IMG/VR virus record: IMGVR_UViG_3300005758_001464
Span: 1-46,964 of that record
Source of the DNA: a virus
Lineage: Duplodnaviria > Caudoviricetes
Direction: 5' to 3' (one strand)
Length of the DNA stretch: 46,964 nucleotides
Shown here: one piece after another, positions 1-46,964 of the stretch
Layout of the letters: each line of letters opens with the position of its first letter
How positions within the stretch are numbered: the stretch's first letter is position 1
Notes under the pieces: generated by a model
What the model saw: only the letters and a program-made list of their open reading frames with translations
What the model was told of the DNA's origin: nothing
Databases searched by the model: none
Made by a program: the position numbers and the translations under genes

Positions 1-2
1 TA

Positions 3-138
3 CCATATTGAAACACACTCCCAAGGGGCTGTCATTAACCCACTTGTAACTTTGTACAACCTGTCGGGTAGCTACTTCCGTACTCTTGTACTCACCGTGA
101 AGCTGGCACGGCAATGACAGAAATGTGTTTCAATATGG
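3..138 (-). ncRNA. Putative structured ncRNA closed by a long terminal stem
   Basis: Perfect 15-bp inverted repeat ccatattgaaacaca (3-17) / tgtgtttcaatatgg (124-138); inner stems ctgtcatt/aatgacag, ccgtg/cacgg, gtacaa/ttgtac; extra G-U pairs favour the minus strand. Confidence 0.5.
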
Positions 139-211
139 CACACCCAACGGGATTCGAACCCGTCTTTACGCCTTGAAAGGGCGTTGTCCTAACCGGATAG
201 ACGATGGGTGC
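136..211 (-). tRNA. tRNA-Glu(TTC)
   Basis: Cloverleaf; anticodon arm acgcc-CTTTCAA-ggcgt; GTTCGAATC T-loop; encoded CCA. Confidence 0.95.
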
Positions 212-286
212 ATAAATTCTAAATTGTTAGAGAACGTTTACTACGATAAAAAGAATTATACATCCGATCCAATTTATCGTCAACTA

Positions 287-700
287 CTATTTTTGTTGTT
301 GTTTTTGCAACACATCCATCATCATTTTCTTTACTCGCAAGTTGGGTTGTCTATACTTTTCAGTATCAGTAAATCCCATAATGATGCCAACTTCAACTAC
401 TGCACCGCTACGGCAAATACCCGCATGGCAATGCACGACCACGTTAACGTGATTATCTAAAGCATGTTGCAACAGTCTTACCAACTCGGTTGCTTGTTCT
501 ACAGAAATTTTTGCTTCTTCAGGAAAGCCGTCTGCATCTTCAGCATCAAGGAATTCAAATTGATGAATCTCTTTGAAGTTAAATTTTGGTTTAGGAAACC
601 ACCCAGCTGGATCCATAATCTGAATCAACATACTATTTGGTCCTGCATCGTGATGCCATGCATGCGGGATATCACTGGCTGCTACATTTTCAATCCACAT
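287..700 (-). CDS. PTP/dual-specificity-type (CX5R) phosphatase
   Basis: VHCHAGICRS P-loop, upstream FLD acid loop, AGGAG RBS. Confidence 0.8.
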   Translation of the reverse strand: MWIENVAASDIPHAWHHDAGPNSMLIQIMDPAGWFPKPKFNFKEIHQFEFLDAEDADGFPEEAKISVEQATELVRLLQHALDNHVNVVVHCHAGICRSGAVVEVGIIMGFTDTEKYRQPNLRVKKMMMDVLQKQQQK

Positions 701-708
701 GATAACTC

Positions 709-1332
709 CTAGGGTATAAATTTCTCACACTCTTCCAAAGATGCGATGATTCGTAAATTTGGCATTTGATCAATAATAATTTTTAACTTTTTTTGTTGTA
801 CCTTTAATGCATGTGGATTTTTAGGATCCAAAAACACATCATGCTCTATTAAGTAGAAATCAGGAAAATAATTATGCATTTTTCCAGAATCATCTATCCA
901 CTTAATAGGAGTCTTGGGTCTTTCCCAAAGAATTCCCAATGCATCAAGCCGCTTGGCTAATGCCTCTTCCCACGAAGAATCTAACATTACGCAAGTGCCG
1001 TCGGGCTTTGTATATTCTCTAACGGATTTAACCAACCTTCGATGTGAGGAAGCTAATGCAGCATCACGAATTAATTCTATTGATTCGGGTGTATGTTTCT
1101 TATTTGTGAAAGTTCCAGGTTTGCCCTTCCAATACGAAGAAGGGGGTTCTTTGCCCTCATCTTTAGCTTTGATAAATTGGTTTCTAGGATTTTTAATCTG
1201 CTTCCTAGCATACTCCAATTTAGAAGAATATTCATTTCGTTTTGGATTTTTTTCGCACCATCTACTATGGTTGGCCTTATTCGCTGTTGATAATCCGATG
1301 AATTCTTTTTTGCAATGCTTGCATATAAACAT
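709..1332 (-). CDS. Free-standing putative homing endonuclease (Zn finger + NUMOD3-like + PD-(D/E)xK domain)
   Basis: CKHC..H...C; FTNKKHTPESIELIR; DSSWE...YFPDFYL...LDPK. Confidence 0.75.
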   Translation of the reverse strand: MFICKHCKKEFIGLSTANKANHSRWCEKNPKRNEYSSKLEYARKQIKNPRNQFIKAKDEGKEPPSSYWKGKPGTFTNKKHTPESIELIRDAALASSHRRLVKSVREYTKPDGTCVMLDSSWEEALAKRLDALGILWERPKTPIKWIDDSGKMHNYFPDFYLIEHDVFLDPKNPHALKVQQKKLKIIIDQMPNLRIIASLEECEKFIP

Positions 1333-1349
1333 AATGTCACCAGTGAAAG

Positions 1350-1426
1350 TGGCGCGACCGGAGGGACTCGAACCCCCAACAGTTCGGGTAGAAGCCGAAT
1401 ACTCTATCCAATTGAGTTACGGTCGC
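1350..1426 (-). tRNA. tRNA-Arg(TCT)
   Basis: ttcgg-CTTCTAC-ccgaa anticodon arm; GTTCGAGTC; CCA. Confidence 0.95.
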
Positions 1427-1433
1427 GTATATT

Positions 1434-1441
1434 TATTTATG
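1434..1441 (-). promoter_or_regulatory. T4-like late promoter (CATAAATA) for tRNA-Arg and the endonuclease
   Basis: One mismatch to TATAAATA, 7 nt before the tRNA 5' end. Confidence 0.55.
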
Positions 1442-1448
1442 CAAAAAC

Positions 1449-1483
1449 GAAGATTATTGCCCTATCCGTTGAACGAACGCCAG
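1449..1483 (-). pseudogene. 5' half of a tRNA (Arg-like) truncated in the anticodon loop
   Basis: CTGGCGT-TC-GTTC-AACGGATA-GGGC-A-ATAAT-CTTC: acceptor strand, D arm and 5' anticodon stem; no 3' half seen. Confidence 0.65.
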
Positions 1484-1487
1484 AAAT

Positions 1488-1682
1488 TTAAACTGTTAAC
1501 ACAGACCTGAGTGCTTCCAACTCACTTGAGGTGAGAAACAACTCAATGCGGTTCTGTTTGCCTTCTGGGTCTTTAGCCCAATCGTATGTTGTAAAAATAC
1601 GGACATGATATGTATCGGCAGGGAAATCTACCTTATGTGTTTCACAAAAAAGTTTGTAACCTTGTGCTTCAGTAATTAACAT
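1488..1682 (-). CDS. Hypothetical protein (about 64 aa)
   Basis: GAGGT RBS before ATG 1682; overlaps the 3' end of the HNH gene. Confidence 0.6.
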   Translation of the reverse strand: MLITEAQGYKLFCETHKVDFPADTYHVRIFTTYDWAKDPEGKQNRIELFLTSSELEALRSVLTV

Positions 1683-2232
1683 TGTTAATACCTCTAAGTA
1701 ATTTATTACGTTGTTTGTAAATCGCAGCATTCGATACTCCTAGCATTTCTTCTAGTTTCGTTATGCCGTGTTCTTCTAGTAATTGTAACAGATTAATACT
1801 ATTCCAGTCAACCTTTCTCCTATTTGAGGCCGCACATTTCGGGCTACAAAATTTATTTGATTTTGGTTTATCTGCTCCGCAATTCGGACAAGCATCATAT
1901 TCGACCTTGAGTTGCTTGTAATCAGCAAAAGATTCATCAAATTTAGTAAAAAATTTCGGAATCTCTCGCTTACCTGCATGAATCTCACTATGACAATTAT
2001 GGCATACTAAAATACATTTTTTTAATTCTTCTACTACTTTTTCCCATATTTTAGGATTAGCGCTAAGACTTCCAAAAGCAAGTTCCTTTTGTGTGGGGTC
2101 AATGTGATGGAATGCTAACGCTTCTTTACAAGTATCGTAACCACAGCATTGACATTTTCCGCCCATAGCTTCTACCATACGTTCCTTTGAGCGGTGGCGC
2201 CATTCTTTAACTCTATTCGATGACATTGACAT
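1669..2232 (-). CDS. HNH homing endonuclease with C-terminal Zn ribbon and HTH
   Basis: CQCCG...FHHID...CILVCHNCHSEIH; CPNC..FCSPKC; LGVSNAAIYK HTH. Confidence 0.85.
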   Translation of the reverse strand: MSMSSNRVKEWRHRSKERMVEAMGGKCQCCGYDTCKEALAFHHIDPTQKELAFGSLSANPKIWEKVVEELKKCILVCHNCHSEIHAGKREIPKFFTKFDESFADYKQLKVEYDACPNCGADKPKSNKFCSPKCAASNRRKVDWNSINLLQLLEEHGITKLEEMLGVSNAAIYKQRNKLLRGINNVNY

Positions 2233-2288
2233 ATATAACCTCTAACCTATATAAGTATTTATGCCTATATGTTGGTTAGAGGTTATAT
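2233..2288 (-). promoter_or_regulatory. RBS-sequestering hairpin with a late promoter (CATAAATA, 2256-2263) in its loop
   Basis: Perfect 15-bp inverted repeat 2233-2247 / 2274-2288 containing the AGAGG RBS, ending 1 nt before the HNH ATG. Confidence 0.8.
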
Positions 2289-2293
2289 TCTAA

Positions 2294-2372
2294 TGGCTCC
2301 GCATCTGAGATTCGAACTCAGCTAACCAGTGATTAACAGTCACGCCCATGCGCCTAGCTCGGGTTCTGCGGA
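2294..2372 (-). tRNA. tRNA-Asn(GTT), atypical D arm
   Basis: gtga-CTGTTAA-tcac; GTTCGAATC; CCA. Confidence 0.85.
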
Positions 2373-2378
2373 ATTGAA

Positions 2379-2455
2379 TGGTGCTGCTTGTCGGATTCGA
2401 ACTGACGACCTATCGCTTACAAGGCGATTGCTCTGGCCAACTGAGCTAAAGCAGC
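2379..2455 (-). tRNA. tRNA-Thr(TGT)
   Basis: atcgc-CTTGTAA-gcgat; canonical D and T arms; CCA. Confidence 0.95.
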
Positions 2456-2476
2456 ATATAACTTTATTTAAACAAC

Positions 2477-2505
2477 ATAATATCACAGAGAATTTTTTTT
2501 GTCAA
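2477..2505 (-). promoter_or_regulatory. Sigma70-type promoter
   Basis: TTGACA-17 nt-TATTAT with TGn extension, upstream of tRNA-Thr. Confidence 0.7.
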
Positions 2506-2525
2506 GCCTTCCCTGTGATATTTTT

Positions 2526-3086
2526 CTACGACAGTAAAATTCTACTATGCTTCGGAAGTCCTTGTTTCAAATACTCCATTTGATCAGCTAGAATTGTACG
2601 GTGTTGCAAAATCATATTTTCGTAGTGATTCGGAACATAGGGAGTATATAGTAACTCCATGCCCGATTCTTTAAGGGTTTTATCACTCTTTCGACTATTA
2701 CAGTCTTTACAGGCGGTGACTACATTCATCCAGGTATTTGCACCGCCCTTACTTTTAGGCATGATATGATCACGGCTTAACTGATTGTGGTTGTCAAAGT
2801 GCTCTCCGCAATATGCGCAAATATTTCTATCACGACCAAACAATGTTTTATTAGTCAATGCCACCATGCCGTGTCGATTTGGATCGAATCCGTGTCCCTT
2901 AATTGCAATAATACTAGGAGTTTCAATATAGCTTAATGTTCCATCATTTTGAATACCACCGCGATAACGTGCAACAATCTCACCCATACTCCATGCTACT
3001 GCATCTTTGGCATGATATGTGATTGCGTCATCATAGGAAATCCATTGTCTGGGGATTCCGCTGATATCAAGTGCTAGAACTGCCAT
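2526..3086 (-). CDS. HNH endonuclease (McrA-like)
   Basis: RDRNICAYCG...SRDHIMPKSKGG...NVVTACKDCNSRK; GGAGG RBS before ATG 3086. Confidence 0.9.
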   Translation of the reverse strand: MAVLALDISGIPRQWISYDDAITYHAKDAVAWSMGEIVARYRGGIQNDGTLSYIETPSIIAIKGHGFDPNRHGMVALTNKTLFGRDRNICAYCGEHFDNHNQLSRDHIMPKSKGGANTWMNVVTACKDCNSRKSDKTLKESGMELLYTPYVPNHYENMILQHRTILADQMEYLKQGLPKHSRILLS

Positions 3087-3133
3087 TTCATCCTCCATTT
3101 ACTAAAAGTTCTATGTCTATTTAATGCCTAGTG

Positions 3134-3208
3134 TGGTGAGTCCTGCAGGAATCGAACCTGCATCAATGCAATCGGAATGCAGTATCTTATCCATTAGACT
3201 AAAGACTC
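3134..3208 (-). tRNA. tRNA-Arg(CCG)
   Basis: tgca-TTCCGAT-tgca; GTTCGATTC; CCA. Confidence 0.9.
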
Positions 3209-3245
3209 GGGGTATTATAACAAATAATTTATTTTATGTCAATAT

Positions 3246-3321
3246 TGGTGCATCCTCCTGGTTACGCTCCAGGCTCCCGTGCTCTTCAGGCACATGCTTT
3301 CACTAGATTAGCTTAGGATGC
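3246..3321 (-). tRNA. tRNA-Phe(GAA), non-canonical T-loop
   Basis: gtgc-CTGAAGA-gcac; perfect acceptor stem gcatcct/aggatgc; T-loop AGCGTAA; CCA. Confidence 0.85.
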
Positions 3322-3330
3322 TTTAATTAT

Positions 3331-3404
3331 TGGTGCTCCCAACTGGTAACGATCCAGTGTTTCTACATTACCAATGTAGTGTAATACCTTTATACTATAG
3401 GAGC
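3331..3404 (-). tRNA. tRNA-Thr(GGT)
   Basis: ctaca-TTGGTAA-tgtag; T-loop ATCGTTA; CCA. Confidence 0.88.
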
Positions 3405-3405
3405 T

Positions 3406-3481
3406 TGGGGTGTCATACCGGTATCGATCCGGTACTTCCAGTTTCACAGACTAGTGTGCAGGCCACTACACTAATGACACC
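3406..3481 (-). tRNA. tRNA-His(GTG) with encoded G-1
   Basis: ctagt-CTGTGAA-actgg; G-1:C73 pair; CCA. Confidence 0.92.
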
Positions 3482-3521
3482 ATTGAAATAATAAATGAGT
3501 ATTGTTTGCTGCTTCTAGAAT

Positions 3522-3599
3522 TGGTCTCCGTAGCAAGATTCGAACTTGCGACCACAAGTCCCCCAGACTTGTACGCTAACCAGACTGCGCTATACGGAG
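3522..3599 (-). tRNA. tRNA-Pro(GGG)
   Basis: caagt-CTGGGGG-acttg; GTTCGAATC; CCA. Confidence 0.92.
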
Positions 3600-3606
3600 T
3601 TAAATT

Positions 3607-3682
3607 TGGTGAATCAAATCGGAATTGAGCCGGCCGCAGATTGCTTGCAAAGCAGACTCGCCCCCTTGGTACATGTTGTTCC
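3607..3682 (-). pseudogene. Degenerate tRNA-Ala(TGC)
   Basis: tgc-TTTGCAA-gca loop and ACCA end, but mismatches in acceptor, anticodon and T stems; T-loop CTCAATT. Confidence 0.55.
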
Positions 3683-3689
3683 AGAGCAT

Positions 3690-3765
3690 TGGTAGTAGAG
3701 GTGAGACTCGAACTCACGATAAACACCGTATGAAGGTGGCGCATTAGCCGCTATGCTACTCTACT
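3690..3765 (-). tRNA. tRNA-CAT (elongator Met or lysidine Ile2)
   Basis: cacc-TTCATAC-ggtg; GTTCGAGTC; CCA; lacks the initiator GGG/CCC anticodon stem. Confidence 0.88.
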
Positions 3766-3778
3766 GTATTGCATTAAA

Positions 3779-4336
3779 TTATTTGATTTTTATGCTATTG
3801 TATACTTCTTCGACATTGTAATTTAACCAACCCAATCGAAAGAATTTTCTAACTTGATTGGGATTAGATTTCAGAACGCTATGTATACTGCCTGTACTCA
3901 ATAGCCAAGAATCATTTTTGTTAGCACTGAATGATCCTACATATTTTAGATACTTAGGGTCGTATGATTTTATCGGTGATTCTACCCATTCTCCCGATTC
4001 GGTCAATCTTGATAGACTATCAATTGCTACCGAAGTGTCAACCAAGTCCCAAAAAAAAGTAACAGCGTTCCCCGGTTCGATGTAATAATTTAATACAGTT
4101 TGTATTAGTTCAGAGTGCGGATGGCTACCTTCACCAGATATTTCTACGTAAGAAAATACGTCGGGTTTTATTGTAAACTCAGCTACTGAATTAAGTATTT
4201 CAATAAAATAGTCTTCATCTATTAGTGACCATGCTCGAAAGGTTTCACCATACCCCTCTAGTAAAGGGCCACCGGTGATTCGAGTAATATCAATCACTGG
4301 AAATTTAATATCAATTTTTTTAAATCGTGGGTACAT
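3779..4336 (-). CDS. Hypothetical DSBH/cupin-like protein, paralog of 18422-18976
   Basis: HPH...LNYYI...SWLL..GSIHSV...R pattern shared with 18422-18976. Confidence 0.6.
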   Translation of the reverse strand: MYPRFKKIDIKFPVIDITRITGGPLLEGYGETFRAWSLIDEDYFIEILNSVAEFTIKPDVFSYVEISGEGSHPHSELIQTVLNYYIEPGNAVTFFWDLVDTSVAIDSLSRLTESGEWVESPIKSYDPKYLKYVGSFSANKNDSWLLSTGSIHSVLKSNPNQVRKFFRLGWLNYNVEEVYNSIKIK

Positions 4337-4390
4337 ATTCTATACTTATATGTCAAACCATATAAGTTTTTTATTCTTTTTGCATCAAAC

Positions 4391-4467
4391 TGGCACGTCC
4401 TGAGCGATTCGAACGCCCGACCCCCTGGTTCGTAGCCAAGTACTCTATCCATCTGAGCTAAGGACGC
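4391..4467 (-). tRNA. tRNA-Arg(ACG)
   Basis: cttgg-CTACGAA-ccagg; canonical arms; CCA. Confidence 0.95.
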
Positions 4468-4478
4468 ATTATTAAATT

Positions 4479-4552
4479 TGGCAGGGGATGTAAGAATCGA
4501 ACTTACGACCTCGGAATCAAAATCCGGTGTGATACCATTTCACTAATCCCCA
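4479..4552 (-). tRNA. tRNA-Gln(TTG)
   Basis: cgga-TTTTGAT-tccg; GTTCGATTC; CCA. Confidence 0.93.
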
Positions 4553-4561
4553 ATTGTAAAT

Positions 4562-4860
4562 TACGCACGTGAGCTATCCGTCATGGGGATAGTGATTGTT
4601 TAGCACATGCGTATTATTCTAAAGCACACTATGACGGAGTTGAACCGCCCGTCTAAAAGGATCCCATTTAACACCCCGACTGTACCTTATATTCACTAAG
4701 TATGCTTTAGAATAATGCGAGTTTCCTCGCATTATGTTAGGATCTTGCCCTAACCAGTAGTCTTACTTTATGCGTTACCTCCGCAAATTTCATGTATACT
4801 GTCCGCCCGTTCGAAGCATGTTTACAGTGCGCTTCAGGACCTCGTTTCCTATCCCACACT
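4562..4860 (-). ncRNA. Putative structured ncRNA region at the head of the tRNA array
   Basis: Hairpins 4562-4613, 4611-4718 (14-bp perfect core), 4712-4735 (GAAA tetraloop on minus), about 4736-4755; no ORF of 60 aa or more. Confidence 0.5.
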
Positions 4861-4994
4861 TTATTATCAACTTACTAAGTTATTAGTACTTTGATAATTT
4901 TTGTACCTTTCAAATTTGCTTTTTATTAACAAATTTAATTCTTCTTCTGACAACACATGTTCTTCATACCATTTGTTTTTGTCAGAAGACCCGA

Positions 4995-5024
4995 ATTTTA
5001 ACTTACTTTCTTCTAACTTGTCAA
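4995..5024 (-). promoter_or_regulatory. Sigma70-type promoter for the tRNA array
   Basis: TTGACA-18 nt-TAAAAT. Confidence 0.55.
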
Positions 5025-5047
5025 CCATAGTGTTGTTTTCCTGCAAC

Positions 5048-5079
5048 AAAAAGCCCTGGAGATTTTAGTTTCCAGGGCT
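5048..5079 (-). terminator. Intrinsic terminator
   Basis: agccctgga-10 nt loop-tccagggct followed by TTTTGTT on minus. Confidence 0.8.
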
Positions 5080-5106
5080 CGTATAAACTATATGATGATG
5101 ACTTGT

Positions 5107-5247
5107 TTATTCCGTCCCCCGGTGACCCCTTTGATTCTCGTCATTGCCGCGGATACTTGTTGTATATACTGGTGCAAAAGACGATATGGATAACACTGAC
5201 CATAGTCCTTTCTGTTGCATAGTATGTTTACAAGTAACGTTCATCAT
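5107..5247 (-). CDS. 46-aa putative leader peptide (not in ORF track)
   Basis: MMNVTCKHTMQQKGLWSVLSISSFAPVYTTSIRGNDENQRGHRGTE*; AATAAATA motif 7 nt upstream; terminator about 27 nt downstream. Confidence 0.5.
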   Translation of the reverse strand: MMNVTCKHTMQQKGLWSVLSISSFAPVYTTSIRGNDENQRGHRGTE

Positions 5248-5370
5248 AGTAATTTATTTATTCCTGGTTTAAAAAAAGTATATTTTTAGTGTGGTTTTTG
5301 CTAATTTCTAATGTCCTCATTCTATCTTAGTCGAAGGTAAATGTCAAATACTTGTTTACCCATTTTTTTC

Positions 5371-5378
5371 TATAAATA
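5371..5378 (+). promoter_or_regulatory. T4-like late promoter TATAAATA
   Basis: Exact consensus 5 nt before ATG 5384. Confidence 0.7.
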
Positions 5379-5383
5379 TTAGC

Positions 5384-6673
5384 ATGATTTTTAAACCAAA
5401 CCATTATCCCATAATAAACCTAAGTTCAATTTGGACAGAATCTCTAATAGATGAAGCCAAAGTAAACAGCGCATCTAATACAAATGCTAGAAATTTTCTT
5501 AAAGAAAAAATAGATAGATTCAGTGACACCCACACCCATGTGATTATAGTACCTGAGAAAAATATTGTATACCCTGAGTTTTTTCAGCAAGAAATAAACT
5601 TAGTAGACACGATAGACCTAAACAACATGATACTAAGTTTTAGTGCAAAAAACTCAGTTAATGGAAATACGTATGGTAACAACGGAATAGTCTGTTACCC
5701 CACAAAGACCAACATAGACATCACAATACTTGACCATATCTTAGATCCTAATACTTTTTCTGCAAACGAAAACACATGCTTGAGATTTTCCAAATGCGTG
5801 AGTGATTTTATCCCCACAGAATCTCCTAAATCAGCTTGGAAAAATGGATTCATTGAAGCTACGAAACTTTGTTTAATTGACGGTGTCCCAACAAAACAGT
5901 TGTCCAAATTATTTTGGAAAAATTATGAAAGATTGTGGCGCTGTATGCATTTAGGTTCGGACGTTGACAATGGGTTGTGGTACATTTTAGGTGCCAGACA
6001 AGCCACATATATAATAGTGTCTGAGCAAAAATTTGATACATCGCTGATATATGATAACAACAAGCTAGACGAAATATTTGATTCTGAATTTAGCAAGCTA
6101 CAACTACAACTCGAACAAGAAGCTAACCGTTTAGGTAACGATATAAAAAAGATTACGGGTGATTTTAGAATAAAAAACATATATTCATCAAAAGATAGTA
6201 TTCTCTATAAAACCAGTTGCGGTAGTCCAACAAGAAGTCCAGAAGAGTTTATTAAATATAAGTTTTTAGGAAATTACGATGTAATATGTTTTGGTGATAA
6301 CATTACTGACGAAGTTAAGTCTTTGTTAGAAAACAAGTCAAAGCAAGTTAAATATTTGCACAATTACGAAAACGACAAAACATTATTAGTCGACGCCGCT
6401 AAATTATCTAGTACTGAATATTTTTGGTTAGTAGATTCTAAAAGTATCTTAGAAGAAAATTTTGAGTTCGAGTACAGGGTGCCCTTTTATGATTCGCCCA
6501 AAAACAGAATTTGGAAAAGTAAAAATTTAAGCAATGGCCAAATAGAAGACAATGGTGTAATGCTTATTTCTAAATTTTTTGCATTACATTTAGATTTTTC
6601 TAGTTCGAATCCTATATTAGGTACAGGAATAGAAAAAGAAATTATAATGAAAATTAGCAATTTATATCAATAA
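5384..6673 (+). CDS. Hypothetical protein with glycosyltransferase-like (GT-A) segments
   Basis: 429-aa ORF; AAKLSSTEYFWLVDS and N.VNG..YGNNGI segments, internally duplicated. Confidence 0.55.
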   Translation: MIFKPNHYPIINLSSIWTESLIDEAKVNSASNTNARNFLKEKIDRFSDTHTHVIIVPEKNIVYPEFFQQEINLVDTIDLNNMILSFSAKNSVNGNTYGNNGIVCYPTKTNIDITILDHILDPNTFSANENTCLRFSKCVSDFIPTESPKSAWKNGFIEATKLCLIDGVPTKQLSKLFWKNYERLWRCMHLGSDVDNGLWYILGARQATYIIVSEQKFDTSLIYDNNKLDEIFDSEFSKLQLQLEQEANRLGNDIKKITGDFRIKNIYSSKDSILYKTSCGSPTRSPEEFIKYKFLGNYDVICFGDNITDEVKSLLENKSKQVKYLHNYENDKTLLVDAAKLSSTEYFWLVDSKSILEENFEFEYRVPFYDSPKNRIWKSKNLSNGQIEDNGVMLISKFFALHLDFSSSNPILGTGIEKEIIMKISNLYQ

Positions 6674-6681
6674 ATTATATT

Positions 6682-7260
6682 ATGACCGAAATAACTTCAG
6701 ACAACAACAACTATTTTTTAGTACACAAAGATTCATTCAGTAGTGGACAAATAGATAGTAAGCTATGGCTATGCGAACAACTTGAATTATTAAACATAGA
6801 AAGTAACGAAATTAATATATACGGCGGTTGGTATGGGCTAACTGCATTTTTACTGTTGAGTAGAAAAAAATTTAAAGTAAAAAAAATAAGAAGTTATGAC
6901 ATTGACCCAAATTGCGAATTAATTGCTGATATGATTAATCAAAATTGGGTATGGAAGGGCTGGCAATTTAAGGCTGAAACCAAAGATTGTAATACTATAT
7001 CTTCTACTGCGGATTTGATTATAAACACCTCCACTGAACATTTTAGCAGTATGTTATGGTGGGAGAACATATCACCGGGTACTATAGTAGTGTTGCAAGG
7101 AAATAATATGAAGCACCATGAAGATCATTATTCTTGCGTAGATAGTTTAGAACAGTTTGTAAGTAAGTTTCCAGTAAGTGAATTACTATATAAAGGAGAA
7201 ATGACTTTCAAATATGATACTTGGGGATTTTCTAGATACATGATCATAGGGATAAAATGA
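6682..7260 (+). CDS. Class I SAM-dependent methyltransferase-like protein
   Basis: IYGGWYG motif I, SYDID, DLIINTSTEH. Confidence 0.65.
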   Translation: MTEITSDNNNYFLVHKDSFSSGQIDSKLWLCEQLELLNIESNEINIYGGWYGLTAFLLLSRKKFKVKKIRSYDIDPNCELIADMINQNWVWKGWQFKAETKDCNTISSTADLIINTSTEHFSSMLWWENISPGTIVVLQGNNMKHHEDHYSCVDSLEQFVSKFPVSELLYKGEMTFKYDTWGFSRYMIIGIK

Positions 7261-7871
7261 TATACACATATAATAATAATTCTGTTTCTATTACTCTACC
7301 CCAACAAAAGCGCATTGGTGTTTTGGTGAGTGGTGGTATCGATAGTGCTATTCTTTATTATTTGCTTCTAAAAGAAAAACAAATCACCAATAGTGATCAC
7401 ATTATATACCCTATAGTTATGTTTAGAAAAGAGGGCTCCAAATATTTTGCAAGACCCATAGTAAAAAAAATACATGAAATTTTCAATATCTCGCTTAACG
7501 CAAAAAGATTCGGAAATAGTGATTTACCGGAAGAGAAACAAATAGAATCCGCGGTAATAGAGTCTATGGAAGTGCTTAGATTAGATACAGTGTATATAGG
7601 CGTAATCAAAAATAGACCCGAACACATGATAGGACTAGAGCATATTCCTGTTCCAAAAACCCCATTAATACAAACACCCTTCATCGATGTTGAGAAAGAT
7701 TTTATAATAAAATTATATCATGATATGGGCGTCGAACATTTATTAGAATATACACATAGTTGCGACAAAGACGAGTTAATTCACTGCGGCAATTGTAATG
7801 GGTGCAGAGAGCGAAAGTGGGGGTTTTCACGCAACGGATTTACCGACCTTAAAACAACGAAGTTAGAATAA
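7257..7871 (+). CDS. QueC-like PP-loop ATPase
   Basis: VLVSGGIDS PP-loop; THSC...HCGNCNGCRER Zn site. Confidence 0.75.
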   Translation: MIYTYNNNSVSITLPQQKRIGVLVSGGIDSAILYYLLLKEKQITNSDHIIYPIVMFRKEGSKYFARPIVKKIHEIFNISLNAKRFGNSDLPEEKQIESAVIESMEVLRLDTVYIGVIKNRPEHMIGLEHIPVPKTPLIQTPFIDVEKDFIIKLYHDMGVEHLLEYTHSCDKDELIHCGNCNGCRERKWGFSRNGFTDLKTTKLE

Positions 7872-8366
7872 TATTTTAGGCGGGGTTAGTGTTACTGACG
7901 AGCCTTTGGTTAGTATAAATTGTTCCGCACTCTCATATGAATCAAATTTATCAGGTTCTATAAACCCTTCATGTAAAGATACTTTTTGAATGACCCCGAA
8001 TAATTTATACCAAACCCTAACATTAAGATATCCAAAATAATTAGTGTTATATATGGGGTCATTTATCCATTTGTAGTATAAAGAAGAATTTGGAAATATT
8101 ATTTGTATAATGGATTTAGATTTTGTTTGATTTGAAAATTTATATACTTTAGTATTTTTGTAGAAAAACTCTGCCACTGAAGCACACAACTCCAAATACT
8201 CTGAAACCAATATTTTATCCTCATCACTTAAATTTTCATAAGTTTTTGTATTTAGGATTTCTGCTCTATTATCTTCATGTAATGGGCCTATTTCTTCATT
8301 AGTATATTCTTCGGTCAACAACATTGTCAAAAACATAAAATTCTCCAGTATCGTAATATTTAGCAT
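7863..8366 (-). CDS. Hypothetical protein (possible ABM/Dabb-like motif)
   Basis: 167-aa ORF; IIFPNSSLYYKW motif. Confidence 0.5.
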   Translation of the reverse strand: MLNITILENFMFLTMLLTEEYTNEEIGPLHEDNRAEILNTKTYENLSDEDKILVSEYLELCASVAEFFYKNTKVYKFSNQTKSKSIIQIIFPNSSLYYKWINDPIYNTNYFGYLNVRVWYKLFGVIQKVSLHEGFIEPDKFDSYESAEQFILTKGSSVTLTPPKILF

Positions 8367-8441
8367 TAAAAATTTTGAATTTTATTATATTCGTGCAGTA
8401 ATCCTCACATAAATATAAACACTTATTTTTTTAATTACACT

Positions 8442-9194
8442 ATGGCCATAACACACAACGTGCAAGTAAGAAGTTTACAGGCAATAAACCATGGTTTAGC
8501 TATCGTTGGACTTTTTTATGCCATAGTAAACGCTGAATGGTGGCTTCTTTTACTGTCACTGTGCGTATATTGGACTATTGGAATTTTAGGCATAAACATT
8601 GGCTTTCATAGGTTACTAAGTCATCGATCTTTTAATACTTACAAACCTATTTACTATGTTTTAACTGTATTAGGCACACTGACTGCTATGGGCAGCTCGC
8701 TTTCATGGGTAGCTGTTCATAGACAGCATCATAGATACAGCGATACTGATTTGGATCCACACAGCCCTCATAAATTTGGTGCAATTAAAACTTGGTTAGG
8801 ATTTTGGGGAGATATCAAAATAGATATAAGAAACTGCAACGATCTTAGAAAAGATTCGTTTCATAAATTCTTACACAAAAAATATATAATAATTCAATTA
8901 CTATATGTTTCTATTTTGGGTGCTATAGATCCTTTATTAATAATTTTTGTTTATGCTATTCCATCAGTACTAGTATTTCATTCGGCAGGCGCATTTGATG
9001 TAATTGCACACATGCATGGTTATAGAAGTTATGAAACCAAAGACCGTAGTTGCAACAGTTGGATAGCAAATATAATTACCATGGGGGAAGGATGGCATAA
9101 CAATCATCATGCTCGTCCAGGTAATTGGAGCAATTGGGAAAAGTGGTGGGAAGTTGATATCCCCTCGTTGATTATAAGAATAATTAAAAAATGA
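8442..9194 (+). CDS. Membrane fatty-acyl desaturase 1 (delta-9/DesC-like)
   Basis: His boxes HRLLSH, HRQHH, GEGWHNNHH; TM segments; CATAAATA at 8408. Confidence 0.93.
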   Translation: MAITHNVQVRSLQAINHGLAIVGLFYAIVNAEWWLLLLSLCVYWTIGILGINIGFHRLLSHRSFNTYKPIYYVLTVLGTLTAMGSSLSWVAVHRQHHRYSDTDLDPHSPHKFGAIKTWLGFWGDIKIDIRNCNDLRKDSFHKFLHKKYIIIQLLYVSILGAIDPLLIIFVYAIPSVLVFHSAGAFDVIAHMHGYRSYETKDRSCNSWIANIITMGEGWHNNHHARPGNWSNWEKWWEVDIPSLIIRIIKK

Positions 9195-9955
9195 AAAAAT
9201 TTGGTCATAATTTTTGGTTAGTGTTTTTACCATTTCATGTGTTAGCCGTTGTAGCCTTATTCTATATTTGGGACCATTGGGTATCGTTACTAGTACTTTG
9301 GTTTTTAATCGGTGTAATCGGTAATGGTGTAGCAGCCCATAGATATTTTGCCCATGGACAGTTTGAAACTTGGACTCCTGTTAGATGGGTATTAGGTATC
9401 CTAGCAACACTAGCAGCTATAGGTCCTTTAACTTATTGGACTATACAACATAAACTTCATCACTTGCAATCAGACGATCCTTTGGATCCTCATAGCCCAA
9501 ACCAGAATAGTGCATGGAAAGTTTTTTATGCTTGGACTTTTCCGCAAGGTAGCAATGAAGAATATTATCTGCAACATCGATGGGCGAAAAAGATAGCCGT
9601 TCAACAGATGCGAGATCCATTCTTTAAATTTTTTCATCAGCATCATTATAAAATAATTTACTTGTTCTGCATATTATTATTTCTTGTCGATCCTGTTTTA
9701 TTATTAATGTATTGTTTGGCGTATGCGATTGATTTTTTTAGATTAGGTGCGGTGAATTATTGGTGTCATAGAAGTGGATACCGGACATATGAAACTCAAG
9801 ATCAAAGTCGTAACAATGTTTGGTTAGGTTGGTTAGGTATGGGTTTTGGCTGGCATAACACACATCATGCTCATCCTGGAAGATTAGTGCTACAAGATCA
9901 CTGGTGGGAAATCGATATAGAAGGGTATATAGGATGGTTGATAAAAACAAAATAG
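9191..9955 (+). CDS. Membrane fatty-acyl desaturase 2
   Basis: His boxes HRYFAH, HKLHH, GFGWHNTHH. Confidence 0.92.
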   Translation: MKKFGHNFWLVFLPFHVLAVVALFYIWDHWVSLLVLWFLIGVIGNGVAAHRYFAHGQFETWTPVRWVLGILATLAAIGPLTYWTIQHKLHHLQSDDPLDPHSPNQNSAWKVFYAWTFPQGSNEEYYLQHRWAKKIAVQQMRDPFFKFFHQHHYKIIYLFCILLFLVDPVLLLMYCLAYAIDFFRLGAVNYWCHRSGYRTYETQDQSRNNVWLGWLGMGFGWHNTHHAHPGRLVLQDHWWEIDIEGYIGWLIKTK

Positions 9956-10605
9956 CATTAATAACAGGAGGCACCAAAGGAATCGGAAAAGCAATTGCAG
10001 AAAATTTATCCGATGAATATACTGTAATTACGGTTGGAAGAAGCAGTGCTGCAACTGAACAGGGTGATCTTAGGATTGAAAGTTTTAGAAATTATTTGGT
10101 AGAAAAATATACCCCCGAAATTTTTATTAACAATGCTGCTTGCTTGTATCGTAGTCCATTGGCAATGATTGAATCAAACGGAACAGTTCCGGTAGAAATG
10201 CTGTTAAAATTTTATGAAAAAATGCCTAGCGGTATAATAATAAACGTCAGTAGTCAAAGTGCCGAAAGACACGTAAGACCAAATGACGGGTTAGAAAAAA
10301 TCACGTATTCGATAAGCAAGAAATTCTTAAAAGATATGTCGTTGAGCTTAAATTATTCTAAAAATAAACCCATCAAAGTAATGTGCGTGAGTCCCGGAGC
10401 AGTACATACACCTATGCTAGAGTCTCTAACTGATTTCAGACCATCAACTACAGATTATGATAATTTTGATTGGAATAATAGTATTGCATGGACTACTCCT
10501 GAAGAAATGGCTAATGTAGTTAGATGGCTTATTGATTTACCTAAACACATTTGTATACCGGAAATAGTTCTAGACAATCATTATGCTAAAGCAACTTATT
10601 GGTAA
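9934..10605 (+). CDS. SDR oxidoreductase (possible ketoreductase)
   Basis: TGGTKGIG, INNA, NVSS, YSISK, VSPG. Confidence 0.88.
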   Translation: MVDKNKIALITGGTKGIGKAIAENLSDEYTVITVGRSSAATEQGDLRIESFRNYLVEKYTPEIFINNAACLYRSPLAMIESNGTVPVEMLLKFYEKMPSGIIINVSSQSAERHVRPNDGLEKITYSISKKFLKDMSLSLNYSKNKPIKVMCVSPGAVHTPMLESLTDFRPSTTDYDNFDWNNSIAWTTPEEMANVVRWLIDLPKHICIPEIVLDNHYAKATYW

Positions 10606-11732
10606 TTAAAAAAATAAAGTCGCAAGTCTTCGGAATACTCGTCAAAATAGTTTATTTCACTTTGTAGTTTTATTTTTTCAAGTGCACCTTCTTTAAAAGT
10701 TACATTGTCATAAACATAAAACAAATATAAATCATCGTCGTATTCTACATTGTGCGGGATCATTGATGCTGAAAACACCAGTATACTTGTTCGTTCGGTG
10801 ATTTTAAGTTGTTTAGGTTGCTGATCTTTCACTTTATCGTATAATAATGAAGGATCCGAATAATAGTTTAGTAAGTTTGGATCGTCTTTATCTAATGGAT
10901 CGTAAAACTTACTAATGGCTCCGTTACCGTTAAAAGTAAGTCTAACCGCAATAGTGAATGTATATCGTGTTTCTTCCGATAATCGATGCGTATGCAACGT
11001 TAATTCATCACCCAAAGCACTGTGTCCAATTAACACCGCAGCGTTATCACAATCTTTTATATAATTGTTGGCTAGTGATTCTGCGTCTAATGTTAGTTTT
11101 TGTAATTTTCTATATAACCACGGCGCTGTGTACATACAAGTAATGACCGCTTGATCAAAGCTGTATGCTAGTAACTTTGGGAAATTTCCAGTTTTAGTAG
11201 ATTTTTCACTAAGCGGTCTTCTAATAATATCGCTAGTTCTTTCTTTAATAAATCTCGAACCTAATCCTTTAATATTACCGGCTGGCTTAAAATTTCCATT
11301 TCCTACATAATCCCGCAGCGTCCCAATTGGTAAAATATTTTCAATTAAAAACTGTTTATGATACGTGATCAATGACCAGTCTATTAGATCATTTTTGGAA
11401 GGATAATTAACATAGGGGAATGGACTAATGTAATTATCCAATGACGTATATCTTTCAAATTTTACGACGCCTGAATTATGAATGTCGCTGAAAAGAGTTA
11501 CTATTTCGTCGTATCGTTTTCTATGTTTACTAGCCCAAAGTTCATAGTCTTCTTCACTCCAAAATATTACTCTTAATTCAGACACCAATCCGTCAGACGA
11601 TAAATGATTTTCTACTGTAACTACATGCGGGGATCCTATTAGCATAGAAACCAATTCTACTAGCTCTTTTTGTGGATATACTTCTCGTGAGTCCGTAGAA
11701 GATAAAGTCGTTATATTGTAAACAATATACAT
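10596..11732 (-). CDS. Hypothetical protein: N-terminal ABM-like motif, C-terminal cupin-like
   Basis: IFWSEEDYELW; LHTH...IPHNV. Confidence 0.55.
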   Translation of the reverse strand: MYIVYNITTLSSTDSREVYPQKELVELVSMLIGSPHVVTVENHLSSDGLVSELRVIFWSEEDYELWASKHRKRYDEIVTLFSDIHNSGVVKFERYTSLDNYISPFPYVNYPSKNDLIDWSLITYHKQFLIENILPIGTLRDYVGNGNFKPAGNIKGLGSRFIKERTSDIIRRPLSEKSTKTGNFPKLLAYSFDQAVITCMYTAPWLYRKLQKLTLDAESLANNYIKDCDNAAVLIGHSALGDELTLHTHRLSEETRYTFTIAVRLTFNGNGAISKFYDPLDKDDPNLLNYYSDPSLLYDKVKDQQPKQLKITERTSILVFSASMIPHNVEYDDDLYLFYVYDNVTFKEGALEKIKLQSEINYFDEYSEDLRLYFFNYQ

Positions 11733-11733
11733 A

Positions 11734-12102
11734 TCAAACTCGGTTATTATATTCTGTTAGCGGAAAAGAATTCAGAGAATTCATTATACAAGGTTCTTCT
11801 ACATACCTATTAATAGTTACACCAAAATCTTCTAGCTTTTTTATTAAAGTAGTCAACATAGAATCGTGTATTTCACCAAATTCATCGTTCCATTGTAAAT
11901 AAGCAGTTTTATCGTAAAAATTTAAAAAGGCTTCTATATAAGAATTATTATTGAGCACTTCCCATTTTTTTGAGGATATGTAGGGGCTATGATCCGGAAA
12001 GCATACATGCTGAATAATAGTAAATTCAGGTATTTCCTGAAGAATCGCTAAAACATCTGAATTAGGTTTTTCAAAAGTTGTTACAGTTTTGAACTCTGTC
12101 AT
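11734..12102 (-). CDS. Hypothetical protein (ABM/Dabb-like motif)
   Basis: FYDKTAYLQW, similar to the N-terminus of the adjacent gene. Confidence 0.55.
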   Translation of the reverse strand: MTEFKTVTTFEKPNSDVLAILQEIPEFTIIQHVCFPDHSPYISSKKWEVLNNNSYIEAFLNFYDKTAYLQWNDEFGEIHDSMLTTLIKKLEDFGVTINRYVEEPCIMNSLNSFPLTEYNNRV

Positions 12103-12168
12103 AAAATAGTTTATTTTTCTTTGAGTATTTATTTGTTAGTAAATAGATAAACATAAATTTGACAAACC

Positions 12169-12768
12169 ATGCATTACCGACCACTTACTATAAAAGACAA
12201 ATCACAGCTAATAGAGTTATTATCATTGCGACCTCAGGTATTTAATGGTTACGCAGATGATAATTACAAAGAGTTTATAATAAGCAAAGTTGATGAATTT
12301 TTTACTGACCGCACTTATTACCTTCCGGGAATTTGGGATGATGACAAATTATTGGGAACAATGATTGCAAAAGAATCTATAGGATCCCCTAGTTGGGTAT
12401 GGGGACATTGGGTGCGGCGGCTAGATGCTTCACAAAAATTATATACGGCAGAAGGAATTAATATTTTAAAACAGGCCGATGTTGAAATTTTCAACGAGAT
12501 GGAAATTAATAGAAAATTAAATAGATTTTTTGTGGCCTATAAAATAGATATTCAAGAAAACAATACGTTAAAAAATGCAGGAATGAGTGATCGGTTATTC
12601 AATCGAATGAGTAAAAGTAATTTTAGAGTAGCCAAATATAAATTTATGACTGATTGTGTGGTTAAGGCTGGGACGGAAGCTAAGTATGGTTATCAAAGAG
12701 CCATTCTAGCTGATAGGATTTGGCCCTTTGATGTAGCTATTCGAATGGGTGTGTTATTCGAGGCTTAA
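12169..12768 (+). CDS. Hypothetical protein, possible GNAT fold
   Basis: YRPLTIKD start and GIWDDDKLLG strand pattern typical of GNATs; weak. Confidence 0.5.
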   Translation: MHYRPLTIKDKSQLIELLSLRPQVFNGYADDNYKEFIISKVDEFFTDRTYYLPGIWDDDKLLGTMIAKESIGSPSWVWGHWVRRLDASQKLYTAEGINILKQADVEIFNEMEINRKLNRFFVAYKIDIQENNTLKNAGMSDRLFNRMSKSNFRVAKYKFMTDCVVKAGTEAKYGYQRAILADRIWPFDVAIRMGVLFEA

Positions 12769-13092
12769 TGGCTCGAACTCTTCACCGGTGTCACCATCTA
12801 TTACGATAAATTGAATATCGTGTCTTAGTACTTCTACTTCAAACCGGCTCCAAAACATCTTTCGCATAGGGTGTTTCTGGGCCTCTTCGAAGTGCTCTTT
12901 ACTTTCCCAATTGGTAGTTATTTCCCATCGCTCGTTATCAAAATGTGTGTCTTCTGCACTTATAAAACCAGGCATTTTTACACTATAATTTTTCATCAAC
13001 TGCTCAAATGGTAACCCCTGAGTAGTTACTATTCTAAACCTTTGCATTTTTGGTTCATCTAAACATTTTAACTTGTAGTATCTCGTGTACAT
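12754..13092 (-). CDS. ABM-family (dimeric alpha+beta barrel) protein
   Basis: MPGFISAE...TTNWESKEHFEEAQKHP. Confidence 0.65.
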   Translation of the reverse strand: MYTRYYKLKCLDEPKMQRFRIVTTQGLPFEQLMKNYSVKMPGFISAEDTHFDNERWEITTNWESKEHFEEAQKHPMRKMFWSRFEVEVLRHDIQFIVIDGDTGEEFEPLSLE

Positions 13093-13267
13093 TTTCTTTT
13101 CTCCGCTTTTTATTTAATGACGAATAGCTGTTTCATAAATATTTTTAACATAAAATATGCACCTACTGTAATAAAATTCCGAATAATTTTTATGTTTTTA
13201 CCCAACTCTTTTTAATTTAATCATGCATTTAAACATTATTAAATACATATAATATGGAGAATTTAAT

Positions 13268-13606
13268 ATGTACGGAAGAGTAGTGCGCCTTACACCAAGA
13301 AACCAAAACGAAGCAAGAAAATTGTGCAAAGAGTTCATCGATAACCTATATTTTCATCCAATGTATGAACCTTTGGTAGAAAATTTAAAGCAGCAGGTAG
13401 GATTCGCACACAAAGCAAGTACTGTGTACGAAAGTGCTGAAAAAGTAAAACTGATAACGTCGTTAGCATTTGACACACAAGAAAATTATGAGCTATATGC
13501 CAATGAAGAATCAACACAAGAACTATGGAATTACCTTTTTCTCTTTGCCGACGAAGAGGGATTCGACGTTGATATCGTCGACGGAGAGCAAAATTTAAAT
13601 TTCTAA
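13268..13606 (+). CDS. ABM/Dabb-like small protein
   Basis: QVGF...LAFDTQENYELY; GGAGA RBS. Confidence 0.55.
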   Translation: MYGRVVRLTPRNQNEARKLCKEFIDNLYFHPMYEPLVENLKQQVGFAHKASTVYESAEKVKLITSLAFDTQENYELYANEESTQELWNYLFLFADEEGFDVDIVDGEQNLNF

Positions 13607-14416
13607 TTTATAATTAAGATGGTCCTTGTATTTGTTGACACTTCTTTCTAACAATTCGTCTAATTTGGTTACACTTAAGAATCCATTAATACAAAGTAAT
13701 TGTTTTCTTTTTCCAAAATAATCACTACCGTGTATCTGTGACCCGTTAGACCAACAAAAAGAGTTAGTGTCAAGACCGTCAAGGTCTACATACTGAACAT
13801 CGCCTTCTTCTACGTCACAAGTGTACAATGTGGGAGATTCATTTTCATCGTGTAACATTATTCTGAATTCTGTAGGGCAGTTCCAAAAAAATGTTTGATC
13901 TCTATGGGGAAGAACTTCTTTAGTGCTTTCCCATATATACATATGACTTAAGTGAGCGAATGGAAAATATTCTATTACTTGATCTATAATAGGTTTAAAA
14001 ACAGGATGATCTAAATATTTGTGGGCGAATATTCCTTTTTCATTTTCATAAAATTTTTCAGGCTCAACAGTCCAAATATGCAATCCCTTAAACTGAGGAA
14101 CATAATAATTACTTTTTTTTCCTAAAGGATGTTTTTCCTTAGTCCATGGTTCAGCGGTACATGGTTTAAGTCTTACTACGTCGATAGCTTCTTTATCCCA
14201 CACTTCCATAAATTCTTGATAATTAGGGAACTCGATTTTAGGAATGTCCAAAGGCAACCATCTTATATTTCTATATTTTTGGCCAAGCTCTTTCATTTTG
14301 GTGTCATACCATTCAGGTAAATCATACCCGAATGTTGCATTTTGAGTTGTGTGGGTAGCCAAGTTATTTTTTGCTACCTGTTTCCTTACAGTTTCAATCA
14401 TAAGTTTGTTTGGCAT
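13595..14416 (-). CDS. Putative Fe(II)/2OG-type DSBH oxygenase (Asp beta-hydroxylase-like)
   Basis: LPHRD...FRIML...HGSD...KQL; GGGAGA RBS. Confidence 0.55.
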   Translation of the reverse strand: MPNKLMIETVRKQVAKNNLATHTTQNATFGYDLPEWYDTKMKELGQKYRNIRWLPLDIPKIEFPNYQEFMEVWDKEAIDVVRLKPCTAEPWTKEKHPLGKKSNYYVPQFKGLHIWTVEPEKFYENEKGIFAHKYLDHPVFKPIIDQVIEYFPFAHLSHMYIWESTKEVLPHRDQTFFWNCPTEFRIMLHDENESPTLYTCDVEEGDVQYVDLDGLDTNSFCWSNGSQIHGSDYFGKRKQLLCINGFLSVTKLDELLERSVNKYKDHLNYKLEI

Positions 14417-14468
14417 GAGTTCTCCCTATATAATATATTTAGTCGAGGGTGATTTCGCTAAATATTAC

Positions 14469-15929
14469 ATGCACACGGAATTTTTACTTTTAACAAATGT
14501 AGCAAGTCCATTATGGCAAAGAGCGATTGGTGCTTACCAAGTTGCAGACCATTGCAGAAAATTCGGTATTAACTGTCAAGTTTTAGATTTTACTGACTTA
14601 TTTAAGATTGAAGAATTAGAAACGATCATTCTTTCTTTTGTGAATGATCAAACATTAGCCATTGGAATTTCTACTACCTTTTATTATAATCAAGACACTA
14701 AAGGAAAATTTATTAGTGCTAAAAGACATTTCAATCAAATACTCCCCAACAATGTTAGAAATTTACTATATAAAATTAAAAATCAATTTCCTAATTTAAA
14801 AATAATTGGAGGCGGTGCTAACAGTTATCAAATCGAAGAAGATGATCTATTTGACGTTGTGTTTCACGGTTATAGTGAACAAAGTGTAGCAGAATATCTA
14901 CAAGAGTTACAAGGAAAAAGATTAAAAAGAATTTGGCCAAAAAAGAACAATCAAATCATCATCGATGGAAAATCTGCGCATTTTGATATTACCACATTAG
15001 ATCACCGTTGGAGTAAAAATGATTTTATTCTTCCCAGTGAAACATTACCTATTGAAATCAGCAGAGGATGTATCTTTAAATGTAATTTTTGTTCATATCC
15101 ACTTAACGGCAAAAAGAAATTTGACTATCTACGGGATCCTGAATTAATCAGAGAAGAATTAATTTACAATTACGAAAATTTTGGTACTACAAATTATTTT
15201 TTTACTGATGATACTTTTAACGACTCTACTATGAAAATAGAGTTGTTACATAAAGCAATAACAAGCTTGCCATTCAAAATCAAGTTCGTTACTTATTTGA
15301 GACTTGATCTGTTAAATGCCCATAGAGAACAGATACCTTTACTTAAAGAAATGGGTTTAGGTTCTTGTTTCTTTGGAATAGAAACTTTAAATCACGCTAG
15401 TGGTAAAGCTATAGGTAAAGGCATGAACCCTGAACTAGTAAAAAAGTTTTTGCTAGAACTTTATTACGATCATTGGAATGCAGAGATACCATTTACGTGT
15501 AGCTTTATTATCGGGTTGCCCGGGGAGACCATTGAGTCTGTTAGGGCAACTCATGCTTGGTGCAAAACCACTCCGTTTAACGACTTATGGTTCCCATTGT
15601 TTATCAAAGCTAAAAGCCATTATAAAAGCGAATTTGACTCTAACTATGAAAAATACGGTTATCAGCTAGATAGTGAAGGAAATTGGTACACCGACATTAT
15701 GACTTATCAACAAGCATTAGAGGTAGCAGAAGAATTTAACGGCATAGGGCTATATAATGAAAATACCCCCAGCAGCTGGTTACTGTTTAGTTTGTTAAGT
15801 TATGGATTTACTATTAATGAAATTAAGGATACTAAAATCCAAGAACTTCATTGGCCTAGTATCCTTTTGAAAAAGTTTAAACTGTTTAAACAATACAAAG
15901 ATTTAGTTTTTAAAGCGATTCAAAAATAG
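14469..15929 (+). CDS. B12-binding-domain radical SAM enzyme
   Basis: KIIGGG N-terminal domain; EISRGCIFKCNFC; DDTFN; GIET; FIIGLPGET; start taken at ATG 14469. Confidence 0.9.
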   Translation: MHTEFLLLTNVASPLWQRAIGAYQVADHCRKFGINCQVLDFTDLFKIEELETIILSFVNDQTLAIGISTTFYYNQDTKGKFISAKRHFNQILPNNVRNLLYKIKNQFPNLKIIGGGANSYQIEEDDLFDVVFHGYSEQSVAEYLQELQGKRLKRIWPKKNNQIIIDGKSAHFDITTLDHRWSKNDFILPSETLPIEISRGCIFKCNFCSYPLNGKKKFDYLRDPELIREELIYNYENFGTTNYFFTDDTFNDSTMKIELLHKAITSLPFKIKFVTYLRLDLLNAHREQIPLLKEMGLGSCFFGIETLNHASGKAIGKGMNPELVKKFLLELYYDHWNAEIPFTCSFIIGLPGETIESVRATHAWCKTTPFNDLWFPLFIKAKSHYKSEFDSNYEKYGYQLDSEGNWYTDIMTYQQALEVAEEFNGIGLYNENTPSSWLLFSLLSYGFTINEIKDTKIQELHWPSILLKKFKLFKQYKDLVFKAIQK

Positions 15930-17085
15930 TAATATTGGTTCTACCACCAAAACCAAAACTAGCTTTCATAAAAATATTACCGTTCAATTTAGTTTGTTCG
16001 GTTATAATTCTAGCATCATCAGATAATGGTTCAGTTAGATTATAGTTAGGATGCAGGAATCCATTTTTTACAGCCTCAAGTCCATACGCACTTTCTATTA
16101 GACCACATGCGCTCATCGTGTGTCCTATATATCCTTTAAAAGAAACTATAGGAATATCAATGTCTTCGAATGCTTTTTGAAAAACGTCAACTTCAATATC
16201 ATCGCCGACAAGTGTGCTTGTGGCATGAGCATTAAAGAACGCTATATCTTTGGCAGTCAGGTTAGCCTGACTTAATGCTTGGTTTATTAGTTTTAATTGA
16301 TTCTCGCAAGTTTTGTCATGTGCAGTCATACTGGTAACTTTAGCTCCGCTGACAATGGATCTTATCTTTGCTTTCGGAGTTAAATTATTTCTTACCAATG
16401 TTTCTTCGTCGCACACAAACCAAAGTGTACCACCTTCACCTTGTAAAAAACCGTCTCTTTTTTTATCAAAGGGAGCGCAGTTTCCTCCGTTTAGAGTAGA
16501 AATAGCACTGGTGCATTGCCAATGATATTGCATTACTGGAAGTATCGGCATGTCTGCATTTCCCACTAAGGCAGCAGATGTTTGACCCGTTTGAATAAGC
16601 ATAACTGCAAGATGCAGATTAAACATACTGCTAGTACATGCGCCATTTAAACTAGTATTAATTCCTTCTAATTTAATTTTACCTGCAACCAACGCCGATA
16701 GTAAATCGTGATTTCCTTGAAACAATTTAGTAGGACTGAATCTTGTTGCATTCGACTCAAATGCAGCCATAAATTCATCACGAATTTTTAAACCCGAAGA
16801 AAATGAGCCAAACACTACCGCAGAATCTTTAGGAATATGGGATTCTACCTCATATTTAGAACTAATTTCATTGCACAAATCTACCGTTATTTTGTATGTG
16901 CTATAATCTGAATCGACATAACTCATATGATATCCTTTTTTGCAAAGGACATTTGAATATTCTTCATGATTATATCTTAGCGGCAGCGTCGCGCCCGGAG
17001 TATTGGGCATGTTTAGGTAGTTAGCAGATACGTCGGTACCTAAACAGTCTTTAACCAAATAATCTACGATATAAACGTCTTTCAT
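15910..17085 (-). CDS. Beta-ketoacyl-ACP synthase (FabF/FabB-like, divergent)
   Basis: GACTSS catalytic Cys, NAHATST and KGYIGHT His, PFD..RDGF..GEG, SFGFGG. Confidence 0.93.
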   Translation of the reverse strand: MKDVYIVDYLVKDCLGTDVSANYLNMPNTPGATLPLRYNHEEYSNVLCKKGYHMSYVDSDYSTYKITVDLCNEISSKYEVESHIPKDSAVVFGSFSSGLKIRDEFMAAFESNATRFSPTKLFQGNHDLLSALVAGKIKLEGINTSLNGACTSSMFNLHLAVMLIQTGQTSAALVGNADMPILPVMQYHWQCTSAISTLNGGNCAPFDKKRDGFLQGEGGTLWFVCDEETLVRNNLTPKAKIRSIVSGAKVTSMTAHDKTCENQLKLINQALSQANLTAKDIAFFNAHATSTLVGDDIEVDVFQKAFEDIDIPIVSFKGYIGHTMSACGLIESAYGLEAVKNGFLHPNYNLTEPLSDDARIITEQTKLNGNIFMKASFGFGGRTNITIFESL

Positions 17086-17445
17086 TTATTTCTTTTTAAT
17101 TTTAGTAGGATCTTGGCTATCAGTGATATACCCAACCAAATCAGACCAAACAAGAAGTTTTGCAATTTCTTGATCATCAATCGTTGCGCCAAATTCTTCT
17201 TCAACTTGAATGATAAGTTCCAATATATCAATACTGTCTATTTCTAGATTTTTTTTCTTAAGATCGGCTAGTTCTTCGGGTAATCCCTCTATTTCTGTAT
17301 TATTGACTAGTCGAAGATCCTTAATGGATAAGTCCGGCGGCAAAGGATATTCAAGTTCTAGATTCAAATATTCATTTATCATTGAAATGAATTTTTTTTC
17401 AACCTGTTCTTTGGTAAGTGGGGTCCAATTTTCTGTAGTACTCAT
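17086..17445 (-). CDS. Acyl carrier protein 1 (extended)
   Basis: EIDSIDILELIIQVEEEFG; acidic; AGGAGA RBS. Confidence 0.88.
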   Translation of the reverse strand: MSTTENWTPLTKEQVEKKFISMINEYLNLELEYPLPPDLSIKDLRLVNNTEIEGLPEELADLKKKNLEIDSIDILELIIQVEEEFGATIDDQEIAKLLVWSDLVGYITDSQDPTKIKKK

Positions 17446-17468
17446 GTTTTCTCCTGTGCGTATATTTA

Positions 17469-17921
17469 TTACACTCCGGCTAGAGCTTTTAATTTAGCTT
17501 GCGCAGCAACTATTCCGTTTACCTCAATAGTAGATTCAAACTCAAAAATATTTCTAGCATTTCTAGTCATTGTGCTAAAAATATGCAATTGATCTCCCGG
17601 ATATATAACTTTCCTAAATTTTACCTGATCCGCATCTGAAAATAATATACCAAAACCTTTGAAGTATTTTGCGATCTCCGGATTATCTTCAACATATTTA
17701 AAGGCTAATATAGTACTAGCCTGAGCCATAGACTCAATCATCATTACTCCCGGCATGATAGGATTTTCAGGAAAATGCCCTTGAGCATATGGTTCATTTG
17801 CTGTAAAATTTTTAATTGCCTCTATGGATCGGTGATCATATTGCACCACTGAATCTATCATCAGAAAAGGGTATCGATGTGGCAATATTTCCAGTATTTG
17901 TTTTATAGAAAGTGATTTCAT
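17469..17921 (-). CDS. fabZ: 3-hydroxyacyl-ACP dehydratase
   Basis: LPHRYPFLMID, GHFP..PIMPGV, ESMAQ, KFRKVIYPGD. Confidence 0.95.
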   Translation of the reverse strand: MKSLSIKQILEILPHRYPFLMIDSVVQYDHRSIEAIKNFTANEPYAQGHFPENPIMPGVMMIESMAQASTILAFKYVEDNPEIAKYFKGFGILFSDADQVKFRKVIYPGDQLHIFSTMTRNARNIFEFESTIEVNGIVAAQAKLKALAGV

Positions 17922-18012
17922 GTTATGTATTATATAAACAACAACAGGATTAATCAATAATAATTTTACCCATAAAATTAACTTTAGTAAAGATCCGGTA
18001 CATAAATACTTG

Positions 18013-18381
18013 ATGATTATTGGACACGGAATAGATATAGTATCGCTAGAAAGATTTTATCAAATACCCATTGGTAGATTAGATAAGATGGCTAATAGAA
18101 TACTCACTGAACAAGAATTATCTAATTATAAAACAATAAGCAATCCAAAAAAGCCCGTATATATAGCAAAGATTTGGGCTAGTAAAGAAGCTATTTCCAA
18201 AGCTATAGGTACCGGTATACAAGAAAACACTACTTGGAAAAGTATGAATATACAAAATAATGCACTAGGCAAGCCGGAAGTAAAATTAGAAATACCCAAT
18301 GCTTATTGTTTACTCAGCATTAGTCACGAAAAAGAATATTTGGTAGCCAGTGCAATTCTGTGTTCTAGTGACCAAACTTAA
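18013..18381 (+). CDS. acpS: Holo-ACP synthase (phosphopantetheinyl transferase)
   Basis: GHGIDIV, WASKEAISKA.GTG, GKP, LSISHE; CATAAATA at 18001. Confidence 0.93.
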   Translation: MIIGHGIDIVSLERFYQIPIGRLDKMANRILTEQELSNYKTISNPKKPVYIAKIWASKEAISKAIGTGIQENTTWKSMNIQNNALGKPEVKLEIPNAYCLLSISHEKEYLVASAILCSSDQT

Positions 18382-18421
18382 TGTTTTACATTACTATATC
18401 GCAGCCTACCAAAATAAAAAT

Positions 18422-18976
18422 CTAACACAAATTGTCTAAAACTTCTTGATATGAATGTTCATGCCAACTATACGTTATAAATGAGCGTTTACTAGTTGAA
18501 ATTTTATAAACTGAATGTATTTCGCTGACATTTAATAGATATGATTCGTTTGATTTAGCTATAAAATGTCCAATTTGGTTTAATTTAGATGCGTCGAATA
18601 TATTAGATTGATCTCGTCCCGGATAAGCAGTACCTGATACATTTGAGTTTTTTTCGTAAAAACAGGTACGATCTTTTTCCGCAGATAGGTATACATTTAA
18701 ATTTACTAACGGACCGTGGTCTATATGGGCCCCTAAAAGACCACTGCCGGTTATCTGCGAGTAAATTATATAATTAGGTTTTATTTTACAAAATGACCGT
18801 GTGTGCAATGACAGCACGTCATCCAAATTTTCAATCACAAAATATTCTAACAATGTTCCGGTGCCGGCGAAGGATGTAATTAATTTCCCCAACTTAAGTT
18901 TAGGTACAATATCCACACTTGTATCTAAAAAATTTTCTACTTTTGTAAAATAGTTGGTTAATTTGGACGTAGACAT
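18422..18976 (-). CDS. Hypothetical DSBH/2OG-oxygenase-like protein
   Basis: AHIDH...LNVYL...YLLNVSEIHSV...RSF. Confidence 0.6.
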   Translation of the reverse strand: MSTSKLTNYFTKVENFLDTSVDIVPKLKLGKLITSFAGTGTLLEYFVIENLDDVLSLHTRSFCKIKPNYIIYSQITGSGLLGAHIDHGPLVNLNVYLSAEKDRTCFYEKNSNVSGTAYPGRDQSNIFDASKLNQIGHFIAKSNESYLLNVSEIHSVYKISTSKRSFITYSWHEHSYQEVLDNLC

Positions 18977-19057
18977 TCTTTTTTAAAAGCTTAAGTTAGA
19001 CTAAGTAAAATATATAGATATTTATATCCTGTACTTAATTAAATTTAAACTTCAAAA

Positions 19058-19612
19058 ATGCGAGCCGTAACGTGGATTCCCAATTCTGACAAAGATTTAG
19101 ATCATTTGTTTAATGAACTTCGTAAAATTCAACACAACAACACTAATCATCCGCTGTGGCAAAATTATAATAAAGAACATTTTTATTCTGAATGTTCGGC
19201 ACTGAGTATATCATTTGACGAACATGATGTTCCTATATTTTGTAGTAGTATCTTGAAAAGAGCTTGTTGGCCTAATCAAGTGTATAGAATAATCAATCGG
19301 CTTTGGAAAGTATCGCCGATATCCGAACCTTTAAAAAACTCTCATCCGGCATTGGGGCCCATGCTGTATTCTCAGTTGGATTGGCTTGAAAAAAACACTA
19401 ACTGTGAGCTAGTTTTTATAAGCAGAGAAACGCCTAATTGGCAACGTTGGACTATTAAACAACTGGCTAAAAATTATAATTTGCATTTTGGGGTTGACGA
19501 TTATAAATACTTAACTTGCAGTAATTCAACTGACGATAGTTGTTGGCAACATATCATATATCAAGGGAACATAAAATTATTAACTCACTGGCAGAAAAAA
19601 TTAGACAACTAA
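19058..19612 (+). CDS. Hypothetical protein, possible acyltransferase (GNAT-like)
   Basis: 184-aa ORF; YRIINRLW and LVFISRE segments; fold guess is weak. Confidence 0.5.
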   Translation: MRAVTWIPNSDKDLDHLFNELRKIQHNNTNHPLWQNYNKEHFYSECSALSISFDEHDVPIFCSSILKRACWPNQVYRIINRLWKVSPISEPLKNSHPALGPMLYSQLDWLEKNTNCELVFISRETPNWQRWTIKQLAKNYNLHFGVDDYKYLTCSNSTDDSCWQHIIYQGNIKLLTHWQKKLDN

Positions 19613-20382
19613 TATTTTGGGCTCCTATATGGGGAGGACTACTACCCATACACATTTTTGGAGTTTATGCGATTATTATGTTATTCTCAAATAACAGTCC
19701 TGATTATTGGTGGATTTACTCTATCATAGGATATGTATGCATAATGATGTTAGGGTTAAGTGCCTGTTATCATAGGCTTCTCAGTCATCGTAGTTTTACT
19801 ACGGGAGTATGGCGCAAACGATTTATACTATGGTGCGCAATAATGAGTGGACAAGGTAGTCCAATCAGTTGGGTTCTAGTCCACAGGGGATATCATCATA
19901 GATTATCTGATACTGATAAAGATCCGCATAGCCCCAAACATGGTTTTTGGCATTCATATGTAGGTTGGATGTTTAAAATAAAGCCAGATACATTAAGCCC
20001 TAAATATGTAGTAGACTTAATGCGCGATCAAGACGTAGTTTTTGCTCATACTCACTATTTAAAGATTTTTTGGATAAGTCATGCTCTTCTAATTTTACTG
20101 AATCCCACAGTGTGGATATGGGGTGTTATGTTTCCTTCGTTAATTGCGTTTCATAGCTATGCATTGAACACTAGTGTCAATCATTGGACGAAATTAGGAT
20201 ACAAAAATTATGAAACAAAAGATGACAGTATGAACGTAGTTTGGTTATGGCCTTTAATTTTAGGTGAAGCTTGGCATAACAATCATCATGGTCTTGCTAG
20301 CAGCAGCAACTTTGGTGGAAAGCGTTGGTGGGAATTAGATCCCACAAACTGGCTTATTTGGTTGATACGTTCTGATCGATAA
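19540..20382 (+). CDS. Membrane fatty-acyl desaturase 3 (start codon uncertain)
   Basis: HRLLSH, HRGYHH (HX3HH), GEAWHNNHH. Confidence 0.92.
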   Translation: MLATYHISREHKIINSLAEKIRQLIFWAPIWGGLLPIHIFGVYAIIMLFSNNSPDYWWIYSIIGYVCIMMLGLSACYHRLLSHRSFTTGVWRKRFILWCAIMSGQGSPISWVLVHRGYHHRLSDTDKDPHSPKHGFWHSYVGWMFKIKPDTLSPKYVVDLMRDQDVVFAHTHYLKIFWISHALLILLNPTVWIWGVMFPSLIAFHSYALNTSVNHWTKLGYKNYETKDDSMNVVWLWPLILGEAWHNNHHGLASSSNFGGKRWWELDPTNWLIWLIRSDR

Positions 20383-20617
20383 GCTGTACTATAGCGTCAT
20401 GCAACGGGCGTAATGTTTTTGCAGTCGATGTTGCGGGGTGATCTACATCTATTTCTATGTTGAAATGTTCTTCGCAGCATAGAATTAACTCCGTTGAACT
20501 CAGACTGTCTAATCCCAAATCATTTCTAAAACTTAAATCCAAATGCAATGGATTAATCTTTTTTTTATTAAAAAATTTGTCTACTATGGACAATAATTGT
20601 TCTTCAACAGTTTTCAT
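20354..20617 (-). CDS. Acyl carrier protein 2
   Basis: FRNDLGLDSLSSTELI..EEHFNIEI. Confidence 0.9.
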   Translation of the reverse strand: MKTVEEQLLSIVDKFFNKKKINPLHLDLSFRNDLGLDSLSSTELILCCEEHFNIEIDVDHPATSTAKTLRPLHDAIVQLIDQNVSTK

Positions 20618-20635
20618 AATTGCGTATAGTATATA

Positions 20636-21502
20636 TTAAAACATTAACTTATATTGCTGGTATCTTTGTAACATCTGTAGGTATGGTTCATTTTCTTCCA
20701 CAGGAGCTAGATCAGTTGGTTGCATTTTTTCAGCAGGAACCGCTAATATATTACTGACTCCATACATATCAAATGGATTTTCGTCTGATTGCTTGTATGT
20801 GGGCGCCAATGGTTTATTCCTACATGTTACCCAATACTGTTTGTACTGCATGTCGCGCAAATATTCAAAACAAGGTCCGTAACTATTAGGTTCTATCGCT
20901 TCATAAAAAACCACTGGACGATTTGCATTAAGTAATCTAGTCGCACCTTGCAATACGTCTAATTCATGGCCCTCAACGTCTATTTTAATTAAATCACAAT
21001 GAGTTAATTCTTCTAGTTCATCTAATTTAATCAAACTAACTTCCACTGTTCCTTCTTCAGAAATAGACACCTCACCAAAATTACCCGATTTTTCAGGATC
21101 AAAATCTTTAATATTGATTACTCCATTAGAGTTTCCAACTGCGGTATTGTATATCCTAATAGGTTTATCTTTGCAATTATAGGCTGCAATAGCGAAATGA
21201 TTAGGGTGTGGTTCGAATCCTCGTACTTGGCAACCAACACGTTGGTGCACTGCAAGTGCATGGTAGCCTATATTAGTTCCCACATCTACATATATGCTTT
21301 CAGGGGTAAGATACCTAGACATAATATCAACTTCGGCATCACAGTATTCACCGAATAGAGCTAGAGAATAGCTAATGATATTATCATTTTTGTATACTAG
21401 CATCTCGCCTACTTTAGTATCAGTTGTGCCTAAGATGGGCTTAAGTTGATTTAAGTGTTCGTTAACGTCAAAAGTTTTGATTTTATTAGTTTGTTTAGCC
21501 AT
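20636..21502 (-). CDS. FkbM-family methyltransferase
   Basis: VDVGTNIG, FEP, IKIDVEGHE..VLQG. Confidence 0.9.
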   Translation of the reverse strand: MAKQTNKIKTFDVNEHLNQLKPILGTTDTKVGEMLVYKNDNIISYSLALFGEYCDAEVDIMSRYLTPESIYVDVGTNIGYHALAVHQRVGCQVRGFEPHPNHFAIAAYNCKDKPIRIYNTAVGNSNGVINIKDFDPEKSGNFGEVSISEEGTVEVSLIKLDELEELTHCDLIKIDVEGHELDVLQGATRLLNANRPVVFYEAIEPNSYGPCFEYLRDMQYKQYWVTCRNKPLAPTYKQSDENPFDMYGVSNILAVPAEKMQPTDLAPVEENEPYLQMLQRYQQYKLMF

Positions 21503-21522
21503 ACAGTATGTATCAAAGAAAT

Positions 21523-21849
21523 TTATACTCTAAAACTTTCTCCGCACCCACATCTATCTTTCTCTTTAGGATTTATAAAATCAAATCCTTCATTAAGACC
21601 CTGCCGTTTCCATTCCATGGTCATGCCGTCGATATATTGTAGGTCTTTGGTATTTACCCAAATATTTACATCATAGCTTTCATATTTTACCCACTCTTCA
21701 TGATTCGGTGCTACATCCACGTATTCTAATTTATACGCCAGCCCACTGCATCCCGTAGTTTTAACACCTATCATTATTCCTAAACCCTTGCCTCGGGTCA
21801 AAAGTTGTTGTTTTACTTTGTTCGCTGCTTTTTCAGTTAAGGTAATCAT
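21523..21849 (-). CDS. iscA: Fe-S cluster A-type carrier
   Basis: TTGCSGLAY, CGCGESF. Confidence 0.95.
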   Translation of the reverse strand: MITLTEKAANKVKQQLLTRGKGLGIMIGVKTTGCSGLAYKLEYVDVAPNHEEWVKYESYDVNIWVNTKDLQYIDGMTMEWKRQGLNEGFDFINPKEKDRCGCGESFRV

Positions 21850-22028
21850 TTTTTAATTAAATTAATACATGAGGCAGAAACTCTATACTTTTCTATCTGC
21901 CAGCTATTTAAAATAGTTGCTTTTGCTGTTATGCATTCTTCTTTGGTAGTAAAATGCATAATCAATGACCCGTCATTTTTATTAATGGGGGATCCATTTA
22001 AAATAGCAATTACAACTAAACTCCACAT
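21846..22028 (-). CDS. Small hypothetical protein
   Basis: 60 aa, overlapping iscU and iscA; F.TKEEC...ASC. Confidence 0.55.
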   Translation of the reverse strand: MWSLVVIAILNGSPINKNDGSLIMHFTTKEECITAKATILNSWQIEKYRVSASCINLIKK

Positions 22029-22396
22029 TTTTTTCTATAGTCTAAAATTGCAGACTTTATCGCATCTTCTGCTAATATCGAACAGTGAATTTTAACAGGC
22101 GGTAACGCGAGTTCCTCCGCAATTTCAGTGTTCTTAATTTCATTAGCTTCATGAAGGGTTTTGCCCTTAAGCCAAGTCGTAACGAGCGATGAACTCGCAA
22201 TCGCCGAACCGCAACCGTATGTCTTGAATTTGGCGTCTGTGATAATTTCATTTTCTACTTTTATTTGAAGTTTCAAAACATCACCGCAAGCAGGTGCACC
22301 AACAAGACCAGTACCAACGGAAGGATCGCTAGTATCAAAACTACCCACGTTTCGGGGGTTTTCATAATGGTCTAATACCTTATCCGAATAAGCCAT
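22016..22396 (-). CDS. iscU: Fe-S scaffold protein
   Basis: MAYSDKVLDHYENPRNVG, GAPACGD, YGCGSAIASSS, LPPVKIHC. Confidence 0.98.
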   Translation of the reverse strand: MAYSDKVLDHYENPRNVGSFDTSDPSVGTGLVGAPACGDVLKLQIKVENEIITDAKFKTYGCGSAIASSSLVTTWLKGKTLHEANEIKNTEIAEELALPPVKIHCSILAEDAIKSAILDYRKKCGV

Positions 22397-22397
22397 A

Positions 22398-22511
22398 TTA
22401 CTTCCTAAAACTACTTAAAATTTTATTTTGTAAATTTTTTGCAAATTCAGGTTGCGGAAAATTCCAACCTACAAACATACCTATTGCCAACCAAAATAAA
22501 GTTTCTAGCAT
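22398..22511 (-). CDS. 37-aa single-TM protein (not in ORF track)
   Basis: MLETLFWLAIGMFVGWNFPQPEFAKNLQNKILSSFRK; GGAGA RBS; AATAAATA upstream. Confidence 0.65.
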   Translation of the reverse strand: MLETLFWLAIGMFVGWNFPQPEFAKNLQNKILSSFRK

Positions 22512-22556
22512 AATTATTCTCCATAAATTATGCTAGTATTTATTACACTACCTATG

Positions 22557-23102
22557 TCAATGTTTAGCGTAAAAAATATGATTACCTATTTTCTTTATTT
22601 TTTTGTATCGCCATTCGGGGTCCACATGCGTAGCGTGAAAAAACAATGTATTTTTAGTAACAACTGTTTTATATTTGTCCAACACTAAAACATCATACGC
22701 CACTTGCATTGCTTTTTTAAATTTAGGATCTTTCTCGTTAGGTTTGCTTATATTGTCACAAACCCATGAAAATTGACAAACCTTTACCTTTGGTCTATCT
22801 TCACCTTTATGAAAATAATTTACTTGATATACCACTTTACATGGTGTAGGAGCGAATCCGTGATTTACTCGATTGAGTATTACTCTAGCAACTGCTGCTT
22901 GACCATCTATATGCTCATGCCTAGCTTCATAAAAAATGCCAGTCGCTATGCATTTTAATTGAGTAAAATCTACCGTAGACTTTCTGTGATGTTTAACATT
23001 ATCCATCCCAGCAGCTAAAGGTATACTAGCAGTAAAACCAAAAAGTAAAACAATGGGCATTAAAAGGTGTACCCTAACCTTCCCAAAAAATTTGTGCATC
23101 AT
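22557..23102 (-). CDS. SleB/Hydrolase_2 cell wall hydrolase
   Basis: CIATGIFYEAR.E, AVARVILNRV, CQFSW, IGNHIFY; N-terminal signal/TM. Confidence 0.9.
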   Translation of the reverse strand: MMHKFFGKVRVHLLMPIVLLFGFTASIPLAAGMDNVKHHRKSTVDFTQLKCIATGIFYEARHEHIDGQAAVARVILNRVNHGFAPTPCKVVYQVNYFHKGEDRPKVKVCQFSWVCDNISKPNEKDPKFKKAMQVAYDVLVLDKYKTVVTKNTLFFHATHVDPEWRYKKIKKIGNHIFYAKH

Positions 23103-23180
23103 TTATCTCCTTTCTTCCATGGATGTGGAACACCCATAGTTGTTAGTTAACACAATGACAGCGGTTAAATTAATAACTTA

Positions 23181-25211
23181 TCATAACAGATCCCAGCAAT
23201 CACAGTTACAAAGAATTACATCTTCGACTGCTTGTTCTGGTGCTAGTACGGACCGGTCCGCGGGTTGGACTAATATACTGAGATTATCCGGTACTAGCGT
23301 AGTTTCAGGACTGCCTGCAAGGCTTCCTGGTACTGTTGCAGCTCCAGTAACGATAGGGATATCGTTAAGTGTGCTGCTATTTGGGTACCCTATTATAGGG
23401 GATTCTTCTAATGTAGATCCTGATACCCTAGGTAAAACCAAACTATCGGCAACAATATTGTTGTCTTGGGATAGCCCGGCAAGACCTAACCTGTTTGCGT
23501 TTCTCGCCTCACGCATGGCCGCAATTAAATAATTTCCTCCTTCAGTTGTGATATCTGCTATATTCTCTAGCACCTGCGCAGTACCTTCGATTTCAGTATC
23601 AGTTGCATACTGAGACAGATTATCCATAAACAGCATAATGTCAGATACATTACTCTGTAATTCTGTGGTTATCCCTAACGCCAAATTTCTAGCGTCTTGT
23701 TCTTTCTTTAATTTTTCACCAAATGTTTCGTATAAACTATTCACTTGAACTGCTAGTATTCCATTTGCAGCAGCAATATTTACAATTTCATTATTGGCTT
23801 GCGTTATCAGTGTTTGCAGGTTGGTATATGGTCCCGCACTAGAAACTAGATTATATATGCTATTATAAATTGACGCAAGACTATTGGTTATTAAATTATT
23901 GACACCATTTTGCAATGTTTGCCAATCATAATGAACACTAGTCATGCTACCGAAAAAATCACAGGTCGTATAAAGATTCCCAACACCCGAACCTTTAGCT
24001 ATTGCATTTATTGCAATATTTGCATATTCAACATCTGTTGGAATCGTTGATCCATTAACTCCCAAATCACTAACGTTTTCCAAATTCATTACTACTTGAC
24101 TGAATTTTTCGATACTAGTTGTTTTTATATTTTTAATTTGCATCATCGAAATAGCGAATGCATCTGCCGCAAATGCTAATTCAGGGGGAATAATATTAAA
24201 TAAACGTTGTCCTATTCCTGAATTCAAATCAGTATTTACATCACTACCTGTATATATTAATTGATATGTTTTGCTATTAGTAGGCAATGTGATGGTATTG
24301 TATATTGGATAAGTTAATGTATTATAACTATTAGGAAATAATTTTTTTAGGTCTAACAGGTCTGCAAGAGATTCTAAATTTTTGGTTTGACAATTTAATG
24401 GTATACACGCATCATTCAAATCTTGACCCACTATCATACAAAAAGATGCATATATTAACTTAAGTTGTTCGGTTGTAGCGGGGACCCCATTAGATAAATT
24501 AGCAATGTCCGTAGATGTTAGACCTGCACTAGATAGTGCTAAATTAACTGCCGATGTTAGTGCTTGATTTTTATACAACGTCATTAATAAATATTGAGGA
24601 TTGCCAAATTGATCTATGTATTCTAAATCAATAGACTTGCCCGAAGCAATTAAATCTTGTCCCCAATAGAATGTGCTTAAACTAACACCGGTGATATCGC
24701 TAGTTATTAGGTCATTCATGTTGCTATAAATGCCATCTAAGTAAGTGATAGATTTATTCAACGCTTTAATCGTATCATTTTGCTGATTTTTTGTTCCATT
24801 GCATGTATTGAATGTGCTTAAAAAATCACTATAGCTACCATTGTTGATGTAAAATTCTTGATATGCTTGATATGGAATTAGTCGTAGCCATCCATAACTT
24901 GTAATTTCACCTGTATATGAATTAGTGTAGCTATTGGGCTTTGCGATCCCCAATACTGGTATAGAATTACTTCCTATAGAAATTAAGTTATTATACGTAG
25001 ATAAATCTATTCCACTACCTATTTTAGTATATGCAACTCTGATTGCATCAGACAACACACCCAAACTAGACGTAGTTAAAATTGACCCTTTAGAGTAGTT
25101 ATTTAATGCCGTGCTGGATCCCATATAACTCACTGCTTGCTCATTTATACGTAATCCTTGTCCTTGAACTAGTGCGCCCAAGGTATTAACTTTTAAAGGG
25201 GTTAAACTCAT
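23181..25211 (-). CDS. Hypothetical protein, probable virion/baseplate-associated
   Basis: 676 aa, S/T/N-rich, coupled to the PAAR gene; C-terminal CNCDCW. Confidence 0.6.
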   Translation of the reverse strand: MSLTPLKVNTLGALVQGQGLRINEQAVSYMGSSTALNNYSKGSILTTSSLGVLSDAIRVAYTKIGSGIDLSTYNNLISIGSNSIPVLGIAKPNSYTNSYTGEITSYGWLRLIPYQAYQEFYINNGSYSDFLSTFNTCNGTKNQQNDTIKALNKSITYLDGIYSNMNDLITSDITGVSLSTFYWGQDLIASGKSIDLEYIDQFGNPQYLLMTLYKNQALTSAVNLALSSAGLTSTDIANLSNGVPATTEQLKLIYASFCMIVGQDLNDACIPLNCQTKNLESLADLLDLKKLFPNSYNTLTYPIYNTITLPTNSKTYQLIYTGSDVNTDLNSGIGQRLFNIIPPELAFAADAFAISMMQIKNIKTTSIEKFSQVVMNLENVSDLGVNGSTIPTDVEYANIAINAIAKGSGVGNLYTTCDFFGSMTSVHYDWQTLQNGVNNLITNSLASIYNSIYNLVSSAGPYTNLQTLITQANNEIVNIAAANGILAVQVNSLYETFGEKLKKEQDARNLALGITTELQSNVSDIMLFMDNLSQYATDTEIEGTAQVLENIADITTEGGNYLIAAMREARNANRLGLAGLSQDNNIVADSLVLPRVSGSTLEESPIIGYPNSSTLNDIPIVTGAATVPGSLAGSPETTLVPDNLSILVQPADRSVLAPEQAVEDVILCNCDCWDLL

Positions 25212-25480
25212 GGCACAAAGACGTTAGAACTTCCTTGAATTATACTGTGCCCACAACTATTACCTGATCCTACTCGAAGCACAGGTGCATTTTCGGCAAA
25301 GACTGTGGGGCTACCGTCAGTAGTCACTGCTGCATCGTGTGGGCTACCCCAAGGCGCGTGAGGTGTGATGGGGCTAACGTGTAATCCCACTTTAATTCCG
25401 TTACACAAAACAGTGCTAGCACCGCGTGTTATAGCGCCGCCGGGCTGATTTGTGTCACCTACACGACTTAATTTTGGCAT
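25208..25480 (-). CDS. PAAR spike-tip protein (gp5.4-like)
   Basis: SRVGD, GSPTVFAENAPVLRVG, CGH, GSSNVF. Confidence 0.9.
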   Translation of the reverse strand: MPKLSRVGDTNQPGGAITRGASTVLCNGIKVGLHVSPITPHAPWGSPHDAAVTTDGSPTVFAENAPVLRVGSGNSCGHSIIQGSSNVFVP

Positions 25481-25484
25481 TTAA

Positions 25485-25781
25485 TTATCCTACTAATATT
25501 TTTTTATCCGGTACTGTTATTCCGGTGGTAACTTCTATATATTTAACCTTAACGCTTTCATCTGTTTCTGCATAGATAGTAACGTTATTAATATTTAGCG
25601 TAACTTCACCATCTATATCAGCAGTGAACATACTAGGAATCAATCCTATTCCCTTACCGTTAGGGGCAACAGAGACTGGATTAGAAACTTTAAGTATATT
25701 AGAATCTATTCTATTGGTTACCTTAGCTATTAACTCTTCTCCTGAACTCAACTTAAATGTGTATATTTTATTAATTTCCAT
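25485..25781 (-). CDS. Conserved phage hypothetical (Sm-like fold probable)
   Basis: FKLSSGEELIAKV...Y...TTGI pattern. Confidence 0.6.
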   Translation of the reverse strand: MEINKIYTFKLSSGEELIAKVTNRIDSNILKVSNPVSVAPNGKGIGLIPSMFTADIDGEVTLNINNVTIYAETDESVKVKYIEVTTGITVPDKKILVG

Positions 25782-26023
25782 TATTTGCTTTCTGTTATTA
25801 ATTTTTTCTTTAATTCTGTAAATCCACCTACCAATTCACCATCTAAAAATATTTGCGGAACCGTTCTTGCGGTTGGTACTGCTTCTAGCAAATCTTCTTT
25901 AGAATAGCCATCTCCTATTTTCTTTTCTTCATATTCTATGCCCTTTGCTTCCAACAATGCTTTTGCTTGATCACAAAACGGACAATGATACTTACTCCAA
26001 ATTATTGCCTTCAATTTTTTCAC
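25781..26023 (-). CDS. Glutaredoxin
   Basis: CPFC, TVPQIF, VGGF. Confidence 0.95.
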   Translation of the reverse strand: MKKLKAIIWSKYHCPFCDQAKALLEAKGIEYEEKKIGDGYSKEDLLEAVPTARTVPQIFLDGELVGGFTELKKKLITESK

Positions 26024-26174
26024 TCTCCTGTGTAGAAAATTTAGATAATGCCTGTGTTAACTCTTTAATTTTTTGAGAATCCCAACTATTATGTGATTCT
26101 AAACCCATTGATTTCATTTTGCAAGGACAAAATAAATCGTCACCCTGAGGACCCATACATGCGCAGATATTCAT
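25992..26174 (-). CDS. Small Cys-rich hypothetical protein
   Basis: CACMGPQ...FCPC; fills the nrdB-grx gap. Confidence 0.5.
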   Translation of the reverse strand: MNICACMGPQGDDLFCPCKMKSMGLESHNSWDSQKIKELTQALSKFSTQESEKIEGNNLE

Positions 26175-26177
26175 AGT

Positions 26178-27278
26178 TTATATAGCGGGCAAGGCATCTA
26201 ACTCTAATTCATCACTCATTACTCCTATAACGTAATTTGTGCTTTCATTTTCTTGTAATGCCGTTTGTTTTTTATTAATATTGACATGTTTATTGAACCA
26301 TGGTATAGGACTACTTTTAGGATGATTCTCAAGATATTTAATACCTATATCTTTCAACCTATTAAAAGCTGTATAGTCAACAAAGTCCTTTAGAATATCT
26401 GCATTTAGACCAATAACGACACCCTTACTGAATAGATAATCAGCCCAATCTTTTTCCTCTTTGATGACTTCCATATACATGTTATATACTTCTTTTTCGC
26501 AATTTATCTTTGCTTTAGCAAATCTAGAATCATCTTTTACTACTTGATTAATTAAATAAGCGGTCCATTCGGCGTGCAGTAATTCATCTTGTAGAATTAA
26601 ACTTATAATATTACCATTACCTATGAATATTTTATTTTCTACCATAGCTAAACTAGTAGCAAAGCTTACCATAAATCTTAATGCTTCTAATGCGTAACTT
26701 GCATTTAACGCTAACCAAATTGCCTTTATATGATCTTCTTCTGATACTGTTCTGCCTGTTTCTTTAACGCAATTTAGCTGATGAAGATTTTCATAGTATC
26801 TTCCTATGTTTGCCGCCATATCTACAATTTCTTTTGTATCGTGAATTTTATTAAATTCATCTTTGGGCACACCGTAAATATTACGAATAATATGACTATA
26901 TGATTTACTGTGAATATTTGTTTCGAAAAAACTCCAATTGTTTACTAACGCTTCAAGTTCAGGTATACTAATGACCGGAGCAAATACTTGTGCGGGTGCG
27001 CGACCTTGAATGCTGTCTAATGCAGTTTGTCGAAGTAAATTACTTGTAAAAATGTGCTTTACTGCCTCACTTGCTTCTTTGTGATCAATTTTATCTTTGG
27101 TCAGGCTAATTTCTTCCGGTACCCAAAAGAAACCCCTAGCAGTTTCTTCGTATTTCTGAACCTTAGGATATTTTACTTCTTCAAATCTTTGAACCGTAAC
27201 CGGGCCTTCGGGATCCAAAAACATAGTTCGTTGTAAATAATTAGTTTTCTTTGATATATTATATTGTTCTTTACTCAT
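26178..27278 (-). CDS. nrdB: Class Ia ribonucleotide reductase beta subunit
   Basis: FFWVPEE, TALDSIQGR, ETNIHSKSY (radical Tyr), EALRF, DELLH, ALQENE..NY. Confidence 0.97.
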   Translation of the reverse strand: MSKEQYNISKKTNYLQRTMFLDPEGPVTVQRFEEVKYPKVQKYEETARGFFWVPEEISLTKDKIDHKEASEAVKHIFTSNLLRQTALDSIQGRAPAQVFAPVISIPELEALVNNWSFFETNIHSKSYSHIIRNIYGVPKDEFNKIHDTKEIVDMAANIGRYYENLHQLNCVKETGRTVSEEDHIKAIWLALNASYALEALRFMVSFATSLAMVENKIFIGNGNIISLILQDELLHAEWTAYLINQVVKDDSRFAKAKINCEKEVYNMYMEVIKEEKDWADYLFSKGVVIGLNADILKDFVDYTAFNRLKDIGIKYLENHPKSSPIPWFNKHVNINKKQTALQENESTNYVIGVMSDELELDALPAI

Positions 27279-27924
27279 TGTCTTTTCTTTCCTCATACAT
27301 TACCGTGTTGGTATCACCTAAAAACCATTTAGGATTAGTTTCAACTACATATTTTTTAGTGCATACATTAAAATCCGGAAACTTTAATTCTTTGGGATTA
27401 CTGGCCGCATCTAAAAACAAACATCTATTGTTTGGCTGAGCCGCATACTGTCCATTTTCTAATTCAATAAAATTGAAACTTTTATGATCTTCTGGCCATT
27501 CCGCATAACTTGTGTCAATTATGCTAAAATCAGGGGCTGAATGATCTACCGTAAACAAATAGTTCCCTTGATAAAACTTTTTATCTTTTGCATAAAATTT
27601 ACAAGATAAATTTCTTAAAAAAGCTTTTTGTATCACAGTAAAATCATAACTAAAACAATCCCAAATTTGCAAAGTATCTAGTGAAAGAAACTGTTTAGGA
27701 TCTAAATTTTCTTTTCGTGAGACATATGCGTGTAGCGGTAGCTTATCGTATAACGCACCATAATTAGGCAAATACGATTCTATTCTAAACGCCTGACCTC
27801 TTATACTTTTAATCGACACCCAAATACAAGGTTCATATTCGCCGAAGCCTTTTTTAAAATCATACAAAAACTCTTTACGAATAAAACAATGTATGGGCGG
27901 TATACTAGAAACTAAATGCGCCAT
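27271..27924 (-). CDS. Hypothetical protein between nrdA and nrdB
   Basis: TAATG coupling to nrdA; GALYDKLP, LQIWDCF, YLFTVD, AAQPNNR. Confidence 0.7.
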   Translation of the reverse strand: MAHLVSSIPPIHCFIRKEFLYDFKKGFGEYEPCIWVSIKSIRGQAFRIESYLPNYGALYDKLPLHAYVSRKENLDPKQFLSLDTLQIWDCFSYDFTVIQKAFLRNLSCKFYAKDKKFYQGNYLFTVDHSAPDFSIIDTSYAEWPEDHKSFNFIELENGQYAAQPNNRCLFLDAASNPKELKFPDFNVCTKKYVVETNPKWFLGDTNTVMYEERKDNE

Positions 27925-30257
27925 TATAACACACAACTTTCGCAATATTCTTCGGCATCATTATCCTTTGGCGGTTGAAAATATACTACATTATTCTGAT
28001 CTTCAGCTAATCCAGCTTTAGCCCCTACTTTATTAATTAAGCTATAATAAATCGTCTTGATTCCCCACTTATATGCTAGCATTAAATTTTTAGCAATTAG
28101 AGTGCCGGGGACCTTACCGTTGAAATATGCAGGATTGTAAAATGTATTTGTGCTGATACTCTGATCAATATATGCTGCTAACACCGCAGAAGTTTTTAAG
28201 TAGTCTATGCAATCTTTTTGCTCCCACATTAGTTGATATCTATTTTTAAGTCGTTTGTATTCAGGGACAACTTGCACAAAACTACCTGCCTTACTTTCTT
28301 TGACACTAATTAATTCCATAGGCATTTCAATGCCATTAGTAGAATTTAATACTACACTAGAACTTTCAACAGGAGCTATTGCCATTAAAGTAGCATTTCT
28401 TATTCCATGTTTCAAAAGTTTGGCGCGTAGGCCTTCCCAATCTAGATTGGTACTAGGAGTAAAATCAGCCAATTCATTGACACCCTCGCTTCTGCGCTCC
28501 CATGGAAAAATTCCTCTTCCGTAGAAAGTTTGCTGACTTAGTTTGCAGGATCCTCTTTCTTGTGCCAATTCTACACTCATTTCGGTCAAATAAAACGCCT
28601 GATGCTCTACCCAACGCTTTACTTCAGCTAAACTATCGGTTTGACCATATTTAAAACTACGCTTTGCATGCCAATATGCTAAGTTAGTTATGCCGACACC
28701 CAATGGTTCAAAGTCTTCATTAGCTAATTTACTTTGAATGCTCAAAAAATCCTGATAACTTAACAAATTACTCAGTGATCTAACTAGAATTCTACAAGCC
28801 TTTCTCATTTCCTGCGGAGTTTTAAACGCTCCCCAATTAATAGATCCAAGAGTACATAATGCAATCCTTCCTGATGGATCTTCGATTCTTTGAAATGGTT
28901 TAGTTGGTAGTAAAATTTCTTGGCATAGATTGCTTTGATAGATCGGATCCAGCTTTGTATCAAATGGTCCCTGATTAATTACGTTATCAATAAATACCAA
29001 ATAAATACGACCCGTATCAGTTCTTTCTTTTAGGATCCCGTTTTTTATAATTTCGGCGGCGGGTAAAATTTTTTTCTTTACAGATTTTTTACCCTCATAC
29101 ATTTTGTAAAGTCTCTCGAATTCTTCTGTATCTCTGTAGTATGCCTCGTATAGGTCCGGAACTTCGTGTGGATCAAATAAAGTAATGTTTTCATTATTTT
29201 TAAATCTATTCCAAAACATTCTATTGATCACAACACTGTAATCCATTTGCCGTACCCGAGTTTCTTCTGTTCCCTGATTATTTTTTAAAACAATTAAATC
29301 TTCAAACTGGTAATGCCAAATAGGAAATGTAACTGTGCAGCTTGCATTTCTTACCCCGCCCTGTGAACAGGAACGCAAATCACCAAACCATTTTTTAAGA
29401 AACGGAATCATACCAGTGTGCTTGATTTCTCCATTACGAATGGGCGCGCCCACTGGGCGAATACGACCTATTTCTAATCCTATGCCGGCGCGTTTGCTAG
29501 CATATTTTGCCATCATTTCACCTGCAGCAAAAATTGAATCAAGAGTATCATCGCTACTAATAAGAACGCAACTGCTGAACTGCTTTGTAGTTGTGCCAAG
29601 ACCTGCCAAGACAGGTGTTGCCAGCGTAAAATGACCATCGCTAGCACACTCATAATATTCTTTAACATACTTTAGGCGTTTCTCCTTAGGTTCATTGTGG
29701 AATGCAGTGGCGGCAGCTATTGCATACCTAACTTGCGGTGTTTCATAAATTTGACCAGTAGCACGGTTCTGCACCAAGTACTTTTCTGCTAATTGAGCGA
29801 TAGCCGCATAAGTGTAATTTTCGTCCTTGCTGTGGTCTATAAAAAGGTCTATGATATTCCATTCTTCTTTCGAATACCAATCTAATAGTTCTGAAGTATA
29901 CATTCCCAAATCGACATTTTTTTTGATTATGTCATATAAACTAGGAGGATCGTACTCACCGTATACCTCTTTACGTAGCATACTTACTTTTTGTCTGCCT
30001 GCTACATATTGATAATTCACATGATTGATATCAGGGTTTTCAGTTTCATCAATTAAATCAACCATAGCTTTTAACAAAAGCTCGTCTATAGTTTTAGTAT
30101 GAATTCCGTCATGCAGTTGAATCTGCGCTTTTATTTCGATCATGCTAGGGCTTACATTTTCTATTCCTCGGCAGCCGTACTGCACTTGTCTTTGTATTTT
30201 GCTTATATCCAAAGGAACAGATTCCCCATTTCGTTTTATTACTGATATGTTATTCAT
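27924..30257 (-). CDS. nrdA: Class Ia ribonucleotide reductase alpha subunit with ATP cone
   Basis: VIKRNG cone, SSCVL, SNLCQEI, ALCTL, TIYY, C-terminal CESC. Confidence 0.98.
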   Translation of the reverse strand: MNNISVIKRNGESVPLDISKIQRQVQYGCRGIENVSPSMIEIKAQIQLHDGIHTKTIDELLLKAMVDLIDETENPDINHVNYQYVAGRQKVSMLRKEVYGEYDPPSLYDIIKKNVDLGMYTSELLDWYSKEEWNIIDLFIDHSKDENYTYAAIAQLAEKYLVQNRATGQIYETPQVRYAIAAATAFHNEPKEKRLKYVKEYYECASDGHFTLATPVLAGLGTTTKQFSSCVLISSDDTLDSIFAAGEMMAKYASKRAGIGLEIGRIRPVGAPIRNGEIKHTGMIPFLKKWFGDLRSCSQGGVRNASCTVTFPIWHYQFEDLIVLKNNQGTEETRVRQMDYSVVINRMFWNRFKNNENITLFDPHEVPDLYEAYYRDTEEFERLYKMYEGKKSVKKKILPAAEIIKNGILKERTDTGRIYLVFIDNVINQGPFDTKLDPIYQSNLCQEILLPTKPFQRIEDPSGRIALCTLGSINWGAFKTPQEMRKACRILVRSLSNLLSYQDFLSIQSKLANEDFEPLGVGITNLAYWHAKRSFKYGQTDSLAEVKRWVEHQAFYLTEMSVELAQERGSCKLSQQTFYGRGIFPWERRSEGVNELADFTPSTNLDWEGLRAKLLKHGIRNATLMAIAPVESSSVVLNSTNGIEMPMELISVKESKAGSFVQVVPEYKRLKNRYQLMWEQKDCIDYLKTSAVLAAYIDQSISTNTFYNPAYFNGKVPGTLIAKNLMLAYKWGIKTIYYSLINKVGAKAGLAEDQNNVVYFQPPKDNDAEEYCESCVL

Positions 30258-30267
30258 AATTCGCCTA

Positions 30268-30702
30268 TTATAGTTTTTGTAAGAGATGTTGTATATTTAT
30301 GGTTCGTTTTACACTAAAGTCACGTAGACAGTTATTTACTATTGTATCAGGCCAGTAATTAAGTATATATTTTGCGTTGTCTACTAGGACTAATATAACA
30401 TCATTTCCTAAATTATCTGATGCTTCTACGACTTCAATATCCGAAGTTCCTGTCATGTACAAAGTATAACACATTCCCAAGGCTCTTGCAACCTCGCAAT
30501 ATGTATTTTCTGCCAAAAGTTCCCATGGGCTAGGCCAGTTTTCCGTATCTAAAATGTGTAAATGTCTGTTTATCAGTGGTGCTTTTTGCCACCAGTTATC
30601 TATTTTAATACATTTTTCTAATATGGGCAGTTCTCTGACTGACTGCTTCAAATCGTACCAACTTTGCAATCGGGTTTCATAATCAATTTGAAATATATTC
30701 AT
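30268..30702 (-). CDS. Hypothetical protein
   Basis: 144 aa in operon; WPSPWEL...YC. Confidence 0.65.
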   Translation of the reverse strand: MNIFQIDYETRLQSWYDLKQSVRELPILEKCIKIDNWWQKAPLINRHLHILDTENWPSPWELLAENTYCEVARALGMCYTLYMTGTSDIEVVEASDNLGNDVILVLVDNAKYILNYWPDTIVNNCLRDFSVKRTINIQHLLQKL

Positions 30703-31061
30703 GTTTTTTGGCTGTCTCCTGGACTAACTCTATAATTGTCTTCTACACTATCCGGAGTACTTACTTCAACTATAGTACCCTCTTCAATGCATTCTAGTTG
30801 ATGCGGCATACAGGGCGGGTTATGCCAAACTGCCCCTTCATTCAATTCTTGCTCTCTTGATTCCGCAGTATCTGTATTAATCCAACGAACAACAAACTTT
30901 CCAGACTGTACGTACCAAGTTTCCTCTTTTTCTCTATGAAAGTGCATACTAAATCGCGCACCAGTTTTAAAGTGCATCATCTTTCCACAATACTTGTCGT
31001 TGGTTGCCCATATTAATTCATGTCCCCAACCTTTCTCTACATAGCCTTTTAGTCTTGTCAT
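30699..31061 (-). CDS. Cupin (sugar isomerase-like)
   Basis: KGWGHE, SMHFH..KEETW, PHQL, EVST. Confidence 0.85.
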   Translation of the reverse strand: MTRLKGYVEKGWGHELIWATNDKYCGKMMHFKTGARFSMHFHREKEETWYVQSGKFVVRWINTDTAESREQELNEGAVWHNPPCMPHQLECIEEGTIVEVSTPDSVEDNYRVSPGDSQKT

Positions 31062-31804
31062 TCAATTTCCATTAGAGAAGGGCTATAAACACCTACGTGC
31101 TGTATAGTTATACTAGCTGCTTTTATTGCAAAATTTATCGAATCTAACATATTTTTAGTTTCGCAATATTTATATGATAGTGCAGCTAAGAAAGTATCCC
31201 CGGCACCGCAAACATCAAATGCTTCTACTTTAGGCAGTGTTATCAATTCGTTCTTATACCTAACTCCTTTGTCCCCTAAAGTTACAATTAATTCAGTGGG
31301 TAGTGTTTTAGCAGATTCGTACTCTAATTCGTTAATTTTAACAATGCAACCGTCGAATCTAGCTAAATCAGTTTTTTTTGTGTCTACAAATATAGGACCT
31401 AAATAAATTTTTCTTAAATTTTCTACTAACTCATATGACACTGATCCCTTATTATAGTCACTTATAACAATAGCATCATATCCTTCTCCTAAATAATCTA
31501 TAATTATAGGCCTAGATTGTGAATCCTGATCAACACGTAGCAAATGCTGGTTAGACTTGCTGTCAATTATTCTAGTTTTAATTGAAGTTTTTAAGCCGTG
31601 CATGAAATCAACGTCACATCCCAATTTCTCTAAATTATCCTTAACATTTGCTGCCATACCCGGTTTGGTGACTGTATGAGTGTAATTTATTATAGGTACC
31701 GGTGCTTCTGGACTTATTCTAGATACTAAACCATATTGATAATTATCAATGCCGTTATCACCTATTAGTAATATCTTGAATTTTTTTTGTTGTACTGTAT
31801 CCAT
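31058..31804 (-). CDS. Heptose-7-phosphate kinase (RfaE domain I / HldA-like, PfkB family)
   Basis: [31 protein letters not shown]. Confidence 0.9.
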
Positions 31805-32150
31805 TTACTATGTCAAAAAATACCAATTCTTTGCAAACTTCTTTGCCCAATATTTCTTTATTCTTATAGTCAGAACCCTTAACCATAATATCATGTTGAC
31901 CTACTAAATTAATTAAATCTTCGTCTGTATCAAATAGATAAACCTTATCCACTGCTTTAAGATTTATTAACATAAGGGCTCTTTCTTCTTGTGAATTTAT
32001 TGGTCTATCACTTCCTTTGAGTTTTTTCACACGAGAATCGCTATCGATTGCTACACTAAGTTCATCACCTAAACTTTTAGCAAAATTCAAAAGTTCTAGA
32101 TGCCCTCGATGTAATATGTCGAACGTGCCATTTACAAATATTCTTTTCAT
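31758..32150 (-). CDS. Heptose-1-phosphate adenylyltransferase (RfaE domain II / HldC-like)
   Basis: [33 protein letters not shown]. Confidence 0.9.
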
Positions 32151-33538
32151 ATAAATTTAAAGTTGGGATTAGAAAATAAATGTGAAGGTTCTTTTTCTTT
32201 GTATAGGATAGCCACCACTTCACCATTGATTTTGTTTGTTGCCGCATTTATATTTAAACTATACAATAATTCGTTCATAGATTTCAATGTAAAGCCAGTC
32301 TTATGTGCCATTGGCTCGCCGTATTTCTCTACTAATACTCTAGAACTATATAATATATCGATAGGACAAATAGGACCCACACTACTATCGTAAACCGGCG
32401 TGAATAGGTCATTTTCTATCATATGCGCAATAGATCCAATATCAGGAACACGTATTATTCCATAACCGTCCTTTTTAAGTATTCTAATCATATTGTTAAA
32501 CATCTCAGGAAGTTGGTGAAAATACACATGCTCTACTACATGACACGCCCAAAAGGCATCTACGCTATCGTTTGGTATATTTTTTAACGAAACAATATCA
32601 TCTATAATATCAGGTTCTGCATTTTTTACATCTACTTTTATTTCTTTCCATCCTGTAAATAAAGGAGTTTGTCTATGCACAGAGGTCGAGCCAGCGCCTA
32701 AATTTAAAACTATTTTTTCATTGGTAGAAAATAAATGATTGTAGTTACTATCAGGTGATTCCGCAAATTGATCCCATAATTCTTTCCAATCTATGTAAGG
32801 ATCCTTTTCTGTATCAGCTTGCGCATGTAATGCGATACTAGGAATAGGTGTAAACAATAAGCAATTTCTTTCCCTGAATAGCCTATTAATAGTTTCGTCT
32901 TCCATTACATTATCGATTGCATGTCTGCCCATCGCATCAAACAAATCAAAGTTTTTTACCAATGTTTGATAATCTACCATAAAACAACTAGCAGTTCCGA
33001 ACGCAGTTTTCCAATGGCGTTTGATGCCCAAATGTACTGTTACCATAGGCTGTCTATCGGGAGGTATGCCATATCGATATGGATCGTCAAATGGATATAT
33101 ACACACTGGCATGCGAGTTTTTTCTGTAAATCTAAAATATGCATCTACCATTTCATAAATGCATGATTCAAAATAGAGATAATCATCCTGCGCAAAATAT
33201 ACTAAATCTTTACCGTAATTTTTGCCGTACTCGTAGCAAGCTAAGATACTTGGCATCACACCATAGGTATCTAAATGAATTAAATTATAAGAAAACTTAC
33301 ATTCTTTTAATACAGTATCCAGTCTGTTAAGAAATTTACTATCGCTGTGATCATCTAATATTTGAAGTCTAATATTTACTTCCGAAGATTTTAAATCATA
33401 TAGATGATTCATCGATCTGACTAATGATTTTATACATCTATAAGAAATTTCAGCCTTATCCTGACACATGTATCTAGTAATCTGTTTTTGATTATTAGAT
33501 AAGCTATGACTTTGTAAAACCACTAATAAATCTATCAC
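32147..33538 (-). CDS. Glycosyltransferase (GT-A) fused to a class I methyltransferase domain
   Basis: LDDHS, YFAQDDY; C-terminal VLNLGAG...HVVEH...LKKDG..IRVPD; GTG start assumed. Confidence 0.8.
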
Positions 33539-33539
33539 G

Positions 33540-34226
33540 TTATCCCCATTTAAAGTTGGGATCCCAACCCTCTTCATTATGTGCCGGTTTTGCCGGATGT
33601 TCTACGTGTTCTTTACGTAAGACCACTATGCTATTGTAAAATTCTACTGATTTTAGGTCTTTGAAAATTTTTGCTAGTTCAGGAGGTGGTGTCTCGTTTA
33701 TATGCGGAGCATGTATTAAATCAATTAATTGCTTACAAAATTCTATGCAGGTTCCCTGCTTATGTAAGCCACCCTCATAACCTTTCCAGTAACTGGTGTG
33801 AGTATCTTCTATTAGATACATTCCGCCCTCATTTAATTTTGGAAATAAGTTAATTAAGGTAACTATCTGATCGTTCATTACGTGACTACCGTCATCAATT
33901 ATAATATCAAATGTTTTGCCATCACTTAAGTATGCGTCCCAGTGTTCTTTACTACCTTGATCTACGCAGCTATATTTTACTTCAACACCATCAAACTTAT
34001 ATCCTAAAAAATCTTTGTTAATATCTACAGCATATAAGTCTAATTTTCCATCAAAATAATTTATCCACATTTCTAGCCCGCCGCCGTGGGCGCAACCTAC
34101 TTCTAGAAACTTAGGATTTTTATCTATGTACGGAAGCATTAATTTATCATATATGTCAAAATAGTTGTCCCATTTGTGGCATTGAAGTTTTAGGTTTTTC
34201 CAAAAAATATCTTTTGTTTTTTTCAT
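33540..34226 (-). CDS. Class I SAM methyltransferase (sugar O-methyltransferase-like)
   Basis: LEVGCAHGG, VDIN, DIIIDDGSH, GGMYLIED. Confidence 0.88.
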   Translation of the reverse strand: MKKTKDIFWKNLKLQCHKWDNYFDIYDKLMLPYIDKNPKFLEVGCAHGGGLEMWINYFDGKLDLYAVDINKDFLGYKFDGVEVKYSCVDQGSKEHWDAYLSDGKTFDIIIDDGSHVMNDQIVTLINLFPKLNEGGMYLIEDTHTSYWKGYEGGLHKQGTCIEFCKQLIDLIHAPHINETPPPELAKIFKDLKSVEFYNSIVVLRKEHVEHPAKPAHNEEGWDPNFKWG

Positions 34227-35521
34227 AGCATAATACTCGCGCATTTTAGAAAGAACAAATGATTGAATACATTTAATCTACTCTGAAACAAGTGATAAAA
34301 CATTTCTCTACCATTACTGTCTACGAAGGTTGTTCCTATACCAAATTCAGGCTGTCCGTCTTTTAAAGGCCAAGGCTTACGTTCAGTGCTTGTAAAATAC
34401 GGAATCTCCTCATATTTACCCGGCATAAACATTTCTATCTCTATTCCTTTTTCTTCAGCGATGTAACAGAGTTCTTCACCTATGTCGCCCCTACTGGTTG
34501 GTTGCCAACTTGGCTTACCTAACTTTTCATACATATCTCTAGTCAAACAAATACAGCTAGGCGCCGGATAGATATGTTTATTGTTTTCGATGTGATTACT
34601 GCGTTGTGCATTACCTATTAATACACCTTGCTCGGCGCGATCAAATGTATACTCTAATGCGGCTGTGCTTAGGGGTATGCAATCAATATCTAACATCAGA
34701 ATTGTATGATAGTTATCTTGATAAAATAATTTTTCTAATCCATACTCTATAACCTGATCAGGAGTCATTTCTCCGTCTGGCTTTTTGTAATGCAAATACT
34801 CGTATTTGCAAAGTTTATTTGTGTTAAACTTATTGATTATCTGTTTTTGAAGATATGGTATCTTGTCTTCAATTTGATGATTGCTATATGTAAATATTGC
34901 GCGTTTTTTCATAATTTTTTCGTTGTAATATTTTTGGGTACCCTTCCTACTAAAATGATACACAAAACTGTTAAGTAATGCAACCTTATACCCTAAATTA
35001 GGTAAAACTGAATGAAATAGTGTCACATCATTGGCATAAAGAGGGAATTTGTCAATATTTGGATATGACACAAAACTTTTACGATTTACTACAAATGGCA
35101 TGTACCAACCAATAGTATTGAATTGAATAAGAGGGGTATTTTGTTTTTGGTTTTTTGCAAAATTTTCAAATTTTTGATAGTCAAACGTATGTAGATTGTC
35201 CCCGCAATCATATTTTATACATTCGGGACCATTCATCTTTCCCGGGTTAGATTCTACCACATGTAGTGTTAAAAAGGTATCTTCGGCTAAAAATAACGGA
35301 ATAAATTCATCCCAATGTTCACTTACAACCATATCGTCGTTCATTAATACAACGATATCGTTTTTAGCCTGGTATACTCCTTTGTTAAAGGCATAATACA
35401 CATCCGTCTCATCAATTATTTGTATAATTTCAGGATCGTACTTGCTATTCTTTTTTATATAGTGAATGCAGGTATCTATATATTCACTATTAGATAAATG
35501 AGGAATTACTATCGAATACAT
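34223..35521 (-). CDS. Two-domain glycosyltransferase (GT2-like + DxD domain)
   Basis: YSIVIP, LMNDD; second domain MLDIDCIP. Confidence 0.8.
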   Translation of the reverse strand: MYSIVIPHLSNSEYIDTCIHYIKKNSKYDPEIIQIIDETDVYYAFNKGVYQAKNDIVVLMNDDMVVSEHWDEFIPLFLAEDTFLTLHVVESNPGKMNGPECIKYDCGDNLHTFDYQKFENFAKNQKQNTPLIQFNTIGWYMPFVVNRKSFVSYPNIDKFPLYANDVTLFHSVLPNLGYKVALLNSFVYHFSRKGTQKYYNEKIMKKRAIFTYSNHQIEDKIPYLQKQIINKFNTNKLCKYEYLHYKKPDGEMTPDQVIEYGLEKLFYQDNYHTILMLDIDCIPLSTAALEYTFDRAEQGVLIGNAQRSNHIENNKHIYPAPSCICLTRDMYEKLGKPSWQPTSRGDIGEELCYIAEEKGIEIEMFMPGKYEEIPYFTSTERKPWPLKDGQPEFGIGTTFVDSNGREMFYHLFQSRLNVFNHLFFLKCASIML

Positions 35522-36078
35522 TAAAATAAGATGGCGCCTGTTCCAGTGTAGTGACCAAATTTAGTAAGATCATATTTTTCGTGCGTTACTGATTGCCAAA
35601 AATCTTTCATAGGTTGATTAAGATTTATATCATCCCAAATTGTAAGACCTTTGTAATTATTTTTTATTAGATATTCGTATATGGTTTTTTCTAAAAATCC
35701 ATCATGTGTCACATCAATAAAGATTAACGGGCTACTAAGTAATTGCTTGTCGTGGGTGAAATCACCCTGTCTAAATTCTACGTTAGGCTGTCTTTCTACT
35801 TCTACTAAATGTTTAATATCGTATGATATAACGTAGTTAGATTTATTGTATGCCAAACATAATGCGCTGCCGCCGGTCCAAGACCCCAACTCGTATATGT
35901 AAGTGTTATTGACCCAAGTACTTAACAAACACAATAATCTATAATGTTCTTGTCCCGGCATGCAATTGATATCATATCGCAAATTATTATTTTTAGATAT
36001 AAAATTTATTTTATTTAAATCTATGTCTATAAAATCATTTATAGACATGTTTATTATTTTTTGTTTTATATCTATCAT
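35521..36078 (-). CDS. Class I methyltransferase
   Basis: YELGSWTGGS, SYDI, IFIDVTHDG, WDDI. Confidence 0.8.
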   Translation of the reverse strand: MIDIKQKIINMSINDFIDIDLNKINFISKNNNLRYDINCMPGQEHYRLLCLLSTWVNNTYIYELGSWTGGSALCLAYNKSNYVISYDIKHLVEVERQPNVEFRQGDFTHDKQLLSSPLIFIDVTHDGFLEKTIYEYLIKNNYKGLTIWDDINLNQPMKDFWQSVTHEKYDLTKFGHYTGTGAILF

Positions 36079-36758
36079 CTTTCGCTACCATCTAATGATT
36101 TTTTACGACCAACAATTGTGGTGTTTGAGATATCACTTTCATCATACGCATATAAACCTAACTGAATGGTAGGTATTATATCACTTCGCAGCATAATATC
36201 TAATGATTCATTAATGCCGTATTTTATTACGTGTGCCATAGCATTTTTCGCTGACCAAGGATCTATACTATAAGCATGTGCTCTGCATATAAAATGATAG
36301 TTGTTGCCATTTGTGGCATGCGGAGGATTTACTAATACAGGCCAACCTTTTTTAGCTTGCTCATAACAACCTAAGTAGTGTATTACACCAGTAACTGGAT
36401 GATCTCGTAATTCTTGAATCATGATAGCATCATGCTCAAGAATAATTATAGGCCTATCTAGTTCTATGCAGCGCGCCCATAAACTAATATGACTTAGTGC
36501 TGCACTGACTTCTGTAATGCTTAAATCTTTGTCTACCCATTTAATCCAACTTACCCAACTTTTATCTTTTGCATGTTCCGGAACTACAATAGCTCCGGAA
36601 GTACCATCGAATGCATCCCACACTGTATAGGGCATTTTTAAAGCCATAAGACTCTGTTGACAGCGTAATGACATTCTTTCACTGATCGGATGATTCTTTA
36701 TCGTTATGATATATGCCGACTCAATTGATAAATTATAACTAAAGTCTAATTTTAACAT
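36075..36758 (-). CDS. GT25-like glycosyltransferase
   Basis: AYIITI, WDAFDG, LSHISLW, IILEHDA, AHAYSI. Confidence 0.8.
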   Translation of the reverse strand: MLKLDFSYNLSIESAYIITIKNHPISERMSLRCQQSLMALKMPYTVWDAFDGTSGAIVVPEHAKDKSWVSWIKWVDKDLSITEVSAALSHISLWARCIELDRPIIILEHDAIMIQELRDHPVTGVIHYLGCYEQAKKGWPVLVNPPHATNGNNYHFICRAHAYSIDPWSAKNAMAHVIKYGINESLDIMLRSDIIPTIQLGLYAYDESDISNTTIVGRKKSLDGSER

Positions 36759-38473
36759 TATTTGTTGTTTATATAGTATTCAACTTCTGACCTACTTACT
36801 CTGCCGGGCTTATTAACCTGAATTAATAATTTCATGCTTAATGCAACATTATTAAAAGTGTTTAATGCATAATTAAGCTCTTCTTCGGATATTTCACCTC
36901 TTTTAAGTCTTTCTTCCCAATGCGGTAAATAATCAAATTTAACATCACAGACTTCTAGATCAATATCATGTTCAAACGCCAATAAAGAATCGCTTTGATT
37001 TTCTTTCATTCGTTCAAAATTTTTCTTTTGATTAAGAAGCATGAAAGTACCTAATGTTATTAACCTCTTATGTGTAGGATCATCTAAAGCAATGTCGCAT
37101 CTCCAGTGTGGTACTTGAATTTCCCAAACTGCGCTGTTATCGCTTATTCGATACATTTCTTTTAATATGTTAATAAAGTCTTCGGGTGTATCACCTAAAT
37201 GTTCTAGTATATCTTTAGCCACTATATGACCAAATTCATTATCTTTCCATGGCCAAGGAGTAACATTTAAATCTACTATTTGATCGGGTTTTACTAGTTC
37301 GCTGTTGTCAACATTTAAGTAACCATCAAATTTATTAAGTCCGCATCCCAAATTTAACCGTTTTAGAACCTTGTCTTCATTTGGTAGTTCTATATGTTCT
37401 AGATTGAACTTTTCCTCTAATGCTTTATATAGTTTTTGGAAGGTTGCATTCCATTTACCGGCTTCTTCCTGACGGAACAATCTAACGCATTCATAGTAAG
37501 GGCTTCTATCATTTTCAGGACTACCGTATGCCCATGTATGATATGGCAGAATAGGAGGGCATACCCAAGTTTCTTTACCCATTGCTGCTGCAATATGTGC
37601 TATACTTGTGCAACTTGTGATAACTAAATCTAAGTTGGCAATACATGCCATTGTATCTTCCCAACTTAACAGGAAGTGTTGCAAATCTGTAATACCTTCT
37701 GGTAATTGAATAATGTTGTGGTCACGCTGTAAACTATAAATTTGCAATTCTTTATATTTTACAAGATTAGTCATGAAAGCCTCTGGAAACTTTCTGAATT
37801 GTTGATGTTCAAATTTAGGGTTGCCTGCCCAACGAATACCTACTTTAATTTTATCACTGTTTATTAAATTTTTCCATATATCCACACTAGACTGCAATGG
37901 TGACATATACGGTTTTCCGGGAAAATCATTAAATGTGTGTCCAGCGACCCAGCCCGCGCTGAACCCCGGAACCCAATAATCGTGCTCTACTGTATCTGCT
38001 GCGTTACGTAAGATAACGCCATCTACTCCCGGAATTCGTTGAAAAACGCTAACTAATTCTGGTGCAGCAGCCAAATATACTTTACTAGCACCTTGTTGTT
38101 TAAAACTGGTTGCAAATCGTGCATGTATGATCTCGTCCCCGTAACCGCCTTCTAAAGAAATGATAATGCCTTTACCTTTTATATTATGAACCTGAGGATT
38201 GTATATAGGTTTATCCGTTTTTAGTGGGCCGGATCCATACACGCTAATAAATCTACCGTTTTCTAGTAACTGACACCCAGTTTGATAATCACCTTGTTGT
38301 AATAAAAACCATCCTCGATTAAAACTATGTCGAATCCATGTTTCTGGATTTACTTTTCCGGACGGGTCTTTGCAGTTGTCCGGTCCGGCTCTTTCCATTT
38401 CTTCCGAAATAGCCCAAGCTTCTTTTTGTTTTCCTTGTAATTGATAAGCCAATAATTGATCAATTGGATGCAT
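36758..38473 (-). CDS. GT9/heptosyltransferase-like GT-B protein fused to a methyltransferase domain
   Basis: EGGYGDEI, VGIRWAGNP, LDLVITSCTSIAHIAAAMG; C-terminal LNLGCG...ILEH...DDPTH. Confidence 0.82.
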   Translation of the reverse strand: MHPIDQLLAYQLQGKQKEAWAISEEMERAGPDNCKDPSGKVNPETWIRHSFNRGWFLLQQGDYQTGCQLLENGRFISVYGSGPLKTDKPIYNPQVHNIKGKGIIISLEGGYGDEIIHARFATSFKQQGASKVYLAAAPELVSVFQRIPGVDGVILRNAADTVEHDYWVPGFSAGWVAGHTFNDFPGKPYMSPLQSSVDIWKNLINSDKIKVGIRWAGNPKFEHQQFRKFPEAFMTNLVKYKELQIYSLQRDHNIIQLPEGITDLQHFLLSWEDTMACIANLDLVITSCTSIAHIAAAMGKETWVCPPILPYHTWAYGSPENDRSPYYECVRLFRQEEAGKWNATFQKLYKALEEKFNLEHIELPNEDKVLKRLNLGCGLNKFDGYLNVDNSELVKPDQIVDLNVTPWPWKDNEFGHIVAKDILEHLGDTPEDFINILKEMYRISDNSAVWEIQVPHWRCDIALDDPTHKRLITLGTFMLLNQKKNFERMKENQSDSLLAFEHDIDLEVCDVKFDYLPHWEERLKRGEISEEELNYALNTFNNVALSMKLLIQVNKPGRVSRSEVEYYINNK

Positions 38474-38499
38474 ATGATTCCCTCTAAATTAACGTAAGT

Positions 38500-38507
38500 T
38501 ATTTATA
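38500..38507 (-). promoter_or_regulatory. T4-like late promoter TATAAATA
   Basis: Exact consensus upstream of the GAGGG RBS of the glycosylation operon. Confidence 0.7.
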
Positions 38508-38535
38508 GAGAAAATGTCTATCTCCAGAAAAACTA

Positions 38536-41500
38536 TTATTGACCAGTTGGATAGTTGATCGCTATTGCGAGTGTATTAGAAGTTCCGGCAGAAACGTCAG
38601 AATATGTGCCAGTTACCTGTGTAGGACTGGATCTGTTCAAAGTTGAATTAATGCCTAGTTGCCCTGCAACGTTCAATCCCCACATGAATAATTTATTATT
38701 AGTAATTCCAGCGGTATGACTTTCTCCTGCACTAATACTAGACCAGCTAGTAGTTCCTAAATTACCGTCTATTTTTGTAGGGGTTCTTACAGTAGTGATC
38801 GGATAATTGGCACCCACTTGATTTATACCTGATCTAGTGATACTAGCGAATGTTTCTCCTAGTTGTCCGGATAAGCCAAACCCCCAAACAAATAGATAAC
38901 CCTCACTAGTGATTGCACCAGCATTAGACTGTCCCGCACCTACCTTATTCCAACTTTGGGTAGACACAATTGTGGGTCTAGATCGCGCAGCTACTATATT
39001 ACTTCCTAAACCACCGTTTGTTCCAACTCCCCACGAATATAAAATATAGTCGTATCCAACACCGTAACCGTTGTTGTTTCCGGTGCTTATAGATGAGAAC
39101 TGTTGTTTGCCTACGTCAGCAAACATTAACAATTCTGTACCAGCAATGGCACTTAAGGGAGAGGTCGGGGGAGTAAAGTTAGCTGTATATACAGCGGTAC
39201 CTTTAACTACCCGTAAATTAGATATGTACCCATTAATAAATCCAGATGGTCCAGGAAACACACCTACGTAGGCATTAGATGAGTTAGTAATATTAAATCC
39301 AGTAGTTTGTCCGGTTATCGTCTGCGCTACGCCATTAAAATAAATAGATAAATTTCCCGAATTGTACACTATCGCTACGTGAGTCCAGACGTTTCTGGGG
39401 AACGGTATAGTAGTTCTGGGCGCGCCGACAAGACCTCCGTGTAAGCTTAAAAAGTTAGTACCAGTTTCTATGTACACATCAATAGAAATGTTATCATTAT
39501 TAACTGTTATTACTCTACTATTAGCTGTATATGCGACTAAGTAGAGATAAAATTCTATTGTACCCGTAGTACCCAACGCCCATGCAGCACTTGCAGGCAA
39601 AGTTACAGATGTAGTACTACCATTAAAAGAGCCGCTAAAACTATTCGGCACAGGTGTTATATCTGTTCTAAGCGTCAGAGGACCAGCTAGTGTTGTGGTG
39701 AAGGAATTAATACTGAAATCTCTAAAGGATATATTATTACCCACAAGAGTAGGAGTAGATTTACTAATTATTGAGCCATCGCCTAGCTGACCTGATGTTC
39801 CTAACCCCCATGCGTATGCTGTTCCGTCGCTAGTAGTACCTACAACGAAAGAATCATAAGTTGAGACTTGTGACCAGCTAGAATTGCTTATTTGTACTGG
39901 ACTAGATTTAAGTATAGTTGATTGATCTCCTAATTGTCCGATTGAGTTGAGACCCCATGTAAATAGTTTGCCATCGTTTTTTACTGCTGCACTATTGCTA
40001 CGGCCGGCGGTCACAAAAGACCACGAACCAGTGGCAATCTGCGCCGGCGACAGTACATTAACCGATATATATTGATTCCCTATTAATGAAGGATTTGAGC
40101 GGGATATAGCTTGATTATATCCCGAAATTTGTCCGGTAGTTCCTAATCCCCATGCATATAATTTATAGTCATTAGTGGTAGCGTATAGAGATCCGGTTCC
40201 TGCATATGCATATTGATAATAAGGGAAGGGCTGCGTTAAAAGTAATAATTGTGTGTTGGCCGTCGATATTACAGGTGCACTAGGCACTGATACAGTGCTA
40301 GAATTAGCATCGTATCCAACAGGAAGACTGTCCGTCACTATTCTAACATTGCTTATATATCCTGCTAATGGGTTAGCTCCGCGAGCCTGCCCAATAAATT
40401 GTGAGGCGGTTGAGGTCAAATCAGCGTTACAACTAAAACTGGCACCTCCAGTTCCGTTCAGATATAGCCTAGCTGTTCTTTGAGTCCTTACAATTGCAAC
40501 ATAATTCCATGTATTAAGCGTTAACGTTCCGCCGGTTGCGGTTGTCCCATCAATTCCGTCCCAAACAAAAGATAACACCAAACCATTAGTAACAAACAAC
40601 GAATAGCCATTTGTGCCCACTGCACCTTTACTTACTATACCTTGGTTGTTTCCAGTAGTATTGGTTATGTATACCCACGCATCAATTAGGAAATCAGAAA
40701 TATTAAAATTTAAAGCTGAGTTATGAGCAATAGTCAAAAAGTCAGTGGTACCATTTAATAACAATGAACCTGTATTTGCGAAGGGAACTATTTGATTTTG
40801 TATACTAGGTGTACCATTTACCAGTGCTGTAAATTCATTTACTCCCAAATCGATTACGTTAGTAGGTATGGTAGGAACATTAACTACTGTAGGACTTGAT
40901 CTACTAATTATATTTCCTAATCCCAATTGACCGGTATTGTTTAAACCCCAAGTAAAAAGAGTGTTAGAGCTTATTCCGGCAGTAAATGACTGTCCGGCGC
41001 TTACGAAATTCCAATTACCCGGAACTAATGTTGGAGATTTTGTTTCGAAATTTATTCCTTGTATAATAGTGGGATTACTTCTATTACCAATTAAGGAGTT
41101 ACCTAGTTGACCTATATTGCCTAAACCCCAAACATAAATTAGATTAGACGAGTCTAGTGCAACCGTAGTACTAAAACCCACTGCAAGACTACTCCAACTA
41201 CCTGATACTTGTACAGGAGAGCTTCTATTTCCTGTTATGTTAATTCCTAATTGACCTACTACATCATTGAGTCCCCAGGTAAAAAGTTGTCCCGCGCTGT
41301 CGATTGCCCCTGAACTATCTTGTTTCGCCGAAATAGAAGCATAGTTAGACAAACTACCCACTTGCACCGGTAGTGATCTGTTAACAGTGTTATTAATTCC
41401 CAACTGTCCCAAATTATTTAGGCCCCAACTAAATAGCCTAAAATTGTCTGTTAATGCCAAAGAGTGATTAACTCCCATACTAATTTGGCTCCAACTAGTA

Positions 41501-42432
41501 CCTGTAGCCACTTGAGTAGGTAAGGATCTATTTATACTAGTACCGTTTCCTAAAACAAACCCGGTGCCGGCACCCCAAGTATATAATTCACCTAAATTAT
41601 TGATAGCCGACGAAGAAGAGTTAGCTGCGCTAATCTGAGACCAGCTACCACTACCAATCTGCACAGGAAGTGATTTATTGATTGTAGTTTCGTCCCCCAA
41701 CTGTCCTGTGTTATTTTGTCCCCAAGAATATAAAATGTTTGTCTCGCTTACCGCCATTGAATGGTTAATTCCAGCTGATATCATAATCCAACTAGAAACA
41801 CCCGACACGGTTAATTGAACCGGAGATGATCTATTGATTGTTTCATTAATCCCCAATTGCCCGAAGGTATTAATTCCCCATGCAAAAAGCTTGCCGTCGA
41901 CTGTGATAGCTAATGAATGAGTATTCCCTGCAAATATCATTGAATAAGAAGAGCTTCCTATTTGTACCGGACTTGATTTATTTATGGTAGTATTATCTCC
42001 CAATTGTCCGCTAGAATTCCAGCCCCATGCCCAAAGAGTACCGTTATCTCTTATAGCTAATAAATGAGAAGTTCCTATAGAAATTGAGGTCCAGCTAGTT
42101 AACGTAGTTAATGTTTGAATACTAGGTTGATTGCCCCACATAAAAAGTGTATTGTCTATCGTAATTGCACCACTGTGGTCGAATCCGGCACTTACCAGTG
42201 TAAAACTGCTAGTCGAAATTTGAACTGGTAATGATCTATTAGTAGTTAATCCGATACCTACTTGAAAATTATTGTTAACACCCCATGCATGTAATGTGCT
42301 ATCACTTTTTATACCTGCAGTAAAATTGTTCAGGCTAGATACTTGAACCCAGCTAGAATTATCTACCAACTGCGGTTGCAATATATTTTGTGGTAATCTA
42401 TTTCCTAATAAAACTGGTGAATTAACTGGCAT
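38536..42432 (-). CDS. RCC1/BLIP-II repeat protein with two LamG-like inserts (probable virion fibre)
   Basis: Many WG.N..GQLG....NRSSPVQ repeats; two W..VA.V...Y.NG / GYISN.R.V domains. Confidence 0.88.
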   Translation of the reverse strand: MPVNSPVLLGNRLPQNILQPQLVDNSSWVQVSSLNNFTAGIKSDSTLHAWGVNNNFQVGIGLTTNRSLPVQISTSSFTLVSAGFDHSGAITIDNTLFMWGNQPSIQTLTTLTSWTSISIGTSHLLAIRDNGTLWAWGWNSSGQLGDNTTINKSSPVQIGSSSYSMIFAGNTHSLAITVDGKLFAWGINTFGQLGINETINRSSPVQLTVSGVSSWIMISAGINHSMAVSETNILYSWGQNNTGQLGDETTINKSLPVQIGSGSWSQISAANSSSSAINNLGELYTWGAGTGFVLGNGTSINRSLPTQVATGTSWSQISMGVNHSLALTDNFRLFSWGLNNLGQLGINNTVNRSLPVQVGSLSNYASISAKQDSSGAIDSAGQLFTWGLNDVVGQLGINITGNRSSPVQVSGSWSSLAVGFSTTVALDSSNLIYVWGLGNIGQLGNSLIGNRSNPTIIQGINFETKSPTLVPGNWNFVSAGQSFTAGISSNTLFTWGLNNTGQLGLGNIISRSSPTVVNVPTIPTNVIDLGVNEFTALVNGTPSIQNQIVPFANTGSLLLNGTTDFLTIAHNSALNFNISDFLIDAWVYITNTTGNNQGIVSKGAVGTNGYSLFVTNGLVLSFVWDGIDGTTATGGTLTLNTWNYVAIVRTQRTARLYLNGTGGASFSCNADLTSTASQFIGQARGANPLAGYISNVRIVTDSLPVGYDANSSTVSVPSAPVISTANTQLLLLTQPFPYYQYAYAGTGSLYATTNDYKLYAWGLGTTGQISGYNQAISRSNPSLIGNQYISVNVLSPAQIATGSWSFVTAGRSNSAAVKNDGKLFTWGLNSIGQLGDQSTILKSSPVQISNSSWSQVSTYDSFVVGTTSDGTAYAWGLGTSGQLGDGSIISKSTPTLVGNNISFRDFSINSFTTTLAGPLTLRTDITPVPNSFSGSFNGSTTSVTLPASAAWALGTTGTIEFYLYLVAYTANSRVITVNNDNISIDVYIETGTNFLSLHGGLVGAPRTTIPFPRNVWTHVAIVYNSGNLSIYFNGVAQTITGQTTGFNITNSSNAYVGVFPGPSGFINGYISNLRVVKGTAVYTANFTPPTSPLSAIAGTELLMFADVGKQQFSSISTGNNNGYGVGYDYILYSWGVGTNGGLGSNIVAARSRPTIVSTQSWNKVGAGQSNAGAITSEGYLFVWGFGLSGQLGETFASITRSGINQVGANYPITTVRTPTKIDGNLGTTSWSSISAGESHTAGITNNKLFMWGLNVAGQLGINSTLNRSSPTQVTGTYSDVSAGTSNTLAIAINYPTGQ

Positions 42433-45400
42433 TTATAAACCTAATTGTCCTGAACTATCCTGTCCCCATGCATAGATATTATTATTAATATCTCTTGCCA
42501 ATGTGAATTGATTTCCGGCACTGACTTGTACATAACTTCCGGGTATTTGTACAGGGGACAGTGTATTTATTTCTATGTTATTTCCTACTAGAGTGGGACT
42601 ACTACGTGAAATTACATCGCTTAATCCAAACTGCCCTGATCCATTACCAGAACCCCACATATACAACAATCCGTTACTGATTCCAGCAAAGCCGGCGGTG
42701 CTATTAGAGGCATTACTGATAATAGTCCAACTTTGGGACCCAATTTGAACCGGGCTAGACCTATTAATGTTAGTACTGTCTCCCAATTGTCTAAGATTGT
42801 TTAGACCCCATGCCCACAACGTTCCGTCGGTTCTTATTCCTATTGTATTGAATCTTCCGCCGATCACTGATGCCCAACTACCTGAAATCGTCACTGGACT
42901 AGACTTAGATATAGTAGTATTGTCACCCAATTGACCAAACTCATTATATCCCCAAACAGTTAAAGTACTATTTGATGCTAATGCAGCAGACATATCAAAG
43001 CCACCTAATCCACCTACACCCCTAAAAATTCCATTTGAGCTTATTTGAGTAAATACGCTTGTTCCAAAAGATCCGGCAAGAGTTACTGGGCTGGATCTTC
43101 TTATAGTAGTATTATCTCCCAGTTCACCATTTTGATTACTACCTGATCCATATAGTATACCTGTATTAGCAATAGCAAAGATCGTATATGTTCCGGTTGC
43201 TACCTGCGTATAGCTACTGACTGATGTGAGTGAAGTAAACGCCAACGTTGGGTTAGACCTAGTTGTCGTATCATTTGTCCCAAAAGTTCCATAGTCATTA
43301 AATCCCCACGCATACAATTTATTGTCTGTTGTGATTCCGGCGGTGTGGGCGTAGCCGGCGGCAATTTTATTAAAATTTAGTCCTCCGCTTACTACTACTG
43401 GACTCGACCTGTTTATTATATCATTTACCCCTAATTGCCCGCCCGTATTCCATCCCCAACCATATAAAATATTATTGCGAATAGCTATAGTATGGCTTGC
43501 TCCCGCTGATATACTAGACCAAACTTCGCTTCCTACTTGTACTGGACTACTTCGATCGGCTATGTCATTTACTCCTAATTGACCTACATTATTATTTCCC
43601 CAAGTAAAAAGCAACCCATCACTACGTATAGCAGCAGTATGACCATTACCCATTGAAACCATAGACCATGAGTACAAATCAGTTAGTCTTCCTATTTGTC
43701 CTAACGTGGGGTTACCCCAACCCCATAATGTATTATCTGATTTTATAGCCATACTGTGATCTGCGCCGGCGCTTGCTTGCAACCAACTATCAGAACTTAG
43801 TAAAGTTGGACTAGACCTAGTAATTGTATCACCGAACCCGAGAGTTCCAAAATTGTTGATCCCCCATGACCATAGAGTACCGTCACTCCTTATCGCTAAA
43901 CTATGACTTGCACCAACATTTAATTGATTCCAGCTATCATTTCCGATTTGAACGGGACTTGAAGTAAATGTCGAAAGTGCCGGAAGTAAAAAGCCATATG
44001 AATATATAGGATAAGTTTGTACCCAGTTTCCTGATACTTGAACTGGGCTACTTCGATTAATTGTATCCCCTGTGCCTAATTGACCAAATGCGTTGTTACC
44101 CCAAAGATATAAATTATTGCTTGAATCAACTGCTGAGCCGGTTGTTGCACTACTATTATTCATAGTATATATCCAACTGCGGCCGGCAGCAGCATTTAAC
44201 AATGTGGGGCTTGACCTCGCAACAATGTCCCCAAACCCTAATTGACCACTAGAATTATCTCCCCAAACCCAAAGTCTACTAACCGTATCTATTGCAAACA
44301 CACACCCACTTAATCCACTAGAAATGCTGGTGTAAGAATTTGCTCCCACTACTTGTACCGGACTATTAGGAGTGCTTTGGGTGGGTCGGCCGCCAGCACC
44401 GTTTGCCCACCCTCCCCATGACCACAATGTTGAATCTGTGCGTAATCCGACCATGCCGGTAAGAAAATCTTCTGCCGGGCCCGGTACACCAAAACAAGTA
44501 ATATCTCTCCAAGCACCCGTTACTTGAACCGGACTGTTTGTAGTGGAACTAGCGCCATTACCTAACGCTCCGCTACTACCCCATCCCCATGTCCAAAGTG
44601 TGTCATCTGCTTTTATAGCTGCGGCTACTCTTCCGGATGAGGTAACGAATTTCCAACTCACTGATGATGGTATTAGAGTCGGGGAGCTTCTGTTACTTCC
44701 GCTAGCGGCGGTCGCCACACCCAACTGCCCTATTCCGTTATTGCCCCAAGCATATAGTTCACCGTTCGACAAAATACCATATGCTGTGTACCAGCCCGAC
44801 GCGATGTGTGCCCAGGTGCTTGTTCCTATTTGTACAGGGCTAGACCTAGATCCGCTGCCGCCCAAGAAGGTGATTCCCAAAACACCGGAGTCATTAATTC
44901 CCCAGGACCAAAGAGTTCCATCTGTGCGTATAGCAAAAGAAAATCCATATCCAGTTGCTACCTGTATCCAACTGCTAGTTCCTATTTGAACCGGACTTGA
45001 CCGATTGATAGTTGTCCCATCCCCTAATTGCCCGACAGAATTTCCGCCCCATGCCCATAGTGTACCGTCTTGCCTTATGCCCACACTGTGCGATGCTCCG
45101 GTGGAAATTTGTGCCCAAGATGTGTTAGAAGAACTATACTGAATTCCTGTCTGTACTACACCATTGCCCCACATAACTAATTTATTATTACTTGTTATCC
45201 CACCCGCAAAATTTCCAATTTCGCTAGCACTAACATTTATCCAACTACTTGTACCAATTTGAGTCGGGCTAAACACTGTCTCTATATTTTGATTTGTTCC
45301 TGTTTGTCCTAAGTTGTTGACGCCCCACCCGTATAGTAAATTATTTTTTATACCAAAAGAAAATTTATTTCCGGCGCTGACTTGTAACCAAGATCCTTCT

Positions 45401-46962
45401 CCCTGCTCAGAATTCACAGTATATACAGGATTAGTGATATTAGAAAATCTAATATTTCTACCAAAAGAACCAATTTGAATAGGAGAGCTGCTATCGACCA
45501 CCGAAGAATAAGTAGCGTATGAAACGTTTTTGCCCCACACAAACATTAAACCGGCTTGATCTATAGCCGAACTATTATTTCTACCATTCCTAGACGCTAA
45601 CTTAGTAAATACATTAGTACTTGATACTAATACAGGACTTGATCGGTTGATATTCGAACTATTACCCAATTGTCCGGATGTTCCTGCACCCCATGACCAT
45701 ATTTGACCATTACTAGTTAATGCGGTAGTAAATCTTCCCTGTATTTGAGTTTCGTGATTAGTAGAGACTTGTATAAAGCTTGCGCCAGCAGCGCCAGTTT
45801 TAACTATGACCGGATTTGATCGGCTGCTGGTATTATTAATACCTAGTTGACCAGTGCTATTGTCTCCCCAGCCGTACACAGTAAAAGGCGTACCTAATCC
45901 TAAACCTGAAATGGCAAATGTGTAATTATTTCCGGCAGCTATATTTAACCACGGGGCGGCGCCCGGATTTGTGATCTGTACGGGTGAGCTTTTATTAACA
46001 GTAGTACCGTCTCCTAGCTGTCCTGCTGTGTTAGCTCCCCAAACCCACAGTGTATCGTCGGATCTCACAGCAACACTATGTGTTATTCCGACTGCAACTA
46101 ACTTCCAGCTACCGGCAGATATTTGAACCGGACTTGATTTAGTTATAGTAGTACCGTCTCCTAGTTCGCCGAGGCTGTTAGTTCCCCAAGCCCACAATGT
46201 TCCGTCTGTTCTAATGCCTAAATTGGGTCCGGTACCAATAGCGATTTGACTCCAGCTGCCGGCTACTTGTACTGGGCTTGATCTAATAAACGCATCGGAG
46301 TTGTCTCCTAACTGGCCAAATTGATTATATCCCCACGTAAACAATCTGTTATCTACGGTGATTCCTCCCATAGTAAGTCCAGCTTGTTCTCCAAAGCCGC
46401 CGCCGGTTACAAATGTCCAACTACTATTTCCTATCTGTACCGGGCTTGAAAAAATTGCGGTGTTGGGCTGATTTAAGCCAAATAAGGAAGGATATTCACC
46501 CCAAACCCATAAACTACCATCTTGCCTGATTCCATATCCATTAGTATATATTTGAGCAGTTTGAACCCAACTGTAAGTTTCTCCGGAAACACCGGTTTGT
46601 CCACTAGTATTCAATCCCCAACCATATAATTTTCCGTCAGTGGTTATGGCTAATGTGTGGTCTACCCCGCTACTTACTGTTGCCCAACTTTCCGTGCTTT
46701 GTACTTGAACCGGACTCGATTTAGATATAAAAGAAAGATCACCCAACTGTGCGTTTGTGTTTATTCCCCAGCCCCATAGTGTACTATCATTTCTAACTGC
46801 CAGCGATGTGTCTGATCCGGCAGAAACATTTGTCCATAAATATGGTTCAGTTAAGGTTCCCAATTGACCGGACGCGCCTAGACCCCATGCATATAGTTTA
46901 TTATTGGAGTCGATTGCCATACTATATGAGTTTGCTGCCGTAACTGAAATCCAGCTACCGTT
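42433..46962 (-). CDS. Giant RCC1/BLIP-II repeat protein, 5'-partial
   Basis: Continuous RCC1 repeats; the frame stays open past ATG 46920 to the window edge. Confidence 0.88.
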   Translation of the reverse strand, partial: NGSWISVTAANSYSMAIDSNNKLYAWGLGASGQLGTLTEPYLWTNVSAGSDTSLAVRNDSTLWGWGINTNAQLGDLSFISKSSPVQVQSTESWATVSSGVDHTLAITTDGKLYGWGLNTSGQTGVSGETYSWVQTAQIYTNGYGIRQDGSLWVWGEYPSLFGLNQPNTAIFSSPVQIGNSSWTFVTGGGFGEQAGLTMGGITVDNRLFTWGYNQFGQLGDNSDAFIRSSPVQVAGSWSQIAIGTGPNLGIRTDGTLWAWGTNSLGELGDGTTITKSSPVQISAGSWKLVAVGITHSVAVRSDDTLWVWGANTAGQLGDGTTVNKSSPVQITNPGAAPWLNIAAGNNYTFAISGLGLGTPFTVYGWGDNSTGQLGINNTSSRSNPVIVKTGAAGASFIQVSTNHETQIQGRFTTALTSNGQIWSWGAGTSGQLGNSSNINRSSPVLVSSTNVFTKLASRNGRNNSSAIDQAGLMFVWGKNVSYATYSSVVDSSSPIQIGSFGRNIRFSNITNPVYTVNSEQGEGSWLQVSAGNKFSFGIKNNLLYGWGVNNLGQTGTNQNIETVFSPTQIGTSSWINVSASEIGNFAGGITSNNKLVMWGNGVVQTGIQYSSSNTSWAQISTGASHSVGIRQDGTLWAWGGNSVGQLGDGTTINRSSPVQIGTSSWIQVATGYGFSFAIRTDGTLWSWGINDSGVLGITFLGGSGSRSSPVQIGTSTWAHIASGWYTAYGILSNGELYAWGNNGIGQLGVATAASGSNRSSPTLIPSSVSWKFVTSSGRVAAAIKADDTLWTWGWGSSGALGNGASSTTNSPVQVTGAWRDITCFGVPGPAEDFLTGMVGLRTDSTLWSWGGWANGAGGRPTQSTPNSPVQVVGANSYTSISSGLSGCVFAIDTVSRLWVWGDNSSGQLGFGDIVARSSPTLLNAAAGRSWIYTMNNSSATTGSAVDSSNNLYLWGNNAFGQLGTGDTINRSSPVQVSGNWVQTYPIYSYGFLLPALSTFTSSPVQIGNDSWNQLNVGASHSLAIRSDGTLWSWGINNFGTLGFGDTITRSSPTLLSSDSWLQASAGADHSMAIKSDNTLWGWGNPTLGQIGRLTDLYSWSMVSMGNGHTAAIRSDGLLFTWGNNNVGQLGVNDIADRSSPVQVGSEVWSSISAGASHTIAIRNNILYGWGWNTGGQLGVNDIINRSSPVVVSGGLNFNKIAAGYAHTAGITTDNKLYAWGFNDYGTFGTNDTTTRSNPTLAFTSLTSVSSYTQVATGTYTIFAIANTGILYGSGSNQNGELGDNTTIRRSSPVTLAGSFGTSVFTQISSNGIFRGVGGLGGFDMSAALASNSTLTVWGYNEFGQLGDNTTISKSSPVTISGSWASVIGGRFNTIGIRTDGTLWAWGLNNLRQLGDSTNINRSSPVQIGSQSWTIISNASNSTAGFAGISNGLLYMWGSGNGSGQFGLSDVISRSSPTLVGNNIEINTLSPVQIPGSYVQVSAGNQFTLARDINNNIYAWGQDSSGQLGL

Positions 46963-46964
46963 CC

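Follow-up and report, generated by a model that had tools for sequence, protein, structure and literature searches.

Why phages carry tRNA genes is a long-standing question, and the locus described here raises a narrower one: does a short open reading frame (ORF) followed by an intrinsic terminator, placed ahead of a phage tRNA array, decide when the array is transcribed, and what would such a switch sense? We analyzed one contig of 46,964 bases (hereafter the window), the source of which we take to be a large T4-like phage from our reading of its ribonucleotide-reductase-like and long repeat-protein ORFs. Some contigs of its relatives in IMG/VR are about 350 kb long. The original prediction, made from the window alone, had proposed that the ORF and the terminator form a translation-sensing attenuator responding to arginine codons.

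A leader ORF and terminator ahead of tRNA arrays

The tRNA array of the window is incomplete, because the contig stops within it, at base 1 (Table 1). ARAGORN called 10 tRNAs on the minus strand, from 4552 down to the contig end, and three of them are tRNA-Arg, the number given in the original prediction; the additional tRNA found by Rfam has no ARAGORN call, and its fold puts GAA (Phe) in the anticodon loop. Ahead of the array, the AATAAATA promoter-like motif, the 46-codon ORF and a strong terminator were all present as described, the terminator hairpin (-17.4 kcal/mol, z -3.2) beginning 26 nt past the ORF stop. The element had been placed directly upstream of the array. It does precede the first tRNA, but 496 nt separate the two, counted from the U run, and between them lie another promoter, an ORF of 53 codons and a pair of structured RNAs. 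One of these RNAs, at the array head, shows double changes at 14 of 20 predicted pairs in 23 sequences and near-invariant motifs GnAACGnG and AYGGGCGGAC, and it has no Rfam match at E up to 1. The other has close copies in L001 and L002 only and presumably resembles bacterial Y-RNA or tRNA mimics.

As relatives we used the best 80 of 200 viral loci, fetched via the HNH gene inside the array. The leader-terminator element was found by nhmmer in 59 of these 80 loci (E < 1; 57 at E < 0.001), and in all 59, as in the window, the ORF of 34-58 codons was intact and followed by a terminator. With the element present in 59 of the 80 loci and the ORF intact in every one of them, its conservation goes beyond chance. 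Counting the window, none of 60 elements has a tRNA upstream (the upstream DNA having a median of 6 kb), and the first tRNA lies 260-1,537 nt past the element. Of the 21 loci lacking an nhmmer match, 18 have their first tRNA less than 700 bases from the locus start and for this reason are probably truncated ahead of the leader. L040, without a match, likewise begins inside the array; L051, missed by the DNA search, has a divergent leader with all 20 amino acids and a long antiterminator; L041 has room upstream, yet no leader ahead of its first tRNA. A profile search with the leader peptide gave 171 further short homologues, of which 120 were used below. P0002 and P0005 were dropped as repeat artefacts.

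Other searches placed the element outside known families. No Pfam or NCBIfam family fits the leader, and positions 5048-5347 have no Rfam match at E up to 1, so that a T-box or other curated leader RNA is not indicated. A single-peptide word search with the leader gave no match, a degenerate pattern of the leader start hit 0 viral contigs, and no relatives were found for the small downstream ORF. Using blastn, neither the window's element nor a long-type element matched any of 50,697 annotated phage records, and two tblastn matches to annotated phage records were chance. The nearest isolate HNH loci (Ralstonia phage RsoM2USA and Salicola phage SCTP-2) had no leader match within 10-12 kb. A pattern scan from the conserved Ser-Ile-Arg-Gly (SIRG) stretch of the leader to the terminator returned mostly chance hits, true members making up 12 of 120 loci. 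In public RNA runs, at most 6% of words were present; in the four runs examined, the pieces listed were mainly tRNAs of other organisms, with scattered low-depth leader fragments in one run only, and these data are uninformative on expression.

Several neighboring features were recorded alongside. A tyrosine/dual-specificity phosphatase-like ORF lies within the array (287-700, minus strand), and a QueC-like ORF lies upstream on the opposite strand (7257-7871, plus strand). By our reading, the window presumably also encodes a cluster of fatty-acid-synthesis-like proteins (ketoacyl synthase, acyl carrier, dehydratase and phosphopantetheinyl transferase; 15910-18381) and three desaturase-like proteins (8442-9955 and 19540-20382). 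The array of one relative contains a tRNA with a TTA anticodon, ochre suppressor-like (L024:4297-4369).

Table 1. Coordinates of the features discussed (window positions unless a locus is named).
Feature	Position	Strand	Remarks
Upstream sigma70-like promoter	5319-5347	-	TTGACA-17-TAGAAT; 11/12 match
Possible second antiterminator, upstream CCAGG	5263-5267	-	predicted to pair with terminator 5' arm when start region is free
AATAAATA motif	5255-5262	-	likely T4-type late promoter; labeled by likeness to T4 TATAAATA
Leader ORF	5107-5247	-	46 codons; all 20 amino acids; 39 different codons
Most conserved leader stretch, SIRG	5146-5157	-	Ser-Ile-Arg-Gly
Predicted antiterminator, 5' strand	5105-5122	-	ORF end through stop codon
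Predicted antiterminator, 3' strand	5072-5088	-	overlaps terminator 5' arm
Intrinsic terminator	5048-5080	-	10-bp hairpin (5051-5080), 10-nt loop, U run (5048-5052)
Downstream sigma70-like promoter	4995-5024	-	11/12 match; past terminator, would bypass switch
Conserved structured non-coding RNA	4713-4850	-	head of array; about 140 nt; 48 loci among L001-L086
Second structured RNA	4612-4712	-	14-bp closing stem and T-loop-like hairpin
tRNA array	136-4552	-	10 ARAGORN genes and one Rfam-only tRNA
Rfam-only tRNA	3249-3321	-	Rfam 39.9 bits; no ARAGORN call
HNH gene	2526-3098	-	within tRNA array
Betaproteobacterial megaplasmid leaders	L082:4888-5175; L083:4817-5055; L084:5248-5505; L085:6765-7015		

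Terminator and predicted antiterminator

The terminator, which a simple scanner did not list because of its 10-nt loop, is well conserved: its cells are 96.6% paired with 15 double changes among 36 short-type sequences, and a T-rich tail follows in 51 of 54 elements. The original prediction had noted a 6-bp alternative helix between the end of the ORF and the terminator 5' arm. This pairing is found (CCGGGG at 5117-5122 with CCCUGG at 5072-5077), but it is only the core of a helix of 14 bp that also includes 5113-5114/5080-5081 and 5105-5110/5083-5088, and whose energy (-16.1 kcal/mol) is near that of the terminator. In the same 36 sequences, pairing of the antiterminator reaches 90.8%, three of its pairs account for 21 double changes, and all six slid controls are exceeded, although two of five covariation measures fail to beat shuffles; the counts for both helices are of cells in related sequences rather than of independent events. 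The GC core of the antiterminator stays paired though its reading frame shifts between lineages, and in some variants (L018, L060, L078, L079 and L067) all three strands have changed together. From folding and covariation, the antiterminator and the intrinsic terminator are predicted to be mutually exclusive.

In RNA ending before the terminator 3' arm, the terminator arm was sequestered at more than 0.9 in 46 of 53 elements (L080 left out) and in 51 of 424 shuffles. Assuming a ribosome footprint of 16 nt from the P-site codon and ignoring upstream RNA, we predict that sequestration persists as long as the P-site is about nine or more codons short of the stop and is lost over the final eight. 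With no ribosome, the arm is predicted still to be captured in the pre-3'-arm RNA (mean 0.95-0.99); folding found no 1:2 protector helix that would give termination without translation, and the SIRG region was rejected as a pairing partner of the terminator arm (mean 0.00). The full-length RNA without a ribosome favors the terminator (mean 0.69-0.84), and read-through under such conditions would therefore depend on folding kinetics.

The upstream CCAGG may take part in additional pairings. Its cells pair with the terminator arm in 95% of cases, one pair having double changes in three sequences, and a long-range helix joining CCAGG and the start codon with the post-stop region is 89% paired with 11 double changes. 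This helix is less strongly supported than the terminator and antiterminator; it could act as a second antiterminator or as a means to silence the spent leader.

These structures suggest a mechanism in which the leader ORF would be translated and its translation coupled to transcription. Until the 3' arm of the terminator has been transcribed, its 5' arm would be captured by the ORF end, except when a ribosome occupies the last eight or so codons. As no protector helix of the SIRG region competes, folding predicts read-through whenever the ribosome stalls within codons 1-37 or the ORF goes untranslated, making the switch fail-open; a ribosome lagging at almost any codon would allow transcription to continue through the tRNA array. 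The original prediction had pointed to related phages as the place to look for the same layout and covarying antiterminator pairs, and both were seen there. Its central idea of a translation-coupled attenuator before the array is supported, with the layout conserved, terminator and antiterminator covarying and the polarity of the ribosome-position model right. That some translation-coupled switch is real and conserved here, likely as a functional attenuator, seems to us very probable on the sequence evidence.

What the leader may sense

The leader peptides are unusually complete. Of 50 unique peptides, 44 contain the full set of 20 amino acids, four contain 19, one 18 and one 16; among equal-length stretches (43-58 aa) of phage proteins, 3-12% are complete. 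Among the 120 further homologues, which have a mean pairwise identity of 54%, 114 have all 20, whereas permuting columns among sequences gave 46.0 +/- 4.4 (maximum 61 in 2,000 permutations), a null lowered somewhat by alignment slips. Within these homologues, the single Cys and Trp shift position instead of being lost. For Cys, 94 homologues have the usual site alone, 20 have a different site alone (spread over seven other columns), 1 has both and 5 have none; the corresponding numbers for Trp are 96, 16, 7 and 1. A quick tree puts the relocations of Trp in two distinct clades and those of Cys in several.

The codons are similarly diverse. At most 41 distinct codons would be possible in the window leader, which reaches its 39 with, among others, five different Ser and four different Gly codons, and 42 of 52 leaders have more distinct codons than uniform choice among synonyms would give, compared with 25 of 300 control stretches. 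The predicted sensing zone contains all 20 amino acids in 39 of 53 elements and 19 in 13. No control-codon cluster for one or few amino acids was found in the leaders, the commonest residue being Ser (10.6%), and Ala is not enriched (6.5% in leaders vs. 5.1% in phage genes). The conserved property is the full set of 20 amino acids together with many different codons. We consider it probable that the element is a pan-codon, fail-open transcription attenuator that gates the phage tRNA array in a manner resembling the whiB7 uORF. We infer that its natural trigger would be tRNA depletion or cleavage, that is, the loss of any charged tRNA species through starvation, host tRNA decay or defense nucleases.

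Not all of the conservation follows from this. The SIRG arginine is kept in 52 of 53 leaders, with a codon that is always CGN, and K, H, W, F, T, S, I, R and G positions are at least 90% conserved (alignment A1); the conservation of SIRG, KH and F lies outside what the pan-codon model accounts for. Such constraint, and the location of SIRG just inside the sensing zone, would suit an arrest peptide, in which a single metabolite, an antibiotic or a missing factor would cause the nascent chain to stall the ribosome near SIRG, as in the sensors SecM, TnaC and SpeFL. However, Trp and Cys change position, the length varies from 43 to 58, L051 has no SIRG, and an arrest peptide predicts neither the complete amino-acid set nor the synonymous spread, and we find this explanation unlikely.

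The element could also be a small late gene or a structured small RNA with an ordinary terminator, the array being driven by the downstream promoter and the alternative helix being incidental or limiting leader translation only. The whole leader RNA folds with z -3.8, the predicted helix between start codon and post-stop region is compatible with the terminator, and a sigma70-like site of at least 10/12 is found downstream of the terminator in 44 of 54 elements. That the antiterminator covaries, even where its reading frame shifts between lineages, argues against this, as do the 10 of 54 elements with no such promoter and an all-20 composition with moving residues that a folded protein would not need. 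We regard it as quite unlikely.

The arginine signal of the original prediction fared worse. Hungry Arg codons would cause read-through supplying the three tRNA-Arg, and the codons CGC, AGG and CGG are indeed in the ORF (codons 33, 40 and 43); the SIRG arginine is held to CGN although AGA is the phage's commonest Arg codon, and arrays often have tRNA-Arg(ACG) in first or second place. On the other hand, CGG is part of the antiterminator strand, and a ribosome waiting there would therefore favor termination, while AGG lies at or past the edge of the sensing zone. Among 50 leaders, AGG occurs in 50% and CGG in 22%; arginine, with 1-4 residues per leader, makes up 5.7% of codons, and the divergent leader of L051 is without the SIRG arginine. 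The arrays of relatives span nearly all amino acids, the 28 loci with at least 12 kb downstream having 22-49 tRNAs each and 17 or more ARAGORN labels. Arginine as the specific signal is thus very improbable. Least credible is a general gauge of coupling or ribosome load, with overall ribosome speed or availability counting and codon identity secondary: it fits the fail-open geometry and the predicted capture of the terminator arm by CCAGG when the start region is empty, but it does not require one of every amino acid and overlaps the pan-codon attenuator, which already includes that response.

Promoters, related designs and implications

A sigma70-like site of at least 10/12 lies within 140 nt upstream in 53 of 54 elements, compared with 113 of 1,500 random windows; the one in our window was missed by the original prediction. 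The AATAAATA motif, which we take to be a late promoter by its likeness to T4 TATAAATA, would likely yield a leader mRNA that is itself nearly leaderless. In 52 of 54 elements, TAAATA stands 7-8 nt ahead of the leader ATG, and it is concentrated at 4-5 nt from the start of 149 of 882 other phage ORFs, where 0.67 would be expected per distance, a placement that we would expect of a T4-type late promoter. As a side observation, TAAATA at 4-5 nt before the ATG suggests that leaderless late mRNAs are widespread in the window phage and in L001-L080.

The sigma70-like promoter that the original prediction had reported past the terminator is present, and further promoter-like sites lie within the window's array at 3242, 2505 and 283. 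With these downstream and in-array promoters, the switch cannot be the sole control of the array. TAAATA, on the other hand, is absent between the terminator and the first tRNA in 46 of 54 elements, and the next one in the window is at 3118, past seven ARAGORN tRNAs; with no other TAAATA before the first tRNA, late-type transcription of the first block would have to pass the switch. The influence of the switch would be greatest on transcripts that start at the TAAATA late-type promoter, since the sigma70-like promoter past the terminator could supply the array on its own. Given the arrangement of these sites, we regard the switch as a booster, perhaps one of late transcription.

A similar layout was seen in bacteria. 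Megaplasmids of Burkholderia, Methylibium, Variovorax and Polaromonas carry four tRNA arrays (19-37 tRNAs) that include the same HNH gene, and in each of them an ORF, picked by eye, and a terminator precede the first tRNA. Two of these leaders contain all 20 amino acids (background 2-3%) and two contain 19 (background 11-20%), all four have more codons than background, and a predicted antiterminator captures the terminator arm at 0.78-0.99. As none matches the phage leader peptide profile, the likeness, on four cases, appears to be one of design and does not imply homology. L084 and L085 share a GCAGTGATCGCGCTGCC...CTTTAA motif after the leader, and the leader of an Undibacterium array has 18 amino acids only. 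A Burkholderiaceae MAG has a similar leader and terminator before an HNH gene with no tRNAs called nearby (L207:8801-9145); in this leader and that of L082, it is the codons for Ser-Ile-Arg that form pairs with the terminator arm. When 80 bacterial HNH loci were scanned generically for an ORF plus terminator, the output was mostly noise, since starts were chosen to maximize the amino-acid count and most loci have no tRNAs, and it was set aside as evidence. L287-L289 contributed nothing of use.

The logic of the proposed switch is that of the leader attenuators of amino-acid operons (trpL, hisL, leuL, thrL and pheL/pheM), with which it shares a short intact leader ORF, alternative antiterminator and terminator, and termination favored when the ribosome reaches the ORF end. 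Unlike those, the phage leader has no run of codons for a single amino acid and no predicted 1:2 protector helix, making it fail-open rather than super-attenuating, and it precedes non-coding RNAs and tRNA genes, not biosynthetic or synthetase genes for the sensed amino acid. What is known is thus the attenuator logic; what differs here is the control codons, the protector helix and the target genes.

The closest counterpart in composition is the whiB7/wblC uORF, likewise broad and combined with a terminator and antiterminator. As reported in PMC10274678, translation of the mycobacterial whiB7 uORF chooses between intrinsic terminator and antiterminator and responds to shortage of many amino acids as set by its composition; removing its single Trp codon reduced Trp sensing, and the Mycobacterium smegmatis uORF has every amino acid but Cys. 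The same paper describes whiB7 uORFs as often lacking several amino acids, enriched in Ala and controlling an autoregulated transcription factor, whereas the phage leaders, of 43-58 codons, keep all 20 with moving single residues and control tRNA genes. Family scans showed no sequence relationship to the whiB7 uORF, and none of seven downstream ORFs scanned against Pfam matched WhiB. The Anabaena trn L-array is a long, mobile array of tRNA genes associated with an HNH gene, and translational stress induces it; its control is ascribed to promoter repeats and the repressor TrcR, unlike the phage array with its leader (PMC8421152 and PMC10272220), and the main text of PMC8421152 contains neither "leader" nor "attenuat". 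Escherichia coli toiL resembles the phage leader in that one uORF reports stalls at many positions; according to PMC12121999, it represses translation of a toxin-antitoxin transcript and terminates that transcript through Rho, with no intrinsic-terminator switch. A leader-controlled tRNA array was not found in the literature searched, of which the supplementary tables of predicted uORFs and RNA motifs could contain the element.

A broader reading is possible but speculative, and on balance we doubt it: a universal codon-sampling, fail-open attenuator, selected to contain every amino acid and a maximum of codons, through which jumbo phages would sense any tRNA loss, including cleavage by defense nucleases, and answer with late replacement tRNAs, the same design on Betaproteobacterial megaplasmids making it a general controller of mobile arrays. 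Recent papers tie phage tRNAs to evading tRNA-cutting defenses (PMC11464382, PMC11555353 and PMC10264068). If the element is indeed a codon-by-codon switch on tRNA supply, phage tRNAs would be an on-demand rescue kit, and the insult that opens a 250-nt leader reporter would name the selective pressure behind them. In that case the leader would double as a compact, naturally occurring sensor of how healthy decoding is overall, and its all-20 signature would offer a route to such switches without sequence similarity.

Follow-up and report, generated by a model that had tools for sequence, protein, structure and literature searches.

The window, i.e., the whole 46,964-nucleotide stretch analysed here (IMG/VR record IMGVR_UViG_3300005758_001464), holds a two-module gene cluster conserved among jumbo phages which we read, at a probability of about 0.5, as a pathway that would build on its own carriers, late in infection, an acyl chain that is short, unsaturated and oxidised, and then pass it, by carrier-dependent GNAT transfer, to an amine acceptor. 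It is best likened, at the same even odds, to the rhizobial NodE/NodF/NodA acyl-donor pathway, and the acceptor that it would N-acylate is most plausibly a virion component or a phage-modified cell surface. Lipid genes of tailed phages are thought to have been acquired singly, as membrane-tuning auxiliaries. The present cluster is a complete pathway built around carriers: it has a phosphopantetheinyl transferase (PPTase) of its own, a ketosynthase lineage absent from the cellular genomes sampled and two GNAT families that had no annotation, is modular, and is conserved over dozens of jumbo phages, the relatives being mostly uncultured; no published description of such a viral pathway was found.

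Gene content and conservation of the cluster

All the genes named in a preliminary description of this DNA (KAS, two ACPs, AcpS, FabZ, an SDR, three 8-His desaturases, a radical SAM, a QueC-like ATPase and an FkbM methyltransferase) were located where it had placed them, between an array of 10 tRNAs on the left and nrdAB and PAAR on the right, and FabD and an adenylating ligase were, as it had noted, not found in the window. Its list was incomplete, about ten further genes of the interval, several of them core, having been passed over; core genes that it missed are two GNAT-fold proteins that are the likely exit step, 2OG-type oxygenases, ABM-like proteins and the PP-loop ATPase slot. Positions 3375-23000 are covered by a single 36,239-base contig of even depth and without joints (the run is possibly the window's own source), the GC content of the cluster is 0.34 vs. 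0.35 in the flank, and a host-phage chimera is not indicated as far as could be tested. The neighbours of the cluster are tRNA and auxiliary genes, with no structural genes among them, which counts against the reading given above.

The core is kept in about 30 related loci, among them a complete 364-kb GAP32-like jumbo phage, and co-conservation was counted over the 18 well-covered ones: ACP1, GNAT A and a PP-loop ATPase occur in all 18, FabZ, the core oxygenase and a desaturase in 17, AcpS and GNAT B in 16. The complete T4-like relative G001 carries the cluster together with gp23, portal and terminase, while the complete phage G004, which has no KAS, retains GNAT B, desaturase, ACP2, AcpS and PP-loop genes. 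Two putative modules emerge from these gene distributions, an ACP1-KAS-FabZ-GNAT unit and a wider GNAT-desaturase-ACP2-AcpS-PP-loop block also found without KAS; ACP2, GNAT B, desaturase and PP-loop ATPase appear to be the base unit, and KAS, ACP1 and FabZ an added chain supply. None of the three outcomes named beforehand as fatal to the preliminary interpretation (no co-conservation, nesting of KAS and ACPs within housekeeping clades, a chimera) was found. Its central idea of a phage-owned, co-conserved and dedicated ACP/KAS pathway outside housekeeping FabF/AcpP stands, but the polyyne and polyene logic attached to it does not.

Ketosynthase, carriers and associated enzymes

Chain building would rely on five genes:
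15910..17085, minus strand: KAS, homodimeric-type ketosynthase of a virus-restricted clade, core (Pfam ketoacyl-synt N and C)
17086..17445, minus strand: ACP1, dedicated carrier, core, adjoining KAS (Pfam PP-binding; serine motif DSID)
17469..17957, minus strand: FabZ-type dehydratase, core, likely start ATG at 17921 (NF000582, 152 bits vs. a cut-off of 113)
18010..18381, plus strand: AcpS phosphopantetheinyl transferase, core (TIGR00516, 87 bits vs. a cut-off of 60)
20354..20617, minus strand: ACP2, carrier of canonical size in the GNAT B module (Pfam PP-binding; serine motif GLDSL; 12/18 loci)

The Cys-His-His triad of KAS is intact, as previously described: C150, H287, H322 and K317 are unchanged in 91/91 aligned clade members, all of which show the features of elongating ketosynthases (Cys, two His, Lys and an FGFGG loop). 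Among 120 clusters listed, 99 fall in the clade at 54-100% identity and the next 21 at 28-36%; its members come from viral or metagenome contigs only and are nested in a larger viral KAS lineage. Nothing above 33% identity was found among the 80 GTDB loci kept of 134, and in the KAS tree an 81-member viral-type lineage (support 1.0) leaves out all 18 GTDB representatives. As judged from this tree, the lineage is distinct from all sampled cellular FabF. A housekeeping FabF identity was rejected on the score as well (159 bits vs. the 494-bit TIGR03150 cut-off), and a KS-CLF heterodimer was not found, each clade locus and the complete G001 having a single KAS-like gene.

The predicted back gate is bulky, with F, M or W at residue 95 and W at residue 189 in 91/91 members; aligned to FabF, these residues correspond to G107/I108 (the register of residue 95 being ambiguous between the two) and to F202. 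The FabF I108F substitution leads to C6-C8 products (PMC9006962; bioRxiv 2026.02.26.708327), whereas FabB G107M still gives longer chains (bioRxiv 2026.02.26.708327), which counts against a short-chain prediction. The pocket residues suggest short chains, around C6-C8, or an unusual starter. The cluster also has three membrane desaturases, an enzyme type usually acting on longer chains, an observation that speaks against a C6-C8 product.

Both carriers reach at best about 41% identity to ACPs beside canonical fabF (median 81% among themselves), placing them, like KAS, outside the housekeeping clades, and in the alignment ACP1 carries, ahead of its DSID serine, an insert that varies in length between about 10 and 30 aa. 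FabZ shows the HFP..PGV...E dyad motif. No FabD, FabH, FabG, FabI, SDR or AMP-binding gene was found in the complete G001; since the phage has no FabD, malonyl loading would have to be borrowed from the host.

GNAT-fold proteins

The two genes that likely provide the exit step are the following:
12169..12768, plus strand: GNAT-fold protein A, acyltransferase candidate of the KAS module, core (predicted fold)
19058..19612, plus strand: GNAT-fold protein B, anchor of the wider module, overlapping desaturase 3 (predicted fold)

The AlphaFold model of GNAT A (pLDDT 87) matched a GNAT with a VIA Z of 12.9 and an rmsd of 2.7 over 145 residues. For GNAT B (pLDDT 94) the best VIA Z was 10.8, and LasI (Z 10.0, rmsd 4.3, 146 aligned) and FeeM (Z 9.5) were tied with generic GNATs (Z 10.8-9.2); its conserved motifs are NY, RxxNR and CWQ. 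The CoA P-loop motif [RQ]xxGx[GA] occurs anywhere in only 3/20 GNAT A and 1/22 GNAT B sequences; GNATs that depend on a carrier, among them FeeM and SbzI, are marked by the loss of this motif, according to the available text of PMC11685415. On fold and motif loss both proteins are candidate carrier-dependent acyltransferases and likely the exit from the pathway. P-loop loss is also compatible with a GNAT-like decarboxylase, which counts against the acyltransferase assignment. No match to Autoind_synth was obtained for 22 GNAT B members (E 1) or 105 distant relatives (E 0.001), nor to the FeeM-type family for either set. GNAT B was found in 52 viral loci, with a desaturase within 8 kb in 49/52; an ACP (ACP2 profile) lies within 8 kb in 14/52 only, so that the module often has no neighbouring carrier, against a carrier-dependent role. 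In three loci (P0215, P0241 and L296) GNAT B is fused to a domain with weak similarity to GNAT A (E 0.005-0.007).

Tailoring and accessory genes

The remaining genes of the interval are as follows:
7257..7871, plus strand: QueC-like PP-loop ATPase (Pfam QueC, 48 bits)
7863..8366, minus strand: protein weakly like that at 10596-11732 (E 0.004 to that family; no orthologue near related KAS genes)
8442..9194, plus strand: membrane desaturase 1, 8-His (FA_desaturase; His boxes)
9191..9955, plus strand: membrane desaturase 2, 8-His (FA_desaturase; His boxes)
9904..10605, plus strand: SDR oxidoreductase, accessory, likely start 9934 (adh_short; below all FabG cut-offs; 3/18 loci)
10596..11732, minus strand: two-domain protein, a small N-terminal domain and an HxH...H probable metal-binding domain, accessory (9/18 loci)
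11734..12102, minus strand: small protein, probably ABM-like (hhalign 93% to the N-terminus of 10596-11732; 15/18 loci)
12754..13092, minus strand: ABM-like small protein, core (Pfam ABM E 6e-4, below cut-off; Atlas ABM cluster 0.93; 17/18 loci)
13268..13606, plus strand: ABM/ferredoxin-like small protein, core (hhalign 92% to 12754-13092; 18/18 loci)
13595..14416, minus strand: cupin or 2OG-Fe(II) oxygenase-like protein (HxD...H), core, following KAS in most relatives
14349..15929, plus strand: radical SAM with a weak B12-binding-like N-terminal domain, accessory, likely start 14469 (9/18 loci)
18422..18976, minus strand: small 2OG-Fe(II) oxygenase-like protein (HxD...H...R; conserved H84, D86, H154, R164)
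19540..20382, plus strand: membrane desaturase 3, 8-His, partner of GNAT B (FA_desaturase; His boxes)
20636..21502, minus strand: FkbM methyltransferase (passes TIGR01444)

Each desaturase has HxxxxH, HxxHH and HxxHH boxes, the spacing of which does not discriminate between desaturases and acetylenases. The core oxygenase-like protein has an ESM Atlas feature match of 0.96 to an Asp_Arg_Hydrox cluster and TM values of 0.59-0.62 to 2OG-type models, and its H171 is kept in 45/47 sequences; the smaller one, with a paralog at 3779-4336, belongs to a family that, itself or through a sister family, is present in 16/18 loci. In G004 the homolog of the two-domain protein is fused to an oxygenase homolog. 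The QueC-like ATPase has the SGGxDS and Zn motifs but reaches 38 bits against the 150-bit cut-off of TIGR00364, and no que genes were recognised beside it, so that identity as QueC (preQ0 synthase) was rejected; it probably fills a slot held in relatives by a different PP-loop ATPase of about 300 aa, one or the other occurring in 18/18 loci.

The radical SAM has the expected CxxxCxxC motif, while its reported B12 domain is a weak match below cut-off (PF02310 E 0.0014); a G001 paralog, about 30% identical, passes the B12-domain cut-off. Assignment to the B12 radical SAMs of ladderane clusters was rejected (TIGR04072, 82 bits vs. a cut-off of 360; accessory gene). The SDR has the TGxxxGxG and YxxxK motifs, yet it is unlikely to be the ketoreductase of the elongation cycle because it occurs in few loci, is missing from the complete G001 and is present in the KAS-less G004. 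FkbM has no match near any related KAS and has homologs elsewhere in G001, and probably adjoins the cluster, judging from gene neighbourhoods, rather than belonging to the conserved pathway; both it and the radical SAM, the latter present in half of the loci, are accessory. Some relatives add an ABC1 kinase or a fatty-acid hydroxylase.

Late-promoter-like motif

Upstream of ACP1-KAS lies one of 13 sites of the following kind:
17464..17470, minus strand: ATAAATA late-promoter-like motif (motif match)

A TAAATA-type motif is the putative late promoter of CBB/GAP32 (PMC5259590). TAAATA precedes 11/14 transcription-unit leaders; shuffling gives 2.7 on average, and 0/1000 shuffles reach 11. Five flanking non-cluster families have it in 1/13, 0/7, 0/9, 0/7 and 0/8 cases; another, to the contrary, has it in 6/11. 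In G001 the motif stands before 7/18 structural genes vs. 3/20 genes of replication or other functions (Fisher p 0.14), which leaves the published motif as the basis for late timing. Expression of the cluster late in infection is likely on this basis.

Proposed pathway and comparison with known systems

AcpS, whose family is recognised by sequence, would prime ACP1 and ACP2, and host FabD and FabG may supply malonyl loading and ketoreduction, a borrowing suggested by their absence from one complete relative and by the NodE/NodF precedent. KAS would then elongate on ACP1, with FabZ dehydrating, to a predicted C6-C8 or so, or from an unusual starter, and the chain may be tailored by the desaturases and 2OG-type oxygenases and, in some loci, by the products of Rieske, radical SAM, SDR or kinase genes. 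The PP-loop ATPase, by its fold, could activate a carboxylate towards an amide or nitrile. Finally, the two GNATs, fused in some loci, would take part in loading or off-loading the acyl group.

The fold of NodA is of the GNAT type, and NodF is loaded by host FabD. In rhizobia, the stand-alone FabF-like KAS NodE and the dedicated ACP NodF give an unusual unsaturated chain, a specific N-acyltransferase moves it, and the system's own ketoreductase NodG is dispensable, as set out in the available part of PMC9048898. The phage likewise combines a stand-alone KAS, a dedicated ACP and an N-acyltransferase candidate, the latter by fold and co-conservation only; unlike rhizobia, it has no NodB or NodC match, either within the cluster or in the 296 G001 ORFs scanned (E 1e-6), and beyond the Nod set it has AcpS, FabZ, another ACP, a pair of GNATs, desaturases and oxygenases, and a PP-loop ATPase. 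Orthology is not expected, given the 33% identity ceiling to GTDB KAS. The phage GNATs resemble FeeM (with its ACP FeeL) and LuxI in lacking the CoA P-loop, as ACP-dependent GNATs do (PMC11685415, as available), and FeeM and LasI are among the structural neighbours of GNAT B, which differs from them in having no sequence-family match and other conserved residues. The phage enzymes have the folds and the catalytic residues of bacterial type II FAS, with curated cut-offs passed by FabZ and AcpS, but the GSGIGG and xGF pocket motifs of KAS are replaced by bulky residues, ACP1 has its insert, and the FabD, FabH, FabG and FabI steps are missing from G001.

Among phage-borne precedents, cyanophage vFAD is a single desaturase gene (PMC5776448) and a roseobacter prophage carries fabG-acpP-fabF in host gene order (PMC8224337). 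For a duplicated-ACP island of flavobacterial jumbophages targeted acylation has also been proposed, the accessible text mentioning no KAS, desaturase or PPTase (bioRxiv 10.64898/2026.04.22.720137). In the portions available of these sources, none of the three has a KAS lineage specific to viruses together with a PPTase and GNATs of its own.

More tentatively, GAP32-like jumbo phages may possess a virus-specific thiotemplated line, its ketosynthase lineage being ancient and viral, from which a new two-GNAT acyltransferase would place a short oxidised acyl group on virion proteins or glycans; if so, tailed, membrane-less virions would bear a phage-made, non-host lipid decoration diversified through tailoring-gene swaps. 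Should the pathway work as proposed, viruses would themselves produce an acyl natural product or a decoration for their virions, and the clusters would offer unmined chemistry of ketosynthases, desaturases and acyltransferases, among them a KAS that makes short chains by nature and is of interest to fatty-acid engineering.

Alternative explanations

That the product is instead a diffusible N-acyl amide of the FeeM or LuxI kind, serving as phage signal, quorum-sensing mimic or antagonist, seems rather unlikely. The 21 best VIA matches of GNAT B include LasI, MesI, TofI, FeeM and RpaI (Z 9.3-10.0), a short-chain KAS would suit AHL-size acyl groups and the variable tailoring genes look like small-molecule diversification; those matches, however, are tied with generic GNATs and accompanied by no Autoind_synth match, no LuxR-type receptor was detected among 296 scanned G001 ORFs (E 1e-6), and late-type promoters fit a signal less well. 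An expanded membrane-remodelling module, adjusting acyl chains of host phospholipids or lipid A, is improbable: private ACPs, so distant from those beside fabF, an AcpS, two GNATs and a PP-loop ATPase are unneeded for bulk remodelling and the KAS pocket looks ill-suited to C16-C18, even if cyanophages encode desaturases of the delta-9 lipid type (PMC5776448, available text), the present cluster has three desaturases, relatives add the ABC1 kinase and hydroxylase, and LPS-sugar-type genes lie in the same window.

JamABC/CayABC cassettes combine an ACP with several membrane desaturases and have a fatty acyl-AMP ligase or acyl-ACP synthetase, as well as a thioesterase. The phage shares their ACP and 8-His desaturases, two loci (L097 and L098) have up to four tandem 8-His desaturases directly upstream of ACP1-KAS, an enoyl reductase is absent, and the ABM-like proteins are possibly cyclases or monooxygenases. 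That the product is a fatty acid of the polyyne, alkyne or polyene kind, as in jam/cay or polyene type II PKS clusters, is nevertheless very unlikely, and assignment to jam/cay, aryl-polyene or KS-CLF clusters was rejected: acyl-AMP ligase (PF00501) is absent from the window and from the complete G001 and G004, which leaves the polyyne logic first proposed unsupported; no chain-length factor was found, nor a thioesterase match among 296 G001 ORFs, and in place of ligase and thioesterase there are KAS, FabZ and GNATs; and the KAS+KR+DH polyene logic is not supported, given the distribution of the SDR. An acyl group placed on nucleic acid, as DNA base hypermodification or tRNA modification, has a slighter chance still. 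Mom is a known case of phage DNA receiving an acyl modification through a GNAT (PMC7824862, in the part available), PP-loop/QueC-fold enzymes act on nucleobases, the tRNA array adjoins the cluster and G001 has folE and queD-like genes; these are far from the cluster in G001, though, an unrelated PP-loop family can take the place of the QueC-like gene, and membrane desaturases and late-type promoters poorly fit DNA protection, which must accompany replication.

All core genes of the NodE/NodF/NodA-like pathway favoured here are small and suited to expression in E. coli.

Gene content and integrity of the cluster

The cluster is real, and it is best read as a new, viral version of dedicated acyl-ACP transfer pathways. 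All genes named in the preliminary description were found at 7257-21502, which also holds two GNAT proteins and several further genes that it had missed. The features on which the analysis turns are:

12169..12768 (+), GNAT A
15910..17085 (-), KAS
17086..17445 (-), ACP1
17469..17957 (-), FabZ
18010..18381 (+), AcpS
19058..19612 (+), GNAT B
19540..20382 (+), desaturase 3
20354..20617 (-), ACP2

FabZ and AcpS scored above curated cut-offs, ACP1 and ACP2 above the Pfam PP-binding threshold with the DS serine in both, and each of the three desaturases carries all three His boxes. KAS residues C150, H287, H322 and K317 and the FGFGG loop were kept in 91/91 aligned clade members, 8 fragmentary matches from the homolog search being excluded from the alignment. 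The radical SAM protein's B12 domain was a weak match below the cut-off, although that of a paralog in a relative passes. PP-loop and Zn motifs are present in the QueC-like protein, whose score falls far below the QueC equivalog threshold. A single contig of even depth, from a run that may be the source of the window sequence, covers 3375-23000 without joints, and the cluster matches the downstream DNA in GC (0.34 vs. 0.35); a host-phage chimera was discarded on account of the joint-free contig, the GC match and a complete phage, G001, that carries the cluster.

A viral clade of KAS with altered residues at the predicted pocket

Among the 120 homolog clusters listed, 99 (the window's included) were 54-100% identical to the window KAS, and the next 21 lay at 28-36%. 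Pattern-based profile scans, in which members can be missed, recovered clade members at 9 viral and 33 metagenome loci among the 80 kept per collection, and in GTDB no KAS above 33% among the 80 kept of 134 loci. Cultured-phage records yielded no KAS above about 31%, no match to GNAT B or ACP1, and only three to desaturase 3 (28-32%). In a FastTree phylogeny of 120 representatives, built with a limited cellular sample and rooted on a cellular leaf, one clade (support 1.0) took in the window KAS together with 43/43 viral-contig KAS, 14 searched proteins and 23 metagenome KAS, while the 18 GTDB and 21 FabF-type metagenome sequences fell outside it. Within this clade, the subclade that holds the window KAS (n = 22) has support 1.0 and a stem of 1.19.

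Residue 95 is F, M or W in 91/91 clade members, where cellular FabF reads GSGIGG, and is Gly in 0/81 viral-type vs. 32/39 other sequences of the tree. W189 stands in place of FabF F202 in 91/91, and its neighbours Y/F187 and Y/H188 replace small residues. HMMER aligned F95 to G107 of wild-type FabF and to the Phe of a 4LS6 chain reading GSGFGG, which we take to be the FabF I108F mutant. FabF I108 and F202 are described as a back gate at C7-C8, with I108F giving C6-C8 (PMC9006962; bioRxiv 2026.02.26.708327), and FabB G107M as still making longer chains (bioRxiv 2026.02.26.708327). Judging from these pocket residues, clade KAS would make a short or unusual chain.

A wider viral KAS radiation, 23-38% identical to the window's, was observed in viral contigs (L010-L080; e.g., L017:9683-12429, L022:9692-11714, L034:9788-11002, L055:7128-11191). 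These KAS have bulky pocket residues, often with desaturases after them or runs of 2OG-type oxygenases before; mostly no ACP was detected nearby, and some adjoin tail-fibre-like genes. In L022, small proteins resembling modified structural or RiPP-like precursors flank the KAS-desaturase block (9280-9675 and 14245-14451), one of them ending in a Cys-rich tail.

Core and accessory genes

ACP1, FabZ, AcpS and a desaturase accompany KAS in most relatives.

Table. Presence of genes across 18 loci whose KAS is flanked by 4.5 kb or more on both sides (L002 and L102 are near-identical)
18/18: ACP1, GNAT A, ABM-like 13268
17/18: FabZ, ABM-like 12754, oxygenase 13595, a desaturase
16/18: AcpS, GNAT B
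12/18: ACP2, Rieske
10/18: ABC1 kinase
9/18: radical SAM
3/18: SDR

Of the two loci scored without GNAT B and AcpS, one carries the pair elsewhere on its contig, at a distance of about 14 kb. A 300-aa PP-loop ATPase lacking from the window occurs in 17/18 loci and the QueC-like gene in 3/18; since one or the other is present in 18/18, the QueC-like gene probably fills the same slot, the two families having only the PP-loop motif in common (hhalign). FkbM had no match near any related KAS. FabD, FabH, SDR and AMP-binding enzymes were not found in complete G001, so that malonyl loading and ketoreduction would need host enzymes. The ORF scan of G001 covered 296 of its 424 called ORFs (110-1000 aa; genes cut at 20-kb borders scanned piecewise).

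GNAT B was found at 52 viral loci, accompanied within 8 kb by a desaturase at 49, a PP-loop ATPase at 35, ACP2 at 14 and KAS at 10. A second complete relative, G004, encodes no KAS anywhere in its genome, yet AcpS, ACP2, GNAT B, desaturase, PP-loop and SDR genes are all there. The ACP2 module can thus exist by itself, with KAS-ACP1-FabZ apparently added to it as a chain supply. That the SDR travels with the ACP2 module argues against it as the reductase of the KAS cycle. In G004 a 13595-type oxygenase is fused to a 10596-type protein (L264:1239-3122), which ties the two to one pathway. In relatives L095-L098 the ACP1 insert is shorter, as many as four tandem desaturases immediately precede ACP1-KAS, and the DNA examined holds no FabZ or 12754-type protein; a different product type is possible there.

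GNAT proteins and oxygenases

AlphaFold models of GNAT A (pLDDT 87, best VIA Z 12.9) and GNAT B (pLDDT 94, best VIA Z 10.8) have the GNAT fold, and the near-tied top structural matches of GNAT B include LasI, MesI, TofI and FeeM. The CoA P-loop motif, at any position, occurs in 3/20 GNAT A and 1/22 GNAT B sequences, and its loss is described as a mark of carrier-dependent GNATs (PMC11685415). The family of GNAT B, which comprises 255 clusters at 50% identity, is unannotated and conserves N36, Y37, R77, N80, R81, Q106, S122 and C162; 105 distant members scanned gave one weak Acetyltransf_1 match and none to any other family. GNAT A is largely limited to close relatives (43 clusters). In natural fusions, GNAT B shares a polypeptide with a domain weakly similar to GNAT A; the GNAT A and GNAT B profiles had no similarity by hhalign (0.7%).

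Metal motifs like those of 2OG-oxygenases occur in 13595-14416 and 18422-18976, and the ABM-like proteins at 12754 and 13268 are related to each other. PDB sequence searches with GNAT B (two alignments) and the 273-aa oxygenase family returned nothing significant. A second paralog class of the 13595-14416 family lacks the distal metal His (YGID vs. HGSD), yet lies in tandem in many loci, possibly as a non-catalytic partner.

Carrier phages, host and expression

G001 (364,554 bp) has gp23, portal and terminase, its capsid protein being 68-73% identical to those of GAP32/CBB-like jumbo phages, and the best matches of nrdA are Xanthomonas, Ralstonia and Stenotrophomonas phages (53-60%). A Gram-negative proteobacterial host is suggested by IscU/IscA in the window and by a G001 porin. 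In G001, heme oxygenase, a ferredoxin-dependent bilin reductase and two desaturase-like genes form one block (L254:8723-11463); no photosystem gene was recognised in the scanned ORFs.

Between 5384 and 21502, TAAATA lies at most 56 nt upstream of 13/23 genes and of 11/14 transcription-unit leaders, values reached in 0/1000 dinucleotide shuffles (means 3.9 and 2.7, respectively). In relatives it precedes 117/279 core-family starts, above every other permutation of its letters. ATAAATA is given as a putative late promoter before structural genes of CBB and GAP32 (PMC5259590). Counting against late timing are its distribution in G001 (7/18 structural vs. 3/20 other genes, p 0.14) and the FabZ, GNAT B and FkbM leaders, which lack TAAATA. 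Scans for sigma-70 promoters (75 vs. 84) and terminators (9 vs. 10) were at chance level. No RNA dataset was listed for 11001-21000, and the one RNA run compared with the window matched it only at tRNA- and iscU-like stretches of other organisms.

Proposed function

From the folds, residues, co-conserved genes, absences and motif we infer, with a probability of about 0.5, an acyl-donor line like NodE/NodF/NodA (PMC9048898) that would acylate an amine late in infection. AcpS would prime the carriers and host FabD and FabG would feed the elongation cycle, in which KAS and FabZ would assemble a short, ACP1-bound enoyl chain. This chain would be tailored by desaturases and oxygenases, the PP-loop ATPase may form an amide or nitrile, and the GNATs would load and off-load the acyl group onto the amine; the acceptor would most plausibly be a virion part or a remodelled cell surface.

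The cluster fell outside housekeeping FAS, jam/cay, KS-CLF PKS, ladderane, QueC and LuxI families. A diffusible N-acyl amide is rather doubtful as the product. Membrane remodelling seems unlikely. The polyyne analogy drawn earlier from ACP and multiple desaturases did not survive the jam/cay comparison, and a polyyne or polyene product appears very improbable. Nucleic-acid acylation is the least probable of these readings. Octanoate supply for lipoate was dropped (no lipoate genes recognised among the 296 G001 ORFs), as was a KS-CLF aromatic PKS (single KAS).

Single desaturases in cyanophages (PMC5776448), fabG-acpP-fabF in host order in three prophages (PMC8224337) and a duplicated-ACP island of flavobacterial jumbophages, with a proposed role in acylation of membrane proteins (bioRxiv 10.64898/2026.04.22.720137), are in print. 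'Acyl carrier', 'fatty acid' and 'desaturase' were not found in the main text of a 224-jumbo-phage survey (PMC7824862), nor in PMC8504454, and PMC11924767 holds one passing mention. No account of this cluster was found in the main texts of the literature searched, which was mostly open-access.

Neighbouring genes

IscA and IscU Fe-S assembly genes directly adjoin the cluster (21523-22396, -) and could supply the radical SAM and Rieske enzymes. On its other side (5384-7260, +), genes for a 429-aa unknown and a 192-aa methyltransferase-like protein are co-transcribed with the QueC-like gene and preceded by a perfect TATAAATA; their G001 homologs lie beside tail and radical SAM genes. Further along, genes for glycosyltransferases, methyltransferases and sugar-nucleotide enzymes (PfkB kinase, cytidylyltransferase) form a block (30699-38473, -) that may serve glycosylation of the surface or the virion, and two huge RCC1-like proteins (38536-46920, -; one of 1298 aa, the other of at least 1495 aa, the repeats typed by eye) are probably tail or adhesin fibres.
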